Notes under the pieces: model-generated
The model's database searches: none
The model's input: only the letters and a program-made list of their open reading frames with translations
What the model was told of the DNA's origin: nothing
NCBI GenBank assembly: GCA_020634315.1
Contig: JACKBV010000002.1
Location: 165,286-229,285, forward strand
Length of the DNA stretch: 64,000 nt
Source of the DNA: Ardenticatenaceae bacterium
GTDB taxonomy: Bacteria; Chloroflexota; Anaerolineae; Promineifilales; Promineifilaceae
Direction: 5' to 3'
In this document: in pieces, positions 1 through 64,000 of the stretch
How the letters are laid out: each line of letters begins with the position of its first letter
How positions within the stretch are numbered: position 1 is the stretch's first letter
Translations under genes and position numbers: made by a program

Positions 1-5
1 AAGAA

Positions 6-338
6 TTGGGGTTAGGCATTGATCAGATGATCGAAGACATGGTGCAGGCTGGTCATGACCCGCCCACATTTCAAGCCATGCCCCATTTATTTACCGTAAC
101 ACTTTCCAATAAGCAAGAACGGCCGATTACCCCACGCTGGACACATAGCATGAACGAGCGCCAAACAAGAGCACTGGCGTTTATTCGTGAAAATGGTAGT
201 ATCACCAATCGAGATTACAAACAACTGTGCCCGAACGTTTCTTCCGAGACGCTGCGACGCGATTTGGCAGATTTGGTTGAACGGGGCATTGTCTTAAAAA
301 TTGGCTCTAAAAAGGGAACCAACTACATTTTGAAGTAA
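6..338 (+). CDS. 3' fragment of a winged-helix (HTH) regulator, RecG-C-terminal/Fic-associated type; the 5' end lies outside the window
   Basis: ORF runs to the window edge. The C-terminal 60 aa (RALAFIRENGSITNRDYKQLCPNVSSETLRRDLADLVERGIVLKIGSKKGTNY) is a typical wHTH DNA-binding domain. Confidence 0.5.
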   Translation: MGLGIDQMIEDMVQAGHDPPTFQAMPHLFTVTLSNKQERPITPRWTHSMNERQTRALAFIRENGSITNRDYKQLCPNVSSETLRRDLADLVERGIVLKIGSKKGTNYILK

Positions 339-402
339 CCATTGATGCCGCCTAACAGATTCACCATTGTCTGCTTGCGCTGCATCTTACACGCAGTTAT
401 CC

Positions 403-447
403 AAAAATATCCCACATTTTATCCCACATTGAATGTGGGATATTTTT
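403..447 (+). terminator. Rho-independent terminator-like hairpin. It also contains a direct repeat ATCCCACATT x2 and the inverted copy AATGTGGGAT.
   Basis: Stem ATATCCCACATT / AATGTGGGATAT, followed by TTTT. A-run upstream, so potentially bidirectional. Lies immediately upstream of the histidine kinase start. Confidence 0.45.
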
Positions 448-463
448 GGGAAATGAAACGGAC

Positions 464-2647
464 ATGACTTTAACACAGCAATTCATCGTCGTTTCCATAT
501 TCCCCCTCAGCTTTTTGCTCATGATTGCCTATGTATGGCGATCAGAGGTCAAGCAAAGGCCCCTGTTAATGCGTTGGTCATTAACGCTTGTTGTGGCTGC
601 CATTTGGGCTAGCAGTTTGCTGCGTTTGTATGGCGGTCTGGCCTTTACCCCAGCCATTATTTTCACCTGGCAAGTAGCTGGCAATTACGCGCTCAACCTG
701 ATGGCGCTTGGCGTTTTGTTGACAACGGTTACATATTTGTCCACTCCGCATGAACGCAGCCTCCTTGTCATTGGCGTCAGTGGATTGTTCATCGTGTTTA
801 GCCTGGTCATCGATCCAAACATTTGGGGCAAATATATCCCAGATTTCACACTGGCAAATCAAAATATACGCCATTTTGATTTGTGGGCGGCTGTATGGAT
901 CGTGAGTTGGCTGCTGCCGCTGTTGTCAGCCTGGCTGGTGACGCGACAGGTAAGCACGTCCCTTCCCCTCTCGTTATATCGCAACAAAATTAGCTATTGG
1001 TCGCTCATGTTGTTTTTGTTGTTTGGCGGCGGCGCGCTGGCCTCTGTGCAACAACCAAACCAACCCGCCTGGCAAGAACTGGGGCTGTTGTTCATTTTAC
1101 CGGCGATGCTCTTGGGAACGATTAGCATTGCACGCAGTCAACTCCCCGACTTGCAGCTGGCGCTGCGACAAATTTTGCGCCGCCTCTCAGGGACGCTCAT
1201 TATTTTTGGGCTGACTTGGGTGGCGCTTTGGTTCATTACCGAGCGTTTGGAAGAGATTCCCCTGGCTATCAGTCCCAATTTGTTGCTAGTCCTGACGGCG
1301 GCATTGTTTGCCGGTATGTTCACCTTAACTTATCGGCTGGTGAACGATGTTACCCGTCGTCTGTTTTTGCCGTCGGCGGCGCAGCAGGCCGTCGTCATGA
1401 CAGACTACGCGAACATTGTGGGTTATTTGCCGGAACCCAAACAGCTAGGACGCCTATTTTTAGGTGTTATTGGAAGCAACATCGCGGTGCCGGAAATGTG
1501 GCTGCTGATTACCGAGTCGGGACCGGGGGGACAGTTGATTTTACGGCCGTTAACGCACATCGGTTCCGCGCCACCAGCAACAATTACATTTGCCAGCGAC
1601 AGCCCATTTGCCGCTTATTTACATAAAAGCACCCTGCCCCTGGTGCAATATGACATCGACATTTTGCGCGATTTTGCACACATGTCGGCAGATGAAAAAG
1701 AGATGGTCGCCAGTTGGCAGCGCGTGGTTTACATGCCACTTCGTGCAGGGGATTCTCTCATTGGCGTGTTAGCCTTAGGTGCCAAAAAGTTAGGCGAACT
1801 TTACAGCCAGGCTGACTTCCAAATGATGCAATCATTGGTGATCCAGTTTGGTCCCTTGCTGGCGCAGTCGCGCAATCTGGACAGCCTGCTACAGGTTAAT
1901 GAGCATGTGTTCCAGCAAAATCAACGCCTGTCGCAAGACAAACAACATTTGCAAACGCTGGCTGAGTTGTATGGGCAGTTTATGCAGCATATTTCGCCGG
2001 ATTTGAAACGGCCGTTTCGCACCCTCAGCGAACAGCTATCCCGACTGCGCAGCAAAACAGAAGATGCCGCCGTGCAAAACGAAATCACAGCCATCGAACA
2101 GCAGCTGGTGCAGACACAAATGCCGCTGGACAAACTCATCAACACAGCCGCACACCTGCAAAATCGCGCACAATTCAACTTTGACACCGTGCAATTAGAC
2201 GAAATTGCCCGCAAAGTCCAACGACAACTCAACAACATGGCAAATGCACGCCGCGTCCGCATGGAGCTTGAAACCGGTACATCCCTCTCACCCATCCTTG
2301 CCGATGCCGAACAACTCACCGAAGCCGTGCGCCATGTGATCCATAACGCCATCAAATTCAACAAAATTGGTGGCGTGGTGACAATCACCTGTGGCACGGC
2401 TGGCAGCGAAGTGTTTTTGCGCGTGCTCGATACCGGTGTGGGCATTCCCCAAGAGCGGTTAACATCCATTTGGGAAGGATTCGCCACAACCTACAACAAC
2501 GAAACAGAGCATGGACGCAAAGCGAATCTGGGATTGACCTTGACGCACTTTATCGTCACCGCACATGGCGGTCGCGTAGAAGCAGAAAGCAAATACGGTT
2601 CAGGCAGCAAATTTTCCATCTATTTGCCGCTGTTATTAAAGGAATAA
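464..2647 (+). CDS. Sensor histidine kinase with a multi-pass membrane domain, GAF-like region, coiled coil and HisKA/HATPase_c core
   Basis: ORF track begins at TTG 446; the first ATG is 464. About 6 TM helices at the N-terminus. H-box-like FMQHISPDLKRPF. ATPase motifs HNAIKFNKIGGVVTI, DTGVGIP and GLGLTLT. No cognate response regulator adjacent. Confidence 0.8.
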   Translation: MTLTQQFIVVSIFPLSFLLMIAYVWRSEVKQRPLLMRWSLTLVVAAIWASSLLRLYGGLAFTPAIIFTWQVAGNYALNLMALGVLLTTVTYLSTPHERSLLVIGVSGLFIVFSLVIDPNIWGKYIPDFTLANQNIRHFDLWAAVWIVSWLLPLLSAWLVTRQVSTSLPLSLYRNKISYWSLMLFLLFGGGALASVQQPNQPAWQELGLLFILPAMLLGTISIARSQLPDLQLALRQILRRLSGTLIIFGLTWVALWFITERLEEIPLAISPNLLLVLTAALFAGMFTLTYRLVNDVTRRLFLPSAAQQAVVMTDYANIVGYLPEPKQLGRLFLGVIGSNIAVPEMWLLITESGPGGQLILRPLTHIGSAPPATITFASDSPFAAYLHKSTLPLVQYDIDILRDFAHMSADEKEMVASWQRVVYMPLRAGDSLIGVLALGAKKLGELYSQADFQMMQSLVIQFGPLLAQSRNLDSLLQVNEHVFQQNQRLSQDKQHLQTLAELYGQFMQHISPDLKRPFRTLSEQLSRLRSKTEDAAVQNEITAIEQQLVQTQMPLDKLINTAAHLQNRAQFNFDTVQLDEIARKVQRQLNNMANARRVRMELETGTSLSPILADAEQLTEAVRHVIHNAIKFNKIGGVVTITCGTAGSEVFLRVLDTGVGIPQERLTSIWEGFATTYNNETEHGRKANLGLTLTHFIVTAHGGRVEAESKYGSGSKFSIYLPLLLKE

Positions 2648-2663
2648 GGAGAAGGGCAAGGAA

Positions 2664-5600
2664 TTGAATTTCACAACGCCATTGGCGCTGCTGCTCCTCT
2701 GTGTCATTCCTTACTTTTTCTGGTTAGGTCGGCCACGCACAACCATGCGGCGCTGGCGCGACTGGGTTAGTTTAGGGCTGCGCGTCCTAATCATTTTGCT
2801 GCTTACGCTCAGTTTAGCCGGCGCGCAAACTGTACGCGCCGCCGATGAATTGGCTGTCGTTTTTCTCGTCGATGCATCTGACTCCATCAACGCCGAACAG
2901 GCGGCACAAGCAGAAACCTTTGTGCGTGAAGCCATCGCCACGATGACGCCAAATGATCAAGCGGCGGTCATCTTGTTTGGCGCAAACGCCCTGGTTGAGC
3001 GCCCCATGAGCGGGCTGGCGGAATTAGCGCCCGTCACCTCTGTGCCCCAAGCTTTACACACCGATCTCGCCGAAGCCATTCGGCTGGGGATGGCTTTATT
3101 CCCGGCGGGAAGCGCCCGGCGCATGGTCATTCTCAGCGATGGCATGGCAACACTCGGCGATACAACCGCTGCCGCGCAATTAGCCGCCGCCAGCCAGGTA
3201 CAGGTTGATTTTGTGCATCTGTCACGCCAGGCGGGAGCCGTAGAAGCGTTACTGACGCGTGTCGATGCGCCGACGCGCGTCGTGCAGGGAGAAACCTTTC
3301 GCATTGATGTCACGGCCGAAAGCACAAGCGACATGCAGGCCAGTTTACGCGTCCTCGCTGGCGGCCAAATCGTTCACGAAGAGACGGTGGCGCTGCGTTC
3401 CGGCACAAACAACTTCACCATTCCCCTGCGGGCGACGGCACAAGAATTCGCCCGTTATCAAGTCCAACTGCTGCCAACGGCCGATACGTATTACCAAAAC
3501 AACGAACTGGCCGCTTTTACCGAAATTATGGGGCCGCCACGCATCCTGATTGTGGCTAATGATGGGACGACGGCCGACGATGGCACGCCCCTTCCTGATG
3601 AATCGCCCCAGTTGCGGTTGGCCTTGGAAGCCGCCGGATTGGAAGTTGACCAAACGACACCCGCTAAACTATCGGCGAATCTGGCAGAATTGAGCAATTA
3701 CGCCAGCATTGTGCTGGTAAATGTCAATGCCAAAAATTTGACGCCGCGCAAAATGGAAGCATTGCAAACATATGTGCGCGACTTGGGCGGCGGGCTGGTT
3801 GCCGTTGGCGGGCCAACGAGTTATGGCATGGGCGGTTATTTCCGCACCCCGCTTGAAGAGACATTGCCGGTAGACATGCAAATTAAGGATCAAGAGCGCT
3901 TCCCATCGGTGAGTATCGTCATTGTTATTGACCGGTCTGGCAGCATGGGCGCCACAGAAGGAGGCGTGACGAAGATTCAGTTAGCCGCCGAAGGGGCGAT
4001 ACGTGTCGTGGAATTGCTGAATGATTTTGACGAAATTACAGTCATTCCAGTTGACACAGCGCCGGATAATCCGATTGGGCCATTACCAGCCAGCGATAAG
4101 GAAACGGCCGTTGGCTTGATTCGCCAAATTGGCGCTGGGGGTGGCGGCATTTATGTGCGTACCGGGTTGGAAGCGGCCGCCGAGGCATTGGCGGGCAGTT
4201 CCAATCAGGTTAAGCACATCATTTTACTGGCAGATGGCTCGGATTCGGAACAAAAAGAGGGCGTGCCGGAATTGATTGCCGGATTGACGGCGGAAAATGT
4301 GACGATTTCTACGGTCAGCATTGGGCAAGGGCCGGATACGGTGTGGTTGCAGCAAATGGCAGAGTTGGGAAACGGCCGTTTTCACTTCACCGATCAGGCC
4401 GCCAACTTGCCGCAAATCTTCACACAGGAAACCACGTCCATCCAACGCAGTTATTTGGTTGAAGAGCGCTTTTTCCCCAGCCTGGGCAGCAGCAGCCCCA
4501 TTTTGGCAGGAATAACGGCCGTACCGCCGCTGTATGGGTATGTGGGAACCAGCCCAAAAGGGACGGCGCAAGTCATTTTGAAAACACACATGGATGATCC
4601 GCTGCTGGCCGCGTGGCAATATGGTTTGGGTCGCGCCGTAGCCTGGACATCGGATGCCACTGGCCGTTGGGCCACAGATTGGGTGCGTTGGGATGGATTC
4701 CCGGCATTTTGGGCGCAAACGGTGCGCTGGACGATTGCGCAGGGGTTAAACAGTAATGTGGAAACGGCCGTTACGCTGCAAGAAGAACAGGCTTCGTTAA
4801 CCGTCAACGTGCGCGGCAGCGACAACTCTTTTCTCAACAACCTGATCATGGAAGCCAATGTCGTTGCCCCCGATGGCGTCGTCACCAATCTCACCTTGTC
4901 GCAAACAGCGCCCGGACAATATGCTGGGGCATTTACACCGGAAACGGAAGGCGCATACTTGATTCGCGTGGCGGGCGGCAGTGCCGCTGAAGGGGATGAT
5001 ACGGCCGTTGCGCAAACAATGGGCTGGGTATTGGGCTACTCACCAGAGTACCAACAATTTGAGAGTGATCCGTTCTTGCTGACGACGCTCGCCGAGCTGA
5101 CAGAAGGGCGGGATTTGACGAGTGAAGCGGATGCGGTAACGGCCGTATTCGACCACACCCTCCCCAGCCAAACGGCAACACGCCCAATTTGGCCCTGGTT
5201 AACGCTAGCCGCTGTGGTGCTGCTCCCCTTCGACATTGCTACGCGCCGACTAGTCATTACGCGCCGCGATTGGCAGCGTGCCTGGGCAGCAACCTTTGGA
5301 CGATTACGGCCGCAGGTGGTGCAGCCCACCGCCAGACCAGAGCAAGTATCACGCCTCTTCCAGGCGAAAGAACGTGCCAGCACACAAAGCACAGCTGAAA
5401 CGACAAATCAACCAACATCGTCTGGCTCATCCACACCCGTTACACCAACACCTGCTGCACCGACCAACGCGCCAGCCCAACCAACGACACCCCCTCCCGC
5501 AAAACCATCACAGGCACCAACCACACCCCCATCTGGCACACTGGCGTCTCGTTTATTGGCGAAAAAACGAGACCAAGACGAGTCGCCTGACGCCAAATAA
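2664..5600 (+). CDS. Membrane-anchored protein with two von Willebrand factor A domains and a Pro/Thr-rich C-terminal tail (BatA/BatB-like)
   Basis: AAGGAG Shine-Dalgarno 12 nt upstream of TTG 2664. N-terminal TM. MIDAS-like DxSxS motifs VVFLVDASDSI and IVIVIDRSGSM. A C-terminal TM then a PTTPxP-rich tail. Confidence 0.75.
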   Translation: MNFTTPLALLLLCVIPYFFWLGRPRTTMRRWRDWVSLGLRVLIILLLTLSLAGAQTVRAADELAVVFLVDASDSINAEQAAQAETFVREAIATMTPNDQAAVILFGANALVERPMSGLAELAPVTSVPQALHTDLAEAIRLGMALFPAGSARRMVILSDGMATLGDTTAAAQLAAASQVQVDFVHLSRQAGAVEALLTRVDAPTRVVQGETFRIDVTAESTSDMQASLRVLAGGQIVHEETVALRSGTNNFTIPLRATAQEFARYQVQLLPTADTYYQNNELAAFTEIMGPPRILIVANDGTTADDGTPLPDESPQLRLALEAAGLEVDQTTPAKLSANLAELSNYASIVLVNVNAKNLTPRKMEALQTYVRDLGGGLVAVGGPTSYGMGGYFRTPLEETLPVDMQIKDQERFPSVSIVIVIDRSGSMGATEGGVTKIQLAAEGAIRVVELLNDFDEITVIPVDTAPDNPIGPLPASDKETAVGLIRQIGAGGGGIYVRTGLEAAAEALAGSSNQVKHIILLADGSDSEQKEGVPELIAGLTAENVTISTVSIGQGPDTVWLQQMAELGNGRFHFTDQAANLPQIFTQETTSIQRSYLVEERFFPSLGSSSPILAGITAVPPLYGYVGTSPKGTAQVILKTHMDDPLLAAWQYGLGRAVAWTSDATGRWATDWVRWDGFPAFWAQTVRWTIAQGLNSNVETAVTLQEEQASLTVNVRGSDNSFLNNLIMEANVVAPDGVVTNLTLSQTAPGQYAGAFTPETEGAYLIRVAGGSAAEGDDTAVAQTMGWVLGYSPEYQQFESDPFLLTTLAELTEGRDLTSEADAVTAVFDHTLPSQTATRPIWPWLTLAAVVLLPFDIATRRLVITRRDWQRAWAATFGRLRPQVVQPTARPEQVSRLFQAKERASTQSTAETTNQPTSSGSSTPVTPTPAAPTNAPAQPTTPPPAKPSQAPTTPPSGTLASRLLAKKRDQDESPDAK

Positions 5601-5850
5601 AGACGCCTCTACACCCCGCAAACTCCCTTCTCGCTGCCGTCAAATAGCAATCTCTTAAATAAACATCCTCTCTCTATGTAGGATGGTGTATAATGTGTGT
5701 ATAGTACAAAAGTCATACTAGAACACCCTGTGGCACCTGCAAAATAGAGGGCCAAATCACCAAAATTTAGTTCACTTTACAGTCTTAATATTAATTGAAA
5801 CCTTTCTCAGTTAACCTGAAAATCTTAGAAGTTAGGAAGGAGTACACAAA

Positions 5851-7506
5851 ATGAAAAAGGCGATTGTTTTGGCGATTCTGTTACTGGCATTAACGGCCGT
5901 CACAGGGTTCACCGTCACTGCATCACACACAATTCCTGTGATTGTCCAGGCAGAAAACGTAGAAACGGCCGTAACAGTGGCTCAGTCATATGGTGCGCAA
6001 GTACACGAGCAACTTGACATCATCAATGCTGTATCTGCTGATCTGCCACAGACGCAACTCGCGGCACTAAGCGCTGATTCGCGTGTTGTCCAGGTCATTG
6101 TTGACGATAAAGCCACCATTGCCAGTGGTGGTGGATTTGGAACCCCGCCCGATTCTTACTCTCCCGAAGTGATGGGAGTTGATCAGGTTTGGGACAGCGG
6201 CATTACTGGCAGCGGTGTCACCGTCGCCGTTATTGACACCGGCATCGCCTTTCACCCCAATGCATCCCAATACATCCTTGCCCGTTATGATGCACTCGAT
6301 AATGGCCCATTGCGCCCAGACCCACATGGTCATGGCACAATGATGACCAGCATCATTGGCAACCCCTCAGAAGACAGCGATGGATATTTGGGTGTAGCCC
6401 CCAACGTCAAATATGTCGATGTTCGCGTTCTGGATGAAAATGGCAGCGGCACATACACTGACATCATCGAAGGGCTAAACTGGGTTCTGGCAAACAAAGA
6501 CACCTATAACATCCGCGTCGCCAATCTTTCACTGGTTGCCAGCATTGAAGGCCCTTATTGGGATAACCCCATCAACCAAGCTGTAGAAGCTTTATGGGAT
6601 GCTGGTGTTGTGGTTGTCGCCGCGGCCGGTAATGGCGGGCCAAATGCCCTCACAATTGCCACGCCCGGCAACGATCCCTTTATCATCACAGTGGGAGCAT
6701 TCACCGACAACTATACGCCAGCAGATGAAAGTGACGATTACGTCACGCCATTTAGCGGCGCTGGCCCAACTGAATCCGGTTTCATTAAACCAGATGTCAT
6801 TGCACCAGGAGCACACATTATTACCATGGCTCGCCCCTCGGCAGCATGGCCGCAAGAACACCCAGACGCCCATCTATATGGCTATTACTACGAAATTGCC
6901 GGTACATCCGCCTCATCAGCAGCCGTAAGTGGTGTGGTAGCCCTCATGTTGCAAGCCAATCCTGACATGACGCCAAATCAGGTTAAATATGCACTGATGA
7001 CCTCTGCACGGCCGGCTACATATGCCGATGGAACATTAGCCTGGAGTGTTTACCAGCAAGGCACTGGGCGCGTTTGGGCACCAGCCGCCGTTCTGACTCC
7101 TCCTGCGGGTGAAGCCAATGGTAACATGGTTCCCGGTGAAGCCTATGTTGGCCCTGTTGTCTATCGTGATGGGCAATTCCGCCTGGTTGATGAAGTAGGC
7201 GAAACTATTCCAGACGCTGACAGCTATATCTGGGACGGTACATATGATTCTAGCGCCAGCGGCTATGCCTGGGTTGGCGGTTATGCCTGGGTTGGCGGCT
7301 ACGCCTGGGTTGGTGGTTATGCCTGGGTTGGCAGCTTTGACTGGATACCGTTAGAAACAGGCGATAACTGGCAAAGCGGTTATACTTGGGCAGGCGAGGA
7401 AGGCTGGGTTGGTGGCTACGCCTGGGTTGGTGGCTACGCCTGGGTTGGCGGCTACGCCTGGGTCGGTAATTACATCCTTCCGGCACTGCTTGACGCTAGC
7501 GAGTGA
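5851..7506 (+). CDS. Secreted subtilisin-like serine protease (peptidase S8) with a C-terminal GGYAWVG heptapeptide repeat region
   Basis: Signal peptide. Catalytic triad blocks VAVIDTGI (Asp), HGHGTMMTSIIG (His) and GTSASSAAVSGVVALM (Ser). GGAAGGAG Shine-Dalgarno before ATG 5851. Confidence 0.85.
   Translation: MKKAIVLAILLLALTAVTGFTVTASHTIPVIVQAENVETAVTVAQSYGAQVHEQLDIINAVSADLPQTQLAALSADSRVVQVIVDDKATIASGGGFGTPPDSYSPEVMGVDQVWDSGITGSGVTVAVIDTGIAFHPNASQYILARYDALDNGPLRPDPHGHGTMMTSIIGNPSEDSDGYLGVAPNVKYVDVRVLDENGSGTYTDIIEGLNWVLANKDTYNIRVANLSLVASIEGPYWDNPINQAVEALWDAGVVVVAAAGNGGPNALTIATPGNDPFIITVGAFTDNYTPADESDDYVTPFSGAGPTESGFIKPDVIAPGAHIITMARPSAAWPQEHPDAHLYGYYYEIAGTSASSAAVSGVVALMLQANPDMTPNQVKYALMTSARPATYADGTLAWSVYQQGTGRVWAPAAVLTPPAGEANGNMVPGEAYVGPVVYRDGQFRLVDEVGETIPDADSYIWDGTYDSSASGYAWVGGYAWVGGYAWVGGYAWVGSFDWIPLETGDNWQSGYTWAGEEGWVGGYAWVGGYAWVGGYAWVGNYILPALLDASE
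7255..7470 (+). repeat. Tandem 21-bp in-frame repeats (GGYTAYGCCTGGGTTGGYGGY; 4 + 3 copies) encoding (GYAWVGG)n within the S8 protease C-terminus
   Basis: Direct reading at 7261-7335 and 7409-7469. Protein reads GYAWVGGYAWVGGYAWVGGYAWVGS ... GWVGGYAWVGGYAWVGGYAWVGNY. Confidence 0.8.
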
Positions 7507-7734
7507 TGACGGAACTCCTTTCTAGTCATCGGGGAGTTTGAAAAGTAAGTCTGTTAAGGCTTTCTGTTGTGAACGTTGGTAAAAATCTGACGCATTTACT
7601 CGATATTCAACATCATCGAATTCGGGTAAATGCGTCACAATCTGTACAAAGGTTACTGTCAAACATATGCTGCTGTTTTGTTTCATCAATCAAGCTCAAA
7701 TTGTAACTTTTGTCGATTTTATTTGATCATCCAC

Positions 7735-9240
7735 GTGCCTCCAGTGTCTCATTCTAACTCACCTGTCACCGCACGAAACATATATCTGACTGTTGTCAGT
7801 TTGTTTGGCATTGGCCTTGTTGTTTATGGCCTTATCTCATTACCCAGTTTCGAATCTCCAACTAACTTTCTATTATTGGTTCTGCTTGGCATTTCAGCTC
7901 AAATTACCTCAACGGTTCTTTCAGGTGGGGATATTGCTGTTGAAGTGAGTACGGCCGTTAGCATGGCGACCCTCTCCCTCTATGGGCGCGAAGCCGGGGT
8001 ATTGGTGGCGGCGTCCGCACTCATCACGCTTTCCGTGCTCAGCCTGCGGGCAAATTGGCCTGGATGGGCGCGTGCCGTCGAACGTATTGGCTTCAACATT
8101 GGCATGGGTACCATCTCCATCTTTTTGGCCGGAACCCTGTTTGACCTTCTCAACGCCTTAAACACACAGAATCTTGTGGTGCAAACCTTCATATCCTGGC
8201 TTAGCGCGGCCATTGTCAATGATCAGATTAACTTGTGGCTGCTGATTGCCCTGCTGCATCTGCAAAGCCAGGCCGATCCGCGTAAACTGTGGCACCAAAA
8301 CAAATGGGCGATCCCTATTAACGTGCTCGTTATGAGTGCGGGTGGCGGCGTCCTTGCTTTTGCCGTAGAACAATTTGACATCATTGGGATGGGCATCTTT
8401 TTTCTCCCCATTGTTTTGTCAGCATACGCTTTTCGTCTGTATGTCAACCAGACAAAACAGCAAATGGAACGGCTTGAAGAACTGGTGGCCGCACGGACAA
8501 ATGATTTGCGTGCGGCCAACGCAGAGTTGGCAGAACTCCACAAGACCAAGGATGCATATCTTGCCGTTTTAACGCATGATATGCGCACGCCATTAAGCAG
8601 CATCAAGGGATATGCTTCCGTTTTGAGTAAAGGGAATTTAGCCGAGGATCAACAAAGGCATATCGCTAAAATCCTTACGCGCAGCCAGGACTCTCTCATG
8701 GAAATTGTGAATAACATCCTTGAGATTGAAAATTTGCAATCTGGCACGCCCATAGAATTAGATCGCACTGATTTTGATCTGGCATATCTGATCGTTCTTG
8801 TCAGCGAAACGATTCAAGCGCAGGCACGGGAAAAGAATATTAGCTTGCAGTATGACGAGAATCCAACAGAAATCAATGTGAATGGCGACCGCGAAAAAAT
8901 AAAACGTGTGTTGACAAATCTCATTGCCAATGCGGTGAAATATACAGAAGAAAATGGCACCGTTACAGCGAAGGCTCGCGTAGAAGACGGGTATGCCGTT
9001 GTTGATGTTGTCGACACAGGCTATGGCATTCCTGCGGACGAATTACCGTATATTTTTGATCGGTTCCGCCGTGTCAAAGGGCATCGGCATATCGCTGTGG
9101 GAACAGGCTTGGGGCTGGCTATTGTGAAAAGCCTGGTTGAAGCGCATCAAGGCCAAATTTTAGTGACCAGTGAAGAAGGTGCTGGCAGCACCTTTACCAT
9201 GAAATTACCCCTACAAACAGATGATGCTCTGGTAGCATAA
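7735..9240 (+). CDS. Membrane sensor histidine kinase (HisKA + HATPase_c)
   Basis: LTHDMRTPLSSIKGYASVL H-box. NLIANAVKYT, DTGYGIP and GTGLGLAIVKSL ATPase boxes. Several N-terminal TM helices. The start is uncertain: the ORF is open from 7630, with an in-frame GTG at 7735. Confidence 0.7.
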   Translation: MPPVSHSNSPVTARNIYLTVVSLFGIGLVVYGLISLPSFESPTNFLLLVLLGISAQITSTVLSGGDIAVEVSTAVSMATLSLYGREAGVLVAASALITLSVLSLRANWPGWARAVERIGFNIGMGTISIFLAGTLFDLLNALNTQNLVVQTFISWLSAAIVNDQINLWLLIALLHLQSQADPRKLWHQNKWAIPINVLVMSAGGGVLAFAVEQFDIIGMGIFFLPIVLSAYAFRLYVNQTKQQMERLEELVAARTNDLRAANAELAELHKTKDAYLAVLTHDMRTPLSSIKGYASVLSKGNLAEDQQRHIAKILTRSQDSLMEIVNNILEIENLQSGTPIELDRTDFDLAYLIVLVSETIQAQAREKNISLQYDENPTEINVNGDREKIKRVLTNLIANAVKYTEENGTVTAKARVEDGYAVVDVVDTGYGIPADELPYIFDRFRRVKGHRHIAVGTGLGLAIVKSLVEAHQGQILVTSEEGAGSTFTMKLPLQTDDALVA

Positions 9241-9274
9241 AGTAACAATTGACTTCATGCGATTCTGGATAAGG

Positions 9275-9303
9275 GCTAGATCAGGAATTGATCTAGTTTT
9301 TCG
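9275..9303 (+). terminator. Rho-independent terminator after the histidine kinase
   Basis: CTAGATCAGG-AATTG-ATCTAG hairpin followed by TTTTTCG. Confidence 0.55.
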
Positions 9304-9326
9304 TATTCTTTGTTTTTAATCTGGTT

Positions 9327-9359
9327 AGAGGGGTTCAATTTTGGAAATTGAACCCCTCT
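9327..9359. other. Perfect 14-bp-arm inverted repeat (AGAGGGGTTCAATT TTGGA AATTGAACCCCTCT) between convergent genes. No U-tail on either strand.
   Basis: Seen directly. Possibly a protein-binding palindrome or a tail-less terminator. Confidence 0.4.
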
Positions 9360-9392
9360 AAAGATTATGTACACTTGTTAAGCGTTGGGTTT

Positions 9393-10349
9393 TTATGCGG
9401 AGGCGATGAAGGAATATCCCACGGGGACATCTTCACGGGTGAAGGTGGCGGTTAGCCAGACGCGGCGAATGGTGAGGAGGGGGGAGATGGCGGCGTGTTC
9501 GTTGTCGGATAACGGCCGTTCCGAGTAATACCCCGCAAAAAACGCTTCCGTCAAGTCTTGCGAGACATTCAGCAAATCGGTGTTCTGCAAAAAGGCGGCA
9601 ATGTCATAGGCACGCCAACCGGGGCCACACAGGTCAAAGTTGAAGAACGTCAGGTTATCATCATCGCGGAAGAACGTATTGTTGCTGTGGAAATCGCCGC
9701 CAATTGGCCCCCAGCTATCTTCTGTGTAATAGGGGTTGCGGATAATCTCCAAAATTTCCTCTTTCGCTTCGGCGGCCGATGTCACAAGCAAGTCCAGGTC
9801 TCGCCGCCGTTCGGGACGATCTCCCCAAATGCGCTGCAAACGTGCCACCGGTCGATCTACGAGAAATTCCAGATTCATCTCTTGCCGCTTGTAATCGGTC
9901 TGGAAGTTGTTGGAGACCTTATGGATTTTTGCCATCGCCGCGCCCAGCGCATAGAGCTGGTTTTCATTGCGCGGATTCATTGGCTGTCCTTCGGCAAAGC
10001 TGAACAATGCATAGTAGCGTGTGCCTTCGGGAGCTTCGACTTTATTGAGGAAACGGCCGTCTGCGCGGCGAATAGGATACGACACCGGCAACCCCTGTTC
10101 ACGCAAAAAGTCGAGCCAGGCTAGTTCATACTCGTAATCAGATTCCTGCCGCAGCAAATGCGACCCTTCCTGATAAACACGCAGCGCGTATTTGCGGTCG
10201 CCAACCAGGACCCTGTAATGGTCATTGTCTTGAGTGCGCAGCATCTTGCTAAACAGGCGGCACTGAATTGGCTCCTTAAACTCATATTCTTGTGCAATCA
10301 ACTCTGCCAGCGCATCGCCAGCAATAAATGAACGTGTAATACGGATCAT
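9393..10349 (-). CDS. Phosphotransferase-family kinase (APH/ChoK/homoserine kinase II-like)
   Basis: Brenner-like motif GGDFHSNNTFF. Overall APH-fold pattern DxxxxN ... CGPGWRAYDIAAF. GGAGGA Shine-Dalgarno upstream. Co-directional with and 40 bp downstream of the LLM gene. Confidence 0.65.
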   Translation of the reverse strand: MIRITRSFIAGDALAELIAQEYEFKEPIQCRLFSKMLRTQDNDHYRVLVGDRKYALRVYQEGSHLLRQESDYEYELAWLDFLREQGLPVSYPIRRADGRFLNKVEAPEGTRYYALFSFAEGQPMNPRNENQLYALGAAMAKIHKVSNNFQTDYKRQEMNLEFLVDRPVARLQRIWGDRPERRRDLDLLVTSAAEAKEEILEIIRNPYYTEDSWGPIGGDFHSNNTFFRDDDNLTFFNFDLCGPGWRAYDIAAFLQNTDLLNVSQDLTEAFFAGYYSERPLSDNEHAAISPLLTIRRVWLTATFTREDVPVGYSFIASA

Positions 10350-10388
10350 GGTCTGTCGTTATCCTCCAGTTGATAAACGATTCGCGTT

Positions 10389-11405
10389 TCATGAATTAAA
10401 CCCGGCGACAGATGCAGCCCAACCCGCATCATCTTCACCAGGAATAAAGGGCAAATAGTAACTGACGCGATCCAGCAAATTGCCATATTTTGCTTGAATC
10501 TTAGCGGGCAGTTCTGCCCAGGTGCCGCTGACAGCACACGCATCAAGCACATCATCGCCTATTAAATCTGCCATTTGCGTCCATGCCCCAGCACGGGCCA
10601 ACTGCCCTAACTGCCGAGACAAATCACCCCAGCCGTGTAATTCTAGCACGACTTTGTAAGCGGGTGTACTCATATAAAAAGCGAGCTGCTGCCGCACAAA
10701 GGCTTCAACTTCGGCCGCCGGGCGGATGCCATCGGTGGGAATGGCAAAGATGCCGGCCGAAAGGGTGAAATTGGAACGAGAACGGCCGTTTCTCGCCCAC
10801 CCCTTCTCCAATTCCGGCAGCGCAAACTCCTGCAAATACGTCACCGTATGCACCGGATGAATGTGTACACCGTCGCAATGCGTGCCCGCCAGCCGCAGCA
10901 TTTGTTCATTAACGGCCGCAATATAAATAGGAATCTCCGGATAATCGTGTGGGCCAGGATCAAAAAACGGGGTCATCAATTGCAGCTTAAAAAATTCGCC
11001 CACATAATCCAATGGCTTGCCCTGCTGCCAACAATCCCAACAAGCGTGAATGGCCTCAATCGTCTCGCGCATCTTCTTGATCGGCTTCTCCCATTTCACA
11101 CCAAAGCGCAGCACGTTATGGGCTTTTACCTGCGTCCCCAGGCCAAGAATGAAACGCCCCTGGCTGTACTGTGCCAACTGCCAGGCAATGTAGGCGGTGA
11201 GGGTAGGACTGCGCGGAAAGGCCACGGCAACGGCCGTTCCCACATTCATGCGCTTGCTGTGTTCCGCCGCCAACGTCAACCCCAAAAAAGGATCGCCCTG
11301 CGTCTCCGCCAGCCAACAGCCAGCAAAGCCCAACGCTTCTGCCGCCTGCGCATAAGCCGCCATCTGCCCCAAGTCAAAACTCAACAAGGTCACATCAAAT
11401 TCCAT
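10389..11405 (-). CDS. LLM-class (luciferase-like) F420/flavin-dependent oxidoreductase
   Basis: MEFDVTLLSFDLGQMAAYAQAAEALGFAGCWLAETQGDPF ... GRFILGLGTQV is typical of the TIM-barrel LLM family. GGAGG Shine-Dalgarno 7 nt before ATG at 11405. The ORF-track start at 11675 adds about 90 non-homologous aa. Confidence 0.75.
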   Translation of the reverse strand: MEFDVTLLSFDLGQMAAYAQAAEALGFAGCWLAETQGDPFLGLTLAAEHSKRMNVGTAVAVAFPRSPTLTAYIAWQLAQYSQGRFILGLGTQVKAHNVLRFGVKWEKPIKKMRETIEAIHACWDCWQQGKPLDYVGEFFKLQLMTPFFDPGPHDYPEIPIYIAAVNEQMLRLAGTHCDGVHIHPVHTVTYLQEFALPELEKGWARNGRSRSNFTLSAGIFAIPTDGIRPAAEVEAFVRQQLAFYMSTPAYKVVLELHGWGDLSRQLGQLARAGAWTQMADLIGDDVLDACAVSGTWAELPAKIQAKYGNLLDRVSYYLPFIPGEDDAGWAASVAGFNS

Positions 11406-11663
11406 ATCGCCTCCAGTGGGATGGATACAGAGTAAAAGGTGAATCTTCGCTTTTACCCATTGCAATGGCTCGCTCCCCAGCGTAATTATAATGAAATATG
11501 ATCTATCGACCAGAAGCCTTGTACCAATTCGGCACAATCGGTATACTGAGCATGCTTGGGCATCACCCTGAAGTTGCTCAAACAAATAAGACCCTATAGT
11601 CTCCATATCATGGGATTCGGGGCCAACCGAATTCCACCATTCCCTATAGAAAAGGAGAGCCTC

Positions 11664-12089
11664 GTGGACAAACAAACTCTTATTAACAATCTAAATGAAG
11701 ACCTGGCTGGTGAATTAAGCGCCATCATTCAATACATCACCTATGCGGCAAAAGCAACTGGCCCTTACCGGCCACAACTCAGCCAATTTTTCCTGGCAGA
11801 AGTCGCCGACGAACAACTGCATGCCCAATTCCTGGCAAACAAAATCGTCGCCCTGGGTGGCGAACCAACCACCCAGCCACGTTCGGTACAGGTTGCCCAT
11901 ACAAATCGCGAGATGTTGGAAGCCATCCTGGCCGCCGAACGACAAGCGACAAAAGATTACACCCAACGCGCACTCGACGCCGAAGCCTATGGTGACAAAG
12001 GGCTGATGGTGCAATTGGAAGATATGGTGCGCGACGAAAGCGGCCATTCTGAAGAAACAGAGCGCATGCTGCGCGATTGGCCGTTGTAA
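11664..12089 (+). CDS. Ferritin-like / bacterioferritin-like domain protein
   Basis: AAGGAG Shine-Dalgarno then GTG 11664. Ferritin-like four-helix signature: LAGELSAIIQYITYA ... EQLHAQFLANKIV ... ERQATKDYTQR ... DESGHSEE. Confidence 0.55.
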   Translation: MDKQTLINNLNEDLAGELSAIIQYITYAAKATGPYRPQLSQFFLAEVADEQLHAQFLANKIVALGGEPTTQPRSVQVAHTNREMLEAILAAERQATKDYTQRALDAEAYGDKGLMVQLEDMVRDESGHSEETERMLRDWPL

Positions 12090-12111
12090 CAACAACCGCT
12101 AACCTGTAAGT

Positions 12112-12147
12112 AAAAAAGAGAGCCGTCCGTGTACGGCTCTCTTTTTC
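12112..12147 (+). terminator. Rho-independent terminator
   Basis: AGAGAGCCGT-CCGTGT-ACGGCTCTCT stem followed by TTTTTC; A-run upstream. Confidence 0.65.
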
Positions 12148-12160
12148 ATTAACGGCCGTT

Positions 12161-12652
12161 ATGAACGACCCCCTCCACAGCACACTGCCCATCAAACAAT
12201 TCCTGCTTATCGAAACCTGCCCGACAGCATGGCGACCGTTAGATTTGTACTTGTTTCGCGATGAAGCGGTTGTTTTTTATGTGGGGCAATCACATCTGGC
12301 TTTTGACCGTGTCTGGGAACATATTCGCTATGGGTTCAAAGGGCGCTCAACGGTTGGCCGTTTCATTTTGTGCAACTGGCCGACTTCGATGAAGTTTACA
12401 GTTGAACTGCTCAGTTCGCGTGCTGACCAGTTTGCCTCTGTGGCGCATGACCTGGATGCGGCCGAACGCCAGCTCATCACACAGTATGCCCCTTGCTTCA
12501 ACGATGTTTGGAATGAGCAGCCAACCCCATTGCCGGAGAAGTATGTACCGGAAACGGCCGTTCCCCGCTGCTCCCGTAACCTCAAAAAGCTGATCCGCGA
12601 AGCCGAATACGCCTGCAAAATGGATGCACGCCGGGCGTGGCTCTCATCTTAA
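12161..12652 (+). CDS. Small GIY-YIG nuclease-superfamily protein
   Basis: LYLF ... FYVGQS ... DRVWEH ... ELLS ... QYAPCFN matches the GIY / YIG / Arg / Glu / Asn order of GIY-YIG domains. Confidence 0.5.
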   Translation: MNDPLHSTLPIKQFLLIETCPTAWRPLDLYLFRDEAVVFYVGQSHLAFDRVWEHIRYGFKGRSTVGRFILCNWPTSMKFTVELLSSRADQFASVAHDLDAAERQLITQYAPCFNDVWNEQPTPLPEKYVPETAVPRCSRNLKKLIREAEYACKMDARRAWLSS

Positions 12653-13429
12653 ACGCGCCGTATCCAATTCCGCCAGAAAAATCTTAATTGCGTTGATAAA
12701 TTGATCAGGATCGGGGTCCCACAAAGCATGATCCGAAAAGGGGAAAGTCAGCACACGAGCACGCGGCAGCAGTTGTTGATAACGAGCCGCGTCTGCCTCA
12801 TCCAATTTAGCGCCTGGCTGCCCGCCGCGCAGCACCAATACCGGGCACGTTATCGCCGGTAACTGCTCCCACAACGGGGTTTCCGCCGACTCTTGTTGTA
12901 TCGCTTCCATAATGGGGCGATCATTGAGGCGTCCCAACATGAACACGGCGCTGTCTACCCATTCCGGCGGCAGCTGCGGATAAACAGCCGGGTAATCACC
13001 CAAAATCAGCCCGCCCAACCGATGAGCATGCTGTGCGGCATAGGCGATGGCAATGGGCACAGCCATCGAGTAAGCCATCAGACACGGCCGTTCCACCTCG
13101 CTTGCCGCCAACACCGCCTCTAAATCGGCCGTGAAATCTTGCAAACGATAGCCAGCGTCCGGGGCATCGCTGACCCCCTGCCCGCGCAGGCTCATTGCCA
13201 GACACAGACGCGGCGCAAACGCAGGCATATCCGCCATGTAATCTTCAGCCGCGCCCAACCCGCCCGGCACAAAAACCAACGGCGTTCGCGCCACATCTTC
13301 GGCGCCACTCACCAGATAATGTAGGCGCACACCATCTTGGGCAGCCCATTTTTCAGTAACAGGGAACATAACGGCCGTTAAAATACAAACACAGCCAACA
13401 AGGCCAAAACAAAACCAGAAACACCACAC
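12644..13429 (-). CDS. Alpha/beta-fold hydrolase
   Basis: HGxP-like VFVPGGLGAAEDY. Nucleophile elbow AYSMA (GxSxG variant). Catalytic acid/His region toward the C-terminus. True start possibly ATG 13369. Confidence 0.65.
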   Translation of the reverse strand: MWCFWFCFGLVGCVCILTAVMFPVTEKWAAQDGVRLHYLVSGAEDVARTPLVFVPGGLGAAEDYMADMPAFAPRLCLAMSLRGQGVSDAPDAGYRLQDFTADLEAVLAASEVERPCLMAYSMAVPIAIAYAAQHAHRLGGLILGDYPAVYPQLPPEWVDSAVFMLGRLNDRPIMEAIQQESAETPLWEQLPAITCPVLVLRGGQPGAKLDEADAARYQQLLPRARVLTFPFSDHALWDPDPDQFINAIKIFLAELDTARLR

Positions 13430-13575
13430 GCCGCCATCACGCCAATGCCAATAGCCAGCGGAATAATATAGTTCACTGAGTTATCTTGTTCTTCCATTCA
13501 TTGCCTCACTGCAAATAAGTTTGATTAATTCTAACGTAAGTAAAGGGATGGGGCGACCCGCGTTTCCCCGTTCCG

Positions 13576-14238
13576 TTACGCCTCGTGCGCAGCCAGTCCG
13601 TCATGGTAAACCCGCCAGCTGTCATCCAGCTGGCTGCTAAACCAGAGTTCGACATACTTCAAACGTGGCTCCGTCGCCTGCCCATCGCCGGTAATCGTTG
13701 CGTAACTATAATGAATCAGGTGCAGCCCGACATCGTCCCGCCACGAGCGAATTTGCTCGTACAACTGACGCGCATCACCCAGGTTGGTTCCGCGTGGCGC
13801 AATACATACTAACGTGCCCTGATAGTGCAAATCGGCCAGCAGCAGCCTGGCAAACGGCGCAAATCCCGGTGTCACCGCATGAAAGTCAAGCAGGGTATGC
13901 CCATCACAATCCACCGACAGGGGCGGGCCAAAAAAGAGAATGTCACAGGCGAGAAACGGCCGTATCGCCTCCCCATCGAGCGCATCTCCTTGCACACACG
14001 GAATGCCACGCGCACGGTTAGCGGCGACAATAGCCGGGTGAATATCCAGCCCGGTGTACTGCACGCCGGGCAAAACCTGGCGGTACTGCTGCCACTGGGC
14101 AGCACAATCGCCACAACAAATCTCGCCAATGGCGTGCGTTTGCGGCAGCAGCTCACGCAGCAAGCGCCCGCGCTGCGCAACGGTCTGCACGTTTGTCCTG
14201 GCAAAGGTTTGTCGCTCAGTATCTGGAAGTTGGTACAT
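13576..14238 (-). CDS. Putative SAM-dependent methyltransferase (amino-methyltransferase-like, with a divergent motif IV FGPP)
   Basis: Motif I-like IGEICCGDC. Acidic loop GLDIHP. VQGDALD. DILFFGPPL resembles (D/N)PP(Y/F). Confidence 0.45.
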   Translation of the reverse strand: MYQLPDTERQTFARTNVQTVAQRGRLLRELLPQTHAIGEICCGDCAAQWQQYRQVLPGVQYTGLDIHPAIVAANRARGIPCVQGDALDGEAIRPFLACDILFFGPPLSVDCDGHTLLDFHAVTPGFAPFARLLLADLHYQGTLVCIAPRGTNLGDARQLYEQIRSWRDDVGLHLIHYSYATITGDGQATEPRLKYVELWFSSQLDDSWRVYHDGLAAHEA

Positions 14239-14240
14239 GG

Positions 14241-14717
14241 TTAACGGCCGTTGCGCACATCCAGGCGCACCCTCTTTTCACGCTGCTTGCCCATGAGCAG
14301 CTGCCGATGACGTTGTTCATCGTCCGGCGTCATCTTGCCCGGCAGCGGCATTTGCGCAAATCGCCCCAGCAGCAAATCATCAATCAAATAAGCCAACAAC
14401 GACACATTGTACGCATCGTCGGCCATTTTATACTGCGCCGGATCAGCATTCACCAACAGCTGTTCCGTGCGATATGTCTCGCCATCGGGCAGCAGTTGCA
14501 GTTGAAAAATGCACGTTCCCGTCCAACTGCGATGCACATGCAGCCATTCCCCATCAAAATAGACAAACCATTTATCCTGCTGTTCACGCGGGATAAAGCC
14601 CAAGGCGATTTGTGCCATTTCTGGCGCTGTGTAACGGCCGTCTAGTTCTAACGCTCGCCGCGCCGCTGGCATGGGTTTAATCTGCCACGAAGCGGCCGTG
14701 GCTTGTTTTTTATCCAT
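14241..14717 (-). CDS. Hypothetical protein
   Basis: Clean 158-aa ORF abutting the methyltransferase gene; no recognisable motif. Confidence 0.4.
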   Translation of the reverse strand: MDKKQATAASWQIKPMPAARRALELDGRYTAPEMAQIALGFIPREQQDKWFVYFDGEWLHVHRSWTGTCIFQLQLLPDGETYRTEQLLVNADPAQYKMADDAYNVSLLAYLIDDLLLGRFAQMPLPGKMTPDDEQRHRQLLMGKQREKRVRLDVRNGR

Positions 14718-14890
14718 AAAAATTCTATTCCTTTCCCCACGACACCCACCGATTATAACAAACCCGCGTAGACAACGTCAGTTTATCGTCGTATTCCTGC
14801 ATTCCATACGTGCAGCAATGCCTGCGTGCCAGCCCTTACAATGTCATCATCACGTATTGGATATGATGTCTCGCACAATTGGAGGTCCAC

Positions 14891-17800
14891 ATGAAGCGCA
14901 ACCATTTTCTGAACCTGATTTTACTCATCTTGCTCACAGTGACACTCATCGGCTGCCAGGAAAACGAGGGAACGGCCGTTTCCGCCGACCGCCCCAGCCC
15001 CGAACCCATCATCCAGGCAACCAGCACAACCGCGGCAACGGCCGTTCCCACAGCCACACCGCTGCCCACCACCCTCCAGGCCGACCTTGACGCCACCTAC
15101 GACATGGAAGACTTTCCTCCTGATGCCTCTTTGGTCGTCCATTTTAATCAACCCATGCGCACCAGCCACCGCAATCCACTCATTTTTACACCAACCGTCG
15201 ATGGCAGCTTTTCCTGGGATGATACGGCCACAATCCTCACGTTTACGCCAGAGAGCAGCTTCACTCCTGGTCGCAGTTATCTGGTCAACATCCCCAGCAA
15301 CCTAAAAAGCGACAGCGGCCTCACCTTTGCCAGCCTGCAACGCTGGCGGCTGCAAATGCAAACAAGACCAGAAATCACGCTGCACACCCCGGCGGCCACC
15401 GCCATTGCCGATATGCAGCCCGTTATCTACCTCAACTTCAATCGCCCCATGGACATGACCAGCGTTTACGAGGCTCTCAGCATCACCCCGCCGCTGGCTC
15501 ATACGCTCGTCTGGGAAGATGACACCCACGTACGCCTGCTTTTGGATGAACCGCTTGCCTTCGACACCACCTACGAATTTGCAGTGGCAGAAACGGCCGT
15601 TGACGAGCAGGAATTTCATCTTGCCACACCCTACCAATGGACCTACACGCTTAAACCAACCTTAAGTCATTTTACGGCCCCAACAACGGCCGATCACCTG
15701 GCGCCCATCAACATGTACTTTAACTATCCCGTTGCGCCCGCCAGTTTGCAAGACTCCATGCACATCACGCCAGCCATTAATGGCGACTTCGCCTGGAATG
15801 AGGATGGCACCGTGGCTACCTTCACGCCAGCCAGCCAACTACCAGCCAGCACAGAATACACCCTTTCCTTTGAGACCCCGCTGCGCACGCCTGCCGGATT
15901 GGAGCTGCCCACGCCAGAAACGGCCGTTTTCACCACCCCACCCTCAATTCTCGGCCACACCCCCAATGGCAACGCCATCCACCCGGTCACCAACCTCACC
16001 ATCACCTTCGACCGGCTCATGGATGCCGCCAGCGTCGTCGATGCCTTCACCATTACCCCAACCATTTCCGGCAGCTTCTCGTGGGAGGAAACAGAGGTCA
16101 CGTTCCGTCCAGACAATGGCTACTTTGACGAAGATACACATTACACAATCACCCTGGCCGACACAGCCACAACCAGCAGCGGCGAACGCATATTATCCCA
16201 ACCCTATATCTGGGACTTCCGCACCAAAGAGTTGGAAACACTCGCCATCTTTGGCTATGGTCCAAACGCACAAATTCTCGATGCCAACGGCCGCCGCGCT
16301 GTGCAATTTGAATCTTTCGTTGCGGCGCAAGTCAACCTGCAATTTGAGCTATACAGCCTGACTCTCCCCCAATTTCTCGACAGCTATGCCACTGGCTATC
16401 GCGACTGGTCTGGCTGGGGAGAGCGCGGTGAATCTCGCCTCAACACAGAAGGCACAACGCTACGCGCCCGTTGGCAAATGGAAACGGCCGTTTCCATCCA
16501 AGAGTGGGGCAACGTCCAGGAAGTAATCATCCCGGATGACGTGCCCCCCGGTCTCTACATCCTCAACCTCGTCGCCCCCCAAATTAACGATCAGATTTTC
16601 CTCGTCATCAGCAGCAACACCCTCACCATTAAGCAAGCCAATGAACAACTGCTAACCTGGGTCACAGACATCAATGGGCAAAGCGTGGCCGACATTCCCG
16701 TGCGCGTCTACGCCCACGATGGTTCCCTTCTTGCCGAGGGACGCACCAACGCCGACGGCCTTGTCCACACACAACTGCCTGCCAATGAAGAAGGGGAATC
16801 TGCGGCCGGCGACCCCTTACTCGTTGTTGCCCAAAATGGCAGCGACATCACCATCAGCGGCCTCACCGGCAGTTGGGGATGGTACAACGGCAGTTCATCC
16901 CAAAGCAGCGCCGCCTACATCATCACCGACCGCCCCATTTACAAGCCAGGGCAAACCGTTTACTTCAAGGCCACTGTGCGCCAGGATGACGATGCGCTGT
17001 TGACGCTGCTGCCTGCGGATACGGCCGTTACCGCCCGCATTCGTGACTCCCGCAACAACGTCGTGCAAACCATCGAGCTAACCACCAACGACTTCGGCAG
17101 CGTCAACGACGCCTTCACCATCGCCGAAGGCGCAATGCTGGGCACATACTACGTCGAAATCGAAGCCAATGGCGCAATCCATCGCCAGCCCTTTAAGGTT
17201 GAAGAGTATCGCAAACCGGATTATGAAGTCACCGTCAGCACCAATGTCGAGCGCGTTGTGCAGGGCACACCGATCACCGTCACGGTGGACACGCGCTATT
17301 TCTTTGGCGAGCCGCTTGTCCATACCCGTGTGACCATTCACAGCTACAATCTGAGCGAAAATTGGTACGGCGATCCCGACACCTACACCTGGTTTGACAG
17401 TGGTTTGTCGGACATCAATGGCTATACAGATGAAAACGGCCGTTTCACGGCCACCATCCGCACCAACCAAATCGACGACTATTGGTTCACCAACGAAGAT
17501 TGGAGCGGCAGCCTCAGCCGCGCCACCTGGGGCATCGAAGCGACGGTAGATGATGGCAGCCGCCAGACAGTCAGCGGCTTTGCCGTGGTGCATGTTTACG
17601 ATGCCGCTGCCCGCCTCACCCTCAGCCACAACGGTTACATCCAGACACCCGGCCAATCGTTCACCATCCGCGCCCAGGCCAGCACCATTTTCGACGAACC
17701 GCTTGCCAACCACAACCTGACGCTCTCGCTGCGCCGTTGGGACAGCGGCAGCTACGATTACACGACGGTGCTCGATAGTGTGCCCATGACCACCGATGAA

Positions 17801-20653
17801 AACGGCCGTGCCAGCCTTGACTACACCATCGCCGAATCCGGCTACTACCAACTGCGCGTAGAAGGCAAAGACAGCAGCGGTCACGATATTCGCTACAACA
17901 GTTGGATTTATGCCTTCGACAATTTTTATGGCTTCTGGTATGGCAGCAACAATGGCAACCTCACCATCACACCTGACCAGACCAGCTATGCACCGGGTGA
18001 TGTGGCCCAGTTGATTGTGGAAACGGCCGTTAGCGGCCCCGCCCTCCTCGTCGTCGAACGAGGCACCATTCATCGTGAACAACTGGTCAACCTGACTGCC
18101 CCCGTCACCATGCTCGACTTGCCCATCCAGGCAGACGACGTGCCCAACATTCACGTCTCCATCAACGTCTGGGAAGAGCAAGACACGACCATCACCAACA
18201 ACACCTACAGCAGCCAACCCGACAGCAATCTCCTCACCGCGTATGCCCGGCTGAGCGTCCCCGCGACCGACAAACAGCTTACCGTCACCCTTACTCCCGA
18301 CCATGATGTCTACGCGCCGCGCGACGAAGCCACCTTCACCGTGCGCGTCACCAACTGGAAAGGAGAACCCGTCTCCGCCGAAGTATCGCTGGCCCTGGTG
18401 GATGAAGCCATCTTCGCCCTCAGTGAAGAATTGTCCGGCGCTATTTACGACGCTTTTTACTTTAAGCGGAGCAATGACGTGGCTACCTTCAACAGCCTTG
18501 ATCCGATGCGCTACCTGGGTGGCGGCGGCGGTGGCGGCGGTGGCGGTGACGGCTTTGATATAGATGGTCCGCGCCAGGATTTCCCGGATACGGCCGCCTG
18601 GTTCCCCACCCTTACCACCGATTTCAACGGCGAAGCAATCGTCACAGTCACGTTGCCAGACAGCCTGACCAGTTGGCGGCTGACAGCCAAAGCCGCCACG
18701 GCAGATACGCAAGTTGGGCAGGCGACGGCAAACATCACCACCAGCCAGGCGATCATCGTGCGCCCCATCTTGCCGCGCGTCCTGACGGCAGGCGATACGG
18801 CCGTTATCTCCGCCATCGTCCACAATTACACCGACACGCCACAAGAGCTAATGGTCACTTTCGCCATGCACAACGCGGCGATCACCATTCACAATTCCCC
18901 AACGCAAACCATCACCCTGCCGCCAAATGCTTCACAAATTCTCGGCTGGTATGTCACGGCCGAAGCCGCAGGAGAGGCGCTGGTCTTGGTAACGGCCGTT
19001 CCCAGCAGCAATGACCTGCGCGGCGACGCCATCCAACTCCCCCTCACCGTGCAGCCTCTCGCCGTGCCCGATGTGGAAACACAAATCGGGCAGTTCAGCG
19101 GCCAATTCGCCACCACCGTCACCATCCCCGCCGACGCCCTCCCCCTCAGCACAGTAGAGATTCAACTGACGCGCTCCATCGCCGGCTCACTGCTGCAAGG
19201 GCTGGAATATCTCACCGGCTACCCATACGGCTGCGTCGAACAAACAATGAGCAAAGCGCTGCCCAACGCCGTCGTGGGGCGTGCCCTCTTCCAACTCGGC
19301 GTCAGCAACCCCGCTTTGCAAGCAGAACTGCCTGCGCAAATCAGCGCCAGCGTGCAGCGCCTTTACGGCTTCCAACACGATGACGGCGGCTGGGGCTGGT
19401 GGTTTGACGACGCCACGCACGATTACCAAACAGCCTGGGTGATCTTTGGGCTGGCACAGGTTGCCGAAGCGGGTTACGAGGTGGACACAAATGTGATACA
19501 ACGCGGCGCGGATTGGCTTAACGAAAACTTGAGCTTGATGGATGCCCGCACGCGTGCCTTTGCCCTTTATGCCCTGGCAACTGCCGGGCAGCCCAATCTG
19601 GCCGCCACCCGCGAGCTAGCCACCGACCTGGACGCACTCGCTGGCGATACGTTTAGCATTGCCGGGCTGGCCCTGGCTTTGCACATCGCAGGCGACACCG
19701 TGCAGGCGCAAGAATTGATTGAGCTGCTGGCGGAAACGGCCGTTACCGACAACGGCTTCACCTACTGGACTGGCGCCAACCATGATGGCTACTACGCAGA
19801 CAAAACGATGGCCTCCGACGTGCGCAGCACCGCCCTCGCCCTCAGCGCCTTTACACGCATCGCTCCCGGCCGCGAATTAGAATCGGGCATCGTGCGCTGG
19901 CTGATGGCGCAGCGCAAAGCACAAGGCTGGGGCACAACCAACGAAACATCCTTTGCCATCATCAGCCTCACCGACCATTTGCTGGCGACAAGCTTCAACG
20001 AAACAGCCGCCACGCCTTACACCATCACGCTCAACGGCAGCGTCGTCGCCGAGGGAACTCTGGGGCGCGGCGAGCCAGCCATATCGCTGCAATTGACAAC
20101 AGAGCAGTTAAACAGTGGCACGAATGAGTTGGCGATCACCGGTGGGGGAAACGGCCGTCTCTACTACACCATCAACAGCCGCATCTACCTGGCACAACAA
20201 AGCATCGAAGCCGCCGGTTCCATCACCATCAGCCGTACCTACTTTGACGGCGACAGCGGCAAACCATTGGAAACCATCACCGCCGGACAACTGGTGAAAG
20301 TCCAACTCACAGTAGACCTGCCCCAAGATGGCAGCTACATCATCGTTGAAGACAAGCTCCCCGGCGGGCTGGAAGCACTCAACGAAAGCCTGAACACCAC
20401 CAGTCACGAAGGGAGCTACTACGGCGCCTGGACTTCACAATGGTTTGAGTTTGGCTACAACTATAAAGAAGTGCGCGACGACCGCGTCAGTTTCTTCATT
20501 ACCGAAATGCACAACGGGCGCAGCACCTTCACCTACTACGCCCGCGCCACCCACACCGGCACATTCACCGCCATGCCCACCGAAGTGTACGCCATGTACA
20601 ATCTGGCGCTGTGGGGCCGCTCTGCCAGCAGCACGGTGACAATCGCTGAATAG
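14891..20653 (+). CDS. Bacterial alpha-2-macroglobulin family lipoprotein (YfhM-like) with a thioester motif
   Basis: GGAGG Shine-Dalgarno then ATG 14891. Lipobox LTVTLIGC. N-terminal Ig-like repeats. Thioester GCVEQ (CxEQ) in GYPYGCVEQTMSKALPN. About 1920 aa. Internal Gly9 tract at 18517-18545. Confidence 0.85.
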   Translation: MKRNHFLNLILLILLTVTLIGCQENEGTAVSADRPSPEPIIQATSTTAATAVPTATPLPTTLQADLDATYDMEDFPPDASLVVHFNQPMRTSHRNPLIFTPTVDGSFSWDDTATILTFTPESSFTPGRSYLVNIPSNLKSDSGLTFASLQRWRLQMQTRPEITLHTPAATAIADMQPVIYLNFNRPMDMTSVYEALSITPPLAHTLVWEDDTHVRLLLDEPLAFDTTYEFAVAETAVDEQEFHLATPYQWTYTLKPTLSHFTAPTTADHLAPINMYFNYPVAPASLQDSMHITPAINGDFAWNEDGTVATFTPASQLPASTEYTLSFETPLRTPAGLELPTPETAVFTTPPSILGHTPNGNAIHPVTNLTITFDRLMDAASVVDAFTITPTISGSFSWEETEVTFRPDNGYFDEDTHYTITLADTATTSSGERILSQPYIWDFRTKELETLAIFGYGPNAQILDANGRRAVQFESFVAAQVNLQFELYSLTLPQFLDSYATGYRDWSGWGERGESRLNTEGTTLRARWQMETAVSIQEWGNVQEVIIPDDVPPGLYILNLVAPQINDQIFLVISSNTLTIKQANEQLLTWVTDINGQSVADIPVRVYAHDGSLLAEGRTNADGLVHTQLPANEEGESAAGDPLLVVAQNGSDITISGLTGSWGWYNGSSSQSSAAYIITDRPIYKPGQTVYFKATVRQDDDALLTLLPADTAVTARIRDSRNNVVQTIELTTNDFGSVNDAFTIAEGAMLGTYYVEIEANGAIHRQPFKVEEYRKPDYEVTVSTNVERVVQGTPITVTVDTRYFFGEPLVHTRVTIHSYNLSENWYGDPDTYTWFDSGLSDINGYTDENGRFTATIRTNQIDDYWFTNEDWSGSLSRATWGIEATVDDGSRQTVSGFAVVHVYDAAARLTLSHNGYIQTPGQSFTIRAQASTIFDEPLANHNLTLSLRRWDSGSYDYTTVLDSVPMTTDENGRASLDYTIAESGYYQLRVEGKDSSGHDIRYNSWIYAFDNFYGFWYGSNNGNLTITPDQTSYAPGDVAQLIVETAVSGPALLVVERGTIHREQLVNLTAPVTMLDLPIQADDVPNIHVSINVWEEQDTTITNNTYSSQPDSNLLTAYARLSVPATDKQLTVTLTPDHDVYAPRDEATFTVRVTNWKGEPVSAEVSLALVDEAIFALSEELSGAIYDAFYFKRSNDVATFNSLDPMRYLGGGGGGGGGGDGFDIDGPRQDFPDTAAWFPTLTTDFNGEAIVTVTLPDSLTSWRLTAKAATADTQVGQATANITTSQAIIVRPILPRVLTAGDTAVISAIVHNYTDTPQELMVTFAMHNAAITIHNSPTQTITLPPNASQILGWYVTAEAAGEALVLVTAVPSSNDLRGDAIQLPLTVQPLAVPDVETQIGQFSGQFATTVTIPADALPLSTVEIQLTRSIAGSLLQGLEYLTGYPYGCVEQTMSKALPNAVVGRALFQLGVSNPALQAELPAQISASVQRLYGFQHDDGGWGWWFDDATHDYQTAWVIFGLAQVAEAGYEVDTNVIQRGADWLNENLSLMDARTRAFALYALATAGQPNLAATRELATDLDALAGDTFSIAGLALALHIAGDTVQAQELIELLAETAVTDNGFTYWTGANHDGYYADKTMASDVRSTALALSAFTRIAPGRELESGIVRWLMAQRKAQGWGTTNETSFAIISLTDHLLATSFNETAATPYTITLNGSVVAEGTLGRGEPAISLQLTTEQLNSGTNELAITGGGNGRLYYTINSRIYLAQQSIEAAGSITISRTYFDGDSGKPLETITAGQLVKVQLTVDLPQDGSYIIVEDKLPGGLEALNESLNTTSHEGSYYGAWTSQWFEFGYNYKEVRDDRVSFFITEMHNGRSTFTYYARATHTGTFTAMPTEVYAMYNLALWGRSASSTVTIAE

Positions 20654-20673
20654 GGTTTACGGAAATCGACGAA

Positions 20674-20710
20674 AAGAGGTTGGCTAAATGCCAACCTCTT
20701 TTCGCTTTTT
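20674..20710 (+). terminator. Rho-independent terminator of the A2M gene
   Basis: AAGAGGTTGGC-TAAAT-GCCAACCTCTT followed by TTCGCTTTTT. Confidence 0.65.
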
Positions 20711-20904
20711 ATGGGGCAGGTGTCGCCCAATGCGTTACCTCCAATGAGACGGTACGCCGCTGTTCGCTGTGCGGCCAACCACAGACGGACTGGGCTGGTA
20801 ACGGCCGTTCACGCACCTTCACTCTTACGTACAAAAAGGGAGGAAACGGCCGTAACTCTGCACCACAGATTAAGAGCAGCCTATGAAAAATCGTATTTAC
20901 TGAA

Positions 20905-20938
20905 CAGAAAAAAGCCTCTCATTGATGAAATGAGAGGC
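20905..20938 (-). terminator. Rho-independent terminator of the minus-strand oxoamine synthase gene
   Basis: AGCCTCTCATT-GATGA-AATGAGAGGCT, with an A6 run on the plus strand giving a U-run after the hairpin on the minus strand. Confidence 0.6.
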
Positions 20939-20979
20939 TTCCACGCACAAAATATGGCTTACAAGTCGCGAATGCCGGT

Positions 20980-22200
20980 TTACGAAATAATTCCCAACTT
21001 CCGTCCACCTTCAATCATCGTATCAGCACAATAATCCAGGTCTTCCGTCGTGTGTGCGGCCAACACACAGGCACGCAGCCGCGACAAATTCGCGGGCACG
21101 ACCGGCGCAACCACAGCCTGCACAAAAATACCCCGGTCGCGGCAATATTTCGCCAACGCTGCGGCCGGGTCCACATCGCCACAAATCACCGGCACAATCG
21201 CCGTTTCGGAATATAACAGGTTAAAGCCCGCTTCCTTCAAACGTCCGGCAAAATGCTGGTAATTTTCCCGCTCTTTCTTGACGCGCCATGGCTCTTCCTC
21301 AATCACGTCAAAGGCTGCTTTGGCGGCGGCGGCTGACGAGGGCGGAAGAGCTGCCGAGAAAATAAAGGCGCGTGCTTCGTGCTTGAGGAATGTGATCAGT
21401 TCGTTATTCCCGGCAATGTAGCCACCGGCGCTGGGAATCGTCTTGCTTAGCGTGCCCATCTTGATGTCGATGGTATCCGGGGGCATGCCGAAATGCTCCT
21501 CAATGCCATGACCGGTCTCGCCCAACACACCAATCGAGTGCGCTTCGTCAATCATCAAATACGCATCATATTTTTTGCACAGGCGGTGCATTTCGGGCAG
21601 GTTGATGATGTCCCCATCCATGCTAAAGACGGCATCAGCCACCACCAAAACACGGCTGCTGGTGCTGGCTTTGCGTGCTTCTTGCAAACGGCGCTCCAGG
21701 TGTGCCATATCGTTATGGCGAAAACGCACATGATTAGCCATTGCCAACATGCAGCCATCGACAATGCTGGCATGATTGAGCTTATCGCTGATTACCGTGT
21801 CGCCTTTGCGCAGCAGCCCGGAAATGGTCGCCAGATTTGTCACATAGCCGCTGGAATAGGTAATGGCGGCATCGGTTTGTTTGAAACGCGCAATGCGTTC
21901 TTCTAGTTCGTTGTGCAGTGTCAGCGATCCGGCAAGCAGGCGCACACCATGCGTGCCGGTACCATATTTGTCGATGGCGGCTTTGGCTGCCTCGTTAATT
22001 TTGGGATGGCCAATCAGGCCAAGGTAAGAGTAGCTGCCAAGCATGATCATTTCGCCGTAGTTTTCGACATCAACACGGCCGTTTGGCAGAATCTCTCTTG
22101 TCGCTTCTAAATAAAAATATAGCCCCTCTTCTTTATATTCTTCAATGGGCCAGAGCATATCCGGTGTTAACGGAAGTTTGGGCATGGTTGCCTCTTGCAT
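20980..22200 (-). CDS. PLP-dependent alpha-oxoamine synthase family enzyme (2-amino-3-ketobutyrate CoA ligase / BioF / serine palmitoyltransferase-like)
   Basis: DEAHSIGVLGETGHG and GTLSKTIPSAGGYIAG (PLP lysine). AGGAGAG Shine-Dalgarno before ATG 22200. Confidence 0.8.
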   Translation of the reverse strand: MQEATMPKLPLTPDMLWPIEEYKEEGLYFYLEATREILPNGRVDVENYGEMIMLGSYSYLGLIGHPKINEAAKAAIDKYGTGTHGVRLLAGSLTLHNELEERIARFKQTDAAITYSSGYVTNLATISGLLRKGDTVISDKLNHASIVDGCMLAMANHVRFRHNDMAHLERRLQEARKASTSSRVLVVADAVFSMDGDIINLPEMHRLCKKYDAYLMIDEAHSIGVLGETGHGIEEHFGMPPDTIDIKMGTLSKTIPSAGGYIAGNNELITFLKHEARAFIFSAALPPSSAAAAKAAFDVIEEEPWRVKKERENYQHFAGRLKEAGFNLLYSETAIVPVICGDVDPAAALAKYCRDRGIFVQAVVAPVVPANLSRLRACVLAAHTTEDLDYCADTMIEGGRKLGIIS

Positions 22201-22395
22201 GATAATTGCTCTCCTATGTTACCAATCTCACCCGTACAGTGATGGATAGGATAATTCTATCTTTTGTAGTCGCTTTCCTCAAATCATTCAAACCAAATTG
22301 AAACCTCAAAACCTATCAGATTATGAATTCATGCACACATGATTGTTATCTCACCAAAACGACCCCGTGCGTGCCTTCTTTGCTACAATACGCGC

Positions 22396-25300
22396 ATGCC
22401 GAAACCGACACGCATTATGCAATGGCGCTACCGTCGCCTGAAACGAACGCGGCGCGGAGGACAGTCATTGCGCCGCTCTGGCTGTATTACCGGGCTGGTC
22501 TTGTTGGCCTTGTTCGGTGTTGTGCTGTTAATCGGTGTGGTGGGGGTAACGGCCGTTGCCGCCTATTTCACCCAAGACCTGCCCGCCATCACCGATCTCG
22601 AAAAACTGGGGCAAGATACCAGCGCCACCTTTGAAACCAGCAAAATCTATGCCTGGGGCGACCCCAAACCAGATGGCAGCCGTGATCTCGTCCTCATTTA
22701 CGAGGTCATCGATCCCCTCGGCGGCGACCGCCAATGGCTGACGCTGGAGCAAATTCCACAAAGTATCATTGACGCCACCGTTGCCATTGAAGACAAATCC
22801 TTTTGGGAGAATCCAGGGTATGATGTCGAAGGAATCGGCCGTGCCTTCTACGAATTCCTCATACTCGGTGGCGATGTTCAGGGCGGTTCCTCCATCACCC
22901 AGCAGCTCGTCAAAAACACCCTCATTGCCCCAGACCGCCGCGTTGTCGGCGACGATGTTGGCCTGGATGACTACCGCCGCAAAGCAGAAGAACTCGTCCT
23001 GGCGCGTCAGCTCACCCAAACCTACAGCAAAGAGCAAATTTTAGAGTGGTATCTAAACACCAACTTCTATGGCAACCTGGCCTATGGCATTGAAGCCGCC
23101 GCCCGCGTCTATTTCGACAAATCCGCCAGCGAACTGACCCTGGCGGAAGCTTCACTGCTGGCAGCCATCCCACAATCACCCGCCCTCAACCCCATCGACA
23201 ACCCCGACGACGCTAAAGAACGACAGGCACTTGTGTTAGAAGCGATGGTCAATGCCGGCAACATCACCCTGGAACAATCGGCAGCGGCTCAGTTTGCGCC
23301 GGTACAGGTAGCGCCGGGCATCGAAGAACGCTTTGACATCATCGCGCCCCATTTCGCGCTGTATGTGCGCCAGCAGCTAGAGCAAATGTTTGGGCCAGAA
23401 CTGGTGCTGCGCGGCGGGCTGCGTGTCTATACCAGCCTTGATTTACAAATGCAGCGGCAGGCGGAATGTGTGGCGCGTGCCCAGGTCGCCCAGCTTTCCG
23501 GGCAAGTCGGCGAACTGTTACCGGCCGATGAACGCGCCGCCTGCCCTGCCTTGAATTTTTTGCCGTCACTGAACAGCGCCGATGTCGGCGTTGATCGCAA
23601 TGTCAACAATGCGGCAGTCATTGCCCTCGACCCCACTACTGGCGAAATTCGGGCGATGGTCGGCAGTCTCAACTATTGGGATCAAACTATTGACGGCTCT
23701 TTCAATGTGGCCGTAGACGGGCTGCGCCAACCAGGATCATCATTCAAGCCGTTTACTTATCTCACCGCCTTGAGCCAGGGATATACGGCCGCTACCATGC
23801 TCCTCGACGTAGAAACCGACTTCGGCACGCCGTACAACGGCAGCGCCTACGTGCCACAAAATTACGACCGCCTATTTCATGGCCCCATGCGCCTGCGCCA
23901 GGCACTGGGCAACAGCTACAACGTGCCTGCCGTGCAGGCGATGAGCTGGGTCGGCGTCGATAAAGTCATTCGCACGGCACACAGCCTGGGCATTACCAGT
24001 TTGGACGCTGGCCCCAATGCGTATGGCCTCTCGCTGACATTGGGCGGTGGCGAAGTGAAACTGCTGGATATGGTCTATGCCTTCAGCGTCATGGACAACA
24101 TGGGCGTGATGATCGGTCAGCCGCGTGCAGAAACAGAGCAGCGGCTTGGCTTCCGCACACTCGATCCGGTGGCGATTTTGCGCGTGGAGGACAGCGAGGG
24201 CAACGTGCTCTATGAGTACAATCAGCCGCAGCGCCGCGAAATCTTAACGCCACAGTTGGCCTTTTTGATGAATGACATGCTCAGTGATCGCAGCGCACGC
24301 TGTGCCGCTTTTGGCTGCCCCAATGTGCTGGAACTACCAGATAATCGCCCGGCAGCGGTGAAAACAGGCACGACAAATGATTACCGCGATGCCTGGACAA
24401 TTGGCTATACGCCGCAGTTGGCTGTGGGCGTTTGGGTGGGCAACACCGATAACAGCCCCATGGATACGGTGCCGGGAAGCAAGGGGGCGGCACCTATCTG
24501 GCACGCACTGATGAGTTGGGGGCTGCAAGATGAACCGGTGCAGTTGTGGTCAGAGCCATCGGGCGTGGTGGAAAGATCGGTCTGCGACATCTCTGGTTTG
24601 CTGCCCACCAGTTTTTGCCCGACGGTCTCCGAATGGTTTATTGTGGGCACGGAACCGGCGGTGTTTGACAATATTTATCAGGAATTTGCCATTAACCGCG
24701 AAAACGGCCGTTTAGCCACCATCTACACACCGCCCGACCTGATTGAGCGCAAAATCTACAAAGTGTACCCGGAAGCGGCTGCGGATTGGGTGCGCGAAAA
24801 CGAGATTGAGCAGCCGCCAACGGAGTACGACACGATTAATGTGCCGCCAGAAGGGGGCGATGTCGCCATTTTGTCGCCGCGCCCCTTTGCCTATGTGCAA
24901 GGGCAGGTGGCGATTAGCGGCACGGTGAACATTGACAATTTTGCTTATTATCGGCTGGCTTACTTTGAAGGGCTGACGCCAACGGACCTACGCACCATCG
25001 CCGATACAGTGACGGAGCCGGTAGCAAATGGGGTGCTGGGCATTTGGGATGTGGAGAATTTGAATGGTTTGTACACGCTGCTGTTAACGGCCGTTCGCCA
25101 GGACGGCAGCTTCGAGGAAGTCAGTTTGCCCCTCACGGTAGACAACACCCCTCCCGCAGCGGAAATCCTTTTCCCGCTGCCCAACCAGGAAATTTTCACC
25201 GATGAAGAGTGGGTGATCATCCAGGCGCAGGCCAGCGATGACCTGTCGTTGGCCCGTGTCGAGTTTTTTGTGGACAACGCTGGCGTGCCCTTTGCCATCA

Positions 25301-25437
25301 GCACCGTGCCGCCGTTCACCGAGAAGTGGACGATTCGCGGCGCTGGCTGCCACAATTTCCGCGTGGTGGCGGTGGATGCGGCGGGAAATGAGACGGAGGG
25401 AACGGCCGTTCCCGTGTGCCTGGTCGAACGCAACTAA
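22396..25437 (+). CDS. pbpC: PBP1C-like bifunctional penicillin-binding protein (GT51 transglycosylase + transpeptidase + C-terminal Ig-like domains)
   Basis: GT51 motifs EDKSFWENPGYD, GGSSITQQLVKN and RKAEELVLARQLTQTYSKEQILEWYLN. Transpeptidase SSFKP (SxxK), SYN and KTGTTND. N-terminal TM. Start uncertain (ORF open from 22339). Confidence 0.8.
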   Translation: MPKPTRIMQWRYRRLKRTRRGGQSLRRSGCITGLVLLALFGVVLLIGVVGVTAVAAYFTQDLPAITDLEKLGQDTSATFETSKIYAWGDPKPDGSRDLVLIYEVIDPLGGDRQWLTLEQIPQSIIDATVAIEDKSFWENPGYDVEGIGRAFYEFLILGGDVQGGSSITQQLVKNTLIAPDRRVVGDDVGLDDYRRKAEELVLARQLTQTYSKEQILEWYLNTNFYGNLAYGIEAAARVYFDKSASELTLAEASLLAAIPQSPALNPIDNPDDAKERQALVLEAMVNAGNITLEQSAAAQFAPVQVAPGIEERFDIIAPHFALYVRQQLEQMFGPELVLRGGLRVYTSLDLQMQRQAECVARAQVAQLSGQVGELLPADERAACPALNFLPSLNSADVGVDRNVNNAAVIALDPTTGEIRAMVGSLNYWDQTIDGSFNVAVDGLRQPGSSFKPFTYLTALSQGYTAATMLLDVETDFGTPYNGSAYVPQNYDRLFHGPMRLRQALGNSYNVPAVQAMSWVGVDKVIRTAHSLGITSLDAGPNAYGLSLTLGGGEVKLLDMVYAFSVMDNMGVMIGQPRAETEQRLGFRTLDPVAILRVEDSEGNVLYEYNQPQRREILTPQLAFLMNDMLSDRSARCAAFGCPNVLELPDNRPAAVKTGTTNDYRDAWTIGYTPQLAVGVWVGNTDNSPMDTVPGSKGAAPIWHALMSWGLQDEPVQLWSEPSGVVERSVCDISGLLPTSFCPTVSEWFIVGTEPAVFDNIYQEFAINRENGRLATIYTPPDLIERKIYKVYPEAAADWVRENEIEQPPTEYDTINVPPEGGDVAILSPRPFAYVQGQVAISGTVNIDNFAYYRLAYFEGLTPTDLRTIADTVTEPVANGVLGIWDVENLNGLYTLLLTAVRQDGSFEEVSLPLTVDNTPPAAEILFPLPNQEIFTDEEWVIIQAQASDDLSLARVEFFVDNAGVPFAISTVPPFTEKWTIRGAGCHNFRVVAVDAAGNETEGTAVPVCLVERN

Positions 25438-25465
25438 ACCTGGCAACAACATCAATCTTTGCAGC

Positions 25466-25494
25466 AAAAGGCGAGGCTGACCTCGCCTTTTTTC
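25466..25494 (+). terminator. Rho-independent terminator
   Basis: AAAGGCGAGG-CTGAC-CTCGCCTTTTTT. Confidence 0.65.
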
Positions 25495-25610
25495 ATTCCT
25501 GGCCGCTTGTCATTTCCCCCTTCACGTTCCCTTCACGCTGAATTTACGGGGTGCATACGGACGGGAGCCGGTCGCTGGCGTATGCTACAGATGGATGAGG
25601 AACAACTCAT

Positions 25611-26705
25611 ATGGGGCAAAAAACGGTAGACAATGCCATACAGTTTTACCAGCAAGTGCTGCGCCATGCTGCATGGGGTACGCTCATGGTTGATGCCGTT
25701 GGTCGCATTGCCTTTGCCGATGCGATGGCCGCCCGCATGCTGAAATTGAGCGAAATGGAGTTGATCGGGCAGCCCATCCACCGTTTTTTACCAGATGTAT
25801 CGTTTGTGCCTGTACAAATGTCGTCATACTGTGAAGCATTGTTGCAGGCTGATAACGGCCGTTCCTGTCCCGTTTTGTTATCTATTAAACCTATGGCAGC
25901 CGCACCCGCCGGATATAAATTGGTGTCTATGATGAATCTGACGGATATGACTCAAATAAACGATGCGTTGTTTCATACCCAGCGTCTGGCCGGTGTTGGC
26001 ACATTGACCGCCAGTGTCGCTCATGAATTGACCAATCCCTTGAGCATTATCACTGCAACTTGCAGCAACTTAATACACGAAGTGAACAACGAGAATGTGG
26101 ATGCGGAAACGCTGCTCCATTACATTCGCATGATTGAACACAGCGCCTGGCGCAGCGCCCGTATTGTCGAGGTCTTGCGACATTATACGCACGACAATGG
26201 CTTGAATACGGCCGTTACCAATCTCAACATGATCATCGAGGATGCACTGACCCTCATCCGCCCCCAATTCCTAAAAGAGCACAAAGTCAAAATCGAGACC
26301 GACCTCGATCCCAATCTCAAGTCTATTGTTTGCGATCACAATCGGCTGACCCAGGTGCTCATCAATTTGCTGGCAAATGCGCGTGATGCCATGCAGCCGC
26401 AGGGCGGCGTTATTCACATTCGCTCGTGGGCCATTCAGGTAGACCCGCTCTACACAAACGGCAAAGGGCAGGTTGAAGGGGACAAATTTGCCTTTTCCGT
26501 GCGCGATAACGGCCCAGGCATCCCCCCTTCCATCATGTCACAGATTTTTGAGCCATTTTTTACCACCAAGCCCAGTGGCACAGGCACCGGATTAGGGTTG
26601 TTTATTGCCAAGGGGATTGTTGAGGAGCATAACGGCCGTATCTGGGCCGAAAACAATCATGACGGCGGCGCGACCTTCACCGCCATCTTGCCACAAAAAC
26701 AGTGA
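25611..26705 (+). CDS. Cytoplasmic PAS-domain sensor histidine kinase
   Basis: PAS-like N-terminus. H-box ASVAHELTNPLSII. N-box INLLANARDAM. G-boxes DNGPGIP and GTGLGLFIAKGIV. Confidence 0.8.
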   Translation: MGQKTVDNAIQFYQQVLRHAAWGTLMVDAVGRIAFADAMAARMLKLSEMELIGQPIHRFLPDVSFVPVQMSSYCEALLQADNGRSCPVLLSIKPMAAAPAGYKLVSMMNLTDMTQINDALFHTQRLAGVGTLTASVAHELTNPLSIITATCSNLIHEVNNENVDAETLLHYIRMIEHSAWRSARIVEVLRHYTHDNGLNTAVTNLNMIIEDALTLIRPQFLKEHKVKIETDLDPNLKSIVCDHNRLTQVLINLLANARDAMQPQGGVIHIRSWAIQVDPLYTNGKGQVEGDKFAFSVRDNGPGIPPSIMSQIFEPFFTTKPSGTGTGLGLFIAKGIVEEHNGRIWAENNHDGGATFTAILPQKQ

Positions 26706-26771
26706 TCGGCCACCGGCCACCGGCCACCGCCTACCGATCACCGCCTACCGATCACCGATCACCGACCACAC
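26706..26771. repeat. Heptanucleotide tandem repeat array (GGCCACC x3, then GCCTACC/GATCACC units; about 9 units) filling the whole spacer between two convergent stop codons
   Basis: Directly read. On the minus strand it is (CGGTGRN)n, starting right after the pdxT stop. Confidence 0.7.
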
Positions 26772-27374
26772 CTACCGGTCACTTCCCGCAACCAACTGCA
26801 AAAAATATTGATGAAAACGCGCGTCATGCGTCAATTCCGGGTGGAAGGAGGTGACGAGCCATTTGCCTTGCTGCGCGGCAACGGCCGTACCGTCATCCAG
26901 CGTCGCAATCACCCTGGCCTTACCCTTCGCCGCCACCAAACGCGGCGCACGAATAAACACCGCCGGAAACGGGCTGCCATTGCCATTGTGAAAAACAGCC
27001 ACATTTAACCCCGTCTCAAAGCTGTCCACCTGCCGCCCAAAAGCATTGCGCTCCACTTCAATGTCCATGATGCCCAACAGCGGTTGGTCACGGCCGGCCG
27101 AGCCATTGCCAATCTCCTTAGCCATAAAAATCATCCCGGCACACGTACCCCACATCGCCTTTTCGGCCGCAAACTGGCGCAGCGGTTCCATCAGATCATA
27201 CATCACAGCCAGTTTGCCAATGGTCGTGCTTTCCCCACCAGGGATAATCAGGCCATCCAGGTCTTGCAAATCCTGCAGCAAACGCACCTCTACCGCTTCC
27301 ACGCCTAAGCCGCGCAGCATCTTGATATGCTCGATAAATGCCCCTTGCAGGGCTAAAACCCCTATTTTCATCAT
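26772..27374 (-). CDS. pdxT: Pyridoxal 5'-phosphate synthase glutaminase subunit
   Basis: MKIGVLALQGAFIEHIKML, catalytic GTCAGMIFMAK, HPELT. Confidence 0.85.
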   Translation of the reverse strand: MMKIGVLALQGAFIEHIKMLRGLGVEAVEVRLLQDLQDLDGLIIPGGESTTIGKLAVMYDLMEPLRQFAAEKAMWGTCAGMIFMAKEIGNGSAGRDQPLLGIMDIEVERNAFGRQVDSFETGLNVAVFHNGNGSPFPAVFIRAPRLVAAKGKARVIATLDDGTAVAAQQGKWLVTSFHPELTHDARFHQYFLQLVAGSDR

Positions 27375-27379
27375 CTACC

Positions 27380-27823
27380 CTACAGCTTTTTGATAAAACA
27401 AATTTGTCGCTCGACTTCTTCGTACCCTAGCGCCAGATGGCCCGCCAGACTGACAACGTTGTCAAGTTGCGTATCTGAGGCGATTTCGTGATAGCCGTGC
27501 TGTCTGGCCCATGCTTCGGCAGCGGCGACCAGCGCCCGACCAACGCCCTGACGGCGATAGTCGGCATCGACATGCCACCCTTCCAGATAGGCTACGGGCG
27601 AGGTTGTGCAGCCTTCGGCGTATTTGCGGATGCCGACTTCGATAAAACCAGCCAATCCGCCAAACGGCCGTTCCGCCACAAACACCCCATTCTCCGCCGG
27701 AGCCGCCAGGATTGCTGCCATCTCTTCCTGCTGCCCAGCGACATCCTCATCACCAAACAGCGCCAGCCGCATCCGCAGCCATTCAGCCGCATCCCGCTCA
27801 GAGTCCAACAAACGCACAACCAT
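27380..27823 (-). CDS. GNAT-family N-acetyltransferase (AAC(6')-like)
   Basis: Acetyl-CoA binding RRQGVGRALVAAAEAWARQHG. Lies between pdxS and pdxT with 5-bp and about 60-bp gaps. Start at MVVRLL; the longer ORF begins at 27862. Confidence 0.7.
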   Translation of the reverse strand: MVVRLLDSERDAAEWLRMRLALFGDEDVAGQQEEMAAILAAPAENGVFVAERPFGGLAGFIEVGIRKYAEGCTTSPVAYLEGWHVDADYRRQGVGRALVAAAEAWARQHGYHEIASDTQLDNVVSLAGHLALGYEEVERQICFIKKL

Positions 27824-27883
27824 CTTACACACGCATAAGAGTGAAGAGCAGCCGCTCTCCACTCTCCCATTTGCGCCGCGACT

Positions 27884-28801
27884 TTACCAGCCGCGTACCG
27901 CCAATTGTTCTTTCTCGTCCAGGCTGCTGACGTTAATGCCAACCATTGGCTCGCCCAAATTCTCGCTGACCTTCGCCAAAATCTCTGGGTTGTTGTAATG
28001 CGTTGTCGCTTGCACAATCGCCTTTGCCCGTTGCGCCGGATCGCCGCTCTTGAAAATACCGGAGCCGACAAAGACGCCATCCACGCCGATTTGCATCATC
28101 AAAGCGGCATCGGCTGGGGTAGCAATGCCACCAGCCGCAAAATTAACGACCGGCAGGCGTCCCAATTCCTTCGTCTCGCGCACCAGGGCATAGGGCGCAC
28201 CGATATTTTTGGCATAGGCCATCAACTCTTCATCGGGCATCAATTGCAGGTGGCGAATCTCGCCCAATACGGCACGCGCATGGCGCACTGCTTCCACCAC
28301 GTCGCCGGTGCCCGCTTCGCCCTTTGTGCGAATCATGGCTGCGCCTTCGCCAATGCGCCGCAGCGCCTCGCCCAAATTGCGGCAGCCACAGACAAATGGA
28401 ACCTTAAATGGATGTTTGTAAATGTGATGTTCTTCGTCGGCTGGGGTGAGCACTTCGCTCTCGTCGATGTAATCGACGCCAATCGCTTCCAAAATTTGCG
28501 CTTCAACAAAATGACCAATACGCGCCTTGGCCATGACCGGGATGCTAACCGATTGAATGATTTCCTTGATCATGCCGGGGTCTGACATGCGTGCCACGCC
28601 ACCTTGCACGCGAATGTCCGCAGGGACGCGTTCGAGGGCCATGACCGCAACGGCGCCTGCTTCTTCTGCAATTTGCGCCTGCTCTGGCGTCACGACGTCC
28701 ATGATCACGCCGCCTTTCAGCATTTGCGCCAAGCCTACTTTTACCTTGAAGCTGCCAACTTCACCATGTCCATTGGATTCGGCCGTTCCATTCTTGCTCA
28801 T
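27884..28801 (-). CDS. pdxS: Pyridoxal 5'-phosphate synthase lyase subunit
   Basis: [40 protein letters not shown]. Near full-length identity pattern to PdxS/SNZ. Confidence 0.9.
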
Positions 28802-29339
28802 TTCGTCACACTCCTTGTACGGTAGTTATTAATCGTTATAAAGCGATTGTAGAGGCTGGGAAAAGGCAAAGCAAGCAAATTGGCTCTATCAACTCAGATG
28901 AAATTGCTTTCTATGCATACCATTTTTGCGTTGGTGGGAAACAGGAAAATGCGCAGATAGGCCATGAGTCCCCTACTAGCTGCCCCTATCCACTGTTACA
29001 ATACAGATGGAACTATCTACAAATTACTTTGCTCTTGAACTTCTTCCCCCAGCACCTTACCTTAACGAAAAAAGCCGTTATCACATTATGATGCAAGCGC
29101 CACTTCCAGGCGAAAGCGGATGTTTTTGCACAACAGGACATCCTATAACGTGGTAAATGGTTTATGGGGGATGCAGCAATTAACGACAGATTATGCTCAT
29201 GAACTGGCCTATCTTCATTGCACTTATCTTGATATATATCTGGTCACTGCTGCCTTTTAATCAGCCTGATCAAAACAAGACCATGTAGGGGGCGGGAAGC
29301 CTTTTTGCATGTTGTTTGGCGGTTACGGCCGTTTCCCTG

Positions 29340-30107
29340 CTACCACTTCTCCAGCACGAGTAAATGAGATAACCCCAACACCGCAAACGGCGTTTGCTCC
29401 GCCGCATACAGCACATTTTTGATCAACTTCCCCAAACCCGGCAACCGATTTTCAATATTGTCATAGCCGCCAAAAATGACACCATGATGCACCTTGCGCA
29501 CCGGCAGTCCGGCAAATAAGCGCAGCAATCCGCGCTTTGTGTATGCGCGTACATGTGGCGCAAGCCGATTACGCAGCGGATTGGGCAAATAATTGACCAA
29601 CGGCTTGTTGCCAAAATAATACTCGCCACGCCAGTAAATGCCGTGCTGCTCCACCGGATACCACCGATTGGGGCAAAAAATGAGAATACGCCCTCCTGGC
29701 CTGGTCACACGCACCATTTCGGCCGCATACAGGCCATCATCCGTGACATGCTCGATCACCTCATTGCTAAACACAAAATCAAACGTATTGGCAGCAAAGG
29801 GTAACGTTTCGCCCACGCCTAAAGCGACGCCTGCCCCCGTTTGCCGCGCCACCACAGCACGATCTTGCTCCACATCCAGACCAAAACAGTGAGGCGTATA
29901 GGTGTGAAAGGCATCCAGCCATGTTCCCAGACCACACCCATTGTCGAAAACAGTGGCATTCTCTAGCGGCACCCATTGGCGCACCATCTTTAACCGCCGC
30001 TCTTGCCCAGAGCGCCACACATAACCTGGTTCGCCGCGCAGAGCGGCCTTATCTGAATAGCTCAATTTTTTACTGCTCCCGATTTGCGCGACAAACAGCC
30101 AGTCCAA
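29340..30107 (-). CDS. Class I SAM-dependent methyltransferase (methyltransferase type 11-like)
   Basis: Motif I VFDNGCGLGTW; post-I acidic FGLDV; motif II/III LIFCPNRW. Confidence 0.7.
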   Translation of the reverse strand: MDWLFVAQIGSSKKLSYSDKAALRGEPGYVWRSGQERRLKMVRQWVPLENATVFDNGCGLGTWLDAFHTYTPHCFGLDVEQDRAVVARQTGAGVALGVGETLPFAANTFDFVFSNEVIEHVTDDGLYAAEMVRVTRPGGRILIFCPNRWYPVEQHGIYWRGEYYFGNKPLVNYLPNPLRNRLAPHVRAYTKRGLLRLFAGLPVRKVHHGVIFGGYDNIENRLPGLGKLIKNVLYAAEQTPFAVLGLSHLLVLEKW

Positions 30108-30348
30108 TCTTGCAACAAAACATCAGCATGTGCGCCGCTTAACAGGGCTAAGGTGCAAAACAACGTGGCAATGCAGGCCAATGGGCTGCTGCCAATCACT
30201 GCCCAGCGCCAGGGAAATTTATTAACTACCTGTCGGTTTGGCCCTGGTTGGTACAAAACCAACCCTCCCAAAATCAATTGGTTCCAGCGGCCTGGGGGAA
30301 AACCTGCTGTGTGTCTTTCCATGCTGATCATGATGCCTGTCACCGCTG

Positions 30349-30978
30349 CTACTGTGTGCCCATTAGCTCGTCATATTTTTGGCGCACTTCTTGAATGTCT
30401 TTCCAGGTCAGCGCCTTCGGGCTGCCGGGGGTGCGCACCGGGTTGCGCAGCAGGTAGGAGGGGTGAAAGATGGGCATGACGAAACGGCCGTTCCACTCAT
30501 GCCACTCCCCACGCAGCTTCGTAATACCCGTCAACCCCAACAACGACTGTGTCGCCACATTGCCCGTCAGCAAAATAATGGATGGGTCTACCAGGCGGAT
30601 AATCTCCAACAAATAGGGCTTGTAAAATTCAATTTCCTCATTTGTCGGTTTGCGAAACGATTTGCCCCCTTCCCCCGGCGGCAGGCGAAAGACCGAATTG
30701 CTAATAAACACATCTTGTTCCACATCAAAATTCACTGCCTGCAAAATTTGGTCTAGCAGCTGCCCCGCTCGTCCCACAAATGGCTTACCAACCTTGTTTT
30801 CCTCCGGCCCCGGCGCTTCCCCGACAATCATCAGCTTTGCCTTTGGGTTGCCCCGGCAAATGACAACGTTTGTGCCCGCATCGGCCAGCGGGTCGTCGGT
30901 CATGTTCATCATCACAGCAAACAATTCATCTAACGAAGTGTAATAATTTGGCCTGTCTTCAAATAATCCAAATTGCAT
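30349..30978 (-). CDS. Family 4 uracil-DNA glycosylase
   Basis: GEAPGPEENKVGKPFVGRAGQLLD (GEAPG...FVG.AG motif) and HPSYLLRNP. GAGGAG Shine-Dalgarno 7 nt before ATG 30978. Confidence 0.8.
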   Translation of the reverse strand: MQFGLFEDRPNYYTSLDELFAVMMNMTDDPLADAGTNVVICRGNPKAKLMIVGEAPGPEENKVGKPFVGRAGQLLDQILQAVNFDVEQDVFISNSVFRLPPGEGGKSFRKPTNEEIEFYKPYLLEIIRLVDPSIILLTGNVATQSLLGLTGITKLRGEWHEWNGRFVMPIFHPSYLLRNPVRTPGSPKALTWKDIQEVRQKYDELMGTQ

Positions 30979-31172
30979 GATGGTCACTCCTCTAAAAAAC
31001 GTAACGCGACCAGAGAATCGCGCCACAGACATCATTCACACAGTCACGAAAATTTTACCGTAAAATGGATGGGGATAAAAACGGCCGTTTCCCCCAAACC
31101 TATGCTACAATTTTTCCCATGACGCACACCACCCCGCGCCGCACAGCATAAAACTTCCCAAGGAGCAACCCC

Positions 31173-32828
31173 ATGGACAAACGACGATCAGCCGCCACCA
31201 TTTTTCAAGAGCAACAAAACCAACAAATTCAACGCCAACGCAACATCGACCCTCAAGAAGAACCGTTCGCACAACTTGCCGCCTCTGCCCCACAAGGCCC
31301 ACCCCCGCCGCCTCTGGGCAGCGGCTTCAAAACATCAGAAGAGCTGCAACTTGAAAAAGAGCCTATTCGCGTGCGCGAAACCGGCTACGCCTTCTGGAAA
31401 CGAGTCATCGTTCCGCCAAACGCCTACGTCGTCCATACCCGCATCAAACGAGAACAGCCTGTCACCATCGGTCTTGGCGTCTCCTTTCGCTACAATCCAT
31501 ACACCGACGCCTATCTCGTCGTCCCCGCTGCCATGCAAACAATTGGCGTTGTTGCCAACTGCATCAGCAAAGAAAAACAAGGCATCAACATCCTCGCCTA
31601 TGTGCAGTGGCAAATTGACGATTTCGCCATCGCCTATCGCAAACTCGACTTTTCCGACAGCCGTGATCCACTGTCCATTGTCAACGCACAACTACGCGAA
31701 CAAGCCGAAGCAGGCATCAAAGACAAAATCGCCACCATGAGCGTTGAGGAAGTCCTCACCGACAAAGCGCCCATCATCGAAGAGCTAACCACCCGCCTCA
31801 AAGCTGTCACCGAAGGGCGTGGTCAAGGTAACAATGCCGACGAAGGGCTAGGCATCAAGATCGTCACCGTACAAATCCGCGAAGCACTCGTTAGCTCCGA
31901 GCGGCTGTGGGATCATCTCCAGGCTCCATTCCGCCATGAACAAGAAAAACTGGCCCGTGTCAGCCATCTCGCCATGCAAGACCAGATCAAACAAAAAGAG
32001 CTGGAAACCCATCAGCAAGCAGAAACCCGCGAAGCGGAAACGATGGTCGCCATTGAGCGCATCAAGCAAAGCAAACAAACCGAAGCGTCCGAAATCCGCC
32101 TTAACGAGGAGGCCACCCGCTTCACCAGAGAGCAAGAAACCGCACGCCAAAAAATCCAACTGGAAGAAACAACCACCGTTGCCCGGCGCGAATCGGAGCA
32201 GCGCCTCCACACACAGTCCGCACAAATTGAACAGGAGAAGCAGTTACGTGCGCTGCAACTCATCCACGACAAAACGTTAGCCGAAGCACAGCTGCAAACC
32301 GAAGCTGAGAAACAGCAGCAAAGCATGCAAACAGAACAGGCATTGCACGAAATTGCCGAAAACAACCGCCTGGAAGAACTGCGTGTACAGGCTGCCCAAC
32401 TGCATTTGGAACAAGAAAAGGCGCTCAAGACGCAAGAAGCCGCCTTACAACTGCTGCTGCAAGAGCAGGAAATCGCCGCCAAAGCACAAGCCTTGCAAGC
32501 GGATTTGGCACAACAACAACAAACGCACGCCGCACAATTGCTGATGGAGGAAGAATCCCTGCGGGTTAAACTGGCGGCGCAAGAGAAGGAATTGGAAATT
32601 GAACGGCTGCGCCAGGAAATACGCAATTTGGTGAATGAACGTGACTTGCTGCGCCACTTCATTAGCCAACTGCCAGAATTGGCCGCACATATGCCGGAAA
32701 TTCACGAATTACGTGTGCTGCAAACAGGCAGCGGCGATGCCGCGTTTGACAATATGGCCGCCTTTGTCACCAAAGCGATGGCCCTGGCGCAAAGTATGGG
32801 GCTGAAAATAGATAATCAGGCATCGTAA
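31173..32828 (+). CDS. SPFH/band-7 (flotillin-like) domain protein with a long Q/E/A-rich coiled-coil C-terminus
   Basis: N-terminal SPFH-like block (VVHTRIKREQPVTIGLGVSFRYNPYTDAYLVVPAAMQTIGVV ... ILAYVQWQIDD). About 300 aa of heptad-like EQ/AQ/LQ repeats. Confidence 0.6.
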   Translation: MDKRRSAATIFQEQQNQQIQRQRNIDPQEEPFAQLAASAPQGPPPPPLGSGFKTSEELQLEKEPIRVRETGYAFWKRVIVPPNAYVVHTRIKREQPVTIGLGVSFRYNPYTDAYLVVPAAMQTIGVVANCISKEKQGINILAYVQWQIDDFAIAYRKLDFSDSRDPLSIVNAQLREQAEAGIKDKIATMSVEEVLTDKAPIIEELTTRLKAVTEGRGQGNNADEGLGIKIVTVQIREALVSSERLWDHLQAPFRHEQEKLARVSHLAMQDQIKQKELETHQQAETREAETMVAIERIKQSKQTEASEIRLNEEATRFTREQETARQKIQLEETTTVARRESEQRLHTQSAQIEQEKQLRALQLIHDKTLAEAQLQTEAEKQQQSMQTEQALHEIAENNRLEELRVQAAQLHLEQEKALKTQEAALQLLLQEQEIAAKAQALQADLAQQQQTHAAQLLMEEESLRVKLAAQEKELEIERLRQEIRNLVNERDLLRHFISQLPELAAHMPEIHELRVLQTGSGDAAFDNMAAFVTKAMALAQSMGLKIDNQAS

Positions 32829-32863
32829 GTGTTGGGGTTGCACATGATGGGCAATTTGGTACA

Positions 32864-34216
32864 TTGCACTTCATGATAATCCGTAATCGACGAATCCTTT
32901 GCACACTTATGGCGCTGGTCTGGTTGTTCACGGCTTGCCAGACAGCGCCGACAGTTGAAGAAGAAGTTGGGGTGGCAACGGCCGTTTCCACCCCAACACA
33001 GCCCCCCACAACCACACCCCAACCCTCTTCCACGCCCACCCCTGATGTACAAATCATCATTACCACAACTCCGACAGCGACAGTAAACAGTGCGCCAACG
33101 CCCCCCTCTCTCGATTATCTGGCAGCCGCCATCAACGCCGAACTCGCCAACTTCGATGGCCTGAGCAGCTATGTCATCCGCGACCTGCGCACAGGCGAAC
33201 AAATCAGCCACGAACCCGACCTTGCCATTGCCGGCATGAGCCTGATCAAAATCCCCATCCTCATCAACACCTATCGCGTGCTGGATGGCCCACCCGACAT
33301 TGAGCAAACCAAGCTCATCACCCAAACCACCGCCCTTTCCAGCAACTTTGCCGCCAATTTGCTGCTGCAAGTCATCGCTCGCCAGCCCAACAGCTACATT
33401 GGCGCTGACATTGTCACCGAGTCGATGCGCGAACTGGGCCTTTACAACACATTTATGGCTGTGCCCTACGACGCCGAACCCAAGCCAGATCGTCCGCAAA
33501 CTTACCTCACGCCAGCCAACCGGCGCACCGACATGACCACCCATCCAGACATCTACCGCCAGACCACAACTGGCGACCTGGCAGCACTGCTGCTGATGCT
33601 TTATGACTGCGCCACAAACAGCCAGGGGCTGCTGCTGGACACCTATCCTGGCGAACTAACAGCAGGCGAGTGCCAGCAAATTCTCGACATGCTCCAGCTT
33701 AATGAATTGGTGAAATTACTGGAAGCGGGTTTGCCCCCCGGCATCACCATCGCCCACAAAATTGGCTATATCGACGACACCTATGGCGATGCCGCGATTG
33801 TCTACTCGCCCAATGGTGATTACATCCTGGTTTTGGCTCTCTACGCCCCCGTCTGGCTGGAATGGGGCATTGCTTCCCCCCTTTTCACAAGCATCTCGCA
33901 GCTTGTCTATAACCATTTCAACGACCCGGACGCCTACACAACGGCCGTTCTCGCTGCCCCACCTGATTTGCCACCCACCGTCACCCCGGCACCCACGCCC
34001 GATTTGCCACAAGCCATTGTCACCGGAACCAACGGCGTTGGCTTGACACTGCGCAGTGCGCCCGGTGGAGCCGAACTCGCCATCTTGCCCGAAGGCAGCG
34101 TGGTCAGTTTGCTCGACACGCCGCCAAACACGCTCAACGGCATTACCTGGCAGCACATCCGCACCGCGGATGGCACAACTGGCTGGGTTGGCGCGGATTA
34201 TCTGACGGGGCAGTAG
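32864..34216 (+). CDS. Lipoprotein serine hydrolase of the class-A beta-lactamase-like fold with a C-terminal SH3b-like domain
   Basis: Lipobox LFTACQ. SxxK in IAGMSLIKIPIL. C-terminal GVGLTLRSAPGG ... WVGADYLTGQ. Confidence 0.6.
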   Translation: MHFMIIRNRRILCTLMALVWLFTACQTAPTVEEEVGVATAVSTPTQPPTTTPQPSSTPTPDVQIIITTTPTATVNSAPTPPSLDYLAAAINAELANFDGLSSYVIRDLRTGEQISHEPDLAIAGMSLIKIPILINTYRVLDGPPDIEQTKLITQTTALSSNFAANLLLQVIARQPNSYIGADIVTESMRELGLYNTFMAVPYDAEPKPDRPQTYLTPANRRTDMTTHPDIYRQTTTGDLAALLLMLYDCATNSQGLLLDTYPGELTAGECQQILDMLQLNELVKLLEAGLPPGITIAHKIGYIDDTYGDAAIVYSPNGDYILVLALYAPVWLEWGIASPLFTSISQLVYNHFNDPDAYTTAVLAAPPDLPPTVTPAPTPDLPQAIVTGTNGVGLTLRSAPGGAELAILPEGSVVSLLDTPPNTLNGITWQHIRTADGTTGWVGADYLTGQ

Positions 34217-34258
34217 TCGGTGGGCGGTGGGCGGTGAGCGGTAATCGGTAAGCGGTGG
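34217..34258. repeat. Heptanucleotide tandem repeat array (CGGTGGG CGGTGGG CGGTGAG CGGTAAT CGGTAAG CGGTGGC) exactly filling the spacer between convergent stop codons
   Basis: Directly read. Same CGGTRRN family as 26706-26771, in mRNA-sense orientation of the upstream plus-strand gene. Confidence 0.7.
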
Positions 34259-34759
34259 CTAGCCGATTTCGGCCAGCACTTCATCGCGCAGCACGCTTTG
34301 GTTGGTGCTGACATGAACGGCCGTTACCACACCACCGCGTGGCGAGCGGATTTCATTCTCCATCTTCATCGCTTCCAGCACCAACAACGGCTGCCCGGCC
34401 ATCACCGTCTCGCCAGCCTGCACCAACACCTGTGTCACCAACCCTGGGATGGGTGCTTTGACGCGCCCGTCACGGCTGCGCGGACGCGCCACAGCCGCCT
34501 CTAAGTCGCGCACTTCCAAGTTGTGCAAGCCGCTGTATGTTTTAATCCAGCGCAACTGCTCGTCAAAGACAATTTCGTAGGGACGGCCGTTTACAATCAT
34601 CCAATCAATATTCGCCACTGAATGATTCGGGGGCGGAACTTGCACCGACAAGGGCACGCCATCTACCAGCACGGTAACGGCCGTTCCATTCCAATGCATC
34701 ACATCCAACGCTACCTCAAACAACTGCTCTTCAATCGTTACCAATAACTTATTCATCAT
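34259..34759 (-). CDS. Biotin carboxyl carrier protein (biotinyl domain) of acyl-CoA carboxylase
   Basis: GQPLLVLEAMKMENEIRSP biotinylation motif (AMKM). GAGGAGG Shine-Dalgarno before ATGATG at 34759/34756. Confidence 0.8.
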   Translation of the reverse strand: MMNKLLVTIEEQLFEVALDVMHWNGTAVTVLVDGVPLSVQVPPPNHSVANIDWMIVNGRPYEIVFDEQLRWIKTYSGLHNLEVRDLEAAVARPRSRDGRVKAPIPGLVTQVLVQAGETVMAGQPLLVLEAMKMENEIRSPRGGVVTAVHVSTNQSVLRDEVLAEIG

Positions 34760-34766
34760 CCCCTCC

Positions 34767-36248
34767 TCACGACGCCAGCCGCCGACTGGCACGATGCCAG
34801 CCCGACTGCGTCCGTGGCGACACCGTTGGGCTTTCCGGCGCATTGCGGCGCAAATACAAAATTGCCGCTATCGCCGCCAGATCACGCAAATGCTCTTGCA
34901 AATCCACAAATTCACCCAACGGCTGCCGCAGCAAATCCGTCGTATACGCCCCTTTGATAAACGCCGACGACGTAAAAACACGCTGCAACACAGGCAAATT
35001 CGTCGCCAACCCGGTCAATTTCAAACCTTCCAACGCCCGCTGCATTCGCTGCAAACAAAGCTGCCGGTCAGCGCCCCACACCGACAATTTGGCAAGCAGC
35101 GGGTCATACGTATCAGGAACCCGACAGCCACAATACACATATGTGTCTACGCGAATCTCTGGCCCGCCCGGCAAACGCATCATGTCCACCTGTCCGGGGC
35201 TGGGCAAGAAATGGTTCCAGGGGTCTTCCGCGTTGATCCGGCACAGCATCGCCCAGCCTTGCGGTTGCACATCCTGCTGCGTCCATCCCAATGGCTCCCC
35301 GGCAGCAATGCGAATTTGCTCGCGCACCAGGTCCAGGCGCGTCACCAATTCTGTCAATGGATGCTCCACCTGAATCCGCGCTTTAATTTCAGTAAAGTAA
35401 AATTGCCCGGCTTCATCGACGAGGAATTCAACGGTTCCGGCATTTTGATAATTAAAGAGACGGGCAATGGCAACGGCCGTTTCACACAACACATGCCGCT
35501 GCTCCGGCGTCAAACTCGGCGAAGGCGTTTCCTCCACCACCTTGCGATTCCCCAGCACCAACGACCCCTCCCGGTCGCCCAAATGCACCAGATTCCCTTG
35601 CCCATCCCCCAACACCTGCACCGCCACCTGATGTGCCGGTAAAATCGCCCTTTCCAGATACACCTCTTGGCTGCCAAAAACCACACGCGATTCCGCCTGC
35701 GCCCGCTGCATCGCCCGCAGCAATTGCTGCGGCGAACGCGCCAGCCGTTCCCCTGGCCCACGCCCGCCATTACACGACTTAATCACCAGCGGATATTCCA
35801 ATTCACCCGCCGCCGCACGCAGCGCCGCCAAATCATCAACACCAAACGAAATCGGCGAACTCATCACCGTAGGAAAGCCAGCGGCGCGTACCGTTGACAA
35901 AGCCGCCAATTTATCGCGCACACCTTGCACAACCTCCACCGGTGGGCCAATAAAAGCCAGCCCCGCCATCTGGCAAGCACGAATAAAACCCACATCTTCC
36001 GCCAGAAAACCATAACCGGGATGGATGGCATCCGCGCCACAGCGCTGCGCCAGCTCAATGATCGCCGCGCCATCCAAGAAACCTTCATCGCTCACCAGTT
36101 CCACACATTCATCCGCCAGGCGCACATGCAATGATTGCTGATCGGCCGCTTCATACACAGCAACGGCCGTAATCCCCATTTCACGGCACGTATGCACAAT
36201 CCGCACCGCAATTTCCCCCCGATTGGCAATGAGTATCTTCTTAAACAT
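34767..36248 (-). CDS. accC: Biotin carboxylase subunit of acetyl/propionyl-CoA carboxylase
   Basis: MFKKILIANRGEIAVRI ATP-grasp N-terminus. Stand-alone biotin-carboxylase length of about 490 aa. Confidence 0.9.
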   Translation of the reverse strand: MFKKILIANRGEIAVRIVHTCREMGITAVAVYEAADQQSLHVRLADECVELVSDEGFLDGAAIIELAQRCGADAIHPGYGFLAEDVGFIRACQMAGLAFIGPPVEVVQGVRDKLAALSTVRAAGFPTVMSSPISFGVDDLAALRAAAGELEYPLVIKSCNGGRGPGERLARSPQQLLRAMQRAQAESRVVFGSQEVYLERAILPAHQVAVQVLGDGQGNLVHLGDREGSLVLGNRKVVEETPSPSLTPEQRHVLCETAVAIARLFNYQNAGTVEFLVDEAGQFYFTEIKARIQVEHPLTELVTRLDLVREQIRIAAGEPLGWTQQDVQPQGWAMLCRINAEDPWNHFLPSPGQVDMMRLPGGPEIRVDTYVYCGCRVPDTYDPLLAKLSVWGADRQLCLQRMQRALEGLKLTGLATNLPVLQRVFTSSAFIKGAYTTDLLRQPLGEFVDLQEHLRDLAAIAAILYLRRNAPESPTVSPRTQSGWHRASRRLAS

Positions 36249-36322
36249 ACAGTTGAATCCTTTAGCGCAGCCGCAGTATGGCTCTAACGAACCATCTCAC
36301 AAACGCACTCTCTCACGCCCCA

Positions 36323-37870
36323 TCACATCGGCGAAATCCCATGCTTGCGGGGGACATGCCGGTCGCGCTTTGACAGCGTCACTTCCAGCGAACGAATCAA
36401 GATGCGGCGTGTGTCGCGCGGTTCAATCACATCGTCAATCAAGCCGCGTGACGCCGCCACATAAGGATTGTTGAACTTCGTCTCGTAATCCTGCACCAAT
36501 TCTTGCCGCTTCAGATGCGGATCGGCCGCTGCTTGCAAATCGCGGCGGAACAAAATGTTCACCGCCCCTTCCGCGCCCATCACGGCCAATTCCGCATTCG
36601 GCCACGCATAGAGCAAATCGCCGCGCAATCCTTTGCTGCTCATCACACAGTACGCGCCACCATAACTCTTGCGCAAAATGACCATCAACTTGGGCACAGT
36701 CGCTTCGCTGTACGCATAAATCATGCGTGCCCCATTGCGAATAATGCCGCCATACTCCTGATCTTTGCCGGGCAAAAAGCCAGGCACATCTTGCAAAGTG
36801 ATAATGGGAATGTTGTACGCATCGCAAATGCGAATGAAGTGCGCCGTCTTGATGCTGGCCTGAATGTCAATGCAGCCAGCCAACACCATCGGCTGATTGG
36901 CGACAAAGCCAACTACCCAACCATTTAAGCGGCCAAAACCGACCACCATGTTTTCTGCCCATAACTGGTGAATTTCAAAGAAACGGCCGTCATCCACCAA
37001 CGTCGTAATCACCCGCCGCACATCATACGGTTTGTGCGGGTCTGTCGGCACAATTTGCTCCAATTCCGGGCAGCGCCGCTGCGGATCATCGAGCGGCTTG
37101 ACATAAGGCGGGTCATCCTGGTTATTTGATGGCAAATAACTGAGCAGCGTGCGCACCTGCTGCAAACATTCGCGGTCATCACGCGCCAAAAAGTGGCAGA
37201 CACCGCTTTCCTGGCTGTGAATCAGGCCACCCCCCAGCTCCTCAAGCCCCACTTCCTCCTGCATCACCGATTTCACCACATCTGGGCCGGTGATGAACAT
37301 GTAGCTGTTTTCCGTCATGAACACAAAATCGGTCAGCGCTGGCGAATAGACCGCGCCACCGGCGCAGGGTCCCATAATCACCGACAACTGCGGGATAACG
37401 CCAGAAGCCTCGCAGTTGGCGTCAAAAATCTGCGCATACCCGGCCAAACTGTCAACGCCTTCCTGAATGCGTGCCCCGCCTGAATCATTCAGGGCAATAA
37501 AGGGTGCGCCATAGCTCAAAGCCATTTTCATCGCCTTGACAATCTTCTGCGCGTGCATTTCCCCCAGCGACCCGCCCATGACAGTGGCATCTTGGGCAGC
37601 AACAAAGGCGCGACGGCCGTTTATTTCACCAAACCCCGTAATCACACCATCGCCATAGCGGGACGTCTTGCCACCGACATACGTCTCCACGCGCGGCGTC
37701 ACCAACGTATCAATCTCCGTAAAGGTATCCGGGTCAAACAGCAAATTCACCCGTTCGCGTGCCGTCAGCCGTCCCTTTTTGTGCTGCTGCGCCACATCTT
37801 TTTCCGTGCCGTAAGCAATCTCCTTACGTTCGCGCAACGCTTTTACGTAAGCTTCCATCTCTTGCGCCAT
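36323..37870 (-). CDS. Acyl-CoA carboxylase carboxyltransferase (beta) subunit, PccB/AccD5-like
   Basis: EKDVAQQHKKGRLTARERVNLLFDPDTFTEIDTLV is the canonical PccB N-terminus. GGAGG Shine-Dalgarno then ATG 37870. Confidence 0.9.
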   Translation of the reverse strand: MAQEMEAYVKALRERKEIAYGTEKDVAQQHKKGRLTARERVNLLFDPDTFTEIDTLVTPRVETYVGGKTSRYGDGVITGFGEINGRRAFVAAQDATVMGGSLGEMHAQKIVKAMKMALSYGAPFIALNDSGGARIQEGVDSLAGYAQIFDANCEASGVIPQLSVIMGPCAGGAVYSPALTDFVFMTENSYMFITGPDVVKSVMQEEVGLEELGGGLIHSQESGVCHFLARDDRECLQQVRTLLSYLPSNNQDDPPYVKPLDDPQRRCPELEQIVPTDPHKPYDVRRVITTLVDDGRFFEIHQLWAENMVVGFGRLNGWVVGFVANQPMVLAGCIDIQASIKTAHFIRICDAYNIPIITLQDVPGFLPGKDQEYGGIIRNGARMIYAYSEATVPKLMVILRKSYGGAYCVMSSKGLRGDLLYAWPNAELAVMGAEGAVNILFRRDLQAAADPHLKRQELVQDYETKFNNPYVAASRGLIDDVIEPRDTRRILIRSLEVTLSKRDRHVPRKHGISPM

Positions 37871-37990
37871 TCTCAATCCTCCGCTCCAGGTAATGCAATT
37901 TGGCAAACCACACTACCTGTATCCCATCCGGGATACTGTTGTTTTTTCTATGTACTGCTGTAATTTCCGTAAAACTTTGTATTCGTGGCT

Positions 37991-38686
37991 CTAAGCTGCC
38001 AGCGTCAGGACAAATCCATCCAGAACACGCCACCACCCTTGCAGCGGCGGCGCAACCCGTAAACGGCTGGCGTCTAACTCGATGGCAAACGGCGTCCACG
38101 CTTGTGGTGGTACGGCCGTTACCGCAAACAAACACGTCACACAACGCGTATCAACCATCAACCCAACCTGCAACGCCTTCAACGCCGCTTCCTTCGCACT
38201 CCAAATCGCCGTCACCAGCGTCGCCTGCATCTCCGGCACAGCTTGCTGCACCAAGTCCTGCTCCACCGCCGTAAAATAATCCTGCACAAACTGCGGCGAA
38301 CGCGGCGCAATTTGCTCAATATCCGCGCCAATCGGCGGATTGCGCCGCGGCAGCGCCGCGCAAAATGCATGGCTGTTTGAATGACTGATGGAAATGCTCG
38401 GCAGGTCAGCCCGTGCCACAGCGCCACATTGTACCACCGGAGCATGGGTATGACCGTTCAACACCTGCAACTCCGCCAACGGAACCTCGGTGCCACAGCG
38501 CTCGCGAAGCACCTGTTGCAGCAAATGCTTTGCCGTCCAACGCCCTAACAACCAATCCCGCCGCCGCTTTTCTGTGCGCAATCGGGCAAAATGTGCCGCC
38601 TCTGCCGCTCCCAGCAATCCTGCCGGGGGCATGCCCTGCGCCAACCCTGGAAACGCTGCTGCCGTTTGTACAAGCCAGTTGATCAT
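37991..38686 (-). CDS. Sfp-type 4'-phosphopantetheinyl transferase
   Basis: GADIEQI (G-x-D-x-E), FTAVEQD ... WSAKEAALKAL (W..KE...K motif). Immediately downstream of the PKS. Confidence 0.8.
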   Translation of the reverse strand: MINWLVQTAAAFPGLAQGMPPAGLLGAAEAAHFARLRTEKRRRDWLLGRWTAKHLLQQVLRERCGTEVPLAELQVLNGHTHAPVVQCGAVARADLPSISISHSNSHAFCAALPRRNPPIGADIEQIAPRSPQFVQDYFTAVEQDLVQQAVPEMQATLVTAIWSAKEAALKALQVGLMVDTRCVTCLFAVTAVPPQAWTPFAIELDASRLRVAPPLQGWWRVLDGFVLTLAA

Positions 38687-38758
38687 ATGCCTTGTATTCC
38701 ATGTCCCGTAATCGGCAACCGATGACCCGATTACCGATTACGGATTATCAATTGCCGC
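38687..38758 (-). other. Structured PKS-PPTase intercistronic spacer: CGGTAAT heptamer repeats plus a 10-bp inverted repeat CCGTAATCGG...CCGATTACGG
   Basis: Minus-strand RNA reads AUAAUCCGUAAUCGGUAAUCGGGUCAUCGGUUGCCGAUUACGGG. Confidence 0.45.
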
Positions 38759-41700
38759 TCACGACAGCGGTCGTGCCACCGTGCGATAACCTTGCAGTTC
38801 AACAAACACCACGCCATCGTCGTCGACAACCTGCCCGGCAAAAGTCTCGCCATCGTCGTCTGTGCGCAGCAGCGCGTAAAGACGTTTGCCGGCCGCCTCT
38901 TGTGGCTGTCGCTGCGCCGTGACCGCGCCAATGCCCAAGGGGAAACCCATTGCCTGCTTTACTTCTTGCGTCCACAACGCCGCCGCCTGGAAACAAAGTT
39001 CTACCAATCGCGGAGCCATTAACGAAGTGGCATCTGCCGGGTCGGTATTGGGCGGCAAGGTGGCAGGCAGCAAGCAAACGGCCGTTTCCCCCACCACCTT
39101 TGCGCGTTCAATCACCTGATACGCCGGGCCATGAAAGAAAGATTCGTAAATCGTCTCCGCCACAATCGGCAGCGATTCCGCCGCCGGTGGCGTGAAGGCA
39201 ATCGTTGGCGCTGCCATGGCCGCCGTGCCCAAATGCACCTGCGCCGCAAAATGCTGCTGCGTTCGCTGCGGCAGCCCGTCGCGCACCGGTTTGGTGACGG
39301 AATGCAGCGTTGTTTGCGCCAACAACTGCCCCGGCGCAGGCAGTTCCAGCACAACATTCAGGTGCAGTGTGCGCGGTTCATTGCGGAAAAACTTGAATGC
39401 GCCGGACATGGTGACATCGGTAACGGCCGTTACCCGTCCCTCAGGCATCGCGGCCAACGACGCCGCCACCAACGCGGCCTGCGCCATCGCCTCCGTCGCC
39501 ATCACCCCTGGCAGCCAAGGCGTGCCCGCATCGGGGGCGTGGTCATACAAAAAGGGTTGGCGCGTCGGGTCAAGCGTCGTTTCCACCGCCAATCCACCGT
39601 ACAACATCGCCCCTTGCAACGTGCCCACCATCAGCAAATCGCCAAACTTCTCTTGCCGCCACGCATTGGCCTGCGCCACATCCAAACCACCCGTCTCATC
39701 CCATTCCTGTGTCAACAGGCCCAGCGCACCGCCAACTACCAGTTCGCCGCCGCCATACAGCAGTTCGCGCCGCACAGTGGGAATTCCCACCGCCGTTGGC
39801 AGCATTTCGATGCCTGCCATCTCCATAATCTTGGGAATCGAGCCACGCGTCGCCATGCCAATTTCGCCCCAGGCTGTCCAGTCCAGAGCAATGCCGCGCG
39901 TCTCCGGCCGCCAGCGGCGCAGGCTGCTTGTCACCTTGCACAGCAAATCATTGGCCGCGCTGTAATCCGTCTGCCCATTGTTGCCAAAACGCCCGGCCAC
40001 CGAGCTAAAAACGACGGTCGCGGCGATAGGCAGATCGTGTGCCGCACGCAGCAAATTGAAGAAGCCATCCGCCTTCACATCAAACACAAGGTCGAATTCG
40101 CGTGCCTCTTTTTTGTCCAACGACCGGCTGATTTCCAGCCCGCCAGCATGAACGAGGGCGTCTATTTTGCCATAGCGAGTGCGGATGTCGGCGATAACGG
40201 CCGTTACCGCTTCCCCATCCAACAAATTAACGCTGTGATAATGAGCCGTACCGCCAGCCGCTTCCACCGCCTCAATCGCCCGCAGCGCCGCTTCCGTCCG
40301 CTCGATTGCCAATAACTGTTTCTCAATCAGCGCCGGTGTGGGCCGTTCGCCAGCTGCTTTAGCCGCCGCAATCAACTGCTGCTTCAACGCCTCTTTGTCG
40401 CTGCGGAACAACTGCACCTGCGCGTCATGCCGCGTCGGCGCGGCAACCAGGTCAAGCAGGTAAAAGATGCCGCCGCTGGCTGCTGCCAGGTCGGCAACGA
40501 TGGCGCTGGTGATGCCGCCAGCCGCCCCGGTGACGACAAAAACCGTGTGCTCATCGAGCGTCAGCGCCGGGGTGTCGGGCAACGGCCGTTCCTGCAAACC
40601 AATCGCCACCCGCTGCTCGCCCACATAGCCCACTTCCACCGCACCGGGGTCTGTTTCCGTCTCGGCCAACAGCGCATCCGCGAAAACGGCCGTTTTCCGA
40701 CTCAGTTCAAAGTCCACAGCCTTCACCAACACATCAGGGCGCTCACGCTTGTACGCCTTGGCAAAGCCAACCACAGCCCCGCCCAAAGGAGCCGTTGCCC
40801 CTGCCGCGCCATAGCCATGCTGCCCGCCCAGGCGCGTAGCCGTCACCAGGAACGTGCCCGGCTGGTTCACCACGTCATACAAAGCCCGCATGGTGGCATA
40901 CAAATTCTTGCTGCGCTGACGATTCAATTCGCGCCAGGCGGCCAGGTCAAGCTCCATCAAATCAGGCTCCGCATCCAACGCCGCCAGCCAATACACCCCT
41001 TGAATCGCGCCAGCATGACGCCACGCAGTCACCTGTGTCACCAACTCCGCCGTTGGCCGCGCCACATCCAAAGCCAACACAGTCGCCCCACGCTTTTCCA
41101 GGCGGCTGATCACGGCCTTGCCGACACCGCCCTGGTCGAGAGCCACAAGCACGCGGCTGTCCGCGCCCAACGTGACCCCCGTCGGTTTACACCAGGCCAA
41201 CGCCGGTCGCAGCACGGCCACCGGCATACGCCGCGGCACACGATTGGCATTTTCCAGGGAAGACGGGGTGATGCGGGTTGAAGCAGGCACAACGCCCGCC
41301 ACTTCCCCCATCACCCCGTCAACTTTTAAATCCGGACGCATTTCGTAAACAAAACCAATCACCTTTTCCAGCGTCGTGTAATCGCGCAAAGCCAAATCGT
41401 CGCGGCGCGGAATGTCAAACTCGCTGCGAATGGCGGCAAATGTTTCTGCCTGTTTCACCGTGTCAATGCCCAGGTCTGCTTCCAAATCCAGGTCTAGCTC
41501 CAACATATCAGGCGGATAACCCGTTTGCTTGGCGACAATTTCCAGCACTTTGGCGGTCACTGCGTCAAATGAACCCGCGTCGGGCGTGGATGGCAGTGTG
41601 GCAACGGCCGTTTCGCTCACCACCTCCGGTTCAGCCGCCACTTTTTGATTGCCCAAATCGGGGCGCATCTCGTAGACAAAGCCAATCACCTTCTCCAGTG

Positions 41701-44700
41701 TGGCATAATCGCGCAATGACAAATCATCGCGGCGCGGAATGTCAAACTCGCTGCGAATGGCGGCAAAGGTTTCCGCCTGTTTCACCGTGTCAATGCCCAA
41801 ATCCGCTTCCAGGTCGAGGTCAAGATCGAGCATATCGGTGGGATAGCCGGTTTGCTCGGCCACAATTTGCAGCACTTTGTCGGCAACGGGATCAGCCACG
41901 GCCGTTTCCAGGGTTGGCTCCGGCAGCGGTGCTGGCGGGGGCGGCGCAGAGGGAACGGCCGTTTCTGCCACCACCTTTTCCACAACCGGCATACGCACCG
42001 GCTCTGGGGCAACGGCCATCGGCGCGGCTTGCACTGGCGGCTCCGGAATAACCATCCGCGCAGGCGCGGTTGTGGGCGTTGGCGCCCCATCCTGCCCCGT
42101 CAAAGTGCGCATGATGGGGCCAGTTCCCGGCTGCCAGCGGCTGGGGAGCGGGTACCGCTGCGGCACGCCGTTGGCCTGGATGCGTAAGATGCGTTTGTTA
42201 ACGGCCGTTTCCACCTGGTCATAGCCGCTGATGTCCTCCAGCCAGCGCCGATATTGCGCCGGACTGTCCACCCGATCCAGTGCGCCAGGGATGCGCCGCG
42301 TCAACGTCATCGCAATTTGTGAACCAAAACCCGCCGCCAGATGCAGCGCATACTGCACCGGATAACGTCCGCCGCGGCTCAAGTTCAACGGCCCCAGGTC
42401 TGGGTCAACTTCCCGGAAATTGGGCACAGGCGGCACAATGCCATATTCCAAAATCTTCACGGCAATGACATCTTCCACACCGACACCCATTGGATGGCCG
42501 GTAAACCCTTTCGTATTGGCGACAATGATTTCACGCGCCACGTCGCCAAACGTGTGGCGCAGCGCTTCCACTTCGGCGGCAGCGCTGCCACCGCGTGCCG
42601 GTGTGTATGTCTCGTGCGACATAAAGACCATCTGCGGAGCCATGGCCTGCCGGTTCAAGCCAAAACGGCGCTCGGCCGATGTCACCAGGCTGTTCATCAC
42701 CTGGGCGATGTGGTGTACGTCCAGACGCGTGCCATGAAATGCGCTGTTGTTTGTTTCACTGGCAAGCAGTTCGACAACGCCGCGCATCCCGCGTTCGCGC
42801 ATGGCATCTTCGCTCTCCACAATCAGCCCCGCCGCGCCCATGCCCATCAACGTGCCATGACGGCGACGATCAAAGGGCAAGGCGACTTCGGCGACACGAT
42901 CTTCGGTCGCTGCCGCACCAACGGCCAGGAAACCGGCACCGACCCATTCCATCAAGTTGTCTCCGGTCACATTGTCGGCGGCAATGATGATGACGCGGCG
43001 GCAACGGCCGTTGCGAATCCAATCTTCAGCAATCGCCACCGCCTGCGCCGTGCTGGCACAAGCCGCATTCACCTGCGTATTGGGGCCGCGTGCGCCGATG
43101 TACTCGGCAAACTGGCTGTGTCCCATTGCCAGGATACGGAACAAAAAGCGGCGATCAAAAATGTATGGCTCGCGCTGCAACGCCTCGCGCAAAGTGTTGA
43201 TGCGCCGATCTAGTTCGCGCAGCGTGTCGGCGTCGCGGGTATAGGCACGCACATCTTGCAGCATTTGCAGTTGATCAAGCCGGTTTTGGAAGGTGAAATA
43301 GCGCCCCATTTCCTCGGCAAAGCGGTCGCCGCCGGGGAAGGCGCTGGCAAAAATGACGCCCGTTTCATCGCGCAATGGTTCTGGCAGCAGCCAGCGATCC
43401 GGCAAAAATTTGTCGGTGGTGGTGCGGCGGAAGGTTTGCACGAGAGGGATACCCGCCTCGCGCAGGGCGTCAAAACCGGCGGCCATTGCCAACTGCGTCG
43501 TGCTGTCCAGCGCCTCGACGAGTTTTTCTGGCACGCCGTACTCTTCGGTTAAGTTGAAATAGCCGGGGCGACCTGCCAACTTGATGACATCGTCGGGGTC
43601 GTTAATGGTCTCGAAACGGCCGTTTCCCTCTGCATCCTTCACCAGGCGCGTGATTTGCTTGGCTAAAATGCGCTGGCGAAAGCGCTCCGGAATCAGGTCT
43701 ACAAACTGCTCGCCGCGCAAAATCCGCAGCGCATTATCCGGGTCCATCACCGATTTTTCCGCGCCGGGCAGCCCCAACCCCGTGCCGCTGATAACCACCG
43801 AGCCGCTGGGGACGGCATTGCGGTCATAGGCCAGCAGTGGCGGCTGCACAGCAGGTGCTTGCGCCGTCGCCGCTTGCTGAATTGCTTGCGTCAATAATTC
43901 GACAACGGCCGTTAACGAGCCGCCATTTTGTGATAAAGCCATGTCCTCATTCCTCTCTACTGATTCGACCAACACCGCTGCCTGCTCGCCGACTGTTTGC
44001 CCATATCCCGCCGCATACAGCGCACATAACGCCATATTCAAACTCGGCAAAGTCCCCGTCTTGGGGTGATTGGTCAAAATCGGCAGCACATCCGTTTGCG
44101 CGGCAAACACATCACGGGCAAACCCTTGCAGCGCCCGCTTGGGGCCAACCTCGACAAAGGCACGCACGCCAGCGTTGTAGAGCGTGTGCAGCCCCTTCAC
44201 CCATTGCACCGGCGAGGCAACTTGCTGTTGCAGCACATCCTTAATGCCCTCCACCGTTGTCGGGTAAAAGCCGCCAGTCAAATTGGCAACAAGCGGCAGT
44301 TTGGGGGGAGCGATGTGCAGCCGGTCAAGTACCTGGCGCAGGGGTTTGCTGGCCGGAGCGACAATTTCTGTGTGGAAGGCGTGGCTGACGGGGATGGGAA
44401 TGGCGCGGTATCCTTTTTCGGTGAACAGTTTAACGGCCGTATCCACCGCTTTACTCGCCCCACCAATCACACTCTGGCTGTGACTGTTAATATTGGCAGG
44501 AACAACATAGCCATCCACCTCGGCTAACGTTGCTTCCACCACATCCAATGGGGCGAGAATGGCCGCCATACGGCCGTTATCCGCCACATTGACCTTGCTC
44601 ATCTCATCGCCACGCGCGGCCGCCGCTTCCAGCGCATCGGCAAATGGCATCACGCCCGCGGCAATCAGCGCCGCATATTCGCCCAGCGAATGCCCCATCA

Positions 44701-46780
44701 CCATGTCCGGCTTAAAGCCATACGTCTCCAGCAATTTCAACATGGCAATGTCCAGCGTCAACATCGCTGGCTGCGTGATTTCCGTCTGCATCAAAGCCAG
44801 TTCCGCCTGCATCATCGCCTGGCGGTCATCGCTGTCCACAAAAATGTAATCGGTGAGCGGCTTGCCCAAAATCGGCGTCATGACGCGGTCGGCCTCGGCA
44901 AACACCGTGGCGACCACCGGCGACAAGGCCACCAGCTCGCGCCCCATATTCACATACTGGCTGCCCTGTCCGGGGAAAAGAAAGGCTAACTTGCCCGGTG
45001 CGGTGCCACGCCCACGAAAAATGCCTTGCGCCTCCAGCGCTTTCCACGCTTTGGCATCGTCGCTCTGGCAAAGGCGCTGCGCTTTTTGCAGCCGTCCCAG
45101 CAGTTCCTCGCGGTCGCCAAAATCAATCAGCAAGCGTTCGGGGGATTGGAGAACGGCCGTTTCCGGCACAACTCGCGGCGGCGTCCAGCCAGCCTGCACA
45201 TCTCGCAGCGCCTTCTCCACCTGCGCCCGCAGGTCAGTGGATGAGGCGGCACCCAACGCCAAAATACCGCGCACAGGTGTTGGCACCTTATCCGCAGCAC
45301 GTTGGCTCCCGACCTGTAAATTTCCATTTCCCCGTGCCTGCGCCGCCGTCGTTTGGCGCTGCGCGGCCAACATCCCCGGCACATGTTCCTCCAACACGAC
45401 GTGAAAATTCGTGCCGCCAAAGCCATAGGCACTGACACCACAGCGGCGCGGTGCGCCAGCCGGTTTTGTCCAGGGCGTAGCCTCGTGAACGAGGTAAAAA
45501 GGTGTGTTGGCAAAATCAATGTTGGGATTGGGCACGGCCGCATTTAACGTGGGCGGCAGCGTCTTGTGGTACAACGCATACACCGCTTTCAGCAGCCCGG
45601 CAGCGCCTGCGCCTGCTTTCAAATGGCCGATGTTGCTCTTGGCCGAACCGAGGCCAATGCTGTGGCGTGGCGCGGCATGGAAAATTTGCGCCAGACTTTC
45701 GACTTCGACCACATCGCCGACGCGGGTGCTGGTTCCGTGCGCTTCCACCAGGGTCGCCGTTGCCGGGTCCAGCCCGGCGCTTTCCCAGGCACGTTGAATG
45801 GCAAGCTGCTGCCCCAACGGATTGGGCGCGGTGATGCCTTTGCCTTTGCCGTCGCTGGCGCCACCAACGCCGCGAATGACGGCGTAAATGCGGTCGCCAT
45901 CTCGTTCGGCGTCAGCCAATCGTTTTAGCAAAAAGGCGGCGGCCCCTTCGCCCATGACAAACCCGTCTGCGCCATCGCTAAACGGCCGTGTTCCGGTCGC
46001 GCTCAATGCGCCAATTTTGCAAAATTTGACGAAGCTGGAGATGCCCATGTTGCGGTCGACGCCACCGGTAACGGCCGTATCCACCTTATGCTCCGTCAGC
46101 AGTTCAATGGCCGCTTCCAACGCCGCCAGGCTCGAAGCACAGGCAGCATCCGTGATGAAATTCGGGCCGCGCAAATCCAGCACATTCGCCACACGCCCGG
46201 AAACGATGTTGGGCAGTTCGCCCGGCATAGAATCTTCAGTGATGGGCGGGAAGACATCGGCAATGACACCCTGATACCCACTGAGAATGGCCTGGCGCGT
46301 GGCGGCAGGCAGTCCGGCAAATTCGGGCACGCTTTCCAGGGCGTGCGCATATTCGGGAAAAGCAATGCGCTGATTGGTGATGTAGTGGAGTTCGCCCCCC
46401 ATAGCCGTGCCCAAGATAACGGCCGTTCGTTCCGTGTTTAACGGCTTTTGCGGATACCCATAATCGGCCAACGCCTCCGCCGCAACCGTGAGCGCCCACT
46501 GCTGCCCCATATCCATCGCGTCCGCCACCTTTGGCGGAATGCGGAAACGCTTCCAGTCAAAATTAAACCCGCGCACCCAACCACCAATTTTGCTGTATGT
46601 TTTGTCTGGCGCTTTGGGGTCAGGATCATAATAATCGGCAATCGACCAGCGGTTTGGCGGCGTCTCGGTAATGCTGTACCGCTTATTGACAATATTTTGC
46701 CAAAACGCCGCCGCGTGCAAAGCATCTGGCAAAATGGCTCCCACCCCGACAATGGCAATCGCGCGTTCTGCACTATCCAT
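38759..46780 (-). CDS. PUFA-synthase/PfaA-like iterative type I polyketide synthase. Inferred domain order: KS - AT - second KS-like - ACP - ACP - KR - DH (2673 aa).
   Basis: KS1 DAACASSL / EAHGTST / KSNIGHL. AT GHSLGE / AFHT. KS2 [14 protein letters not shown] / SHETYT / KGFTGHPMG. Two about 85-aa carrier-like repeats (...[23 protein letters not shown]). KR Rossmann plus YSAAN. PKS-type [24 protein letters not shown] Shine-Dalgarno before ATG 46780. Confidence 0.9.
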
Positions 46781-46800
46781 CGTTTACCTCCTTACTTGAC

Positions 46801-46836
46801 CCGTAGCCCGTCATCCCATTCGATGACGGGCTACGG
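46801..46836 (-). promoter_or_regulatory. Intercistronic 15-bp-stem hairpin (CCGTAGCCCGTCATC CCATTC GATGACGGGCTACGG) between the ACAD stop and the PKS Shine-Dalgarno
   Basis: Directly read. On the mRNA it is preceded by AUAAUCCGUA, as is the PKS-PPTase spacer. Confidence 0.5.
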
Positions 46837-46844
46837 ATTATGGT

Positions 46845-48482
46845 CTATGCCGGGAACGCTTTCACGAGCGCCTCGACCGCACAATCCATGTCGGCAATCA
46901 TGCCCGCCTGTGCCTGGTAAATGGCGGGTAAATTAAGCGAGTTCGCCAGGTTGGGGTCGCTTTGCCCCGCGCCAATGGCCCATTGCAAGCCATCGGCAGC
47001 CACCTTTAGCGCCGCCTGACGGGCATAAATGCGTGCCAGGGTTTGGCGTGTCTCTGTGGTCAGGGGAATGGCTGAGGTGGGGTGGCTTGTAACGCGGGCA
47101 GTGAAGGTAGCGGCCGTTTCCGCCCAGGCCACCCATTCACCCAAACGAAACAACATGTGCTGGTTGCGCGTGAGCCGATCCAGACGGCAGCGCTCCATAA
47201 TGGTCGCCAAGGCACGCAGCGCCAACGCCGCCACATCAGCCCCATTTTGTGGTTCTTCGGCATGAACGGCATCCAACCGTGCCGCCCAATCCTGGTAATA
47301 AGCTCCGCGCGACTTGAGATGCTCCTGCCAACGATCACGAGCAATCGTCCATTCCATAATTTCTGATGTGCCTTCGTAAATCGTTGTGATGCGCACATCT
47401 CGTTTGATTTTTTCCACCATGTATTCTTTGGTGTAGCCATAACCGCCCAACGCCTGGATCGCATCTTCGGCGGCGCGGTTGCCCGCTTCGGTGGCCGCAT
47501 ATTTGGCGACAGCCCCTTCCGTTTGCAGTCCGTGCCCCCCTTCTGCGTCCAGTCGTTCCGCTACCCATTCGATATAAGCACGCGCCGCTTCCAGGCGTGC
47601 GGCATTGGGTACGAGTAGTTTGTGCGTATACCCTTGTTTCTGGCTGAGCGGCGCACCCGCTTGCACGCGCTCCTGGCTGTAGCGAATGGCGCGACGCAGT
47701 GCTTCCCAGCCCGCGCCCAGGCCAAATGCGCCAACCATCAGGCGGGTGTAGCCAAAAACAGCTTGTGCCTGCGCCAACCCTTTGCCTTCCACGCCACCAA
47801 CGAGCCGATCCGCAGCTACGTGGACATCTTCTAAAAAGAGGGCGGCTGTGTTGCTGGCACGAATGCCGTGTTTGTCTTCCGGTTTGCCTTTGCCAAAGCC
47901 AGGGGCATCGGCCTCGACAATGAACCAGGAGGGGCCACCGGGCGCATTGGCGAGGATGGTATAGATGTCGGCGACGCCGCCGTTGCTGATCCATTGTTTA
48001 CGGCCGTTTAGCGTATACCCCGTCACCACCCCATCTGTGAGCACCGGTTCCGCCTTCGTGCTCAACGAAGCGAGATCGCTGCCTGCCTGCGGCTCAGTTG
48101 CCCCATAAGCCACCAGCAGCGATTCTTCGGCAACGCGCCCCATCCAGTGCCGCTTTTGTTCCTCCGTGCCCCCGACACTGATGGGATCTGTCCCCAAAAA
48201 AGTCGCCAGAACACCGGTGGCGATGCCCAGATCAATGGCGGCCATTAACTCTGAAACACGGTAAATATCATACGCGCCACCACCCAAACCATCATATGCT
48301 TCAGGAATAAAAAGCAAATGAAGACCTAGCTGCATAGGATCATATAATTCTTGCAATACCTGGCGGGGAAATTCGTCATTGTGATCTAGCTCAATGAGAT
48401 AATCAGGCGTGAGTTTACGCTCCGCATACTTTTTGAGCGTGTCCAAGATCATCTCGCGGGTCTCATCGTCCAATCCGGGCAT
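46845..48482 (-). CDS. Acyl-CoA dehydrogenase family protein with a C-terminal extension
   Basis: [15 protein letters not shown] (ACAD signature). FAD/substrate regions. 545 aa. The stop lies 64 bp upstream of the PKS start. Confidence 0.85.
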
Positions 48483-48588
48483 CTTTCACCTTCCTGTCTC
48501 CTTTATCAAGATTCAGGCTCCCCAGGCTTTTATTCAATTTTTGCGAGTTGGTGGCAGTGGCAAAATCGATGATGGGGGCAAAAAAAAA

Positions 48589-48640
48589 GCATCCTCAAAA
48601 GTGCTAACACACTTTAGGATGCTCCCCTTTTGTTTTGTTT
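48589..48640. terminator. Bidirectional terminator-like hairpin (A9 - GCATCCTCAAAAGTG...CACTTTAGGATGC - T-rich)
   Basis: Flanked by GGCAAAAAAAAA and CCCCTTTTGTTTTG. Would terminate the minus-strand cNMP-binding gene. Confidence 0.55.
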
Positions 48641-48692
48641 ATTGGTTCGCTAACTACCGAAAAACATTGTAACAATTTTCACAATGGCGAAA

Positions 48693-48708
48693 GAGTGACA
48701 AATGTCAC
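48693..48708. promoter_or_regulatory. CRP/FNR-type palindrome aGTGACAAATGTCACA (GTGACA-AA-TGTCAC perfect inverted repeat)
   Basis: Matches TGTGA-N6-TCACA with one mismatch. Lies between the cNMP-binding gene stop and the terminator hairpin. Confidence 0.3.
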
Positions 48709-48803
48709 ATTAATCATATGAACAATGACTGTAGCCTTATTTTAGGTGTGGGGTTTGGGTGTGAAGGGCATTGGACAGGCACAATGGACGGCTCCCCCGC
48801 TGC

Positions 48804-49319
48804 TTATTTGCCCACATTGTTTGCGGTGTCTGACAACATTAACTGGTACTGACGAATGGTTAAGTCAGTGTGGCGAATTTTCAAGGCGAGATCGGCCGCC
48901 AGGTTTTTCATGACTTTATAGCCCAACTCAGGATACGTATTGCACAAAAACATCAGGCGCTCACGGGAAATGCGCAACACATAGGTTTTGTCGCGGCTGA
49001 TGCGAACAGTGGCTGAGCGAATACCCTGATCAACCAATGACACTTCCCCAAACACCTGTCCCGGACGTAATTCGGCGACCACAACGGATTCCATTTCTTG
49101 CTGTGTGGCGGAGACAAATCCCGGATTGACTAAAATTTCAACTGCGCCTTCGCCAATCACGTACATTTCATCCGTGCTTTCGTTTTCTTGGATGAGGATC
49201 TCCCCTTTGCTGTAAATCGCTGGCTCGCAAATGGCAGCAACCAGTTGTAGTTGTGTGTCGGTTAAACTATCGAAAATCTCAGCCAGGGCAAGAATGGGAA
49301 TAACAGGTTTCGTCATCAA
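48804..49319 (-). CDS. Stand-alone cyclic-nucleotide-binding domain protein (no DNA-binding domain)
   Basis: cNMP-binding beta-roll: GEILIQENESTDEMYVIGEGAVEI ... GQVFGEVSLVDQGIRSATV. 171 aa. Confidence 0.7.
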   Translation of the reverse strand: MMTKPVIPILALAEIFDSLTDTQLQLVAAICEPAIYSKGEILIQENESTDEMYVIGEGAVEILVNPGFVSATQQEMESVVVAELRPGQVFGEVSLVDQGIRSATVRISRDKTYVLRISRERLMFLCNTYPELGYKVMKNLAADLALKIRHTDLTIRQYQLMLSDTANNVGK

Positions 49320-49346
49320 TTCTTTTGCTCCATACGCCTGCCGCTT

Positions 49347-49997
49347 TTAGACAGTGTCGCTCTTTGCGGGCAGGTGCGATGTGATAAATCCGGACATTAG
49401 TATATCACTATCTTGTGAAAAGTGGGCTTTGCAAATGGCGGTGTTGGGCATGCGGACGGATTCCAGGAAACGGCCGTATCGCCGCATCGTCTCCGCAGTA
49501 GCCACAGTTGTCCCCGTCAAAAGAAACCAGATCAACGCACGTAAAAACATACCGTGACTAAAAACAGCAATAAAATCAGCCGGATGTGCCTTTAAGCGAG
49601 CAGTTAGAGCATGCACACGGTCTAGCAACTCAGCAAAAGACTCGCCATCACCATCTTTATAATGCGGATCATTGCGTTCCCAGTAAGCACGCGCAAAGGG
49701 AGCACGGTCGCTGCCGGTTGTGCCATCATAACGTTGTGGATCAAGATACGTGAATTCATAAACCGGCCACTCGACAACCGGCACCGGATCAAAGTGTGTG
49801 ATCGTGGGAACGGCCGTTTGCCGGGCGCGTACATATGGAGACACCACAATCAAATCCGGCTTGCGCGGAAACGCCTGCACCACATACTGCGCTTCCAACT
49901 CCCCATGCGGCGTTAATTGCGATTCCTCCGGATGCACAGTCGGCAAATTCGCGTTTGAGACACTCTCTCCATGTCTGATCAACCAGACAATTGGCAT
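49347..49997 (-). CDS. Histidine phosphatase superfamily (phosphoglycerate mutase-like) protein
   Basis: RHG motif in MPIVWLIRHGESVSNAN; later HG. Start ATG 49997 with GGTGAGGG upstream. Confidence 0.7.
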   Translation of the reverse strand: MPIVWLIRHGESVSNANLPTVHPEESQLTPHGELEAQYVVQAFPRKPDLIVVSPYVRARQTAVPTITHFDPVPVVEWPVYEFTYLDPQRYDGTTGSDRAPFARAYWERNDPHYKDGDGESFAELLDRVHALTARLKAHPADFIAVFSHGMFLRALIWFLLTGTTVATAETMRRYGRFLESVRMPNTAICKAHFSQDSDILMSGFITSHLPAKSDTV

Positions 49998-50131
49998 AAT
50001 ATAACCCTCACCATAAAAAAATATTTCGACCCGTTTCAGTGTACCAAAAGAGCCGCAAACAATCAGCATTACAAACAAAAAAGGCCTATTGGAAACACCA
50101 ACAGGCCTTCATACTACATTCTCTATCGGTG

Positions 50132-51097
50132 CTACAACCCACGTTCACCGCGAATATACGGCACACCCAATGCGGCCGGCGCACCCAACCGCTTGCGCGT
50201 AGCTGCCCGCGACCCCAACATCAAGGCCAAAATCGTCAACACATAGGGCATCATCTGCAAGAAAAAGCCATAATTCGAGTTAATGTACAGTGGATTTGTG
50301 AAGCCTAATAACACAGATGGCCCTTGCAAATCCAAAATACCACGCCGCAATGCCCCAAACAAATAACCACCCAACGCCGCGCGTAATGGATCCCACTGCG
50401 CAAAAATGACCAGCCCAACAGCAATCCACCCTTGCCCTGATGTCGTTTGGGAACTGTACCAGCCCGGCGACACAGACAGGCTAATCGTTGCTCCGGCCAA
50501 ACCTGCCAGACAGCCACCCACAAACACATAAAGATACCGCAGCCGATAAACGTTAATGCCCATCGTATCGGCCGCTTCCGGCTTTTCGCCCACAGCCCGC
50601 AAATGCATCCCTGGACGAGTGCGATTGATGAAATACCAGCACAGCGGCGCAAAAATATAGCCGACATACACGAGCAAACTGTGATCTTCAAAAAAGACCG
50701 GGCCAATAAACGGGATAGAAGCCAACAAGGGAATGTCAAAAGAAGGCACCAGGGGCGGCGTTTGCCCGGTCAATCCTTCACCAAAAACCAACGCCAATCC
50801 TGTGCCTAAAAATGTCAGCGACAAGCCACTAACCACCTGATCGGCCTGGAAATGGATCGTGACCAGTCCATGCGCCAGACTTAAAACACCTCCGGCCAAA
50901 ATGGCAACCAGCAGCCCCAACCAGACATTTTGAGTCGCCAGCGATGTGCTAAACCCGGCCATCGCCCCCAACAGCATCATGCCTTCCACACCCAGGTTAA
51001 GAATACCTGAGCGCTCGGCAAAAATTTCGCCAATGGCGGCAAAAAGGAGAATGGTTCCGGTGGCTAAACCTGCGTGCAAGATGATGATGGGGTTCAT
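50132..51097 (-). CDS. ABC transporter permease (BMP/nucleoside-type uptake system, second permease)
   Basis: Multi-TM, about 320 aa. 4-bp overlap with the upstream permease gene. Confidence 0.8.
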   Translation of the reverse strand: MNPIIILHAGLATGTILLFAAIGEIFAERSGILNLGVEGMMLLGAMAGFSTSLATQNVWLGLLVAILAGGVLSLAHGLVTIHFQADQVVSGLSLTFLGTGLALVFGEGLTGQTPPLVPSFDIPLLASIPFIGPVFFEDHSLLVYVGYIFAPLCWYFINRTRPGMHLRAVGEKPEAADTMGINVYRLRYLYVFVGGCLAGLAGATISLSVSPGWYSSQTTSGQGWIAVGLVIFAQWDPLRAALGGYLFGALRRGILDLQGPSVLLGFTNPLYINSNYGFFLQMMPYVLTILALMLGSRAATRKRLGAPAALGVPYIRGERGL

Positions 51098-52254
51098 GCG
51101 GCCTCCGTGACAGCCTGGGAGCGAACCAGGCGAATTTTGTAGCGCAACAAAACATCGCTGCTAATGACCATGAACAAAATGATGCCTTGTAACAACTGCG
51201 ACAACCCGGATGGCTGAATCTCGCGCCCGGCCACGATCAATGCGCCAAACAAAATGGAGACGATGATGACCGCAAATGGGTTGAGTTTTGCCAACCAGGC
51301 AACGATGATGCCGGTGAAGCCATATCCGGGGGAAATGCGCTCTTGCAGCCGATGAACTACACCGCTGATTTCGGCCATTCCGGCCAGGCCAGCCAATGCA
51401 CCAGAAACCATCATCACCAACACAATGTTGCGCGTAATGTTCAGACCGGCATAGCGAGCTGCTTTCGGATTATCGCCAATCAGTTTGATTTCGTAGCCCC
51501 AACTGCTGCGTGCTAACATCCACCAAACGATAACGGCCGCTACCACCCCAAAAGCGACACCACCATGCAGTGTCATGCCCGAAATTCTATCAAGGCCGAT
51601 GCTGCTTAAGAAATTGGCGAGTGGCCCACCGGCAGCGATAAAGTCGCCATACTCACGGGCGTAATCAGTGATACGTGGCAGCCATGCTGATTTTTCAAAC
51701 ACAGGCGTCATTTGGAAACCGGCATCGCTCCAGCGGTCGAAAATCCAGAAATTGTTCCAGAAAACGGCAATGTAGTTAAGCATTAACGTGGTGATGATTT
51801 CGTTGAGGTTGAAGCGTGCTTTCAGGTAGCCAGGGAAAAAGCCCCAAACCGCGCCGCCGATCAGCCCCATGAGAGCCATGGCACCAATCACCACGACTTT
51901 GGGACTGTCCAGGGGAACCAGGGGCACCAACACCACCGTGCTGGCGAAAAATGCGCCCATGTAAAATTGTCCCTCAGCGCCAATGTTCCACAATTTCATT
52001 TTGAAGGCGATGGTGCAGGCGAGACCGACTAAAATTAGCGGTGTGGCTTTTACCATTGTGTCGGAAAATGTGGCCCAACTGCCAAATGTGGCTTCGTAAA
52101 AGAATTTGGCGACGCGCAGCGGTTCCCCGCCAATGAGTTTGAGAATAATGCCGCTGACGATAAAAGCGATGACTACTGAGCCAAGTGAGGTGGCGGCAGG
52201 CAGCCATTTGGGAATGTCTTCAACACGTTTTTCAAATTGGAGCTTATATGGCAT
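51094..52254 (-). CDS. ABC transporter permease (BMP/nucleoside-type uptake system, first permease)
   Basis: Multi-TM, 386 aa. Follows the ATPase gene. Confidence 0.8.
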   Translation of the reverse strand: MPYKLQFEKRVEDIPKWLPAATSLGSVVIAFIVSGIILKLIGGEPLRVAKFFYEATFGSWATFSDTMVKATPLILVGLACTIAFKMKLWNIGAEGQFYMGAFFASTVVLVPLVPLDSPKVVVIGAMALMGLIGGAVWGFFPGYLKARFNLNEIITTLMLNYIAVFWNNFWIFDRWSDAGFQMTPVFEKSAWLPRITDYAREYGDFIAAGGPLANFLSSIGLDRISGMTLHGGVAFGVVAAVIVWWMLARSSWGYEIKLIGDNPKAARYAGLNITRNIVLVMMVSGALAGLAGMAEISGVVHRLQERISPGYGFTGIIVAWLAKLNPFAVIIVSILFGALIVAGREIQPSGLSQLLQGIILFMVISSDVLLRYKIRLVRSQAVTEAA

Positions 52255-52308
52255 GTCACTATTCCATTTTAGCTGTGTAATGGGTTACACGGCTAACGCA
52301 TCAGCGCC

Positions 52309-53826
52309 CTAATGAACGGCCGTTCCCGTCATCATCAAGCCAATTTCATGCACATCAGCCTGATCGGCATCCAAAATACCCATGATGCGCCCTTCGGAGA
52401 TAACAGCAATGCGGTCACTGAGGGCAAGGATTTCTTCCAGCTCTTCAGAGATAAGGAGAACGGCCGTTCCCGCCTCCCTTTGCGCCAACAACAACTTCTG
52501 AATCGCTTCAATCGCCCCCACATCCAGGCCGCGCGTAGGCTGCACAGCAACCATCAACTGCGGCTGCGACGAAATTTCACGGGCAAGAATCACCTTTTGC
52601 AAATTACCACCCGACAACTTACGCGCCATTGTGCGTACGCCGGGGGCCAAAATATCATAGGCATCTTTTAACTCGCGGGCGCGTTGGCGAGCATTGGTAA
52701 AGTTAATGCTCCAGCCGTTGCCAATCGGCGCTTGCCGGTAACATTTCATAATCGTGTTTTCCGTGATGGTCATGTTCGGGGCACTGCCAACACCGGTACG
52801 GTCTTCCGGCACATGGGAAACGCCCTGCTTAATGGCGGCACTGGGCGGACGGTTGCTAACCTCTTGCCCATTGATTTTGATGCTGCCGCTGCACGGCCGT
52901 AACCCGGTAATCACCTCGGCCAATTCACTTTGACCATTGCCGGCAATTGCCGCAATCCCTAAAATTTCACCGGCACGCACTTCCAGCGACAGCTTGCGCA
53001 AGGCGGGAACGCCTTTGTCGTTCACCGCCTCCACATCTTTGACGGAGAGCACGACATCGCCGGGCGTTTGCGGCGTTTTCTCGACAGTGAAGACCACGCC
53101 GCGTCCCACCATTAACCGCGCCAAATCTTCTTTGGTCAACCCTTCCATGCTGCGCCCTTCGGCGGTCACTTTGCCTTTGCGCAGCACGGTAATACGGTCG
53201 GCAACGGCCGTTACCTCATGCAATTTGTGGCTGATGAAAATAATCGACTTACCCTGATCCACCATGGCCCGCATCGTGCCCATCAACTCTTCAATTTCCT
53301 GCGGAGCGAGAACGGCCGTTGGCTCATCCATGATCAAAATTCGTGCGCCGCGGTACAGCGTCTTCAAAATCTCCACCCGCTGCTGCTCCCCCACCGACAA
53401 CTGCCAGATTTTCGCCGTCGGGTCCACCCGCAGCCCAAACTGCTCCTGCAACGCCAAAATCTTCTGATCGTACTCCGCCAATCGCATAAAAAAGCGAGGC
53501 TCATTTAACCCCAGCAAAATATTTTCAGTTACCGTTTGTGTCGGCACCAACATGAAATGTTGGTGTACCATCCCAATTCCTCTGGCAATGGCATCCTTTG
53601 GAGAATGAAAATTAACCGGTTCACCATAAATCTTAATCGTGCCCGATGTCTGTTTATACAAACCAGCCAGCACATTCATCAGGGTGCTCTTGCCTGCGCC
53701 ATTTTCACCGAGCAAAGCATGAATCTCTCCCTGCTTCAGCGTGAAATTCACATGATCATTCGCCAGCACACCTGGAAAACGGATCACAATATCCTTCATT
53801 TCAACTGCATAGGGCATTTCAGTCAT
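52309..53826 (-). CDS. ABC transporter ATP-binding protein with duplicated ABC domains
   Basis: Two Walker A sites (GENGAGKST; GIAAIAGNGQSE-like). Signature LSVGEQQRV and LSGGNLQKV. Walker B ILIMDEPT. Confidence 0.85.
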   Translation of the reverse strand: MTEMPYAVEMKDIVIRFPGVLANDHVNFTLKQGEIHALLGENGAGKSTLMNVLAGLYKQTSGTIKIYGEPVNFHSPKDAIARGIGMVHQHFMLVPTQTVTENILLGLNEPRFFMRLAEYDQKILALQEQFGLRVDPTAKIWQLSVGEQQRVEILKTLYRGARILIMDEPTAVLAPQEIEELMGTMRAMVDQGKSIIFISHKLHEVTAVADRITVLRKGKVTAEGRSMEGLTKEDLARLMVGRGVVFTVEKTPQTPGDVVLSVKDVEAVNDKGVPALRKLSLEVRAGEILGIAAIAGNGQSELAEVITGLRPCSGSIKINGQEVSNRPPSAAIKQGVSHVPEDRTGVGSAPNMTITENTIMKCYRQAPIGNGWSINFTNARQRARELKDAYDILAPGVRTMARKLSGGNLQKVILAREISSQPQLMVAVQPTRGLDVGAIEAIQKLLLAQREAGTAVLLISEELEEILALSDRIAVISEGRIMGILDADQADVHEIGLMMTGTAVH

Positions 53827-53949
53827 GGTTCTTCCCCAAAAGCCAGAGGTAAACACAAGAGCAAGGAACCAATGTCCACATCACTCTTATCATTGTGCAA
53901 AAACAAAGCGAGAGGGGCTGTCACCCCTCTCGCTTTCACTTACATACAG

Positions 53950-55254
53950 TTACGAATCAAGCTCAGGCAATTCGGCCGTGATGTTTTCATTCCACCAATA
54001 CATGCACGTCTTGCACTCGCTGCCAAATTGAGAAAACCCATCCAGGTCAAGCTGTTCTAAGCTGACGCCGTCTTCCAAAACCACATTACCCTGATTATCG
54101 GTGATGGGGCCTTTGAAAACGTCAAAACGGGTAAATTCCCCGGCCAACATCTTGCTCAGCGTGTCGCGAATCAGAGCCAGGTCTTCTTCGGGCAAACCTT
54201 CCACACCAGGTTGTGGGGTTTCACCTTCCATGAAGCCATACAGCCCCAACGCGCCGCTGTCAGCATCGAAGTATTCCCAACCGCCTGTCCAGGTTCCTGC
54301 ACGCGAACCTTCGATAATGCGTGCATACTCCGGCCCCCAATTCCAATACATGGAAGTGAGGCAAGCATCGGCCACACAGTTGCCGGAATAATCATAGGTA
54401 ATACCCCATTTGCCTTCGGGAGCAGCTTCTGCCGGAGCGGGGGTGTCTGCACCGGTCATCACAACTTGCGCACCACCATCAAACAGGGAGGAAGCCGCAT
54501 CTTTTTCCAAAATGGGATCGTGCCAGGTGTAAATCCAACGCACATCAATGGTACAGTCGGGGCAGGTTTGTTGAACACCCAAGGAAAATGCATTACCCAG
54601 GCGCAGTTCTTCAGGAATGGGGAAGGTGGCAATGTAACCCAATTTCGGGTTGCCATCTACCTTCGCGCGTGAACCAGCCAGCATCCCGGCCAAATATTTC
54701 ATATCTTCCATCGCGCCCATCAAGTTACCGAAGTTCGCTCCGTTCGATTTGTAACCACTGATATGAACAATGTCTACATCCGGGAACTCTTCAGCAACGA
54801 TTTCAGACGCATCCATGAAACCAAAGGATGTGGTGAAGATAACGTCAAAACCTTTACGCGCCAGAGAACGAATAACCTGCTCGGCATCCGCACCTTCAGC
54901 TACGTTTTCGACGTAGGCGGTGTGTACATCGGCCACGTTGTCTTGCACGTACATGCGGGCAACGTCATGAGCCTGGCTCCAACCACCATCATCATGGGGG
55001 CCAACATAAACGAAAGCGACGTTATATTTTCCATCTTCAATCGCCGGAATCTGATAGCCTTCGCTTGTATCGGCGGCTGGCTCGGTGTCAGCGGCTGGCT
55101 CAGTATCGGCGGCTGGTTCCGTCCCGGCGTTGTTTGCTGCGGCCGGTTCGGTATTGTTTGTCGCTGGCTCATTGCCACCGCCACAGGCGGCCAGGATCAG
55201 AGCCAAAGCGGCTAATGCAACGAACAAAACAAATAATAGGCGTTTCTCTTTCAT
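53950..55254 (-). CDS. BMP-family (basic membrane protein / nucleoside-binding) ABC transporter substrate-binding lipoprotein
   Basis: Lipobox LILAACGG. TEPAAD linker repeats. BMP-family body. GAGGAG Shine-Dalgarno before ATG 55254. Confidence 0.8.
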   Translation of the reverse strand: MKEKRLLFVLFVALAALALILAACGGGNEPATNNTEPAAANNAGTEPAADTEPAADTEPAADTSEGYQIPAIEDGKYNVAFVYVGPHDDGGWSQAHDVARMYVQDNVADVHTAYVENVAEGADAEQVIRSLARKGFDVIFTTSFGFMDASEIVAEEFPDVDIVHISGYKSNGANFGNLMGAMEDMKYLAGMLAGSRAKVDGNPKLGYIATFPIPEELRLGNAFSLGVQQTCPDCTIDVRWIYTWHDPILEKDAASSLFDGGAQVVMTGADTPAPAEAAPEGKWGITYDYSGNCVADACLTSMYWNWGPEYARIIEGSRAGTWTGGWEYFDADSGALGLYGFMEGETPQPGVEGLPEEDLALIRDTLSKMLAGEFTRFDVFKGPITDNQGNVVLEDGVSLEQLDLDGFSQFGSECKTCMYWWNENITAELPELDS

Positions 55255-55274
55255 GTGTATTCTCCTCTGAAAAT

Positions 55275-55334
55275 AGCCTCCCGGAGGTTCATCTCATGCG
55301 GCGAGCCTTCCATTGCCAACCTCCGGGAGGTTGG
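55275..55334 (-). promoter_or_regulatory. Pair of CCTCC(C/G)GGAGG palindromes, inverted relative to each other, in the leader of the nucleoside ABC transporter operon
   Basis: AGCCTCCCGGAGGTT ... 28 nt ... AACCTCCGGGAGGTT. Both carry CCUCC anti-Shine-Dalgarno-like strings 20-75 nt upstream of the substrate-binding-protein Shine-Dalgarno. Confidence 0.4.
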
Positions 55335-55709
55335 TTTTCATTCATGGTGGTCGGCAGCCGCCGGTGAAGTCTCCTCTGTAAAATAATTGGGCAGTTAACC
55401 CTTTTTCGCTATCAAAACGACCTGACTACGCTTGAATGAGGATAGACAATGGCTCCACAAAGCTTTGCGTGGCCGGGCTTTTGATTTCTTGTGGTTGTTT
55501 GCAACCAGACGTGCTGGTCTTCTTGTTGGTTTACTGGGTTGCAGGGCATCACCTCCTTCACAAAATCTACCATGCATGAGGGGGATAAAAACAGATGAAT
55601 CGTCGTGGTTTTGTTATGCTTCACACTCATCACAGTTACAGATTATGAGCATACCGTTTTTTGTTAGCAGCGTCACCTGCTATTATTCGCGATTTTTATA
55701 TGACAGTTG

Positions 55710-56882
55710 TCAGCGATCTTGCCCAATGACATCCAGTTCACCTTGATAATAGGCAATTGCCTGCTCATTTGCCGTCGTTTGCGCCAATGATAATGCCTGT
55801 TGTAAATCGGCATGGGCACGCTGCATCTGCCTCTGCTGCCGGGAAACCTGGCTGTGCAGATGATATAAACGCGCCAATTGCAGTGGATCGCTTTCTGGCT
55901 CGGTTTGGGTGAGGGCAATGGCCTGACTAATATGGCTGTCGGCTTCCTCTAAATGACTGATATCGAGGTTGTATTTGCCCAATAACTGATGGGCAAAGGC
56001 GGCGCTGATGTTATTGGGCAAGCCAAGGCTAAGTGCCTGTCGCGTGTGCTCAATGGCACGCAATGGGACTTGCCGTTTGCCTTCGCTGAGCAGAAGTGCC
56101 ATTTCCAGATGCGCAGAGCCGGAATCGGGCATTGTGCGCAGTAGTTGTGCAAGCTGGTATTTGGCTTTGTTGACGGCACCGCCACGGCGCAGGGCATCAA
56201 TGTAACGAATTTGGGTTTGGGTATCGAGGGTATCGCGGGCGGACGCGGCCAGTGCGTGAAAAGCGTCTTGATAGGCGAGCGAATCATGGGCCAACATCTC
56301 AAACCAGCCGCGCCGGTCGCCTTGCCAAAAGAGGAAGAGGAGGGCGATATGAAAAACGGCCGTTACGCCACTCCACAACGGTGTTGCCCCAAAATCATAA
56401 ATCATTCTCCAGTCACCCTCGAAGCCGAGTAAGGTGAAAACTGGATAATAGATGAGGGAAAAGTAGACCTGGAAACGAAAAGCGCGTAAGCCGAAGTAAC
56501 GCAAGGCAGAGTAACGATGATGGCGCAAAAGCAGCCATACGGTCAGGCCAAAAAGGAGGGAACCCAGCGTTCCGGCCAGGCTGATAAACCAATATTGGAA
56601 CGGGGTGAACTGCCCGGAAGGAATGATGTAGCCCCAAAAGGCGCGGTAGGCAAATTCGACGACCTGGCCGCCAGAGGCCCAGGTAGCCAGTGAATGTGAA
56701 AATTCATGAAAAAAGACGCCGATGGGGACAGCAATGAAGAATGAGGCTTGTTCAGCCAACTGTTTTTTGTGACGGGTGAGAGGTTCTTGCGTGATGCCTT
56801 GCCATTCGCGCCAGATAACGGCCGTTAATTGCAGGCTGCGAAAAATATAAAACAGGGAAAGAATATTAGAAATTGCCGACAT
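55710..56882 (-). CDS. Membrane protein with an intramembrane HExxH motif (HEFSH) fused to C-terminal TPR repeats; putative zinc metalloprotease/regulator
   Basis: 4-5 N-terminal TM helices containing FFHEFSHSLATW. TPR-like repeats in the C-terminal half. Confidence 0.55.
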   Translation of the reverse strand: MSAISNILSLFYIFRSLQLTAVIWREWQGITQEPLTRHKKQLAEQASFFIAVPIGVFFHEFSHSLATWASGGQVVEFAYRAFWGYIIPSGQFTPFQYWFISLAGTLGSLLFGLTVWLLLRHHRYSALRYFGLRAFRFQVYFSLIYYPVFTLLGFEGDWRMIYDFGATPLWSGVTAVFHIALLFLFWQGDRRGWFEMLAHDSLAYQDAFHALAASARDTLDTQTQIRYIDALRRGGAVNKAKYQLAQLLRTMPDSGSAHLEMALLLSEGKRQVPLRAIEHTRQALSLGLPNNISAAFAHQLLGKYNLDISHLEEADSHISQAIALTQTEPESDPLQLARLYHLHSQVSRQQRQMQRAHADLQQALSLAQTTANEQAIAYYQGELDVIGQDR

Positions 56883-56925
56883 TGACTCTCCTGGTTGCCA
56901 TGCAGCAGCATGGGAATCATACAGC

Positions 56926-57050
56926 AGGGTAGAAGGGGAGACAAGCGAGAATGACGTGGAGAGAGGAGGGAAGAGTGTTGAGAGAGAGGGGAGAAGAGGG
57001 TGGAGAGAGGAGGGAAGAAGGAAGAGGGAGGGGGGAAATAAGGTGGATAA
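56926..57050. repeat. About 125-bp polypurine (GA-rich) tract on the plus strand in a divergent promoter region
   Basis: GTAGAAGGGGAGACAAGCGAGAATGACGTGGAGAGAGGAGGGAAGAGTGTTGAGAGAGAGGGGAGAAGAGGGTGGAGAGAGGAGGGAAGAAGGAAGAGGGAGGGGGGAAATAAGG. Confidence 0.6.
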
Positions 57051-57129
57051 CGCTGGTTTTACCTATACATCCTTTTGTTATTATGTTAAAATACGCGCCA
57101 ATAAAGGATGTTTGCATGGGAAGGTTGTG

Positions 57130-58872
57130 GTGACAAGCAAACTCGAATTTCTGGAACAGGTACCGATTTTTGCAACGTTGACTGACGATGAGTTAACGGC
57201 ATTGGCGGGCATTGCCCGTGAGTATGAGTTTGAAGACGGGGCCGTCATCGCTTATCAGCGCGATGTGGGCAACAGTCTGTATATTGTGAAAAACGGCCGT
57301 TTATTTGCTCATACCGTCGATGCGCAGGGCATTGTGCGCAGTTCGCGCTCTTTTCTGCCCGGCGACTATTTTGGCGAGTCGTGGCTGTTTGCTCCCAATG
57401 CACACCCGGCAACAATTAGAGGCAAAGGAAACGGCCGTATTCTGGTCATCCAGGGCAACGAATTCCTGCAATTTCTCGATGCCTACGGCAACGTGCTCGA
57501 AAACCTGGAACCCGTCTACGATCAAAGCGGCACCATCGTCTCTGGCCTATCAGAGACAGCCTGGGAAGAAGCAACAAAAATTCGCTTAAAAGCCCATCGA
57601 CGCAGCGCCGCCGTCAGCTTGCTGCCCGACGAGCTGGTCGAATTCCAGACCTATCGCAGCCGCTGGTATTTGCTGCTGCGCCTGGTTGGGCCGCTGGTCA
57701 TGTTGTTCATTACCTTGATTGGCACGTTTGTTTTGCTGCCGCTGCGACCTGCTGAGGGATTTTTACGGGGGACGCTAACGGCCGTTCCCATCATCTTCGG
57801 CCTCATCTCCCTCGCCTGGCTCGGCTTCAACTACCTGGACTGGCAAAACGATTACTTCGTCATCACCAACAAACACCTCATCCACCGCGAATTCGATCTG
57901 CGCAAATTCAGCACCAACGTCATCAAAATCCCCATTGACCAGATTCAAAGCGTGGAGATTTCCAAACCCAACCTCCTCTCCAATCTATTCAACTTTGGCA
58001 CAGCCCGCGTCACAACAGCCGCCCAGGCCGGAATTGTCTACTTCGACAATATCGATGCGCCCACCATGGTTAGAGATACCCTAAATCGGCTCAGCCAACG
58101 CGTGAAAACATTAGATGCAGGCCGTGAACAAGCGATTATGCGTGAATCCCTGGAAAGCCATTTCCAGGCAGACCATCCCCTAAGCGCTGTCACCGACGAC
58201 AACCTCGCCCCTATCGCCGCGCCTAAACAAACCGGCTTATTCACACGGTATCAATGGCGTCTCGAAGAAGGAGACACCATCACATATCGCAAACACATCT
58301 TCGTGCTGCTGCGCGAATCTGCCTGGCCGGGCGGCATAGTGCTTGGCTTGATTGTGCTCTATCTGCTGCTCACACGCTTCTTCAACTTCACCTTTAGCCA
58401 GTTGTGGATCATATTCTCCCTATTTTTCCTGGTTGACCTGGGCTGGCTCATCTGGAAAGTGGAAGATTGGCGCAACGACATCTTCCAGGTCACAAGTCGG
58501 GTGATCATCGACATTGACCGCCGCCCCTTTGGTTTTGGCGAAAGCCGCAAGCAAGCTCCCTTAGGCAATATTCAGAATGTGAGCGCCGACCGCCCCGGAA
58601 TCTTGCAGACCCTCTTCAATTTTGGTAACGTTTTTGTAGAGACGGCAGGTGTTGATGCCAATATCACATTTGAGGATGTGCCCAACCCCAGCCAAATTCA
58701 AAGCGACATTTTCAAGCGGTTGGATGAAGTGCGGCAGGCGCAGCGCGTCAAAGAAGGAGCACAGCGGCGTAAAGAGTATGCTGTGTTACTCGATGTCTAC
58801 AAACAGGCTCTGGAACAGGGACGAATTCCACAGCGCACCCCGCCACCCAACGAGTTTGGTTACGAAAATTAA
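57130..58872 (+). CDS. Membrane protein with an N-terminal cyclic-nucleotide-binding domain followed by two bPH_2 (YdbT/DUF304-like, membrane-flanked PH) domains
   Basis: GGGAAGG then GTG 57127/57130. cNMP-binding: LEQVPIFATLTDDELTALAGIA ... GDYFGESWLF. Two TM pairs, each followed by WQNDYFVITNKHLI ... / WRNDIFQVTSRVII ... blocks. The ORF-track N-terminus (from 56956) is the polypurine tract translated. Confidence 0.6.
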   Translation: MTSKLEFLEQVPIFATLTDDELTALAGIAREYEFEDGAVIAYQRDVGNSLYIVKNGRLFAHTVDAQGIVRSSRSFLPGDYFGESWLFAPNAHPATIRGKGNGRILVIQGNEFLQFLDAYGNVLENLEPVYDQSGTIVSGLSETAWEEATKIRLKAHRRSAAVSLLPDELVEFQTYRSRWYLLLRLVGPLVMLFITLIGTFVLLPLRPAEGFLRGTLTAVPIIFGLISLAWLGFNYLDWQNDYFVITNKHLIHREFDLRKFSTNVIKIPIDQIQSVEISKPNLLSNLFNFGTARVTTAAQAGIVYFDNIDAPTMVRDTLNRLSQRVKTLDAGREQAIMRESLESHFQADHPLSAVTDDNLAPIAAPKQTGLFTRYQWRLEEGDTITYRKHIFVLLRESAWPGGIVLGLIVLYLLLTRFFNFTFSQLWIIFSLFFLVDLGWLIWKVEDWRNDIFQVTSRVIIDIDRRPFGFGESRKQAPLGNIQNVSADRPGILQTLFNFGNVFVETAGVDANITFEDVPNPSQIQSDIFKRLDEVRQAQRVKEGAQRRKEYAVLLDVYKQALEQGRIPQRTPPPNEFGYEN

Positions 58873-58874
58873 TT

Positions 58875-59444
58875 ATGGCTATTTTAGAGATTGTGAAACT
58901 GCCGGAAGCGATTTTGCGGCAAAAGACGCACCCTGTCACAAAATTTGACAGTGAATTGCAGAAATTGATTGATGACATGATTGAAACCATGCGCGAAGCG
59001 CCCGGTGTTGGTCTTGCTGCGCCCCAAATAGGCAAGCCGATTAGCTTGACCGTCATTGAGACATTGCCACAAGTGGACGACGATGGCAACGAGATTGAGG
59101 GGACGCGTGACTTGTATGTGCTGGTGAACCCGGAAATCATCTGGAGCTCGCGCGAGTTAACTGACGGCATCGAAGGCTGCCTCTCGATTCCGGGTTATTT
59201 GGGCGAGGTGGAACGGCATGAGTCAATTCGGGTACGCGCACAGGATCGATACGGCCGTAAAGTGCGTTATCGTGTCCATGATTGGGATGCCCGCATTTTT
59301 CAGCACGAAATCGACCATCTGAATGGCGTGCTGTACATCGATAAACTAACGGCTCCGGAAAATTTCTGGACAGAAGAAGAGTTCCGCGTCAAGTATTATG
59401 GGGATGATGAAACAGAATACATCGAACCCACAGTTGGTGATTAA
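58875..59444 (+). CDS. def: Peptide deformylase
   Basis: GVGLAAPQIG, EGCLSIPG and HEIDHLNG are the three PDF motifs. Confidence 0.9.
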   Translation: MAILEIVKLPEAILRQKTHPVTKFDSELQKLIDDMIETMREAPGVGLAAPQIGKPISLTVIETLPQVDDDGNEIEGTRDLYVLVNPEIIWSSRELTDGIEGCLSIPGYLGEVERHESIRVRAQDRYGRKVRYRVHDWDARIFQHEIDHLNGVLYIDKLTAPENFWTEEEFRVKYYGDDETEYIEPTVGD

Positions 59445-59446
59445 CA

Positions 59447-59740
59447 ATGGCCCTGACACAAAAAGATGTAGAACACATTGCCCATCTGGCGCGGTTGCAG
59501 TTGACGCCCGCCGAGAAAGAGATGTACCGGGAGCAGTTAACGGCCGTTCTCGATTATGCGGCTATGCTCAATGAACTAGACCTGGACGGCATCCCGCCCA
59601 CCGCCCACGCGGTCGCCCAGCAAAACATCTTGCGCGACGACGTAATCGAACCGTCGCTGCCGCTAGAAGACGTTCTCTACAACGCACCACAGCAGCAAGA
59701 CGATCAATTCCTCATTCAAACAGTGCTTGACGAAGCCTGA
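59447..59740 (+). CDS. gatC: Glu-tRNA(Gln)/Asp-tRNA(Asn) amidotransferase subunit C
   Basis: LTQKDVEHIAHLARLQLTPAEKEMYREQLTAVLDYAAMLNELD is the canonical GatC. Confidence 0.85.
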   Translation: MALTQKDVEHIAHLARLQLTPAEKEMYREQLTAVLDYAAMLNELDLDGIPPTAHAVAQQNILRDDVIEPSLPLEDVLYNAPQQQDDQFLIQTVLDEA

Positions 59741-59760
59741 TCTTCCTGGACAAGACAAAT

Positions 59761-59800
59761 AAAAAGCAGGGAGCGAGAACAACTCGCTCCCTGCTTTTTT
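59761..59800 (+). terminator. Rho-independent terminator after def-gatC
   Basis: AAAAAGCAGGGAGCGAG-AACAA-CTCGCTCCCTGCTTTTTT. Confidence 0.75.
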
Positions 59801-59958
59801 ATTTCTCAAACAACAGCATCCAGCGCCTGTTCTGTGTTATCCCCTTGTAAGAAATTCGTAACCGTCACACAAGAAAGGCGCAAGCCTTTCACAAGAACTC
59901 CCCCATATGCTTACCAGCAATAACCACTCTTTTCCTTATTTACATATGGAGGTAACAC

Positions 59959-61482
59959 ATGAATTGGAAAACGATGTTGAAATTCCCCTTGCTGGCAACA
60001 CTCCTGCTCGCTTTCTTCCTGATTGCTGGCGCTGCATCTACCCATGCAGCCAGTCCAGGCGCAGCTTTGGTGCAATTGGATGTGACGGGTCTGGAAGATT
60101 TGGGGCCGGGTTGGGCTTATGAGGGTTGGGTTATCGTTGATGGCAATCCGCTCAGCACCGGCGTGTTTACGGTTGATGGCACAGGCAATGCTTCAGTCCG
60201 TAACTTTGCCGTCAACGCCAATCCACAAGATGTATCTGCTTTTGTCCTGACGATCGAGCCATCTCCTGATCCCGACCCTGCCCCCAGCAACACGCATTTA
60301 CTCGGCGGCGACTTTAACGGCCGTTTCGCGCATCTAACCGTCGGCCATCACACCGCCCTGGGAAACGATTTTCTTGATGCCAATGGCAGTTTCATCCTCG
60401 CCGTGCCCTCGGATAGCAGCGGCAACACCCCATACACCCATGGCATTTGGTGGTTGAACCCCGCCGGGCCGACATCGAGTTTGGATTTACCCACATTGCC
60501 AGCGGGTTGGGCTTATGAAGGTTGGGTAGTTGGTGCCAATGGCCCCATTTCGACTGGCGTCTTCACCGATCTTGCCATGGCAGACAGCGATGCAGGTGGC
60601 CCTTACGCTGGCCCAGACAACACACCCTCCTTCCCCGGTCAGGATTTTGTCAATCCCCCTATGGATTTGACCGGTTTAACGGCCGTTATCTCCATCGAAC
60701 CATCGCCCGACAACAGTCCCGCCCCCTTCACACTCAAACCCCTCATTGACGGCCACATCGACGACTTAGGCGCACCCGGTCTGGCACAAGAAATGGACAA
60801 CAATGCTGCCGGATTCCCTTCCGGCACGGCAAAATTGCTGCCCGCACAGCGGTATCAAGTCACCTTCACAAACCTGACTGCTGGACAGCCACTTTCCCCC
60901 GCCGTTGTCGCGACCCATCGCGCCGGATTAGGCATGTTCAATGGCAACCAATATGCGCTGCCAGCACTGGAAGCGATTGCCGAAGATGGCGATGAAAGCA
61001 GCATGGCTGCGTTGTTAAACAGCTTGCCCCAGGTTTCCCAGGTTGTGCAGGTCGGCGCACCGCTGACACCACAAGGGATCACGGTTGGCGATTTCAGCAG
61101 CAGCGCCACCTTTGAAATTATCGCTCGCCCCGGTGACCGCATCTCCCTGGCTTCTATGCTCATTTGCACCAATGATGGCTTCACCGCACTGGGCAGCGCA
61201 TCGCTGCCACAGCATGGTAGTCACGATTACTGGCTCTATGGATATGATGCAGGCACGGAAGATAACACAGAATTGAGCGGCGATTTGCCTGACCCATGCA
61301 GCGCTCTTGGCCCGGTTGTGCTCAATGGCGATGCGAATGGAAATGAGAATACGGCCGTTGACACGCAACCGCACCAATCCATCCAACTCCATCCCGGCAT
61401 TCAAGGCAATGGCGCTCTGCTTCCCGCCCACAATTGGGACGGGGCTGTCGCCAAAGTAACCATCACCAGACTCGACAACTAA
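59959..61482 (+). CDS. Secreted protein with two N-terminal RskA-C-terminal/DUF-like repeats and a C-terminal spondin_N-like domain
   Basis: Signal peptide. Duplicated block GWAYEGWV(I/V) ... P(L/I)STGVFT ... (V/A)(L/I)(T/S)IEPSPD. C-terminus QRYQVTFTNLTAGQPLSP ... MLICTNDGFTAL resembles spondin_N. Confidence 0.5.
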   Translation: MNWKTMLKFPLLATLLLAFFLIAGAASTHAASPGAALVQLDVTGLEDLGPGWAYEGWVIVDGNPLSTGVFTVDGTGNASVRNFAVNANPQDVSAFVLTIEPSPDPDPAPSNTHLLGGDFNGRFAHLTVGHHTALGNDFLDANGSFILAVPSDSSGNTPYTHGIWWLNPAGPTSSLDLPTLPAGWAYEGWVVGANGPISTGVFTDLAMADSDAGGPYAGPDNTPSFPGQDFVNPPMDLTGLTAVISIEPSPDNSPAPFTLKPLIDGHIDDLGAPGLAQEMDNNAAGFPSGTAKLLPAQRYQVTFTNLTAGQPLSPAVVATHRAGLGMFNGNQYALPALEAIAEDGDESSMAALLNSLPQVSQVVQVGAPLTPQGITVGDFSSSATFEIIARPGDRISLASMLICTNDGFTALGSASLPQHGSHDYWLYGYDAGTEDNTELSGDLPDPCSALGPVVLNGDANGNENTAVDTQPHQSIQLHPGIQGNGALLPAHNWDGAVAKVTITRLDN

Positions 61483-61508
61483 CAGCAATTCATCAATAAT
61501 CCGTCGCC

Positions 61509-61548
61509 AAAGGCGCAGCAATTCCACCAGAAATTGCTGCGCCTTTTT
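61509..61548 (+). terminator. Rho-independent terminator
   Basis: AAAGGCGCAGCAATT-CCACCAGAA-ATTGCTGCGCCTTTTT. Confidence 0.65.
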
Positions 61549-61630
61549 GTATTGATGGGCAGCGGGCTGCTATTGCCTATTGCCCCTTTCCTAACGATAA
61601 TAAGCCAGAGAATAAACCGGATAGACAAAG

Positions 61631-63087
61631 ATGGAACAGAAGATGGACCTAACCAACCTTACCTTAACCGAACTTCGCGCCGCCCTACGCCAGGGGGAAA
61701 CCAACAGCGTTGCCGCCACACAAGCCATGCTGGATCGCATTGTTGCCCAAGATAACGAGATTCAAAGTTACCTGACCATCACCGATGAACTGGCACTGGA
61801 ACAGGCCGCCGCCGCCGACCAACGGCTGGCCGCTGGCGATGCGTCGCCATTGCTGGGCGTGCCCATTGCCGTCAAAGACATCATCAGCGTACAAGGCGTT
61901 CCCAATACGGCCGGCAGCAAAATTCTAGAGGGCTTCATTCCCCCTACGACGCGTTTGTTGTGCAAAAACTGAAGGAAGCGGGCGCGGTCATTCTTGGCAA
62001 AACGAACACCGATGAATTTGCCATGGGGTCATCGACAGAAAATTCTGCCTACGTCACGACGCGCAATCCCTGGGATTTAGAGCGCGTGCCCGGCGGCAGC
62101 AGTGGGGGCAGCGCCGCCGCCGTCGCCGCCAATATGGCTTATGCCGCTTTGGGCACCGATACCGGTGGCAGTGTACGGCAGCCCGCCTCGTTTTGTGGCG
62201 TAGTGGGCTTGCGTCCCACATACGGCCGTATCTCTCGTTGGGGTGTGGTTGCCTTTGCTTCGTCATTGGATCAGGTGGGCACATTCGGCCGTACCGTCGC
62301 CGACACCACCGCCCTTTTCCAGGCCATCGCCGGATATGATCGCCGCGACAGCACCTCGCTGGATGTGCCTGTGCCCGATTATGAAGCCGCCTTGACGGGC
62401 GACATCAAAGGGTTGAAGGTGGGTGTGCCTGCCGAATATTTTATTGAAGGGATTGAGCCGGATGTGGAAACGGCCGTACGCGCCGCCATCGCCAAACTGG
62501 AAGAGTTAGGCGCAGAAATCCACGAAATCAACCTGCCACATACGCGTTATGCCCTGCCCGTCTACTACCTCATCGCGCCTGCCGAAGCAAGCGCCAACCT
62601 GGGGCGTTACGATGGCATCCGCTACGGGCCGCGCCTGCCCGGCAGCGACATGATTGACACGGTGAAAAAGACGCGCTCCCTCTTTGGCCCGGAAGTGAAG
62701 CGGCGCATTATGCTGGGGACTTATGCACTCAGTGCCGGGTATTATGATGAATATTACGGCCGTGCCCTCAAAGTGCGCACCCTCATCAAGCAAGACTTCC
62801 AAACCGCCTTTGCGCAAGTCGATGTGATCGCCTGTCCCACCAGCCCCACCACCGCCTTCAAAATTGGCGACCGCACCGACGACCCGTTGAGCATGTACCT
62901 GGCCGACATTTTTACGCTGCCGCTCAACCTCAGCGCAAGCTGCGGCCTGAATGTGCCTTGTGGCTTTGACAGCAAGGGTTTGCCAATTGGCTTGCAGCTT
63001 ATCGGCAACACGCTGCAAGAGGCAATGATTTTGAACACGGCTTATGCGTATGAGCAGGCGATGGATTGGGGTGGGAAACGGCCGTAA
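61631..63087 (+). pseudogene. gatA: Glu-tRNA(Gln) amidotransferase subunit A interrupted by a -1 frameshift in a C5 homopolymer (61940-61944). Alternatively a homopolymer sequencing error.
   Basis: The two ORFs (61631-61972 and 61960-63087) join into a colinear amidase-signature GatA (... [11 protein letters not shown] / [21 protein letters not shown] ... [13 protein letters not shown] ...) if one C is added. The gene reads IPPYDAF only with 6 C. Confidence 0.8.
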
Positions 63088-63118
63088 TCCAACCAAAAAA
63101 TCCTAAACTCGTGTCAAC

Positions 63119-63463
63119 ATGGAAGAGATAAACCAAATTGCAAATGGTGTAGAAACAAACCAAGAAGAACCAGAACCCATCACCTTGTTCGCTATTGCCG
63201 GTTTTTGGCGGCGGCTAATTGCTTTCATAGTAGATGGATTTAATCAGCATCCCTTTACTTATCGTCGCCATGATGTTCAAAAATTAGCTTTTCATCTTGG
63301 CCCATATGGCAGGATATTTGGCAATGCAATTGTTATCGCTTACTGCAACTTTATCACTCTTACCGCCATAATGGGCAAACACTTGGTAAAAGATGGCTTA
63401 AAATCGCATGTCGTAGATCATCAGGGAAAAGTTGACTTTCCGTATCGTTTTGGCGTGCCTTGA
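63119..63463 (+). CDS. Possible small RDD-family membrane protein in the low-GC terminal segment
   Basis: AGFWRRLIAFIVDG resembles the RDD-domain start. GC drops to about 42% from about 63090 onward. Weak support. Confidence 0.3.
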   Translation: MEEINQIANGVETNQEEPEPITLFAIAGFWRRLIAFIVDGFNQHPFTYRRHDVQKLAFHLGPYGRIFGNAIVIAYCNFITLTAIMGKHLVKDGLKSHVVDHQGKVDFPYRFGVP

Positions 63464-64000
63464 TACTCGCCCCTGATTATGGCACTTTGGATGGGCATTA
63501 CCATTTCTACAAAATCCTATTATGGCCTTCATCACAACAATCAGTTTGGCGGCGGTTTTTTGCTTTTCTATAACCTCGTATTCAACCGCACAACCCGAAG
63601 GCACGCATGAATTTCCTCGTAGGAACCTACGTCGTCCATCAACCATCGCCCAATTCCGAAGCAATACTGCCAACGATGCCCAAAATACATTGACATGGTA
63701 ACATATGGAATCATCGGTCTAAATTATTGCTAGCAATTGGAGGTTTGTATTTTCAAATGCGTCCTCCCACTTCTAGCATTATTACAAGCAGTGTTGGTTC
63801 AGGAGATACAAAATTTTCAAGCAAATTTAGAGCAAAAAGAAGGTGTATTTTCAGCAGAGGTGAAGCGAGTGAATTTCACATCGTTCAACACAGGTAACAC
63901 ATTCAAAGATTTGAATATTGAAGTCTGGATCAATACTCCTTGCAGCCATAACCGGACATATTGTGACGATTAGTTGACGAAATTGCTATAACATGGTCTT

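Follow-up and report, generated by a model that had tools for sequence, protein, structure and literature searches.

The window analysed here is a 64-kb stretch of Ardenticatenaceae bacterium DNA carrying many unrelated genes, and Pfam backs the original labels for its alpha-2-macroglobulin, class A PBP, PKS and kinase genes. Scattered through it is one 8-base palindrome, ACGGCCGT. Within genes, this octamer is read as Thr-Ala-Val (hereafter TAV), x-Gly-Arg (xGR) or x-Arg-Pro-x (xRPx) depending on frame. Each copy is given below with its frame and the strand of its gene; a dagger marks copies in the form AACGGCCGTT, of which the window holds 59.

The first copies lie in a GAF histidine kinase gene (+; xRPx, 1543-1550 and 2008-2015†), so the earlier claim that the first 4 kb has none was mistaken. 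They are followed by those in the genes for a VWA protein (+; TAV, 4104-4111†, 4515-4522, 4764-4771†, 5001-5008 and 5139-5146; xGR, 4372-4379†), a subtilase (+; TAV, 5893-5900 and 5965-5972), a histidine kinase (+; TAV, 7951-7958), an APH-type kinase (-; xRPx, 9512-9519†; xGR, 10053-10060) and a luciferase-like monooxygenase (-; xGR, 10782-10789†; TAV, 11230-11237†), and in ORFs of 138 aa (-; TAV, 12152-12159†) and 163 aa (+; TAV, 12554-12561†). An a/b hydrolase gene (-) carries one copy (xRPx, 13084-13091), and a second (13371-13378†) had been taken to overlap the start of this gene; it is intergenic, 1 base upstream of the ATG at 13369. Beyond it lie copies in ORFs of 220 aa (-; xRPx, 13956-13963) and 158 aa (-; xGR, 14244-14251† and 14634-14641). 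The alpha-2-macroglobulin gene (+) is read as TAV at 14972-14979†, 15038-15045†, 15593-15600†, 15920-15927†, 16484-16491†, 17021-17028, 18023-18030†, 18797-18804, 18992-18999† and 19736-19743†, and as xGR at 17436-17443†, 17802-17809 and 20151-20158. Copies at 20801-20808† and 20846-20853 fall between called genes.

The middle of the window has copies in the genes for an aminotransferase (-; xGR, 22075-22082), the class A PBP (+; TAV, 22549-22556†, 25087-25094† and 25402-25409†; xGR, 24704-24711†), a PAS histidine kinase (+; xGR, 25855-25862† and 26632-26639; TAV, 26208-26215) and PdxT (-; TAV, 26881-26888), in an ORF of 160 aa (-; xRPx, 27664-27671†) and in a UDG-family gene (-; xGR, 30484-30491†), with further copies between called genes (29325-29332) and between divergent genes (31081-31088†). 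Next come the genes for a beta-lactamase/SH3 protein (+; TAV, 32978-32985† and 33941-33948†), biotin carrier (-; TAV, 34317-34324† and 34677-34684†; xGR, 34583-34590), biotin carboxylase (-; TAV, 35473-35480† and 36163-36170), carboxyltransferase (-; a conserved DGR at 36983-36990 and a conserved NGR at 37613-37620) and PPTase (-; TAV, 38112-38119).

In the PKS gene (-), the TAV copies are at 39078-39085†, 39423-39430†, 40197-40204†, 40686-40693†, 41604-41611†, 41898-41905, 41955-41962†, 42201-42208†, 43905-43912†, 44433-44440, 45153-45160†, 46071-46078 and 46419-46426†, those read as xGR at 43004-43011†, 43616-43623† and 44570-44577, and those read as xRPx at 40582-40589† and 45982-45989. The remainder belong to the genes for an acyl-CoA DH (-; xGR, 48000-48007), a His phosphatase (-; xGR, 49470-49477; TAV, 49810-49817†), an ABC ATPase (-; TAV, 52316-52323†, 52460-52467†, 53204-53211† and 53312-53319†; xRPx, 52893-52900), an M50B peptidase (-; TAV, 56356-56363† and 56818-56825†), a cNMP-binding protein (+; xGR, 57293-57300† and 57431-57438; TAV, 57778-57785†) and a deformylase (+; xGR, 59251-59258), to an ORF of 97 aa (+; TAV, 59540-59547†), and to the genes for an RskA-like anti-sigma factor (+; xGR, 60317-60324†; TAV, 60679-60686† and 61351-61358) and an amidase (+; xGR, 62222-62229 and 62756-62763; TAV, 62470-62477; xRPx, 63078-63085).

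The over-representation of ACGGCCGT is confirmed. There are exactly 100 matches in the 64 kb, 98 of them inside 4100-63090, against 1.4 expected; dinucleotide-preserving shuffles of the window gave a mean of 1.40 (sd 1.01, maximum 5). A 3rd-order Markov model raises the expectation to 2.9, a value that is itself inflated by the motif, and the runner-up palindromic octamers of the window have 5 copies each. The original prediction, a count by eye of about 95-100 strongly over-represented octamers, was accurate, and in the Ardenticatenaceae bacterium genome, as in numerous filamentous relatives among the Chloroflexota and the phages of these, the motif stands at ~70 times chance level.

Is the repeat selected as peptide, or does it belong to the DNA? 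Copies occur as predicted on both strands and in all three frames, giving the TAV, NGR and RP peptides: those within genes divide into 48 on plus-strand and 47 on minus-strand genes, and into 59 TAV, 26 xGR and 10 xRPx readings. Non-coding DNA between genes carries the octamer too. The tripeptide Thr-Ala-Val is enriched 6-9-fold over relatives without the motif, and 97% of its occurrences are encoded via ACGGCCGT, where codon usage would predict ~15%. The use of three frames and both gene strands, the intergenic copies and this spelling bias lead us to reject an origin at the peptide level; ACGGCCGT is a DNA-level signal. Confinement to one repeated gene family, or dispersal as an inserted element, is rejected likewise, since at least one copy is present in 32 of the 43 ORFs of the first-pass set, in many unrelated genes as well as between genes, and the motif has spread without insertions.

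Among 80 related species (Chloroflexota, Promineifilales/Ardenticatenaceae), the octamer is common to 23, at a density of 0.8-2.6 per kb, and almost missing from 53 others. Conservation of individual sites in relatives, a check proposed at the outset, was strong: between genomes that are 77-91% identical, 87% of ACGGCCGT sites are unchanged compared with 35% of control octamers. In the carboxyltransferase gene, the same site is found in 20 of 24 motif-rich genomes at the DGR and in 23 of 24 at the NGR.

These properties recall HIP1 (GCGATCGC), one of the highly iterated palindromes of cyanobacteria, which are themselves unexplained. As with HIP1, one exact octamer palindrome is hyper-abundant (about 1-2 per kb), occupies all frames and non-coding DNA, has spread without insertions, is strongly conserved in position between genomes and is limited to one clade. 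The resemblance noted in the original prediction thus extends to every property tested, and ACGGCCGT, which matches HIP1 in every testable feature, is a second, independent example of highly iterated palindromes. It differs from HIP1 in having a new core and in belonging to a new phylum, Chloroflexota as opposed to cyanobacteria. The core had been thought undescribed as a HIP element, and our literature search likewise found no paper describing it as one.

What might such a signal do? A link to methylation or restriction at the embedded CGGCCG and GGCC sites had been suggested, and the evidence falls short of establishing it. Outside the octamer, both cores are at neutral frequency, with neither enrichment nor avoidance, and the specificity is therefore for the full 8-mer. 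A survey of the window and of related chromosomal loci totalling ~1.3 Mb revealed no DNA methyltransferase, and the analysis turned up neither a methyltransferase nor a reader in the host. A candidate did come to light, a distinct N4/N6 DNA methyltransferase family seen only in motif-rich mobile DNA. The octamer is also present at 0.6-6 per kb in phages, in a prophage and in plasmid-like contigs of motif-rich hosts, and phages so rich in these sites argue against a restriction enzyme that cuts there. We infer a mark of "self", in which ACGGCCGT is probably methylated and DNA bearing it would be favored during entry, repair or recombination.

Extended forms of the palindrome had also been proposed; as 10-mers and 14-mers, these characterise this lineage rather than the element in general.

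The 64-kb window contains exactly 100 copies of the palindromic octamer ACGGCCGT, corresponding to 1.56 copies per kb. One hundred dinucleotide-preserving shuffles yielded a mean of 1.40 copies and a maximum of 5, and the original prediction, which had put the number at about 95–100 and pointed to a large fold excess, was right on both. It had also proposed that palindromic octamers be counted against a 3rd-order Markov model. Within the window this comparison gives 100 copies against an expectation of 2.9 (a value inflated by the motif's own tetramers), and the runner-up palindromic octamers are present in 5 copies each, with none besides ACGGCCGT above that number. Two details of position had been misread: the first 4 kb, described as empty, contains copies at 1543 and 2008, and the copy said to overlap the start of a hydrolase gene at 13369 is located at 13371–13378, one base upstream of that ATG. 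The 10-mer extension AACGGCCGTT is found 59 times. HIP1 (GCGATCGC), the highly iterated palindrome of cyanobacteria, has at most 3 copies in the window and does not figure among its frequent palindromes; the element is therefore not HIP1 itself.

The window is ordinary chromosomal DNA, with genes encoding sensor kinases, a subtilase, alpha-2-macroglobulin, a class A PBP, PdxS/PdxT, propionyl-CoA carboxylase subunits, a PKS, an ABC transporter, a deformylase and an amidase. At least one ACGGCCGT is present in 32 of the 43 first-pass ORFs, which belong to unrelated families, and confinement to one gene family, an outcome that the original prediction had taken into account, was not seen. Genes were called crudely, from ORFs; with a stricter set, 95 of the 100 copies are genic and 5 intergenic, matching the non-coding share of about 7%. 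As had been noted, both strands and all frames are used. The genic copies are split equally between gene strands (48/47), and 59 of the 95 read ACG-GCC-GTn (Thr-Ala-Val, hereafter TAV), 26 read nAC-GGC-CGT (x-Gly-Arg) and 10 read nnA-CGG-CCG-Tnn (Arg-Pro). Pooled over related genomes in which the motif is dense (hereafter motif-rich), the density of ACGGCCGT is 1.88 per kb within ORFs and 1.47 per kb in the remaining DNA, and copies are placed uniformly along the length of genes.

Could these copies be something other than a DNA element? Their mostly genic location, and the 59 that encode Thr-Ala-Val, would suit a codon or peptide preference, and other conceivable sources are a single repeated gene family, the insertion of a mobile repeat and errors of assembly. 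However, the use of all frames, of both strands, of many unrelated ORFs and of non-coding DNA means that ACGGCCGT is not a peptide motif, a codon preference, a gene family or an insert. No indels are present at the sites, and the motif recurs in dozens of independent assemblies, one of them a complete long-read chromosome. Readings of this kind are refuted by these observations and retain a negligible probability. Dispersed repeats of the REP or MITE type, which exceed 20 bp, are imperfect and lie mainly between genes, were likewise rejected, given a unit of 8–10 bp, the genic position of nearly all copies and the lack of indels. Long motif-free stretches were considered as foreign DNA and dismissed, the longest gap (3,044 bp) being the random expectation for 100 sites. 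One 551-aa ORF at 31173–32828, which has no Pfam match, is devoid of the motif against a window mean of 1.6 copies per kb, and the 1.9-kb motif-free stretch around it is not unusual by chance.

Relatives were collected through the carboxyltransferase, with one genome per species (n = 80), and are mostly metagenome bins. With one exception, their record titles name Chloroflexota (Anaerolineae or Ardenticatenia, Promineifilaceae, Ardenticatenaceae, Ca. Leptofilum, Ca. Leptovillus). The exception, locus L025 (CAYTME010000040.1), is titled “uncultured Pleurocapsa sp.,” a cyanobacterium, although its carboxyltransferase groups with those of Chloroflexota, and the bin is probably mislabelled or mixed. 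ACGGCCGT is present at 0.8–2.6 per kb in 23 of the 80 species, whose G+C contents are 0.48–0.61, and at less than 0.25 per kb in 53 (motif-poor); the remaining 4 are intermediate. Long-read assemblies are represented among the motif-rich genomes, examples being the complete chromosome of Ca. Leptofilum (NZ_OZ244997.1) and MAGs from Danish wastewater. In a tree built from this single protein the motif-rich genomes appear to fall into four or five groups interspersed with motif-poor ones.

ACGGCCGT is a signal in double-stranded DNA. It is created by point substitution wherever the protein tolerates Thr-Ala-Val, x-Gly-Arg or Arg-Pro; it occupies nearly all compatible positions, altering the proteome, and once in place it hardly changes from species to species. 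Of the 60 TAV tripeptides in the window, 58 (97%) are encoded by the motif, and the share in other motif-rich loci is 94%. The corresponding values for [NDHY]GR tripeptides are 25 of 31 (81%) and 86%. In motif-poor relatives ACGGCCGT spells 19% of TAV and 1% of [NDHY]GR, and codon usage predicts about 15% for TAV. The tripeptide itself is also more frequent, with 31–32 occurrences per 10,000 amino acids in motif-rich and 3.5 in motif-poor genomes; amino-acid composition predicts 5. This 6–9-fold excess indicates that protein sequences have been changed to hold ACGGCCGT. The carboxyltransferase illustrates the effect at the level of codons. The motif lies on its invariant NGR and DGR in nearly all motif-rich genomes; in motif-poor genomes the same residues are kept with other codons, and the length is unchanged. 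A faint version is seen in a high-G+C, Promineifilum-like clade (L009, L015, L017, L024, L027, L032, L035, L054, L074, and L075), in which ACGGCCGT occurs at 0.05–0.42 per kb, 56% of TAV is motif-coded and TAV is only 2-fold enriched. It resembles a weak or incipient form more than a decaying one.

The unit recognized is the full 8-mer. Pooled motif-rich DNA holds 932 exact copies against about 370 for all 24 one-base variants combined, and the internal one-off variants are all about equally rare, with synonymous transversion variants purged too. From the CGGCCG and GGCC sites embedded in the core, the original prediction had suggested a link to a methyltransferase or restriction system, but this link is not supported: the specificity spans all 8 bp and, compared with motif-poor relatives matched for G+C, neither site is enriched or avoided outside the octamer. 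CGGCCG was rejected as the true unit on the same grounds. In the lineage of the window the preference extends to the flanks. Val is encoded by GTT in 86% of frame-0 copies, compared with 21% of other Val codons, and the preceding codon ends in A in 83%, compared with 16% overall. Flanking synonymous positions are only mildly biased in another motif-rich clade; the 8-mer core is therefore constant, and its extension to 10 bp specific to the lineage.

CGGCCG and GGCC are common targets of cytosine methyltransferases. Their presence in the core invites a reading in which the motif is a side effect of a cytosine-5 methyltransferase coupled to Vsr-type very-short-patch (VSP) repair, which turns T:G into C:G as at CCWGG in E. 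coli. Repair of this type is very improbable because transversion variants have been removed as thoroughly as C-to-T variants. The latter are not specially depleted, and in a small sample of 29 one-off events in close genome pairs no signature of deamination or VSP repair was found, with neither special loss nor excess of C-to-T changes. Moreover, a 35–70-fold excess lies far above the small effects known for VSP repair.

Conservation of sites in relatives, a check proposed from the start, bears out the strength of the signal. In 15 genome pairs of 77–91% DNA identity (which overlap and are not independent), the partner genome has the identical octamer at 87.4% of ACGGCCGT sites, compared with 35.3% for all other octamers, which served as controls. 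One-base variants occupy 3.1% of motif sites and 31.8% of control octamers. Where the 24 flanking bases are at least 83–92% identical, motif sites are kept in 95–97% of cases and controls in 43–50%. Short templated “patch” conversion was considered as the origin of the copies since a few alignments hinted at clustered changes; it was ruled out when, with flanks controlled for, changed motif sites displayed no more multi-base changes than control octamers.

Such conservation could also be expected of a binding site for an abundant protein that organizes the chromosome or nucleoid, if selection for chromosome structure maintained it. A role of this kind has been proposed for HIP1 (Xu et al., 2018; PMC5861425). 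A palindromic recognition sequence of 8–10 bp suits a dimeric DNA-binding protein, and the spacing of copies is slightly more even than random (coefficient of variation 0.89 in the window and 0.82 when pooled), with a shortage of gaps at either extreme of length. However, near-complete saturation of codon positions would be hard to achieve through per-site selection on some 10,000 sites, and unrelated phages and plasmid-like contigs carry the motif at the same or higher density. We therefore regard this explanation as improbable.

ACGGCCGT is directly observed in phages and prophages of these hosts and in their plasmid-like elements. Viral contigs scanned with the 14-mer extension GAAACGGCCGTTTC gave 113 loci, of which about 40 carry ACGGCCGT at 0.8–3.7 per kb, and a metagenome scan gave at least 120, with 43 of 120 motif-rich among the matches listed; loci found through the 14-mer are biased to high density. 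One viral locus has genes for a portal protein, a large terminase and two or more DNA methyltransferases; two copies of the motif lie within its terminase gene, and 18 of its 18 TAV are spelled with the motif. Phages chosen by terminase similarity alone carry 0.6–2.8 copies per kb at 58% identity or more and 0–0.2 at 47% or less. A prophage with an integrase and terminases has 2.3 copies per kb, compared with 2.41 in the motif-rich locus L046 from the same assembly. Plasmid-like contigs bearing ParA reach 3.7 and 6.2 per kb, densities biased upwards because the contigs were picked through the motif. The densest of them, a small contig (L312:1-3254), has 20 copies in 3.25 kb, and five of these lie in an intergenic region of about 400 bp (2128–2532) adjoining parA. 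A restriction enzyme cutting ACGGCCGT is unlikely because the phages are full of the site.

These data also bear on the idea of a classical DNA uptake signal, read by a surface competence receptor as are USS and DUS, and amplified only through biased uptake followed by recombination. The density of about 1–2 per kb, the tolerated frames and the distortion of the proteome are all similar to those of USS and DUS, and ACGGCCGT is common to many species of one clade. A 2026 preprint proposes an uptake role for HIP1 (10.64898/2026.06.24.733823). Set against this, ACGGCCGT and its extensions are perfect palindromes while known uptake sequences are asymmetric, and phages with unrelated terminases carry the motif at host-like density yet do not enter through uptake machinery. 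We give an explanation by uptake alone little credence. No competence genes were found among the genes of the window.

A candidate for the enzyme that would mark the site comes from the mobile elements. A beta-class PF01555 methyltransferase with a TSPPY motif, named N4-cytosine-specific by JGI, recurs in motif-rich phage contigs. A protein search with this enzyme returned 76 clusters, all at E ≤ 5e-36; nothing was found between this value and the cut-off of 1e-20, and the family is therefore discrete. Nine genomic contexts were examined, and every one is DNA of a phage or prophage with 0.6–2.8 ACGGCCGT per kb, and the family members in them range from 100% down to 34% identity to the query. 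The large terminases of four phages bearing the enzyme are essentially unrelated. Two other methyltransferase families of these phages have relatives in motif-poor phages too. TAV occurs at 24 per 10,000 residues across the PF01555 family. Comparison with solved structures gave only a generic likeness to beta-class N6/N4 enzymes (RsrI, CcrM, and N4-cytosine enzymes), a match too general to point to a target sequence. The tie between this family and the motif is an association, which shared host range alone could explain.

On the chromosomal side, no DNA methyltransferase was found in the window and the 80 related loci (about 1.3 Mb) by motif patterns or by tblastn with M.HaeIII as a probe. Motif-rich metagenome loci gave a single weak PF01555 match. 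The window does contain a gene for a SAM methyltransferase of the small-molecule type (29340–30107, minus strand), separated by a small ORF from one for a UDG-superfamily glycosylase (30349–31035, minus strand); no evidence was found that this gene pair (29340–31035) is tied to ACGGCCGT. Several methyltransferases are encoded by each of the motif-rich phage contigs L169 (93–998 and 9695–10948) and L345–L347, the types being D12 N6-adenine, PF01555 N4/N6, C5 (PF00145) and Dam. Such multiplicity suggests heavy restriction pressure in the host or a need for several marks.

What, then, would maintain such a sequence in host and phage alike? We tentatively favor a reading in which ACGGCCGT belongs to the highly iterated palindromes (the HIP class), here in Chloroflexota (Promineifilales/Ardenticatenaceae), and acts as a probably methylated “self” mark. 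A dimeric protein would read the full 8 bp and, in this lineage, the flanking A and T as well, and a cognate DNA methyltransferase most likely marks the site. DNA with marked ACGGCCGT would then be favored in uptake or entry, in repair or in recombination. By analogy with experiments on HIP1, the mark may be a positive one with a Chi-like or uptake-like effect. Alleles and mobile elements with the motif would be passed on preferentially, a molecular drive through recombination that would explain its saturation and conservation. When methylated, HIP1 increases transformation in a Chi-like manner, for integrating as well as for replicating DNA (bioRxiv 10.1101/2024.09.10.611283; 10.64898/2026.06.24.733823). 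The “self” mark is preferred because it agrees with the data on phages and plasmids, with the methyltransferase family that phages carry and with these recent experiments. Against it, a drive based on repair alone would equally give saturation, conservation and presence in phages, and the spacing of copies departs only slightly from random. More speculatively, and in our judgment rather unlikely in its full form, methylated ACGGCCGT could be a positive DNA “password” in Promineifilales and related Chloroflexota that arose independently of HIP1. Entry or recombination would favor its carriers, and phages and plasmids would have to carry it, many with an N4/N6 methyltransferase of their own. The whole chromosome would therefore have been rewritten, amino-acid sequences included.

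The main rival to the “self” mark, to which we assign a real but minor likelihood, is that the motif is a by-product of methylation-directed mismatch repair without further function, as in the ratchet put forward for HIPs by Elhai. In this model an orphan methyltransferase marks the site, the intact methylated strand serves as template, and mismatches in a near-match to the site are resolved to the motif. The ratchet accounts well for the removal of every synonymous variant regardless of the type of substitution, and for one-base variants ten times rarer than those of control octamers. Phage DNA replicating in the cell would meet the same repair, and the weak version in the Promineifilum-like clade (56% of TAV motif-coded, 2-fold enrichment) also speaks for it. 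The density of ACGGCCGT, about 1–2.6 per kb, lies near the set point of about 1 per kb argued for HIPs (PMC4390886). However, neutral repair bias has been argued not to be sufficient for HIP1 (Xu et al., 2018; PMC5861425). Amplification moreover acts on the 8-mer (on the 10-mer in the lineage of the window), the CGGCCG core by itself being unaffected, and a methyltransferase family common to unrelated phages suggests that mobile DNA gains from the mark. The ratchet also requires a nickase that reads the methylated site. We know of no such nickase here or in cyanobacteria, nor of a MutH-like nickase for HIPs or for this clade.

ACGGCCGT represents a new core and a new phylum for the HIP class. 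Three features of that class are found here: one exact G+C-rich 8-bp palindrome in tens- to hundreds-fold excess at about 1 per kb; placement in all coding frames and in non-coding DNA, with an origin by substitution and not by insertion; and sites conserved above control octamers and beyond codon preference. The class is further characterized by methylation in vivo at the target of a resident, usually orphan, DNA methyltransferase and by a quasi-periodic distribution with a period of 10–90 kb; a 64-kb window informs on short-range spacing, given above. The resemblance to HIP1 drawn in the original prediction therefore stands for abundance, for spread by substitution and for excess conservation, but not for sequence or phylum. 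The two elements share a CG-NN-CG core, a comparable excess at one copy per 0.4–1.2 kb, and occurrence in coding DNA (all frames) and non-coding DNA through substitution. They differ in that the core of HIP1 is CGATCG and that of ACGGCCGT is CGGCCG, which has no GATC. The methyltransferases DmtC and DmtA are known for HIP1, whereas for ACGGCCGT there is only a candidate phage-borne family. For ACGGCCGT, host-like density in phages and plasmid-like DNA and the 6–9-fold excess of one tripeptide are shown in addition. No paper naming ACGGCCGT or AACGGCCGTT as an iterated element, and no link of HIP terms to Chloroflexota, was found in the literature searched, which did not extend to subscription journals; within that scope the original prediction, which knew of no earlier description of this core as a HIP, was correct.

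Other short genomic signals share some of these properties. The USS of Pasteurellaceae and the DUS of Neisseriaceae have a similar density of about 1 per kb, tolerated frames, an effect on the proteome, sharing among related species and an explanation by molecular drive, but they are asymmetric 9–12-mers read by a competence receptor, unlike a perfect palindrome equally dense in phages. Chi, recognized by RecBCD/AddAB, is also a short “self” sequence that alters the processing of linear DNA, and methylated HIP1 has been proposed to act in a Chi-like way (bioRxiv 10.1101/2024.09.10.611283). Chi is, however, asymmetric, oriented with replication and several-fold rarer, whereas the palindrome ACGGCCGT reads the same on both strands and has no orientation. 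The GATC site of Dam, a short methylated palindrome found along the genome and a possible guide for repair, is the basis of Elhai's ratchet model, but is 4 bp long and only mildly over-represented.

To our knowledge, HIP1 has gone unexplained for some 30 years and has been treated as a cyanobacterial peculiarity. A second element of equal strength, with another core and in an unrelated phylum, makes the phenomenon a general one and offers an independent comparison: a gene family that tracks both HIP1 and ACGGCCGT would be a strong candidate for the machinery. The mechanism is further constrained by compatible codon positions that are nearly all filled with one tripeptide 6–9-fold in excess, by unrelated phages and plasmid-like elements at host-like or higher motif density, and by one methyltransferase family confined, in the nine contexts examined, to motif-rich mobile DNA. 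In practical terms, ACGGCCGT is a simple marker for binning contigs from these filaments, which are abundant in wastewater and sediment, and for assigning phages to hosts, and it may be required for transforming these organisms.

In a few cyanobacteria, alternate HIPs (for example GGGATCCC, TCGATCGA, and CAGGCCTG) take over the HIP role in particular lineages. They are reported to be moderately enriched, lie within Cyanobacteria and are tied to predicted cognate methyltransferases, whereas ACGGCCGT is as strong as HIP1 itself and extends over many genera of another phylum. A parallel to these alternates is seen among the relatives examined here. A Promineifilaceae contig of G+C 0.70 (L061:1-6147) is without ACGGCCGT but holds 7 copies of TGCCGGCA in 6.1 kb where 0.3 would be expected, and TGCCGGCA may be an alternate iterated palindrome of a neighboring lineage. 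More weakly, CCGGCCGG, which has the CGGCCG core, is mildly enriched in two motif-poor loci, L040:1-21548 (21 copies against 5.5 expected) and L043:1-15035 (11 against 4.6), and GCGGCCGC, with the same core, is about 2-fold enriched in L015, L017, and L035 of the Promineifilum-like clade. Octamers sharing this core, other than ACGGCCGT, are 2–4-fold enriched at most, in few neighboring lineages. The signals of CCGGCCGG and GCGGCCGC are weak, and G+C-rich composition may contribute to them. Non-palindromic octamers are also frequent in some relatives, with CCAATCTC present 18–35 times in L063 and L078, GATTGGTA 14 times in L072, and CAACCAAC 16 times in L069; L074 contains a long run of C. Local repeats, tandem or dispersed, probably account for these. 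Finally, an unrelated viral contig of G+C 0.40 (L209:1-7385) holds 8 copies of TATCGATA in 7.4 kb and locus L212 holds 4; this octamer could be a further iterated palindrome, belonging to a different system of phage and host.

What the first reader, a model, noticed from the sequence alone, without database searches (positions are those of the whole stretch)
26706..26771. STRR-like heptamer tandem arrays (CGGTRRN)n that exactly fill the spacers between stop codons
Three arrays of 7-bp tandem units sit immediately 3' of stop codons in mRNA-sense orientation:
- 26706-26771: about 9 units, GGCCACC x3 then GCCTACC/GATCACC. It fills the entire gap between the convergent histidine kinase and pdxT stops.
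- 34217-34258: 6 units, CGGTGGG CGGTGGG CGGTGAG CGGTAAT CGGTAAG CGGTGGC. It fills the entire gap between the serine hydrolase and BCCP stops.
- 38700-38745: CGGTAAT CGGTAAT CGGGTCAT ... in the PKS-PPTase spacer.

Heptameric intergenic tandem repeats placed this way recall the STRR elements of filamentous cyanobacteria, and they co-occur here with a HIP-like palindrome. They are G-rich on one strand, so G-quadruplex potential is possible. They may act as terminators, mRNA 3'-end stabilisers or recombination hotspots.
Basis: seen in the sequence. Interest (0 to 1): 0.7.

Follow-up and report, generated by a model that had tools for sequence, protein, structure and literature searches.

The report
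Seven-base repeat arrays at gene ends
Three short runs of a 7-base repeat (CGGTRRN) fill the gaps after genes in an uncultured filamentous Chloroflexota bacterium; they are real and non-random, but they are a new example of an already described kind of bacterial repeat whose function is still unknown.

Summary
Arrays of CGGTRRN sit at 26709-26777 (- strand), 34211-34259 (+) and 38705-38744 (-). The two-unit pattern gives 12 matches against 0.09 expected. Arrays 1 and 2 fill the 66- and 42-bp gaps between convergent genes and overlap the stop codons. Array 3 is really an inverted pair of CGGTAAT units that forms an 18-bp hairpin.

The host is an Ardenticatenaceae MAG (Chloroflexota). Relatives carry heptamer arrays with other units in equivalent spacers. 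One relative has ordinary hairpins there instead.

(CGGTRRN)n≥4 occurs in more than 118 genome stretches across many phyla. It is about 77% intergenic and often comes as inverted pairs. Its G-rich 5' end often abuts the stop of a real gene.

The arrays are identical in a 98.9%-identical strain, so they are not hypervariable. G-quadruplex potential is weak and U-tracts are not enriched.

Best reading: these are STRR-like heptanucleotide simple-sequence repeats. They grow by local duplication and are tolerated only in 3' and inter-cistronic spacers. Two of the three arrays here fold into RNA stem-loops, and array 1's is followed by a run of five U. This is a known class in a new unit family and lineage, of moderate interest.

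The parts
26709..26777 (-). Array 1, G-rich strand. CGGTAGG (26777-26771) carries the pdxT stop TAG at 26774-26772. It is followed by a degenerate TGTGGT and then 8 exact CGGTRRN units (26764-26709).
   Evidence: ORF ends. There are stops in all 3 frames on this strand and none on the + strand.
26700..26709 (+). A single inverted unit, CAGTGATCGG, that contains the histidine-kinase stop TGA (26703-26705). It forms the 3' foot of the array-1 hairpin on the - strand.
   Evidence: CAGTGA also ends the HK gene in relative L002, so it predates the array.
26695..26763 (-). Predicted RNA hairpin of the pdxT-sense transcript (26763-26701), followed by UUUUU (26699-26695). It looks like an intrinsic terminator for the pdxS-GNAT-pdxT operon.
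   Evidence: MFE -49.8 kcal/mol, z -5.85, against -24.4 (z -3.3) for the other strand. One search lists a small terminator-like site at 26715-26700(-).
34211..34259 (+). Array 2. CaGTAGT carries the hydrolase stop TAG at 34214-16. It is followed by CGGTGGG x2, CGGTGAG, CGGTAAT, CGGTAAG and CGGTGGC. The last base overlaps the BCCP stop (34259-61, - strand).
   Evidence: No significant fold on either strand (z 0.30 and -0.85). The C-rich strand is 55% C and 14% G.
38705..38744 (-). Array 3. An inverted pair of CGGTAAT-type units forms a fully paired (Watson-Crick plus G.U) 18-bp RNA hairpin. It lies in the 72-nt spacer between the PKS stop (38759-61) and the PPTase start (38686).
   Evidence: -33.5 kcal/mol, z -4.8 on the - strand, against -19, z -1.4 on the + strand. 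No U-run follows. The only change in strain L123 is in the loop.
25611..26705 (+). PAS/HisKA/HATPase_c histidine kinase. Its stop abuts array 1.
26772..27374 (-). pdxT (SNO glutaminase). It has two extra C-terminal codons (Asp-Arg) compared with relatives, and then a TAG supplied by the array.
32864..34216 (+). Serine hydrolase (Beta-lactamase2 + SH3_3). Its stop lies inside the first, degenerate unit of array 2.
34259..34843 (-). Biotin carboxyl carrier-like protein, the last gene of the PKS-PPTase-CT-BC-BCCP gene run on the - strand.
37991..46780 (-). PKS (38759-46780) and 4'-phosphopantetheinyl transferase (37991-38686), which flank array 3.

Best explanation
The three arrays are heptanucleotide simple-sequence repeats of one unit family, CGGTRRN. 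This is the class known as STRR in cyanobacteria and as 'long SSRs' more generally.

**Inferred origin.** Arrays grow by local tandem duplication (replication slippage) of 7-nt units and then decay by point mutation, mostly A/G transitions. Because 7 is not a multiple of 3, arrays survive only outside coding sequence. In this compact genome they have expanded until they occupy whole 3' or inter-cistronic spacers and touch the flanking stop codons.

**Shown properties of the unit.**
- TRR is TGA, TAG, TAA or TGG. A run of units therefore puts stops in all three frames on the G-rich strand, while the C-rich strand is fully open.
- The CCGG formed at unit junctions, together with G.U wobble pairs, makes the G-rich RNA self-complementary. 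For (CGGUGGC)n, 6 of 7 positions pair.

**Inferred consequences at each site.**
- Array 1 gives the pdxS-GNAT-pdxT transcript a long hairpin followed by U5, which would act as an intrinsic terminator.
- Array 3 gives an 18-bp stem-loop between PKS and PPTase. It could be a barrier to 3' decay or a partial terminator.
- Array 2 has no significant structure and is probably just tolerated.

I regard any function as local and opportunistic, not as the reason the family exists.
For: - **Reality and non-randomness:**
- **Exact gap filling and overlap of the stops:**
- **Local duplication:** adjacent units are more alike than units in shuffled order (177 differences against 205.5±8.4; 1 of 2000 shuffles as low). 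Array 1 also contains a (GAT AGG)x2 14-mer.
- **Exclusion from coding sequence:** all 3 window arrays lie in the ~8% of the window that is non-coding. Of 137 arrays that could be classified, 106 are intergenic, although only ~11% of the sampled DNA is intergenic.
- **Period conserved, sequence not:**
  - L001, L125, L126 and L062 have heptamer arrays with other units in equivalent spacers: CAGTATT, TTAGCTA, AAGGATG, AACCTGT, GGAGATT.
  - L002, which has the same gene order as the window here, has plain hairpins in the same two gaps.
- **Stop and fold properties:**
- **Precedents:** heptamers are the commonest long SSR in prokaryotes, and polymerase slippage has been proposed (Mrazek 2007, as summarised in PMC4679880 and PMC4692102). 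G-rich heptamers lie within 50 bp of the stop on the coding strand, some overlapping the stop (PMC4692102). Chloroflexus aurantiacus has 22 (GATAGRA)n satellites (PMC6749651).
Against: - Pure slippage does not explain why the same CGGT core recurs at three independent loci within 12 kb, or in many phyla.
- It does not explain why inverted pairs are so strongly 'G-rich arm first': 17 to 0 in the genome sample.
- The arrays are identical in a strain that is 1.1% diverged. Slippage is therefore slow, or the arrays are constrained. With only ~156 nt compared, this is not statistically decisive.
- No transcript data exist for this MAG, so the terminator and stem-loop roles are inferred from folding only.
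- The genome-wide census for this genome could not be done.
Confidence: 0.6

Rival explanations
1. The arrays are selected RNA 3'-end modules. When transcribed, the G-rich strand folds into stem-loops that terminate transcription or block 3' exonucleases. The C-rich strand, read by the opposite gene, is an unstructured C>G tract that loads Rho. Each array would then act as a bidirectional end signal with built-in stops in all frames.
For: - Array 1: hairpin of -49.8 kcal/mol (z -5.85) followed by U5. Array 3: 18-bp hairpin (z -4.8). Both are much weaker on the other strand.
- The orthologous gaps in L002 and L001 hold ordinary terminator-type hairpins of similar length, so the arrays sit where terminators are expected.
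- C-rich strands: 52% C and 18% G for array 1; 55% C and 14% G for array 2.
- Across phyla the arrays commonly come as inverted pairs that would form long stems.
- Divergent (promoter) spacers are depleted: 10 arrays against 28 in convergent and 68 in co-directional spacers.
Against: - Array 2 has no significant fold.
- T-runs after arrays are not enriched: 15% and 14% against an 11.6% background.
- Inverted array pairs sit inside a ribosomal-protein operon, right after rplC and rplB in L018. A real terminator there would be harmful.
- The sequence is not conserved between species.
- There is no Rfam match.
- Whether this organism has Rho, and uses it here, was not tested.
Confidence: 0.2
2. 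The arrays are tandem binding sites for a sequence-specific nucleic-acid-binding protein that recognises the CGGT core at 7-nt spacing. This is the post-transcriptional or nucleoid network idea that MacGregor proposed for TAACTGA repeats.
For: - Within units the CGGT core is constant while the last three positions vary.
- The same family occurs at several loci per genome and in many phyla.
- The arrays are identical between strains.
- The model is discussed in PMC4679880.
Against: - No candidate protein is known.
- The flanking genes are functionally unrelated: PLP synthase, a histidine kinase, a hydrolase, and ACC/PKS genes.
- Orthologous spacers in relatives use other heptamers or none.
- The constancy of CGGT is partly built into my search pattern.
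Confidence: 0.1
3. The arrays are the arms, or decayed remnants, of a small mobile or copy-spreading hairpin element (REP/BIME- or MITE-like) with a fixed architecture: 5'-(CGGTRRN)n - loop - (NYYACCG)m-3'. Such an element would have spread within and between phyla.
For: - In the genome sample, 17 of 17 neighbouring opposite-strand arrays are G-arm first (p = 1.5e-5). The architecture recurs in Chloroflexota, Gemmatimonadota, Saprospiraceae and Acidobacteriota.
- Array 3 has this form.
- Array 1 has a one-unit opposite arm.
Against: - Loops are unrelated in sequence and range from 7 to 133 nt.
- Arm lengths vary, and no target-site duplications or defined ends were seen.
- True C-arm-first pairs do exist: 29 metagenome stretches, about 20 of them distinct.
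- Arrays 1 and 2 lack a real second arm.
- No associated transposase or RAYT gene was looked for or seen.
Confidence: 0.1
4. The arrays are G-quadruplex-forming elements, like the GGGAATC and GGGGAYT repeats of Xanthomonas and Nostoc.
For: - One strand is G-rich.
- Two-tetrad (G2) patterns are present in arrays 1 and 2.
- Array 2 reaches a G4Hunter score of 1.32 in its best 25-nt window.
- Their placement near stops on the coding strand matches PMC4692102.
Against: - No array has four G3 tracts.
- Mean G4Hunter scores are 0.68, 1.02 and 0.35, at or below usual thresholds.
- Many units (GAT, AAT, AAG) break the G-runs.
- There is no preference for four units here; the arrays have 8 and 6 exact units.
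Confidence: 0.05
5. The arrays are hypermutable contingency loci or recombination hotspots whose copy number varies between strains.
For: Tandem repeats are classic slippage substrates. Array 1 has three identical consecutive units.
Against: - All three arrays are identical in L121. That strain is 98.86% identical over 20.9 kb and has 14 indels elsewhere in the aligned 20.9 kb.
- Array 3 has the same length in L123, which is 98.4% identical.
- The neighbouring genes are housekeeping genes, not surface genes.
Confidence: 0.03

Closest known systems
Cyanobacterial STRR elements (short tandemly repeated repetitive sequences; Mazel et al. 1990, from my own knowledge; cited as ref. 39 in PMC4692102)
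   Same: Tandem heptanucleotide units. Intergenic. Several arrays per genome. A filamentous host. Co-occurrence with a highly iterated octamer palindrome. Function unknown.
   Different: The unit is CGGTRRN, not CCCCAGT, TTGGTCA or CAACAGT. The host is Chloroflexota (Ardenticatenaceae), not a heterocystous cyanobacterium. The palindrome is ACGGCCGT, not HIP1. Genome-wide copy number is not known.
G-rich heptamer repeats GGGAATC (Xanthomonas) and GGGGAYT (Nostoc), Rehm et al. 2015 (PMC4692102)
   Same: Heptameric with one G-rich strand. Depleted in coding regions and in divergent spacers. [quoted passage not shown] Inverted copies can form stem-loops. Not linked to surface or virulence genes.
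   Different: There is no G3/G4 tract, so no canonical quadruplex. There is no preference for four units. The units here carry stop triplets, and GGGAATC does not.
TAACTGA direct repeats of marine Beggiatoaceae, cyanobacteria and Bacteroidetes, MacGregor 2015 (PMC4679880)
   Same: An intergenic heptamer family shared across distant, mostly filamentous lineages. It occurs even inside ribosomal-protein operons. The unit contains stop triplets.
   Different: The TAACTGA sets lie mostly just upstream of start codons. The arrays here lie at stop codons or 3' ends. The sequences are unrelated.
Heptanucleotide 'long simple sequence repeats' of prokaryotes (Mrazek et al. 2007, as summarised in PMC4679880 and PMC4692102), Chloroflexus (GATAGRA)n satellites (PMC6749651) and Geobacter (GGACCGG)4 elements (PMC2700814)
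   Same: These define the general class: 7-nt tandem repeats over-represented in non-coding DNA of scattered lineages, with a precedent inside Chloroflexota.
   Different: This is a new unit family. The arrays are shorter and more degenerate than typical VNTR-like satellites.
REP/BIME elements and intrinsic terminators (functional analogues)
   Same: They are intergenic. They form hairpins in the transcript at gene ends or between cistrons. Array 1 has a stem plus a U-run.
   Different: The stems here are built from tandem 7-nt units and G.U pairs. There is no conserved REP consensus and no RAYT link was shown. U-tracts are not generally present.

Membership tests
Heptanucleotide long SSR (Mrazek-type LSSR) | Head-to-tail copies of a 5-11 nt unit, in arrays longer than chance allows | tested here: met
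   TRF period 7/14/21 at all three sites. 12 matches against 0.09 expected.
Heptanucleotide long SSR (Mrazek-type LSSR) | Bias to non-coding DNA for units that are not a multiple of 3 | tested here: met
   3 of 3 window arrays lie in ~8% non-coding DNA. 106 of 137 arrays in the cross-genome sample are intergenic, against ~11% intergenic DNA.
Heptanucleotide long SSR (Mrazek-type LSSR) | Growth by local duplication or slippage | tested here: met
   Adjacent units are more alike than units in shuffled order (1 of 2000 shuffles as low). However, there is no copy-number difference between 98.4-98.9%-identical strains.
Cyanobacterial STRR | Tandem heptamer unit, intergenic | tested here: met
Cyanobacterial STRR | Unit sequence is STRR1 CCCCAGT, STRR2 TTGGTCA or STRR3 CAACAGT (from my own knowledge) | tested here: not met
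   The units are CGGTGGC, CGGTGAT, CGGTAGG, CGGTAAT and similar.
Cyanobacterial STRR | Host is a (heterocystous) cyanobacterium | tested here: not met
   The flanking protein is 100% identical to one from an Ardenticatenaceae MAG in Chloroflexota.
Cyanobacterial STRR | High copy number dispersed over the genome | not testable with these tools
   Only 64 kb of this genome is held. It has 3 arrays, all within 12 kb.
G4-forming heptamer repeats (Rehm 2015) | Four or more G3+ tracts per array; quadruplex formation | tested here: not met
   There is no G3+ quadruplex pattern in any array. Mean G4Hunter scores are 0.35-1.02.
G4-forming heptamer repeats (Rehm 2015) | [quoted passage not shown] | tested here: met
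   Window arrays. Across the sample, a long sense open frame ends within -25..+10 nt of the G-rich 5' end in 64 of 154 arrays. An opposite-strand frame ends that close to the 3' end in 8 of 154. Of 16 sampled ORFs whose stop lies 0-10 nt before an array, 13 have Pfam domains. Divergent spacers hold 10 arrays against 68 co-directional and 28 convergent.
Intrinsic (Rho-independent) terminator | Stable GC-rich hairpin immediately followed by a U-tract | tested here: inconclusive
   Met for array 1 on the - strand. Not met for arrays 2 and 3. Not enriched across the family.
REP/BIME or MITE-like mobile hairpin element | Conserved element sequence with defined ends or target duplications, and an associated transposase (RAYT or IS) | tested here: inconclusive
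   The inverted-arm architecture recurs. However, loops are unrelated and no defined ends were seen. An associated transposase was not tested. C-first pairs also exist.
Known structured RNA families (Rfam) | Match to a curated covariance model | tested here: not met
   0 matches at E<=1 over 26000-39500.

The most novel reading that the evidence does not exclude
CGGTRRN arrays may not be independent slippage products. They may be the arms of a cross-phylum family of hairpin-forming intergenic elements with a fixed polarity: the G-rich arm, which carries stops in all frames, comes first on both strands. The elements would spread between loci and lineages (Chloroflexota, Gemmatimonadota, Saprospiraceae, Acidobacteriota, cyanobacteria). 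They would serve as portable 'stop-plus-stem-loop' modules, or as sites for a conserved binding protein or a repeat-generating enzyme. If so, the long-standing puzzle of why 7-nt repeats proliferate in scattered, often filamentous bacteria would have a specific molecular cause.
Probability: 0.15. Interest if true: 0.65.

Novelty: new member of a known kind. Interest (0 to 1): 0.35.

Why it matters
Heptamer repeats have been known in cyanobacteria since 1990 and in Xanthomonas, Beggiatoaceae, Geobacter and Chloroflexus since then. Neither their origin nor their function is understood.

This case adds three things:
- **A new lineage.** Ardenticatenaceae carry a cyanobacteria-like pairing of features: an iterated octamer palindrome together with heptamer arrays.
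- **A wider distribution.** One unit family, CGGTRRN, is shared by many phyla.
- **Two simple sequence properties.** Stops in all frames on one strand, and G.U-mediated self-pairing of the same strand. These explain why such arrays sit flush against stop codons and fold on only one strand.

It does not open a new kind of system. The host is uncultured, so it does not make the open question easier to test.

Tried and rejected
- **HIP1 (GCGATCGC):** 0 hits. The iterated palindrome is ACGGCCGT instead.
- **Rfam:** an E-value scan of 26000-39500 found nothing.
- **Canonical G-quadruplex:** no G3 tracts.
- **Copy-number polymorphism:** none in L121 or L123.
  - An exact-flank scan of JGI metagenomes for length variants of array 1 found nothing.
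  - Contig L124 ends before the array.
- **Exact look-up of pdxT:** not on record. The 334-kb source contig could not be fetched, so no genome-wide census was possible.
- **General terminator role:** T-runs are not enriched.
- **Selection for stop-bearing units:** RR usage is even (AA 247, GG 200, AG 191, GA 175). The all-frame stops are a built-in property of TRR and are not evidence of selection.
- **Absolute 'G-arm-first' polarity:** rejected. The metagenome scan found 29 stretches, about 20 distinct, with C-arm-first pairs. Viral contigs gave 1 against 0, which is uninformative.
- **ORFs that end inside arrays:** mostly spurious frames. Only 3 of 14 have Pfam domains. I counted only stops lying 0-10 nt upstream of an array as reliable.
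- **Obligatory link between the palindrome and heptamer arrays:** rejected. L002 has the palindrome (20 copies in 15 kb) but no heptamer array.

Full report
**1. The observation**

Tandem Repeats Finder reports period 7/14/21 at 26710-26782, 34213-34256 and 38718-38747. The two-unit pattern CGGTRRNCGGTRR matches 12 times in the window, all inside arrays 1 and 2. Shuffles give 0.09 on average and never reach 12.

- **Array 1**, read on the - strand: CGGTAGG, a degenerate TGTGGT, then CGGTGAT x2, CGGTAGG, CGGTGAT, CGGTAGG and CGGTGGC x3.
- **Array 2**, read on the + strand: CaGTAGT, then CGGTGGG x2, CGGTGAG, CGGTAAT, CGGTAAG and CGGTGGC.

The ORF map and Pfam confirm the flanking genes. These are a PAS/HisKA/HATPase_c kinase, pdxT, a Beta-lactamase2+SH3 hydrolase, a biotin-carrier protein, a 2673-aa PKS and a PPTase. 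The convergent gaps of 66 and 42 bp are filled completely.

The arrays in fact overlap the stops.
- The pdxT TAG is inside a CGGTAGG unit. pdxT also has two extra codons (Asp-Arg) compared with relatives.
- The hydrolase TAG is inside CaGTAGT.
- The kinase TGA is inside one inverted unit, CaGTGAT.

Array 3 is better described as an inverted pair of CGGTAAT-type units than as a tandem run.

**2. Host and relatives**

The hydrolase is 100% identical to a protein of an Ardenticatenaceae MAG (Chloroflexota), on a 334-kb contig.

| Locus | Relation to the window | What the equivalent spacers hold |
|---|---|---|
| L121 (GCA_041390925.1) | second MAG, 98.86% identical over 20.9 kb, 14 indels elsewhere in the aligned 20.9 kb | all three arrays base-for-base identical |
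| L123 | third strain, 98.4% identical | array 3 at the same length, one loop substitution |
| L002 | same gene order, hydrolase 74% identical | ordinary hairpins in both gaps, no heptamer array in 15 kb |
| L001, L125, L126, L062 | more distant relatives | heptamer arrays with other units in many spacers: CAGTATT/TACTGAA, TTAGCTA, AAGGATG, ATTGCTA, AACCTGT, GGAGATT/AATCTCC |

The arrays are therefore real, since they recur in independent assemblies, and they are not hypervariable. In this family the 7-nt period is conserved but the repeat sequence is not.

**3. The CGGTRRN family elsewhere**

The hosts include:
- Chloroflexota (Anaerolineae, Ardenticatenaceae, Ca. Leptofilum, Thermomicrobiales)
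- Gemmatimonadota
- Saprospiraceae
- Acidobacteriota
- cyanobacteria (Microcoleus, Spirulina)
- gamma-proteobacteria, which carry long perfect CGGTAAG arrays

I analysed 154 arrays of at least 3 units with a crude ORF model.
- **Location.** 106 arrays are intergenic, 31 lie in ORFs and 17 are at locus edges. Only about 11% of the DNA is intergenic. Divergent spacers are depleted: 10 arrays, against 68 in co-directional and 28 in convergent spacers.
- **Polarity relative to genes.** A long sense open frame ends within -25..+10 nt of the G-rich 5' end in 64 of 154 arrays. An opposite-strand frame ends that close to the 3' end in only 8 of 154.
- **Are those frames real genes?** I scanned 30 random ones against Pfam. 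Of the 16 whose stop lies 0-10 nt before the array, 13 have domains, including L2, L3, RecA, KAS, ZapA and LysR. Of the 14 whose stop lies inside the array, only 3 do. This matches the rule reported for GGGAATC and GGGGAYT repeats (PMC4692102).
- **Inverted pairs.** Arrays often come as 5'-(CGGTRRN)n-loop-(NYYACCG)m-3'. In this sample 17 pairs are G-arm first and none is C-arm first (p = 1.5e-5). A metagenome scan did find 29 stretches of true C-first pairs. The polarity is therefore strong but not absolute, and its cause is unexplained.

**4. Properties that follow from the unit**

TRR is TGA, TAG, TAA or TGG.
- In arrays 1 and 2 the G-rich strand has stops in all three frames. The C-rich strand has no stop inside the array.
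- Across the sample, 102 of 154 arrays have stops in all three frames on the G-rich strand. None has a stop on the C-rich strand.
- RR usage is even. This is a built-in property of the unit, not evidence of selection.
- It does explain why an upstream gene always ends flush with the array.

Unit junctions create CCGG. With U.G wobbles, (CGGUGGC)n pairs with itself at 6 of 7 positions. The complementary strand pairs at only 4 of 7.

| Array | G-rich strand as RNA | Opposite strand | What follows the stem |
|---|---|---|---|
| 1 | -49.8 kcal/mol, z -5.85 | -24.4, z -3.3 | UUUUU |
| 3 | 18-bp hairpin, -33.5, z -4.8 | -19, z -1.4 | no U-run |
| 2 | z 0.30, unstructured | z -0.85, unstructured | not applicable |

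One search also lists a small terminator-like site in array 1. Across the family, T-runs after arrays are not enriched: 15% against an 11.6% background. Array pairs also occur inside a ribosomal-protein operon (L018). A general terminator function is therefore unlikely.

**5. Other tests**

- No array has a canonical G-quadruplex motif, and G4Hunter means are 0.35-1.02.
- There is no Rfam match.
- Adjacent units are more alike than units in shuffled order (1 of 2000 shuffles as low), which is the signature of local duplication.
- The C-rich strands are 52-55% C and 14-18% G. That composition is compatible with a Rho-loading tract, but this was not tested.

**6. Interpretation**

The best-supported reading is that these are heptanucleotide simple-sequence repeats of a known class (PMC4679880, PMC4692102, PMC6749651, PMC2700814). 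They grow by local duplication and are confined by frame constraints to 3' and inter-cistronic spacers, which they have filled completely here.

Array 1 (hairpin plus U5 at the end of the pdxS-GNAT-pdxT operon) and array 3 (stem-loop between PKS and PPTase) plausibly act on the transcript. That step is inferred from folding only.

What slippage alone does not explain is the recurrence of one CGGT-core family at several loci and in many phyla, and the polarity of the inverted pairs. Those two points keep alive the binding-site and mobile-hairpin alternatives.

**7. Verdict**

This is a new unit family and a new lineage of a known kind of repeat. The arrays are not members of the STRR families proper, not quadruplex elements and not contingency loci. 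Interest is moderate.

Noticed in passing
whole window (e.g. 26632-26639, 26881-26888, 34317-34324); also L001 and L002: The octamer palindrome ACGGCCGT occurs 100 times in 64 kb against 1.4 expected, mostly inside genes. This is a HIP1-like highly iterated palindrome in a Chloroflexota genome. It is also present in relatives: 30 copies in 20 kb of L001 and 20 in 15 kb of L002. L002 has no heptamer arrays, so the two features are not strictly coupled. I found no literature on it in the searchable library.
   Followed up: partly
L018 1294-1379 and 3278-3375 (Thermomicrobiales MAG): Inverted pairs of (CGGTAGC)n arrays sit immediately after the stops of ribosomal protein genes rplC (L3) and rplB (L2). 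That places them inside what is normally one long ribosomal-protein operon. The loop of the second pair holds its own small hairpin plus a T-run.
   Followed up: partly
L001 12153-12205, 13783-13832, 15322-15375, 4096-4165 (Ardenticatenaceae MAG GCA_020634275.1): Almost every intergenic spacer of this relative holds heptamer (or 8-mer) arrays with AT-richer units. Some form inverted pairs, such as (CAGTATT)3...(TACTGAA)3. AAGGATG recurs in a spacer next to the same glycosyltransferase gene in L125.
   Followed up: partly
window 26772-26780: pdxT carries two extra C-terminal codons (GAC CGG, Asp-Arg) compared with three relatives, and then stops at a TAG that belongs to a heptamer unit. The array appears to have captured the end of the gene.
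   Followed up: yes
window 56956-57047: A purine-rich (GGAGAGAGG/GAAGAGG) imperfect repeat of about 90 bp with periods of 11-44. It begins where my crude ORF model places a gene start, next to a divergent spacer. Its nature was not examined.
   Followed up: no
window 7259-7344 and 7404-7467; 55067-55116: 18-bp tandem repeats (GCGGCTATGCCTGGGTTG and relatives, about 3-5 copies). They are probably coding 6-residue repeats. They were not examined.
   Followed up: no
whole window: GC skew is negative in almost every 4-kb bin (down to -0.18), and most genes between 26.7 and 55 kb are on the - strand. This fits one replication arm with co-oriented genes.
   Followed up: no
L153 918-1066 (metagenome contig Ga0310811_10325069): A C-arm-first heptamer pair is embedded in a longer palindrome: the 40 bp on each side, all that I printed, are exact reverse complements of each other. 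It is either a large natural palindrome or a fold-back assembly artefact.
   Followed up: no

What the first reader, a model, noticed from the sequence alone, without database searches (positions are those of the whole stretch)
34259..48482. Minus-strand PUFA-synthase-like PKS cluster: ACAD - PfaA-like megasynthase - Sfp PPTase - acyl-CoA carboxylase (CT, BC, BCCP)
An 8-kb single-polypeptide type I PKS has domain order KS-AT-KS-ACP-ACP-KR-DH.

Upstream, 64 bp away, is an acyl-CoA dehydrogenase gene. A dedicated Sfp-type PPTase gene follows directly, and a complete three-gene acyl-CoA carboxylase that could supply the extender unit lies 3' of it; all are on the minus strand. Between them at 37907-37990 sits a plus-oriented hairpin with a T-run, so a single transcript for all six genes is not established.

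The second complete KS-like domain, with its own active-site Cys (NAACAST), inserted between the AT and the ACPs is not the canonical PfaA (KS-MAT-ACPn-KR-DH) or HglE layout. No PfaB/C/D-like partners are in the window. The product is unknown; candidates are a polyene or long-chain lipid, a glycolipid aglycone or a hydrocarbon.
Basis: partly seen in the sequence, partly recalled or inferred. Interest (0 to 1): 0.75.

Follow-up and report, generated by a model that had tools for sequence, protein, structure and literature searches.

The report
Conserved two-ketosynthase lipid synthase operon
This is a real six-gene operon for a self-contained fatty-chain factory, of a widespread bacterial family catalogued in 2011 but never characterised; the family has three unreported quirks: an acyl-CoA dehydrogenase as obligate partner, two active ketosynthases, and threonine instead of serine at the carrier-domain attachment site.

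Summary
Six co-oriented minus-strand genes encode an ACAD, a 2673-aa KS-AT-KS-ACP-ACP-KR-DH megasynthase, an Sfp-type PPTase, and CT, BC and BCCP.

It is not a one-off. The layout is the 'Type R secondary lipid synthase' catalogued in 2011 in Roseiflexus, Acidobacteria and Elusimicrobium, with unknown product. I find it in at least 597 species genomes.

Three points are new here:
1. The 545-aa VLCAD-like ACAD precedes the megasynthase in 70/70 loci and co-varies with it (r=0.97). Some distant relatives instead carry a fused FabK/PfaD-type ER domain and have no ACAD nearby. Terriglobia place ETF alpha/beta and an Fe-S oxidoreductase beside the ACAD. It is therefore most likely the missing enoyl reductase.
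2. The second KS keeps an invariant Cys-His-His triad, so it is not a chain-length factor.
3. Nearly every carrier domain in the family has Thr, not Ser, at the phosphopantetheine site.

Best reading: a self-contained, iterative, fully reducing fatty-acyl synthase for a secondary lipid, fed by its own carboxylase. The product, the release step and the Thr chemistry are untested.

The parts
46845..48482 (-). Long (545 aa) acyl-CoA dehydrogenase. It has an MCAD-like core with the catalytic Glu (IYEGT, E370) and a 160-aa helical C-terminal extension. Proposed trans-acting enoyl reductase.
   Evidence: Pfam. PDB alignment to MCAD. AF2 model with the C-terminal part at pLDDT about 90; best full-length fold matches are 2z1q, 3owa, VLCAD and ACAD9. 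Upstream of the megasynthase in 70/70 loci, with r=0.97.
46801..46836 (-). 17-pair RNA hairpin in the ACAD-megasynthase spacer, without a U-run.
   Evidence: dG -34 kcal/mol, z -7.6.
38759..46780 (-). Megasynthase of 2673 aa: KS1-AT-KS2-ACP-ACP-KR-DH.
45377..46765 (-). KS1, PfaA-type. Cys214/His348/His386/Lys381.
   Evidence: Invariant wherever the alignment has a residue: 163 of 164 rows, plus one gap.
44105..44983 (-). Acyltransferase with GHSLGE (Ser698) and the HAFH motif, which is the malonyl-specific type by established PKS knowledge.
42281..43828 (-). KS2, a divergent FabF-like ketosynthase with an intact triad: Cys1241 (codon 43058-43060), His1389, His1429 and Lys1424. The 2011 catalogue calls it 'CLF'.
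41657..41890 (-). Carrier domain 1, motif [16 protein letters not shown]. Thr1665 (codon 41786-41788) sits at the canonical phosphopantetheine-Ser position.
41330..41563 (-). Carrier domain 2, with the same motif. Thr1774 is at codon 41459-41461.
39866..41233 (-). Ketoreductase (structural plus catalytic subdomains). Ser2259/Tyr2273/Asn2277.
38780..39595 (-). PKS-type double-hotdog dehydratase. His2414, Glu2594 and Gln2598. This is the least conserved domain.
38706..38743 (-). 18-pair RNA hairpin in the megasynthase-PPTase spacer, without a U-run.
   Evidence: dG -28.6 kcal/mol, z -5.1.
37991..38686 (-). Dedicated Sfp-type 4'-phosphopantetheinyl transferase, divergent from named families.
   Evidence: Found downstream of the megasynthase in 43 of 67 loci that reach the DH domain, and fused to it in some distant relatives.
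37919..37936 (+). It is weak and is not a terminator for the coding strand.
36323..37870 (-). Carboxyltransferase (PccB/AccB type) of an acyl-CoA carboxylase. The ORF is listed to 37906, but the likely start is the ATG at 37870.
34767..36248 (-). Biotin carboxylase.
34259..34759 (-). Biotin carboxyl carrier protein with the EAMKM biotinylation motif. The ORF is listed to 34843, but the likely start is at 34759/34756.
48580..48623 (-). Intrinsic terminator (hairpin plus U9) of the upstream cNMP-binding gene. It marks the 5' boundary of the unit.
   Evidence: dG -28 kcal/mol, z -4.7.

Best explanation
The six genes form one conserved, self-contained factory for a long fatty-acyl chain. It belongs to the family catalogued as the 'Type R secondary lipid synthase'.

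Proposed steps:
1. The CT/BC/BCCP carboxylase makes malonyl-CoA.
2. The malonyl-type AT loads it onto two tandem carrier domains, which the dedicated PPTase has armed.
3. Two catalytically intact ketosynthases extend the chain iteratively: the PfaA-like KS1 and the FabF-like KS2. They probably divide the work by chain length.
4. KR and DH reduce and dehydrate each beta-keto intermediate.
5. The enoyl reduction for which the megasynthase has no domain is done in trans by the VLCAD-like flavoprotein encoded 64 bp upstream. It takes electrons from an electron-transfer flavoprotein rather than directly from NAD(P)H.

The product would be a long, largely saturated acyl chain for a secondary (non-housekeeping) lipid.

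Shown: domain identities, intact catalytic residues, gene linkage and distribution.

Inferred: the reductase role of the ACAD, the division of labour between the two KS domains, chain length, the release step and the final lipid.
For: Domains and genes.

Catalytic residues: all those of KS1, AT (HAFH), KS2, KR and DH are invariant or nearly so (at least 162 of 164) across members from several phyla.

Distribution: the family occurs in at least 597 species genomes.

ACAD linkage:
- It lies upstream on the same strand in 70/70 loci that have upstream DNA, at a median start-to-start distance of 1726 nt.
- ACAD and KS2 identities to the window proteins correlate with r=0.97.
- It is also present in a 44%-identical relative.

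ER displacement: 20 of 150 distant representatives carry an N-terminal NMO/FabK/PfaD-type ER domain fused as ER-KS-AT-KS2-ACPn-KR-DH. The three such loci examined have no ACAD.

Redox partners:
- In about 25 Terriglobia loci the ACAD is preceded by ETF-beta, ETF-alpha and a 700-aa Fer4+CCG Fe-S oxidoreductase.
- Two Chloroflexota loci also have ETF-beta and ETF-alpha directly upstream.
- The best NCBIfam neighbours of the ACAD and of both ETF-alpha subunits tested are the ETF-dependent acryloyl-CoA reductase subunits AcrC and AcrA. AcrB is second-best for the one ETF-beta tested. All are below cutoff.
- PDB relatives include the ETF-coupled reductases Bcd (5ol2) and CarC (6fah).

ACAD type: the catalytic Glu is present. 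The C-terminal helical domain matches that of long dimeric ACADs such as VLCAD.

Carboxylase link: three different forms recur next to family members. These are CT-BC-BCCP in Chloroflexota, a single-chain 1850-aa ACC in Terriglobia and in L090, and BC-BCCP-CT upstream in L088.

Secondary rather than housekeeping role: Shulse & Allen name only Type M and Type S hosts as lacking a complete FAS II.
Against: - ACADs normally oxidise acyl thioesters. ETF plus an Fe-S/CCG oxidoreductase is also the classical beta-oxidation route to quinone, so the direction of electron flow is not established.
- No ETF gene lies in this window or next to most Chloroflexota loci.
- Two distant ER-less relatives (L088, L089) have neither an ACAD nor an ER nearby, so displacement is not universal.
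- No thioesterase or acyltransferase is conserved with the Chloroflexota clusters, so release is unexplained.
- The carrier domains have Thr instead of Ser. Whether they are pantetheinylated at all is untested.
- No product is known for any member.
Confidence: 0.5

Rival explanations
1. The synthase has no enoyl reductase. It makes a polyene or poly-hydroxy/enoyl chain. The ACAD works in its usual oxidative direction, desaturating a saturated starter or the finished acyl chain, and passes electrons through ETF and the Fe-S oxidoreductase to menaquinone.
For: The megasynthase has no ER domain. The ACAD has a canonical dehydrogenase core, most similar to MCAD. The Terriglobia neighbours ETF-beta, ETF-alpha and a Fer4+CCG protein resemble the beta-oxidation electron chain.
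Against: A PKS without an ER leaves no saturated C-alpha/C-beta bond for an ACAD to oxidise, except in a starter unit. Relatives with the same KS-AT-KS2-ACP-KR-DH core carry a fused FabK/PfaD-type ER and lack the ACAD. The ACAD co-varies with the synthase as tightly as an integral subunit would.
Confidence: 0.2
2. The cluster is the housekeeping (primary) fatty acid synthase of this Chloroflexota lineage. It replaces type II FAS and has the cell's main acetyl-CoA carboxylase in the same operon.
For: Conservation is at housekeeping level: 64-75% identity over 2700 aa across Chloroflexota classes, 80% for CT and 78-91% for the ACAD. A carboxylase sits in the operon. Tandem carriers point to high flux. 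No FAS II gene was seen in the window or in about 1 Mb of flanks.
Against: Shulse & Allen list only Type M and Type S hosts as lacking a complete FAS II, which implies that the Type R hosts (Roseiflexus, Koribacter, Solibacter, Elusimicrobium) have one. The 2011 survey reports the family in Roseiflexus but not in any other Chloroflexi, so it is not universal in the phylum. Acyl chains on a megasynthase-bound carrier are not obvious substrates for PlsX/PlsC. I could not scan whole genomes.
Confidence: 0.12
3. The second KS-like domain is a catalytically silent chain-length factor, as labelled in the 2011 catalogue. It would pair with KS1 like the KS-CLF didomain of PfaC or of type II PKSs.
For: Shulse & Allen annotate the position as CLF. 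The domain is divergent, matching FabF at only about 1e-22 to 1e-35, and has an insertion in its N-terminal half.
Against: Cys1241, His1389, His1429 and Lys1424 align with the FabF catalytic residues and are invariant in 164 sequences from several phyla. KS2 is the most conserved part of the protein, at 61-92% identity.
Confidence: 0.08
4. It is an ordinary PUFA (PfaABCD) or heterocyst-glycolipid (Hgl) locus whose partner genes lie outside the window.
For: KS-AT, the tandem carriers, KR and the C-terminal DH resemble PfaA.
Against: The PfaA model scores below its cutoff. No FabA-type DH, PfaB, PfaC, PfaD, HglC/D or glycosyltransferase is in the window or is recurrent in 81 related loci.
Confidence: 0.03

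Closest known systems
'Type R' secondary lipid synthase cluster (Shulse & Allen 2011, PLoS One, PMC3098273)
   Same: A single pfaA homologue with KS-MAT-(KS-like 'CLF')-tandem ACP-KR, a PPTase gene downstream and an occasional ACC gene in the cluster. The hosts include Roseiflexus and Acidobacteria, which are among the closest homologues found here.
   Different: The catalogue does not mention the upstream ACAD, ETF or Fe-S genes, the C-terminal DH, the intact active site of the 'CLF', or the Thr in the carriers. No product or mechanism was proposed.
Bacterial PUFA synthase PfaABCDE
   Same: PfaA-like KS-MAT, tandem carriers, KR, a PKS-type DH and a dedicated Sfp-type PPTase. Both work iteratively on malonyl units.
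   Different: There is no PfaB, no PfaC (KS-CLF-FabA-type DH2) and no PfaD. A second active KS is inserted after the AT. An ACAD stands in place of the FMN-dependent ER. The carriers have Thr. TIGR02813 scores below its cutoff. Without a FabA-type isomerising DH, cis-polyunsaturation is not expected (inference).
ETF-dependent enoyl-CoA reductases of the ACAD family (Bcd-EtfAB, caffeyl-CoA reductase CarC-CarDE, acryloyl-CoA reductase AcrABC)
   Same: These are ACAD-fold flavoproteins that run in the reductive direction on electrons from an ETF. They are among the best family and structure neighbours of the ACAD, and AcrA is the top NCBIfam neighbour of both ETF-alpha subunits tested.
   Different: They act on short CoA thioesters in fermentations and lack the 160-aa C-terminal domain. 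A role on megasynthase-bound acyl carriers has not been described, to my knowledge.
Long dimeric ACADs (VLCAD, ACAD9, Bacillus FadE-type; PDB 2z1q, 3owa, 7s7g)
   Same: An ACAD core plus an additional C-terminal helical domain. These are the best full-length fold matches.
   Different: The C-terminal domains have no detectable sequence similarity. Those enzymes are catabolic. The core of the model used for the comparison has low confidence.
ER-fused relatives found here (ER-KS-AT-KS2-ACPn-KR-DH, with or without a fused PPTase; e.g. P0357, P0270, P0342)
   Same: The same KS2 domain (36-50% identity), the same Thr-type carriers and the same KR-DH tail, with a PPTase adjacent or fused.
   Different: They carry an N-terminal FabK/PfaD-type (NMO) enoyl reductase domain, and no ACAD gene lies nearby.

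Membership tests
Type R secondary lipid synthase (Shulse & Allen 2011) | One pfaA homologue with KS-MAT-(KS-like/CLF)-tandem ACP-KR. | tested here: met
   Pfam domain order.
Type R secondary lipid synthase (Shulse & Allen 2011) | A PPTase gene downstream of the pfaA homologue. | tested here: met
   37991-38686, ACPS domain.
Type R secondary lipid synthase (Shulse & Allen 2011) | Orthology with the Roseiflexus and Acidobacteria members. | tested here: met
   Full-length homologues named Roseiflexus have 69% identity (P0074, P0104). L024 is a Roseiflexus locus and the Terriglobia loci have ACC between the synthase and the PPTase, as the paper describes for Koribacter.
PUFA synthase (PfaABCDE) | PfaA equivalence (TIGR02813 at or above its cutoff). 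| tested here: not met
   927.9 bits against a cutoff of 1010.1. Only KS-AT aligns contiguously.
PUFA synthase (PfaABCDE) | PfaC with FabA-type DH domains, the PfaB AT and the PfaD FMN-dependent ER in the locus. | tested here: not met
   Absent from the window and from the recurrent neighbours of 81 loci.
Heterocyst glycolipid synthase (HglE/C/D) | HglC (KS-CLF-AT) and HglD partners and a glycosyltransferase. | tested here: not met
   None in the window or among conserved neighbours.
Chain-length factor (KS-CLF) | A KS-like domain that lacks the active-site Cys. | tested here: not met
   Cys1241, His1389 and His1429 are present and invariant.
Phosphopantetheine-dependent carrier domain (PF00550) | A conserved Ser at the start of helix II that receives the phosphopantetheine arm. 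| tested here: not met
   The fold family is matched, but the aligned residue is Thr1665/Thr1774. In the related loci the count is Thr 245, Ser 1 and Asn 1. Whether Thr is modified cannot be tested with these tools.
Acyl-CoA dehydrogenase (FAD, catalytic Glu) | The three ACAD domains and the catalytic base in the YEGT motif. | tested here: met
   Pfam. Alignment to MCAD Glu376.
ETF-dependent enoyl reductase (Bcd/CarC/AcrC type) | An ACAD-fold enzyme that receives electrons from a co-encoded ETF and reduces an enoyl thioester. | tested here: inconclusive
   ETF-alpha/beta are adjacent in Terriglobia and in 2 Chloroflexota loci, but not in the window. NCBIfam neighbours are all below cutoff. The direction of the reaction cannot be tested in silico.
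Biotin-dependent acyl-CoA carboxylase | CT, BC and BCCP with a biotinyl-Lys (AMKM) motif. | tested here: met
   Substrate preference is undecided: Cys sits at the PccB D422 position.
Fully reducing type I FAS | KS, AT, ACP, KR, DH and ER activities, plus a release activity. | tested here: inconclusive
   KS, AT, KR and DH are intact. ER activity is only inferred for the ACAD. No TE or transferase is present in the window.

The most novel reading that the evidence does not exclude
The family is a distinct kind of fatty-acyl synthase with two unprecedented features.
1. Its carrier domains are armed on threonine rather than serine by a co-evolved, always co-encoded or fused PPTase. This would insulate them from housekeeping AcpS and AcpH.
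2. Its enoyl reduction is done by a VLCAD-like ACAD that takes electrons from ETF or the quinone pool instead of NAD(P)H. That would be a biosynthetic use of the beta-oxidation redox module.
Probability: 0.3. Interest if true: 0.8.

Novelty: new member of a known kind. Interest (0 to 1): 0.5.

Why it matters
The family is present in at least about 600 species genomes, including abundant soil, sludge and mat bacteria (Chloroflexota, Acidobacteriota). It is conserved at housekeeping level, yet no product is known, so a common environmental lipid may lack a known genetic origin.

If the ACAD is the reductase, this would be a fatty-acid synthase that runs a beta-oxidation flavoprotein module in reverse.

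If the Thr in the carriers is pantetheinylated, the textbook rule that the arm sits on serine has a large natural exception. That would also offer an orthogonal carrier/PPTase pair for engineering.

For genome mining, the cluster should not be counted as a novel PKS or as PUFA potential.

Tried and rejected
Literature:
They covered Chloroflexi with PfaA, KS-AT-KS/KS-MAT-CLF, hglE-KS, ACAD with PfaA and ETF, type I FAS in Chloroflex*, and Thr-phosphopantetheine phrases.
- Only Shulse & Allen 2011 describes the layout. Nothing was found on function, the ACAD link or Thr carriers.
- The Elusimicrobium genome paper (PMC2681670) is not held.

Analyses that were inconclusive or limited:
- CT substrate specificity from the PccB D422 position: the residue is Cys, and other PCC/ACC structures have Ile or Val there.
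- Classifying the ETFs as bifurcating or not from an EtfB motif recalled from memory: not reliable, so dropped.
- The AF2 model of the ACAD (28 close homologues) has a low-confidence core (mean pLDDT 66). Only the C-terminal domain and the overall 'long ACAD' match are used.
- The single-sequence AF2 model of carrier domain 1 has low confidence (pLDDT 58). It is used only to note that Thr35 falls at the start of predicted helix II.
- A search of the flanks of 84 loci for FAS II genes found none, but the flanks are far too short to show absence.

Rejected:
- PfaABCD or Hgl membership.
- The strict CLF reading of the second KS.

Full report
**1. Observation**

The region 34259-48482 holds six minus-strand ORFs exactly as described. 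Pfam and NCBIfam identify them as follows:

| Gene | Coordinates | Size / notes |
|---|---|---|
| ACAD | 46845-48482 | 545 aa; ACAD domains at aa 7-384 plus about 160 extra C-terminal residues |
| Megasynthase | 38759-46780 | 2673 aa |
| Sfp-type PPTase | 37991-38686 | |
| PccB/AccB-type carboxyltransferase | 36323-37906 | |
| Biotin carboxylase | 34767-36248 | |
| BCCP | 34259-34843 | |

The megasynthase domains are:
- KS1, aa 6-468
- AT, aa 600-892
- A second KS-like region, about aa 985-1500
- Two PP-binding domains, about aa 1631-1708 and 1740-1817
- KR, with its catalytic part at aa 2082-2305
- A PKS-type DH, aa 2396-2667

The ACAD-megasynthase spacer is 64 bp. The listed CT and BCCP ORFs over-extend 5'. 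An ATG at 37870 and Met29/30 at about 34759 are the likely starts.

The other window ORFs of 150 aa or more that I scanned are unrelated to lipid synthesis. They include histidine kinases, a subtilase, an alpha-2-macroglobulin, a PBP, PdxS/T, a Bmp-type ABC transporter, peptide deformylase and an amidase. None is a PfaB/C/D, Hgl, thioesterase or glycosyltransferase gene.

The ACAD is 100% identical to a protein from an Ardenticatenaceae (Chloroflexota) MAG.

**2. Transcript boundaries**

- *5' boundary.* A textbook terminator (hairpin plus U9; dG -28 kcal/mol, z -4.7) lies on the minus strand at 48580-48623. It sits between the upstream cNMP-binding gene and the ACAD, so the unit starts with the ACAD.
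However, terminator-like sites in the region are no more frequent than in shuffled sequence (17 against 21), and the spacer does not fold unusually well (z -1.8). On the coding strand it has an A-run before it, not a U-run after it.
- *Other spacers.* Two much stronger coding-strand hairpins without U-runs occupy the ACAD-megasynthase spacer (46801-46836; -34 kcal/mol, z -7.6) and the megasynthase-PPTase spacer (38706-38743; -28.6 kcal/mol, z -5.1).
- *Gene order.* The same order is kept in more than 20 Chloroflexota species. That fits one functional unit. Co-transcription itself is not shown.

**3. The layout is already catalogued and is widespread**

- Full-length homologues have 64-75% identity and differ mainly in carrier number (1-6). 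They occur in Anaerolineae, Caldilineaceae, Ardenticatenaceae, Promineifilaceae, Roseiflexus, Kouleothrix, Oscillochloris, Chloroploca and a Leptospiraceae MAG.
- Shulse & Allen (2011, PMC3098273) defined a 'Type R' secondary lipid synthase. It is one pfaA homologue with KS-MAT-CLF-ACP(3-6)-KR followed by a PPTase gene, found in Koribacter, Solibacter, Elusimicrobium and Roseiflexus. In Koribacter an ACC gene lies between the two. The product is unknown. This is the same family.
- It was the only paper in the library with that domain string. I found no functional study.
The hosts are Chloroflexota, Acidobacteriota, Myxococcota and other 'delta' MAGs, a KSB1/Deferribacteres MAG, Calditrichota, Rhodothermales and others.
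- A profile-free search of 1.8 billion cluster representatives found 670 clusters at E <= 1e-30. These extend down to 36% identity in megasynthases of 2.5-4.0 kaa.

**4. The second KS is not a chain-length factor**

KS2 aligns with FabF-type enzymes. Cys1241 (NAACAST), His1389 (SHETYTP), and Lys1424 and His1429 (NTKGFTGH) sit on the catalytic residues. These four, and the equivalents in KS1, are invariant wherever the alignment has a residue, across 164 sequences spanning the phyla.

KS2 is the most conserved part of the protein: median identity is 77% among the top homologues, and the range is 61-92% overall. It matches no named NCBIfam family above cutoff.

The other domains also keep their catalytic residues:
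- The AT Ser and the HAFH motif, which is the malonyl-specific type by established PKS knowledge
- The KR Ser/Tyr/Asn residues
- The DH His2414, Glu2594 and Gln2598, conserved in at least 162 of 164 sequences

**5. The ACAD is an integral partner**

- In tblastn synteny maps of 81 non-redundant loci, every locus with at least 1.8 kb upstream of KS1 (70/70) has the long ACAD on the same strand directly upstream. The median start-to-start distance is 1726 nt.
- ACAD identity and KS2 identity to the window proteins correlate with r = 0.97. The pair has therefore travelled together, including between phyla.
- A relative at 44% KS2 identity still has the ACAD upstream and a PPTase downstream.
- All-against-all clustering of flanking ORFs shows which families recur. 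They are the ACAD (70 loci), PPTase (35), ETF-alpha (25), a single-chain ACC (24), BC (23), ETF-beta (23), a 700-aa Fer4+CCG Fe-S oxidoreductase (22), CT (21), BCCP (19) and a WS/DGAT acyltransferase (12).
- In Terriglobia the order is WS/DGAT, Fe-S oxidoreductase, ETF-beta, ETF-alpha, ACAD, megasynthase, single-chain BC-BCCP-ACC_central-CT carboxylase (about 1850 aa), and then, where the locus reaches that far, PPTase.
- Two Chloroflexota loci (L008; L009, an Ardenticatenaceae MAG) also have ETF-beta and ETF-alpha directly upstream of the ACAD.

**6. What the ACAD most likely does**

The megasynthase lacks an ER domain. Among the 150 best KS2 representatives, 20 carry an N-terminal NMO (FabK/PfaD-type) ER domain, giving ER-KS-AT-KS2-ACPn-KR-DH, sometimes with a fused PPTase. 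None has a fused ACAD. The three ER-fused loci I inspected (L086, L090, L091) have no ACAD nearby. This looks like non-orthologous displacement at the same position in the unit.

The ACAD has the catalytic Glu of MCAD. Its confidently modelled C-terminal helical domain makes the long dimeric ACADs the best full-length fold matches: 2z1q, 3owa, VLCAD and ACAD9. The core of that model is poor.

Its nearest named relatives include ETF-dependent reductases: AcrC, and Bcd 5ol2 and CarC 6fah. AcrA is the top NCBIfam match for both ETF-alpha subunits tested, and AcrB is second for the one ETF-beta tested. All these matches are below the curated cutoffs.

I therefore read the ACAD as the trans-acting enoyl reductase, fed by ETF. 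The caveats are:
- ACADs usually oxidise their substrates.
- ETF plus an Fe-S/CCG oxidoreductase is also the catabolic route to quinone.
- ETF is not adjacent in the window.
- Two distant ER-less relatives (L088, L089) have neither partner nearby.

**7. Carboxylase**

Three different architectures of biotin carboxylase recur beside family members:
- CT-BC-BCCP, as in the window
- A single-chain ACC in Terriglobia and, together with a biotin ligase, in L090
- BC-BCCP-CT upstream in L088

Independent recurrence argues for a functional link, namely a dedicated malonyl-CoA supply. The CT is PccB/AccB-like. The residue at the S. coelicolor PccB D422 position is Cys, which does not settle the substrate. 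The HAFH motif of the AT points to malonyl units.

**8. An unexpected family hallmark**

Both carrier domains read [21 protein letters not shown] alignments to PigH and to four FAS-type acyl carrier proteins (7e42, 2koo, 2cnr, 7pdi) place the Thr on the phosphopantetheinylated Ser: 'dlgidTv' against 'dlgvdSi' and 'dlgadSl'.

| Sequence set | Residue at the attachment position |
|---|---|
| 81 related loci | Thr 245, Ser 1, Asn 1 |
| 120 database homologues | about 455 DT motifs, no DS |
| Distant KS2-containing megasynthases, including ER-fused ones | Thr throughout; exceptions P0300 (all Ser), P0377 (one Ser) and P0355 (two Thr, one Ser) |

A low-confidence single-sequence model puts Thr35 of the domain at the start of helix II. 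A dedicated PPTase is adjacent to or fused with many members, including distant ones.

I know of no natural Thr-linked phosphopantetheine, and phrase searches found none. Whether the Thr is modified is untested.

**9. Product and role**

With KR, DH and an (inferred) ER but no FabA-type isomerising DH, the expected chain is long and largely saturated. This is inference.

Two observations favour a secondary lipid rather than housekeeping fatty acids. The WS/DGAT gene heads the Terriglobia clusters. Shulse & Allen name only Type M and Type S hosts as lacking a complete FAS II. However, the very high conservation keeps a primary-FAS role for some Chloroflexota open. I could not scan whole genomes.

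No release enzyme is conserved in the Chloroflexota clusters.

**10. Verdict**

It overstates novelty, because the layout is a catalogued, widespread and uncharacterised type.
- The window is a typical new member of that type.
- The obligate ACAD partner, the ER-domain displacement, the intact second KS and the Thr-type carriers are, as far as I could find, undescribed. They make the family a good experimental target.

Noticed in passing
window 41786-41788 and 41459-41461 (Thr1665, Thr1774); all related loci L001-L091: Nearly every tandem carrier domain of this megasynthase family has Thr where ACPs have the phosphopantetheine-bearing Ser (motif DLG[IV]DTVKQAETF). This holds for distant and ER-fused relatives too. 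Among the long distant representatives, P0300 has all Ser, P0377 one Ser and P0355 two Thr plus one Ser.
   Followed up: yes
L053-L083 (Terriglobia loci), e.g. L054 1208-21097: The acidobacterial version of the cluster is WS/DGAT, Fer4+CCG Fe-S oxidoreductase (700 aa), ETF-beta, ETF-alpha, ACAD, megasynthase, then a eukaryote-like single-chain acetyl-CoA carboxylase (BC-BCCP-ACC_central-CT, about 1850 aa), then PPTase.
   Followed up: partly
P0357, P0270, P0342 and 17 other representatives; loci L086, L087, L090, L091: Distant relatives carry an N-terminal FabK/PfaD-type (NMO) enoyl reductase domain fused to KS-AT-KS2-ACPn-KR-DH, sometimes with a fused PPTase. The three loci that include upstream DNA (L086, L090, L091) have no ACAD nearby. 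L090 also has a biotin ligase and a single-chain ACC downstream.
   Followed up: partly
L088 (ENA ERZ25073868 ctg77278, 643-kb contig): A 3133-aa relative (38% KS2 identity) with BC-BCCP-CT directly upstream sits among genes that look archaeal: an EMG1/Nep1-type methyltransferase and a 423-aa RuBisCO-large homologue. The lineage was not determined. A FAS-like megasynthase in an archaeon would be notable.
   Followed up: no
window 46801-46836 and 38706-38743 (minus strand): Very stable perfect hairpins without U-runs (-34 and -28.6 kcal/mol; z -7.6 and -5.1) fill the spacers on either side of the megasynthase gene. They could be RNA processing, stabilising or attenuating elements. A related CGGTAATCGG motif recurs at 34239, downstream of the BCCP gene.
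   Followed up: partly
window 14879-20653 (+) and 22339-25437 (+): A 1924-aa bacterial alpha-2-macroglobulin lies near a 1032-aa bifunctional transglycosylase/transpeptidase (PBP1C-like). This pairing is known in other bacteria. An aminotransferase gene on the opposite strand lies between them.
   Followed up: no
window 48804-49319 (-) and 56956-58872 (+); L086 20388-21005: cNMP-binding-domain proteins lie near the cluster in the window. A Crp-type cNMP-binding regulator lies just after the PPTase in the ER-fused locus L086. This could be coincidence or shared regulation.
   Followed up: no
L054 3300-4200; L011, L021, L026, L031, L072, L084 megasynthase genes: Several MAG loci, mostly long-read assemblies, show frameshift-split ETF-beta or megasynthase genes. 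These look like assembly errors rather than pseudogenes and can distort ORF-based counts.
   Followed up: no

Follow-up and report, generated by a model that had tools for sequence, protein, structure and literature searches.

Both tandem acyl carrier protein (ACP) domains of a type I synthase encoded in the window, the 64 kb stretch of DNA considered here, have threonine at the position that aligns with the phosphopantetheine-bearing serine of known carriers, and this residue is conserved in all orthologues compared. This pattern suggests that Thr itself may be loaded by a dedicated transferase across a large bacterial family of fatty-acid/polyketide megasynthases. The two domains are probably (probability about 0.7) genuine carriers of a 'Type R' synthase, to which phosphopantetheine would be attached on Thr by the neighbouring 4'-phosphopantetheinyl transferase (PPTase). 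To our knowledge, a Ser acceptor is regarded as defining and invariant in all acyl, peptidyl and aryl carrier proteins, and we know of no earlier natural O-phosphopantetheinyl-threonine. Motif definitions, genome mining and the design of null mutants (S-to-T, S-to-A) all assume a Ser acceptor.

Organization of the synthase locus

The following features, all on the minus strand, were identified in the window.

38759..46780, minus strand: type I synthase, 2673 aa, with domain order KS-AT-KS2-ACP-ACP-KR-DH (ORF, translation, Pfam)
45371..46765, minus strand: KS1 domain, aa 6–470 (Pfam ketoacyl-synt, Ketoacyl-synt_C, KAsynt_C_assoc)
44105..44983, minus strand: acyltransferase (AT) domain, FabD-like, aa 600–892 (Pfam Acyl_transf_1, 2.9e-41; NCBIfam fabD, 3.2e-62)
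41981..43783, minus strand: second KS-like domain (KS2), about aa 1000–1600 (second ketoacyl-synt stretch)
41645..41908, minus strand: ACP1, aa 1625–1712 (Pfam, phmmer, AF2 model, Foldseek)
41786..41788, minus strand: codon ACG of Thr1665, attachment position of ACP1 (translation; same alignment column as Ser in solved ACPs)
41318..41581, minus strand: ACP2, aa 1734–1821 (translation, Pfam)
41459..41461, minus strand: codon ACG of Thr1774, attachment position of ACP2 (translation)
39866..40537, minus strand: ketoreductase (KR) domain, aa 2082–2305 (Pfam KR, 2.1e-21)
38780..39595, minus strand: PKS-type dehydratase (DH) domain, aa 2396–2667 (Pfam PS-DH, 3.7e-11; PKS_DH_N, weak)
37991..38686, minus strand: Sfp-type PPTase, 231 aa (Pfam ACPS, 3.7e-17)
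46845..48482, minus strand: acyl-CoA dehydrogenase-family (ACAD) flavoprotein, 545 aa, directly upstream of the synthase (Pfam, NCBIfam)
36323..37906, minus strand: acyl-CoA carboxylase carboxyltransferase subunit (Pfam Carboxyl_trans, 1e-190), kept in 24 loci
34767..36248, minus strand: biotin carboxylase (Pfam), kept in 24 loci
34259..34843, minus strand: biotin carboxyl carrier protein (NCBIfam), kept in 22 loci

The synthase was 100 % identical to MCB8965647.1, a protein of an Ardenticatenaceae bacterium MAG. Its KS1 domain has Cys214 as active-site Cys. KS2, with ACP_syn_III/thiolase matches at aa 1232–1273 (Pfam), retains Cys1241 in the motif NAACAST, and NAACAST or NSACAST was present in 137 family proteins; the equivalent domain was named 'CLF' by Shulse & Allen (PMC3098273). 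The ACAD-family gene was found in 38 of 42 related loci with 47–90 % identity, and its product may be an enoyl reductase acting in trans, or a desaturase. Neither a PfaC-like KS-CLF-DH protein nor a PfaD enoyl reductase was detected among the adjoining ORFs of at least 150 aa, and no further ACP-like ORF besides the synthase ACPs was found within the 64 kb window.

Threonine at the attachment position of both ACPs

An earlier note on this DNA had reported Thr, encoded by ACG, instead of Ser in both tandem ACPs, and translation of 38759..46780 reproduced this observation. The register was upheld by comparison with solved ACPs and with the Pfam PP-binding profile. In phmmer alignments, the Thr fell in the same column as the DS(L/I) Ser of E. 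coli AcpP, the PigH doublet ACP and Streptomyces ACPs, while a column profile and the invariant columns of the aligned domains revealed no alternative conserved Ser within the ACP domain. The PP-binding profile (PF00550) matched two stretches with 48.2 bits (cut-off 20.8), and the conserved Ser acceptor of its D-S-(L/I) motif was replaced by Thr in both ACP1 and ACP2. An AlphaFold model of ACP1 (pLDDT 86.6) had the canonical ACP helical bundle, with helix II beginning at domain residue 41, which is the Thr, and its top Foldseek matches were all ACPs (TM 0.7–0.88, rmsd 1.4–1.6 Å). The window ACPs share with canonical ACPs (PF00550; E. coli AcpP Ser36) the four-helix fold and the D-L-G-x-D preceding helix II, but have Thr in the nucleophile position. 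Among solved sequences, the closest was the PigH doublet ACP from the prodigiosin pathway (PDB 5y08, E 1.2e-10), which is likewise tandem and has the motif DLG(V/I)DS(I/V), but differs in its Ser at the attachment site and in its pathway and protein context. The ACP1 and ACP2 repeats, which the note had put at about 90 % DNA identity, were 84 % identical over 240 nt with a spacing of 327 nt, and 81 % identical as protein. The change from the Ser codon TCG to ACG is a single substitution.

Conservation of threonine across orthologues and the wider family

Comparison of orthologues gave the same result, with Thr in all 458 ACP motifs of 119 orthologues and in all 128 motifs of 36 independent genome loci, where the codon was ACG in 83, ACC in 27, ACA in 11 and ACT in seven. 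Such invariance greatly exceeds what chance would give. In the finished isolate genome of Roseiflexus castenholzii DSM 13941, Rcas_2879 contains five ACPs, all with Thr.

A representative library was searched with KS2 and both ACPs as query, yielding more than 1300 clusters at E<1e-30, a figure that is an upper bound, and the best 150 were inspected. Across 150 diverse representatives of the wider family (34–70 % identity), 423 of 442 ACP domains had Thr and 11 had Ser. Five domains had D, G, E or P, and in the four examined the helix-II motif was decayed; in well-conserved domains the attachment position was occupied by Thr or Ser only. The number of ACPs per synthase ranged from one to six, with two in the window protein; in PUFA synthases, ACP number tunes throughput (PMC3098273). 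The helix-II motif DLG(I/V)DT(V/I)KQAE was nearly invariant across phyla, and purifying selection on the entire motif is very strong. Gln was present at +3 from the Thr in 452 of 455 domains, whereas Ser-type domains, for the most part sister-family ACPs, had it in just 13 of 272 cases. The helix-II surface that accompanies Thr, D-T-V/I-K-Q-A-E, is specific to this family, which suggests that the ACPs and the PPTase have co-evolved as a pair.

At least two mixed arrays of Ser and Thr were found, P0239 (S,T,S) and P0289 (S,T,T). The mixture of both residues within one array suggests that they may serve the same role, although the Ser-type ACPs of these arrays are rather divergent and might have a separate origin. 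All mixed arrays came from metagenome assemblies. In one mixed-array locus, L043, which also has the ACAD-family gene, the synthase was split among many ORFs, hinting at a noisy assembly.

The neighbouring PPTase

The earlier note had placed an Sfp-type PPTase immediately downstream of the synthase, and its start was indeed found 72 bp past the synthase stop codon. The match to Pfam ACPS scored 62.8 bits (cut-off 25). Residues H102, D122, E124, W162, S163, K165, E166 and K170 were invariant in the orthologue alignment; H102, D122, E124, E166 and K170, invariant in 23 PPTase orthologues, match the Sfp motifs of H90, D107, E109, E151 and K155. The catalytic and CoA/Mg2+ motifs of Sfp are kept as ISHS, G-x-D-x-E (G-x-D-I-E) and WS-x-KE-x-x-K, and a PPTase profile matched Sfp (1qr0/4mrt) at E 5e-11 over both pseudo-halves. 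The enzyme shares the conserved motifs and both pseudo-halves of Sfp-type (group II) PPTases (Sfp, HetI, PfaE, AASDHPPT) but is very distant from them: a single-sequence search gave a weak AcpS match only, and the HetI model scored 35 bits against a cut-off of 370. It also differs in that its presumed substrate has Thr and in that some relatives are fused to the synthase. The PPTase was directly downstream of the synthase in 26 related loci and was fused to the synthase C-terminus in 22 of the 150 family representatives, 21 of which had Thr-only ACPs. A residue change in the PPTase that would account for acceptance of Thr was sought and none was identified.

Comparison with known synthases

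The Type R secondary lipid synthase was described as a pfaA homologue with the order KS-MAT-CLF-ACP(3–6)-KR followed by a PPTase gene and was recorded in Roseiflexus, Koribacter, Solibacter and Elusimicrobium, with an acetyl-CoA carboxylase gene beside the Koribacter cluster (Shulse & Allen 2011, PMC3098273). The window synthase has the same order of KS, MAT, KS-like/CLF, tandem ACPs and KR with a PPTase directly downstream, and is orthologous to Rcas_2879, a founding member, the cluster representative of which is 68 % identical to the window protein. It departs from the description in having two ACPs, a 'CLF' with an active-site Cys and a C-terminal DH, and also in the conserved presence of an ACAD-family gene upstream. 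The Ser-to-Thr change is absent from Shulse & Allen 2011 (PMC3098273), in which the words 'threonine' and 'serine' do not occur. No paper describing Thr-linked phosphopantetheine was found in a literature search with partial coverage (open access and bioRxiv).

PfaA of PUFA synthases (TIGR02813) has in common with the window synthase the N-terminal KS-AT, tandem ACPs, KR and DH, and a related ACP motif (DLGIDSIKRVEIL was quoted in this comparison); each system has a dedicated Sfp-type, PfaE-like PPTase. The window synthase differs in having a further KS-like domain that separates AT from the ACPs and in Thr, not Ser, at the attachment position. Its TIGR02813 score was 927.9 against a cut-off of 1010.1, with the best stretch at model positions 7–898 of 2582, the N-terminal third. 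The genes pfaB, pfaC and pfaD were missing beside the synthase, where ACAD, PPTase and carboxylase subunit genes were located.

Proposed mechanism and alternative explanations

Loading of the carriers on Thr was the first of three options offered in the earlier note and is the one best supported by the comparative data, from which we infer the Thr modification, the neighbouring PPTase as its agent and the role of the ACAD protein. The hydroxyls of T1665 and T1774 would accept the 4'-phosphopantetheine arm within an iterative PfaA-like synthase. The adjacent Sfp-type PPTase, fused in some relatives, would use the standard Mg2+/Glu-base mechanism with CoA as phosphopantetheine donor, and the presumably co-evolved ACP/PPTase pair would accommodate the extra methyl group of Thr. 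The holo-ACPs could then carry malonyl and acyl intermediates among KS1, AT, KS2, KR and DH, while the upstream ACAD-like flavoprotein probably works in trans and the downstream carboxylase genes would provide malonyl-CoA.

The note's second option was that these are non-functional ACP-like domains and that a trans-acting ACP is used. The Thr-ACPs would then be structural or scaffold domains that are never pantetheinylated, and the synthase would use CoA thioesters or a distant Ser-type ACP served by the PPTase. The S36T variant of E. coli ACP, a standard null, is not phosphopantetheinylated and does not complement an acpP deletion (PMC3340395), indicating that canonical PPTase chemistry does not automatically accept Thr. 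The family of the ACAD partner usually acts on CoA thioesters, and an ACP could be encoded beyond the 64 kb of genome viewed. However, a scaffold would have no need of a recognition motif that is near-invariant across phyla, the Thr alternates with Ser only, and in some arrays truly decayed ACP copies have lost the motif in its entirety, showing the picture expected of relaxation. Fusion of the PPTase in cis with Thr-only synthases, copy numbers of one to six, as is the behaviour of functional tandem ACPs, and a window without another ACP also argue against this explanation. Selection on the motif, copy number and PPTase linkage disfavour it, and we consider it unlikely.

It is less probable still that the Thr bears another group, either an O-acyl (oxoester) or a different CoA- or nucleotide-derived prosthetic group. 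The strict residue change and altered helix-II surface, with its Gln at +3, could signal new chemistry, and solved PPTases are only remote relatives of this one, for which a single-sequence search gave just weak AcpS matches. Nevertheless, this PPTase retains all Sfp catalytic and CoA/Mg2+ motifs, Ser-bearing members and mixed arrays occur within the same family, and the KS, AT, KR and DH domains are of ordinary types that handle thioesters. The third option, a systematic error, would mean that the true codons encode Ser and that Thr arose as an artefact of sequencing, assembly or annotation in the MAG from which the window derives. Tandem repeats are error-prone, and in a near-identical MAG the synthase gene is broken in two at the repeats. 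The uniform Thr of orthologues and independent loci, encoded by four synonymous codons in hundreds of independent assemblies and present on the finished R. castenholzii chromosome, refutes this option, and its probability is negligible.

Implications of the proposed threonine loading

Beyond the window, we tentatively propose, with somewhat more doubt than confidence, that Thr-linked 4'-phosphopantetheine is natural and obligatory throughout a very large family of lipid megasynthases that spans phyla, and that PPTases of a dedicated clade, which recognize the D-T-V-K-Q-A-E helix II, attach it. If true, canonical AcpS and maybe Sfp enzymes would be unable to serve the Thr site, giving a naturally insulated carrier/transferase pair, and PPTase chemistry would extend to secondary alcohols. 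Such an orthogonal ACP/PPTase pair could serve protein labelling and pathway engineering, and by our reasoning the Thr phosphodiester should be more resistant to beta-elimination than the Ser phosphodiester. Chloroflexota and other phyla may, on this view, possess a self-contained type I fatty-acid synthase made up of the carrier/PPTase pair, the ACAD partner and the products of the carboxylase genes.

As a culturable host of a Thr-ACP synthase, R. castenholzii DSM 13941 makes direct testing possible. Hosts of the family were Chloroflexota, among them wastewater filaments and phototrophs from hot springs, as well as Acidobacteriota, Myxococcota and others, and the finding points to an abundant, uncharacterized lipid synthase system in these groups. 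The PGAP-derived records examined name the synthase 'SDR family oxidoreductase'.

Threonine at the acceptor position of both carrier domains

The region 41400–42000 falls within a 2673-aa minus-strand ORF (38759–46780), the type I synthase, in which Pfam recognises, in this order, KS, AT, a further KS-like domain, a pair of PP-binding domains, KR and DH (PP-binding score 48.2 bits, cut-off 20.8). An identical 30-residue stretch occurs twice in the translation. The earlier note had reported threonine, encoded by ACG, instead of serine at the phosphopantetheine-attachment position of both repeats, and translation and the nucleotide sequence bear this out for T1665 of ACP1 and T1774 of ACP2. The DNA repeats, described there as about 90 % identical, proved somewhat less similar, with 84 % identity over 240 nt at a spacing of 327 nt and 81 % protein identity between ACP1 and ACP2.

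Features of the synthase cluster
37991–38686 (−), PPTase of the ACPS superfamily (Pfam 3.7e-17), 72 bp downstream of the synthase
41459–41461 (−), ACG codon of T1774, acceptor position of ACP2 (translation and nucleotide check)
41786–41788 (−), ACG codon of T1665, acceptor position of ACP1 (translation and nucleotide check)
41981–43783 (−), second KS-like domain ('CLF' of Type R), with the Cys1241 codon at 43058–43060 (motif NAACAST)
46845–48482 (−), acyl-CoA dehydrogenase-family flavoprotein (ACAD), 545 aa, directly upstream of the synthase

Several long ORFs run antisense to the synthase or in a different frame from it (41278–42051 (+), 41782–42090 (−), 41852–42187 (+) and similar). The gene they overlap is conserved and plainly coding, and they are most likely spurious products of G+C-rich sequence.

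Alignment to known ACPs confirmed the register. With phmmer, the threonine of ACP1 aligned on the phosphopantetheine serine of the D-S-(L/I) motif in the PigH doublet ACP, E. coli AcpP, Streptomyces ACPs and other solved carriers. An AlphaFold2 model of ACP1, built on 27 family ACPs (mean pLDDT 86.6), had its helices arranged as in canonical ACPs, helix II starting at the threonine, and its top Foldseek matches in the PDB were exclusively ACPs (rmsd 1.4–1.6 Å, TM up to 0.88). These results rule out a misregistered motif and indicate structurally ordinary ACP domains with threonine as the residue at the acceptor position. The possibility that the canonical serine lies elsewhere in the domains was not borne out, as neither a set of 391 unique domains nor the ACP alignment A2 had a conserved serine column; another serine as the true acceptor is thereby ruled out.

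Conservation among orthologues and in the wider family

At 100 % identity, the synthase matches MCB8965647.1, a protein of an Ardenticatenaceae MAG. Searching 5.8 billion proteins yielded 119 orthologues of full length, plus a near-identical fragment of 1745 aa that has no ACP motif. Most were from Chloroflexota (Anaerolineae, Ardenticatenaceae, Promineifilaceae, Caldilineaceae, Roseiflexus, Oscillochloris, Chloroploca and Kouleothrix), with one from a Leptospiraceae MAG. Tandem ACPs numbered one to six per orthologue, and threonine was present in all 458 ACP motifs under a strict count that leaves out KR-region false positives (ELGPDT...); a looser pattern gave 462. Among one-genome-per-species contigs, DLG(I/V)DTVKQAE was found in 128/128 motifs of 36 loci, a set including MAGs labelled Polyangiales, Blastocatellia, Thermoanaerobaculia and 'Clostridia'. 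The threonine codons were ACG (83), ACC (27), ACA (11) and ACT (7), a pattern of synonymous drift with zero replacement, even though a single base change would turn ACG into TCG. In the finished chromosome of the isolate Roseiflexus castenholzii DSM 13941, the protein Rcas_2879 has five ACPs with one and the same threonine motif. In one 99 %-identical MAG, the synthase is annotated as two adjoining proteins on a 98.8-kb contig (P0100, 1745 aa, MEZ4643951.1; P0278, 1038 aa, MEZ4643952.1). The break point is in the tandem-ACP region, where the repeats have probably led to a frameshift or a faulty assembly.

The wider family was searched exhaustively with HMMER against 1.84 billion cluster representatives, using the KS2-ACP-ACP part as query, and 1354 proteins were obtained at E<1e-30. 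The best 150 of these (34–70 % identity) contained 442 ACP domains, 423 with threonine and 11 with serine at the acceptor position. Five others had D, G, E or P there; four of the five were inspected over the remainder of the helix-II motif, which had decayed in all four, and such domains look like pseudo-ACPs. Extra ACP-like domains with D, G, E or S as acceptor residue and loss of VKQAE were seen in P0148 and P0169 (third domain), P0250 (fourth), and P0150 and P0256 (fifth). From their sequences these look like decayed pseudo-ACP copies, of which the window's synthase has none.

Serine-type arrays occurred in P0161 (six ACPs) and P0254 (two), and P0239 had a mixed array (Ser, Thr, Ser). A search with the ACP region of P0239 recovered P0289, whose array is likewise mixed (Ser, Thr, Thr), as well as sister tandem-ACP families that are of serine type, DLGIDSIKRVEIL (PUFA-synthase kind) and DLGIDSVKLGEVF. 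The P0289 locus, L043, keeps the common gene order (ACAD, KS, AT, KS2, ACPs, KR/DH), with the ACAD counterpart at 3971–5536; its synthase is split into several ORFs, making the assembly quality uncertain. Glutamine followed the acceptor position at +3 in 452/455 threonine-type domains and in 13/272 serine-type domains, mostly sister-family ACPs. This coupling marks the change as coordinated remodelling of the recognition helix as opposed to an isolated substitution.

The adjacent phosphopantetheinyl transferase

The earlier note had placed an Sfp-type PPTase immediately downstream of the synthase, and the ORF at 72 bp was identified as such by Pfam and by profile. A profile of 23 orthologues matched Sfp (1qr0/4mrt) at E 5e-11 over both pseudo-halves; a single-sequence PDB search gave a weak AcpS match alone. 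The alignment to Sfp takes in the motifs ISHS, G-x-D-I-E and WS-x-KE-x-x-K, and H102, D122, E124, K165, E166 and K170 are invariant among the 23 orthologues. No residue accounting for threonine acceptance was found when these were compared with Sfp and P0161, a single serine-type fused PPTase that gives the comparison no statistical power.

In 26 related loci, the gene directly after that of the synthase encodes the PPTase. In 22 of the best 150 of the 1354 representatives, the PPTase domain is fused to the synthase C-terminus (P0146, P0148, P0159, P0161, P0169, P0175 and 16 others), and 21 of these 22 have threonine-type ACPs only. A PPTase fused in cis to a polypeptide without any serine-type carrier is the strongest comparative argument that threonine ACPs are its substrate.

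Gene context and relation to Type R synthases

The conserved gene order is ACAD, synthase, PPTase, carboxyltransferase, biotin carboxylase and BCCP. ACAD was found in 38/42 related loci at 47–90 % identity and was often better conserved than the synthase. The synthase is without an ER domain, so ACAD may work in trans on chains bound to the ACPs, as an enoyl reductase or a desaturase. The active-site cysteine (NAACAST) of the 'CLF' domain is kept across the family, with candidate histidines in MSHETYT and GFTGH, and the domain may be a second active ketosynthase and not a Cys-less chain-length factor.

This cluster matches the Type R secondary lipid synthase, KS-MAT-CLF-ACP(3-6)-KR with a PPTase, reported in Roseiflexus, Koribacter, Solibacter and Elusimicrobium; the original paper makes no mention of the serine-to-threonine change (Shulse & Allen 2011, PMC3098273). 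It is not a true PfaA: its TIGR02813 score (927.9) is below the cut-off (1010.1) and pfaB, pfaC and pfaD are absent among its neighbours.

Probable phosphopantetheinylation of threonine

The likeliest explanation (probability about 0.7) is that the threonine is phosphopantetheinylated by the cognate PPTase, and that the resulting holo-ACPs would act in the usual way within an iterative lipid synthase. We infer this from the conservation of the residue, the Ser/Thr alternation, the linkage and fusion of the PPTase, and the lack of an alternative acceptor or carrier. The main counter-evidence is that threonine is no generic stand-in for serine: S36T ACP of E. coli is not modifiable and fails to replace acpP (PMC3340395). 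A six-frame phmmer search of the 64-kb window with E. coli AcpP and the window's own ACP recovered the two synthase domains and no further ACP-like ORF, which speaks against a trans ACP encoded within the window. It is unlikely that the domains are scaffolds that stay unmodified while a carrier encoded elsewhere does the work. A prosthetic group of another kind on the threonine, or an acyl chain linked directly to its oxygen, is more improbable still. The systematic sequence error considered in the earlier note is effectively refuted by the 458/458 orthologous motifs, the 128/128 motifs with four codons and the finished DSM 13941 chromosome.

A threonine acceptor position contradicts a textbook invariant throughout a very large family. 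Protein-modification catalogues are not known to contain a phosphopantetheinylated residue other than O-phosphopantetheinyl-serine. In full-text searches covering open-access literature and bioRxiv, neither threonine-linked phosphopantetheine nor the threonine feature of Type R synthases was found described, and nothing turned up on the family beyond Shulse & Allen 2011. What appears to be new is a carrier-protein/PPTase system in which the acceptor residue is a different one.

Other genes in the window

A 1924-aa bacterial alpha-2-macroglobulin (MG2, A2M, TED and bMG10 domains; 14879–20653 (+)) is encoded near a 1032-aa bifunctional transglycosylase/transpeptidase of PBP1 type (22339–25437 (+)), with a class I/II aminotransferase on the opposite strand between them (20980–22200). 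The arrangement recalls the A2M-PbpC pairing of other bacteria. Just past the carboxylase genes, two ORFs (31173–32828 (+), 551 aa; 32816–33544 (−), 242 aa) had no Pfam match; a counterpart of the 242-aa ORF, 50 % identical and in the same relative position, was present only in the closest relative, L038.
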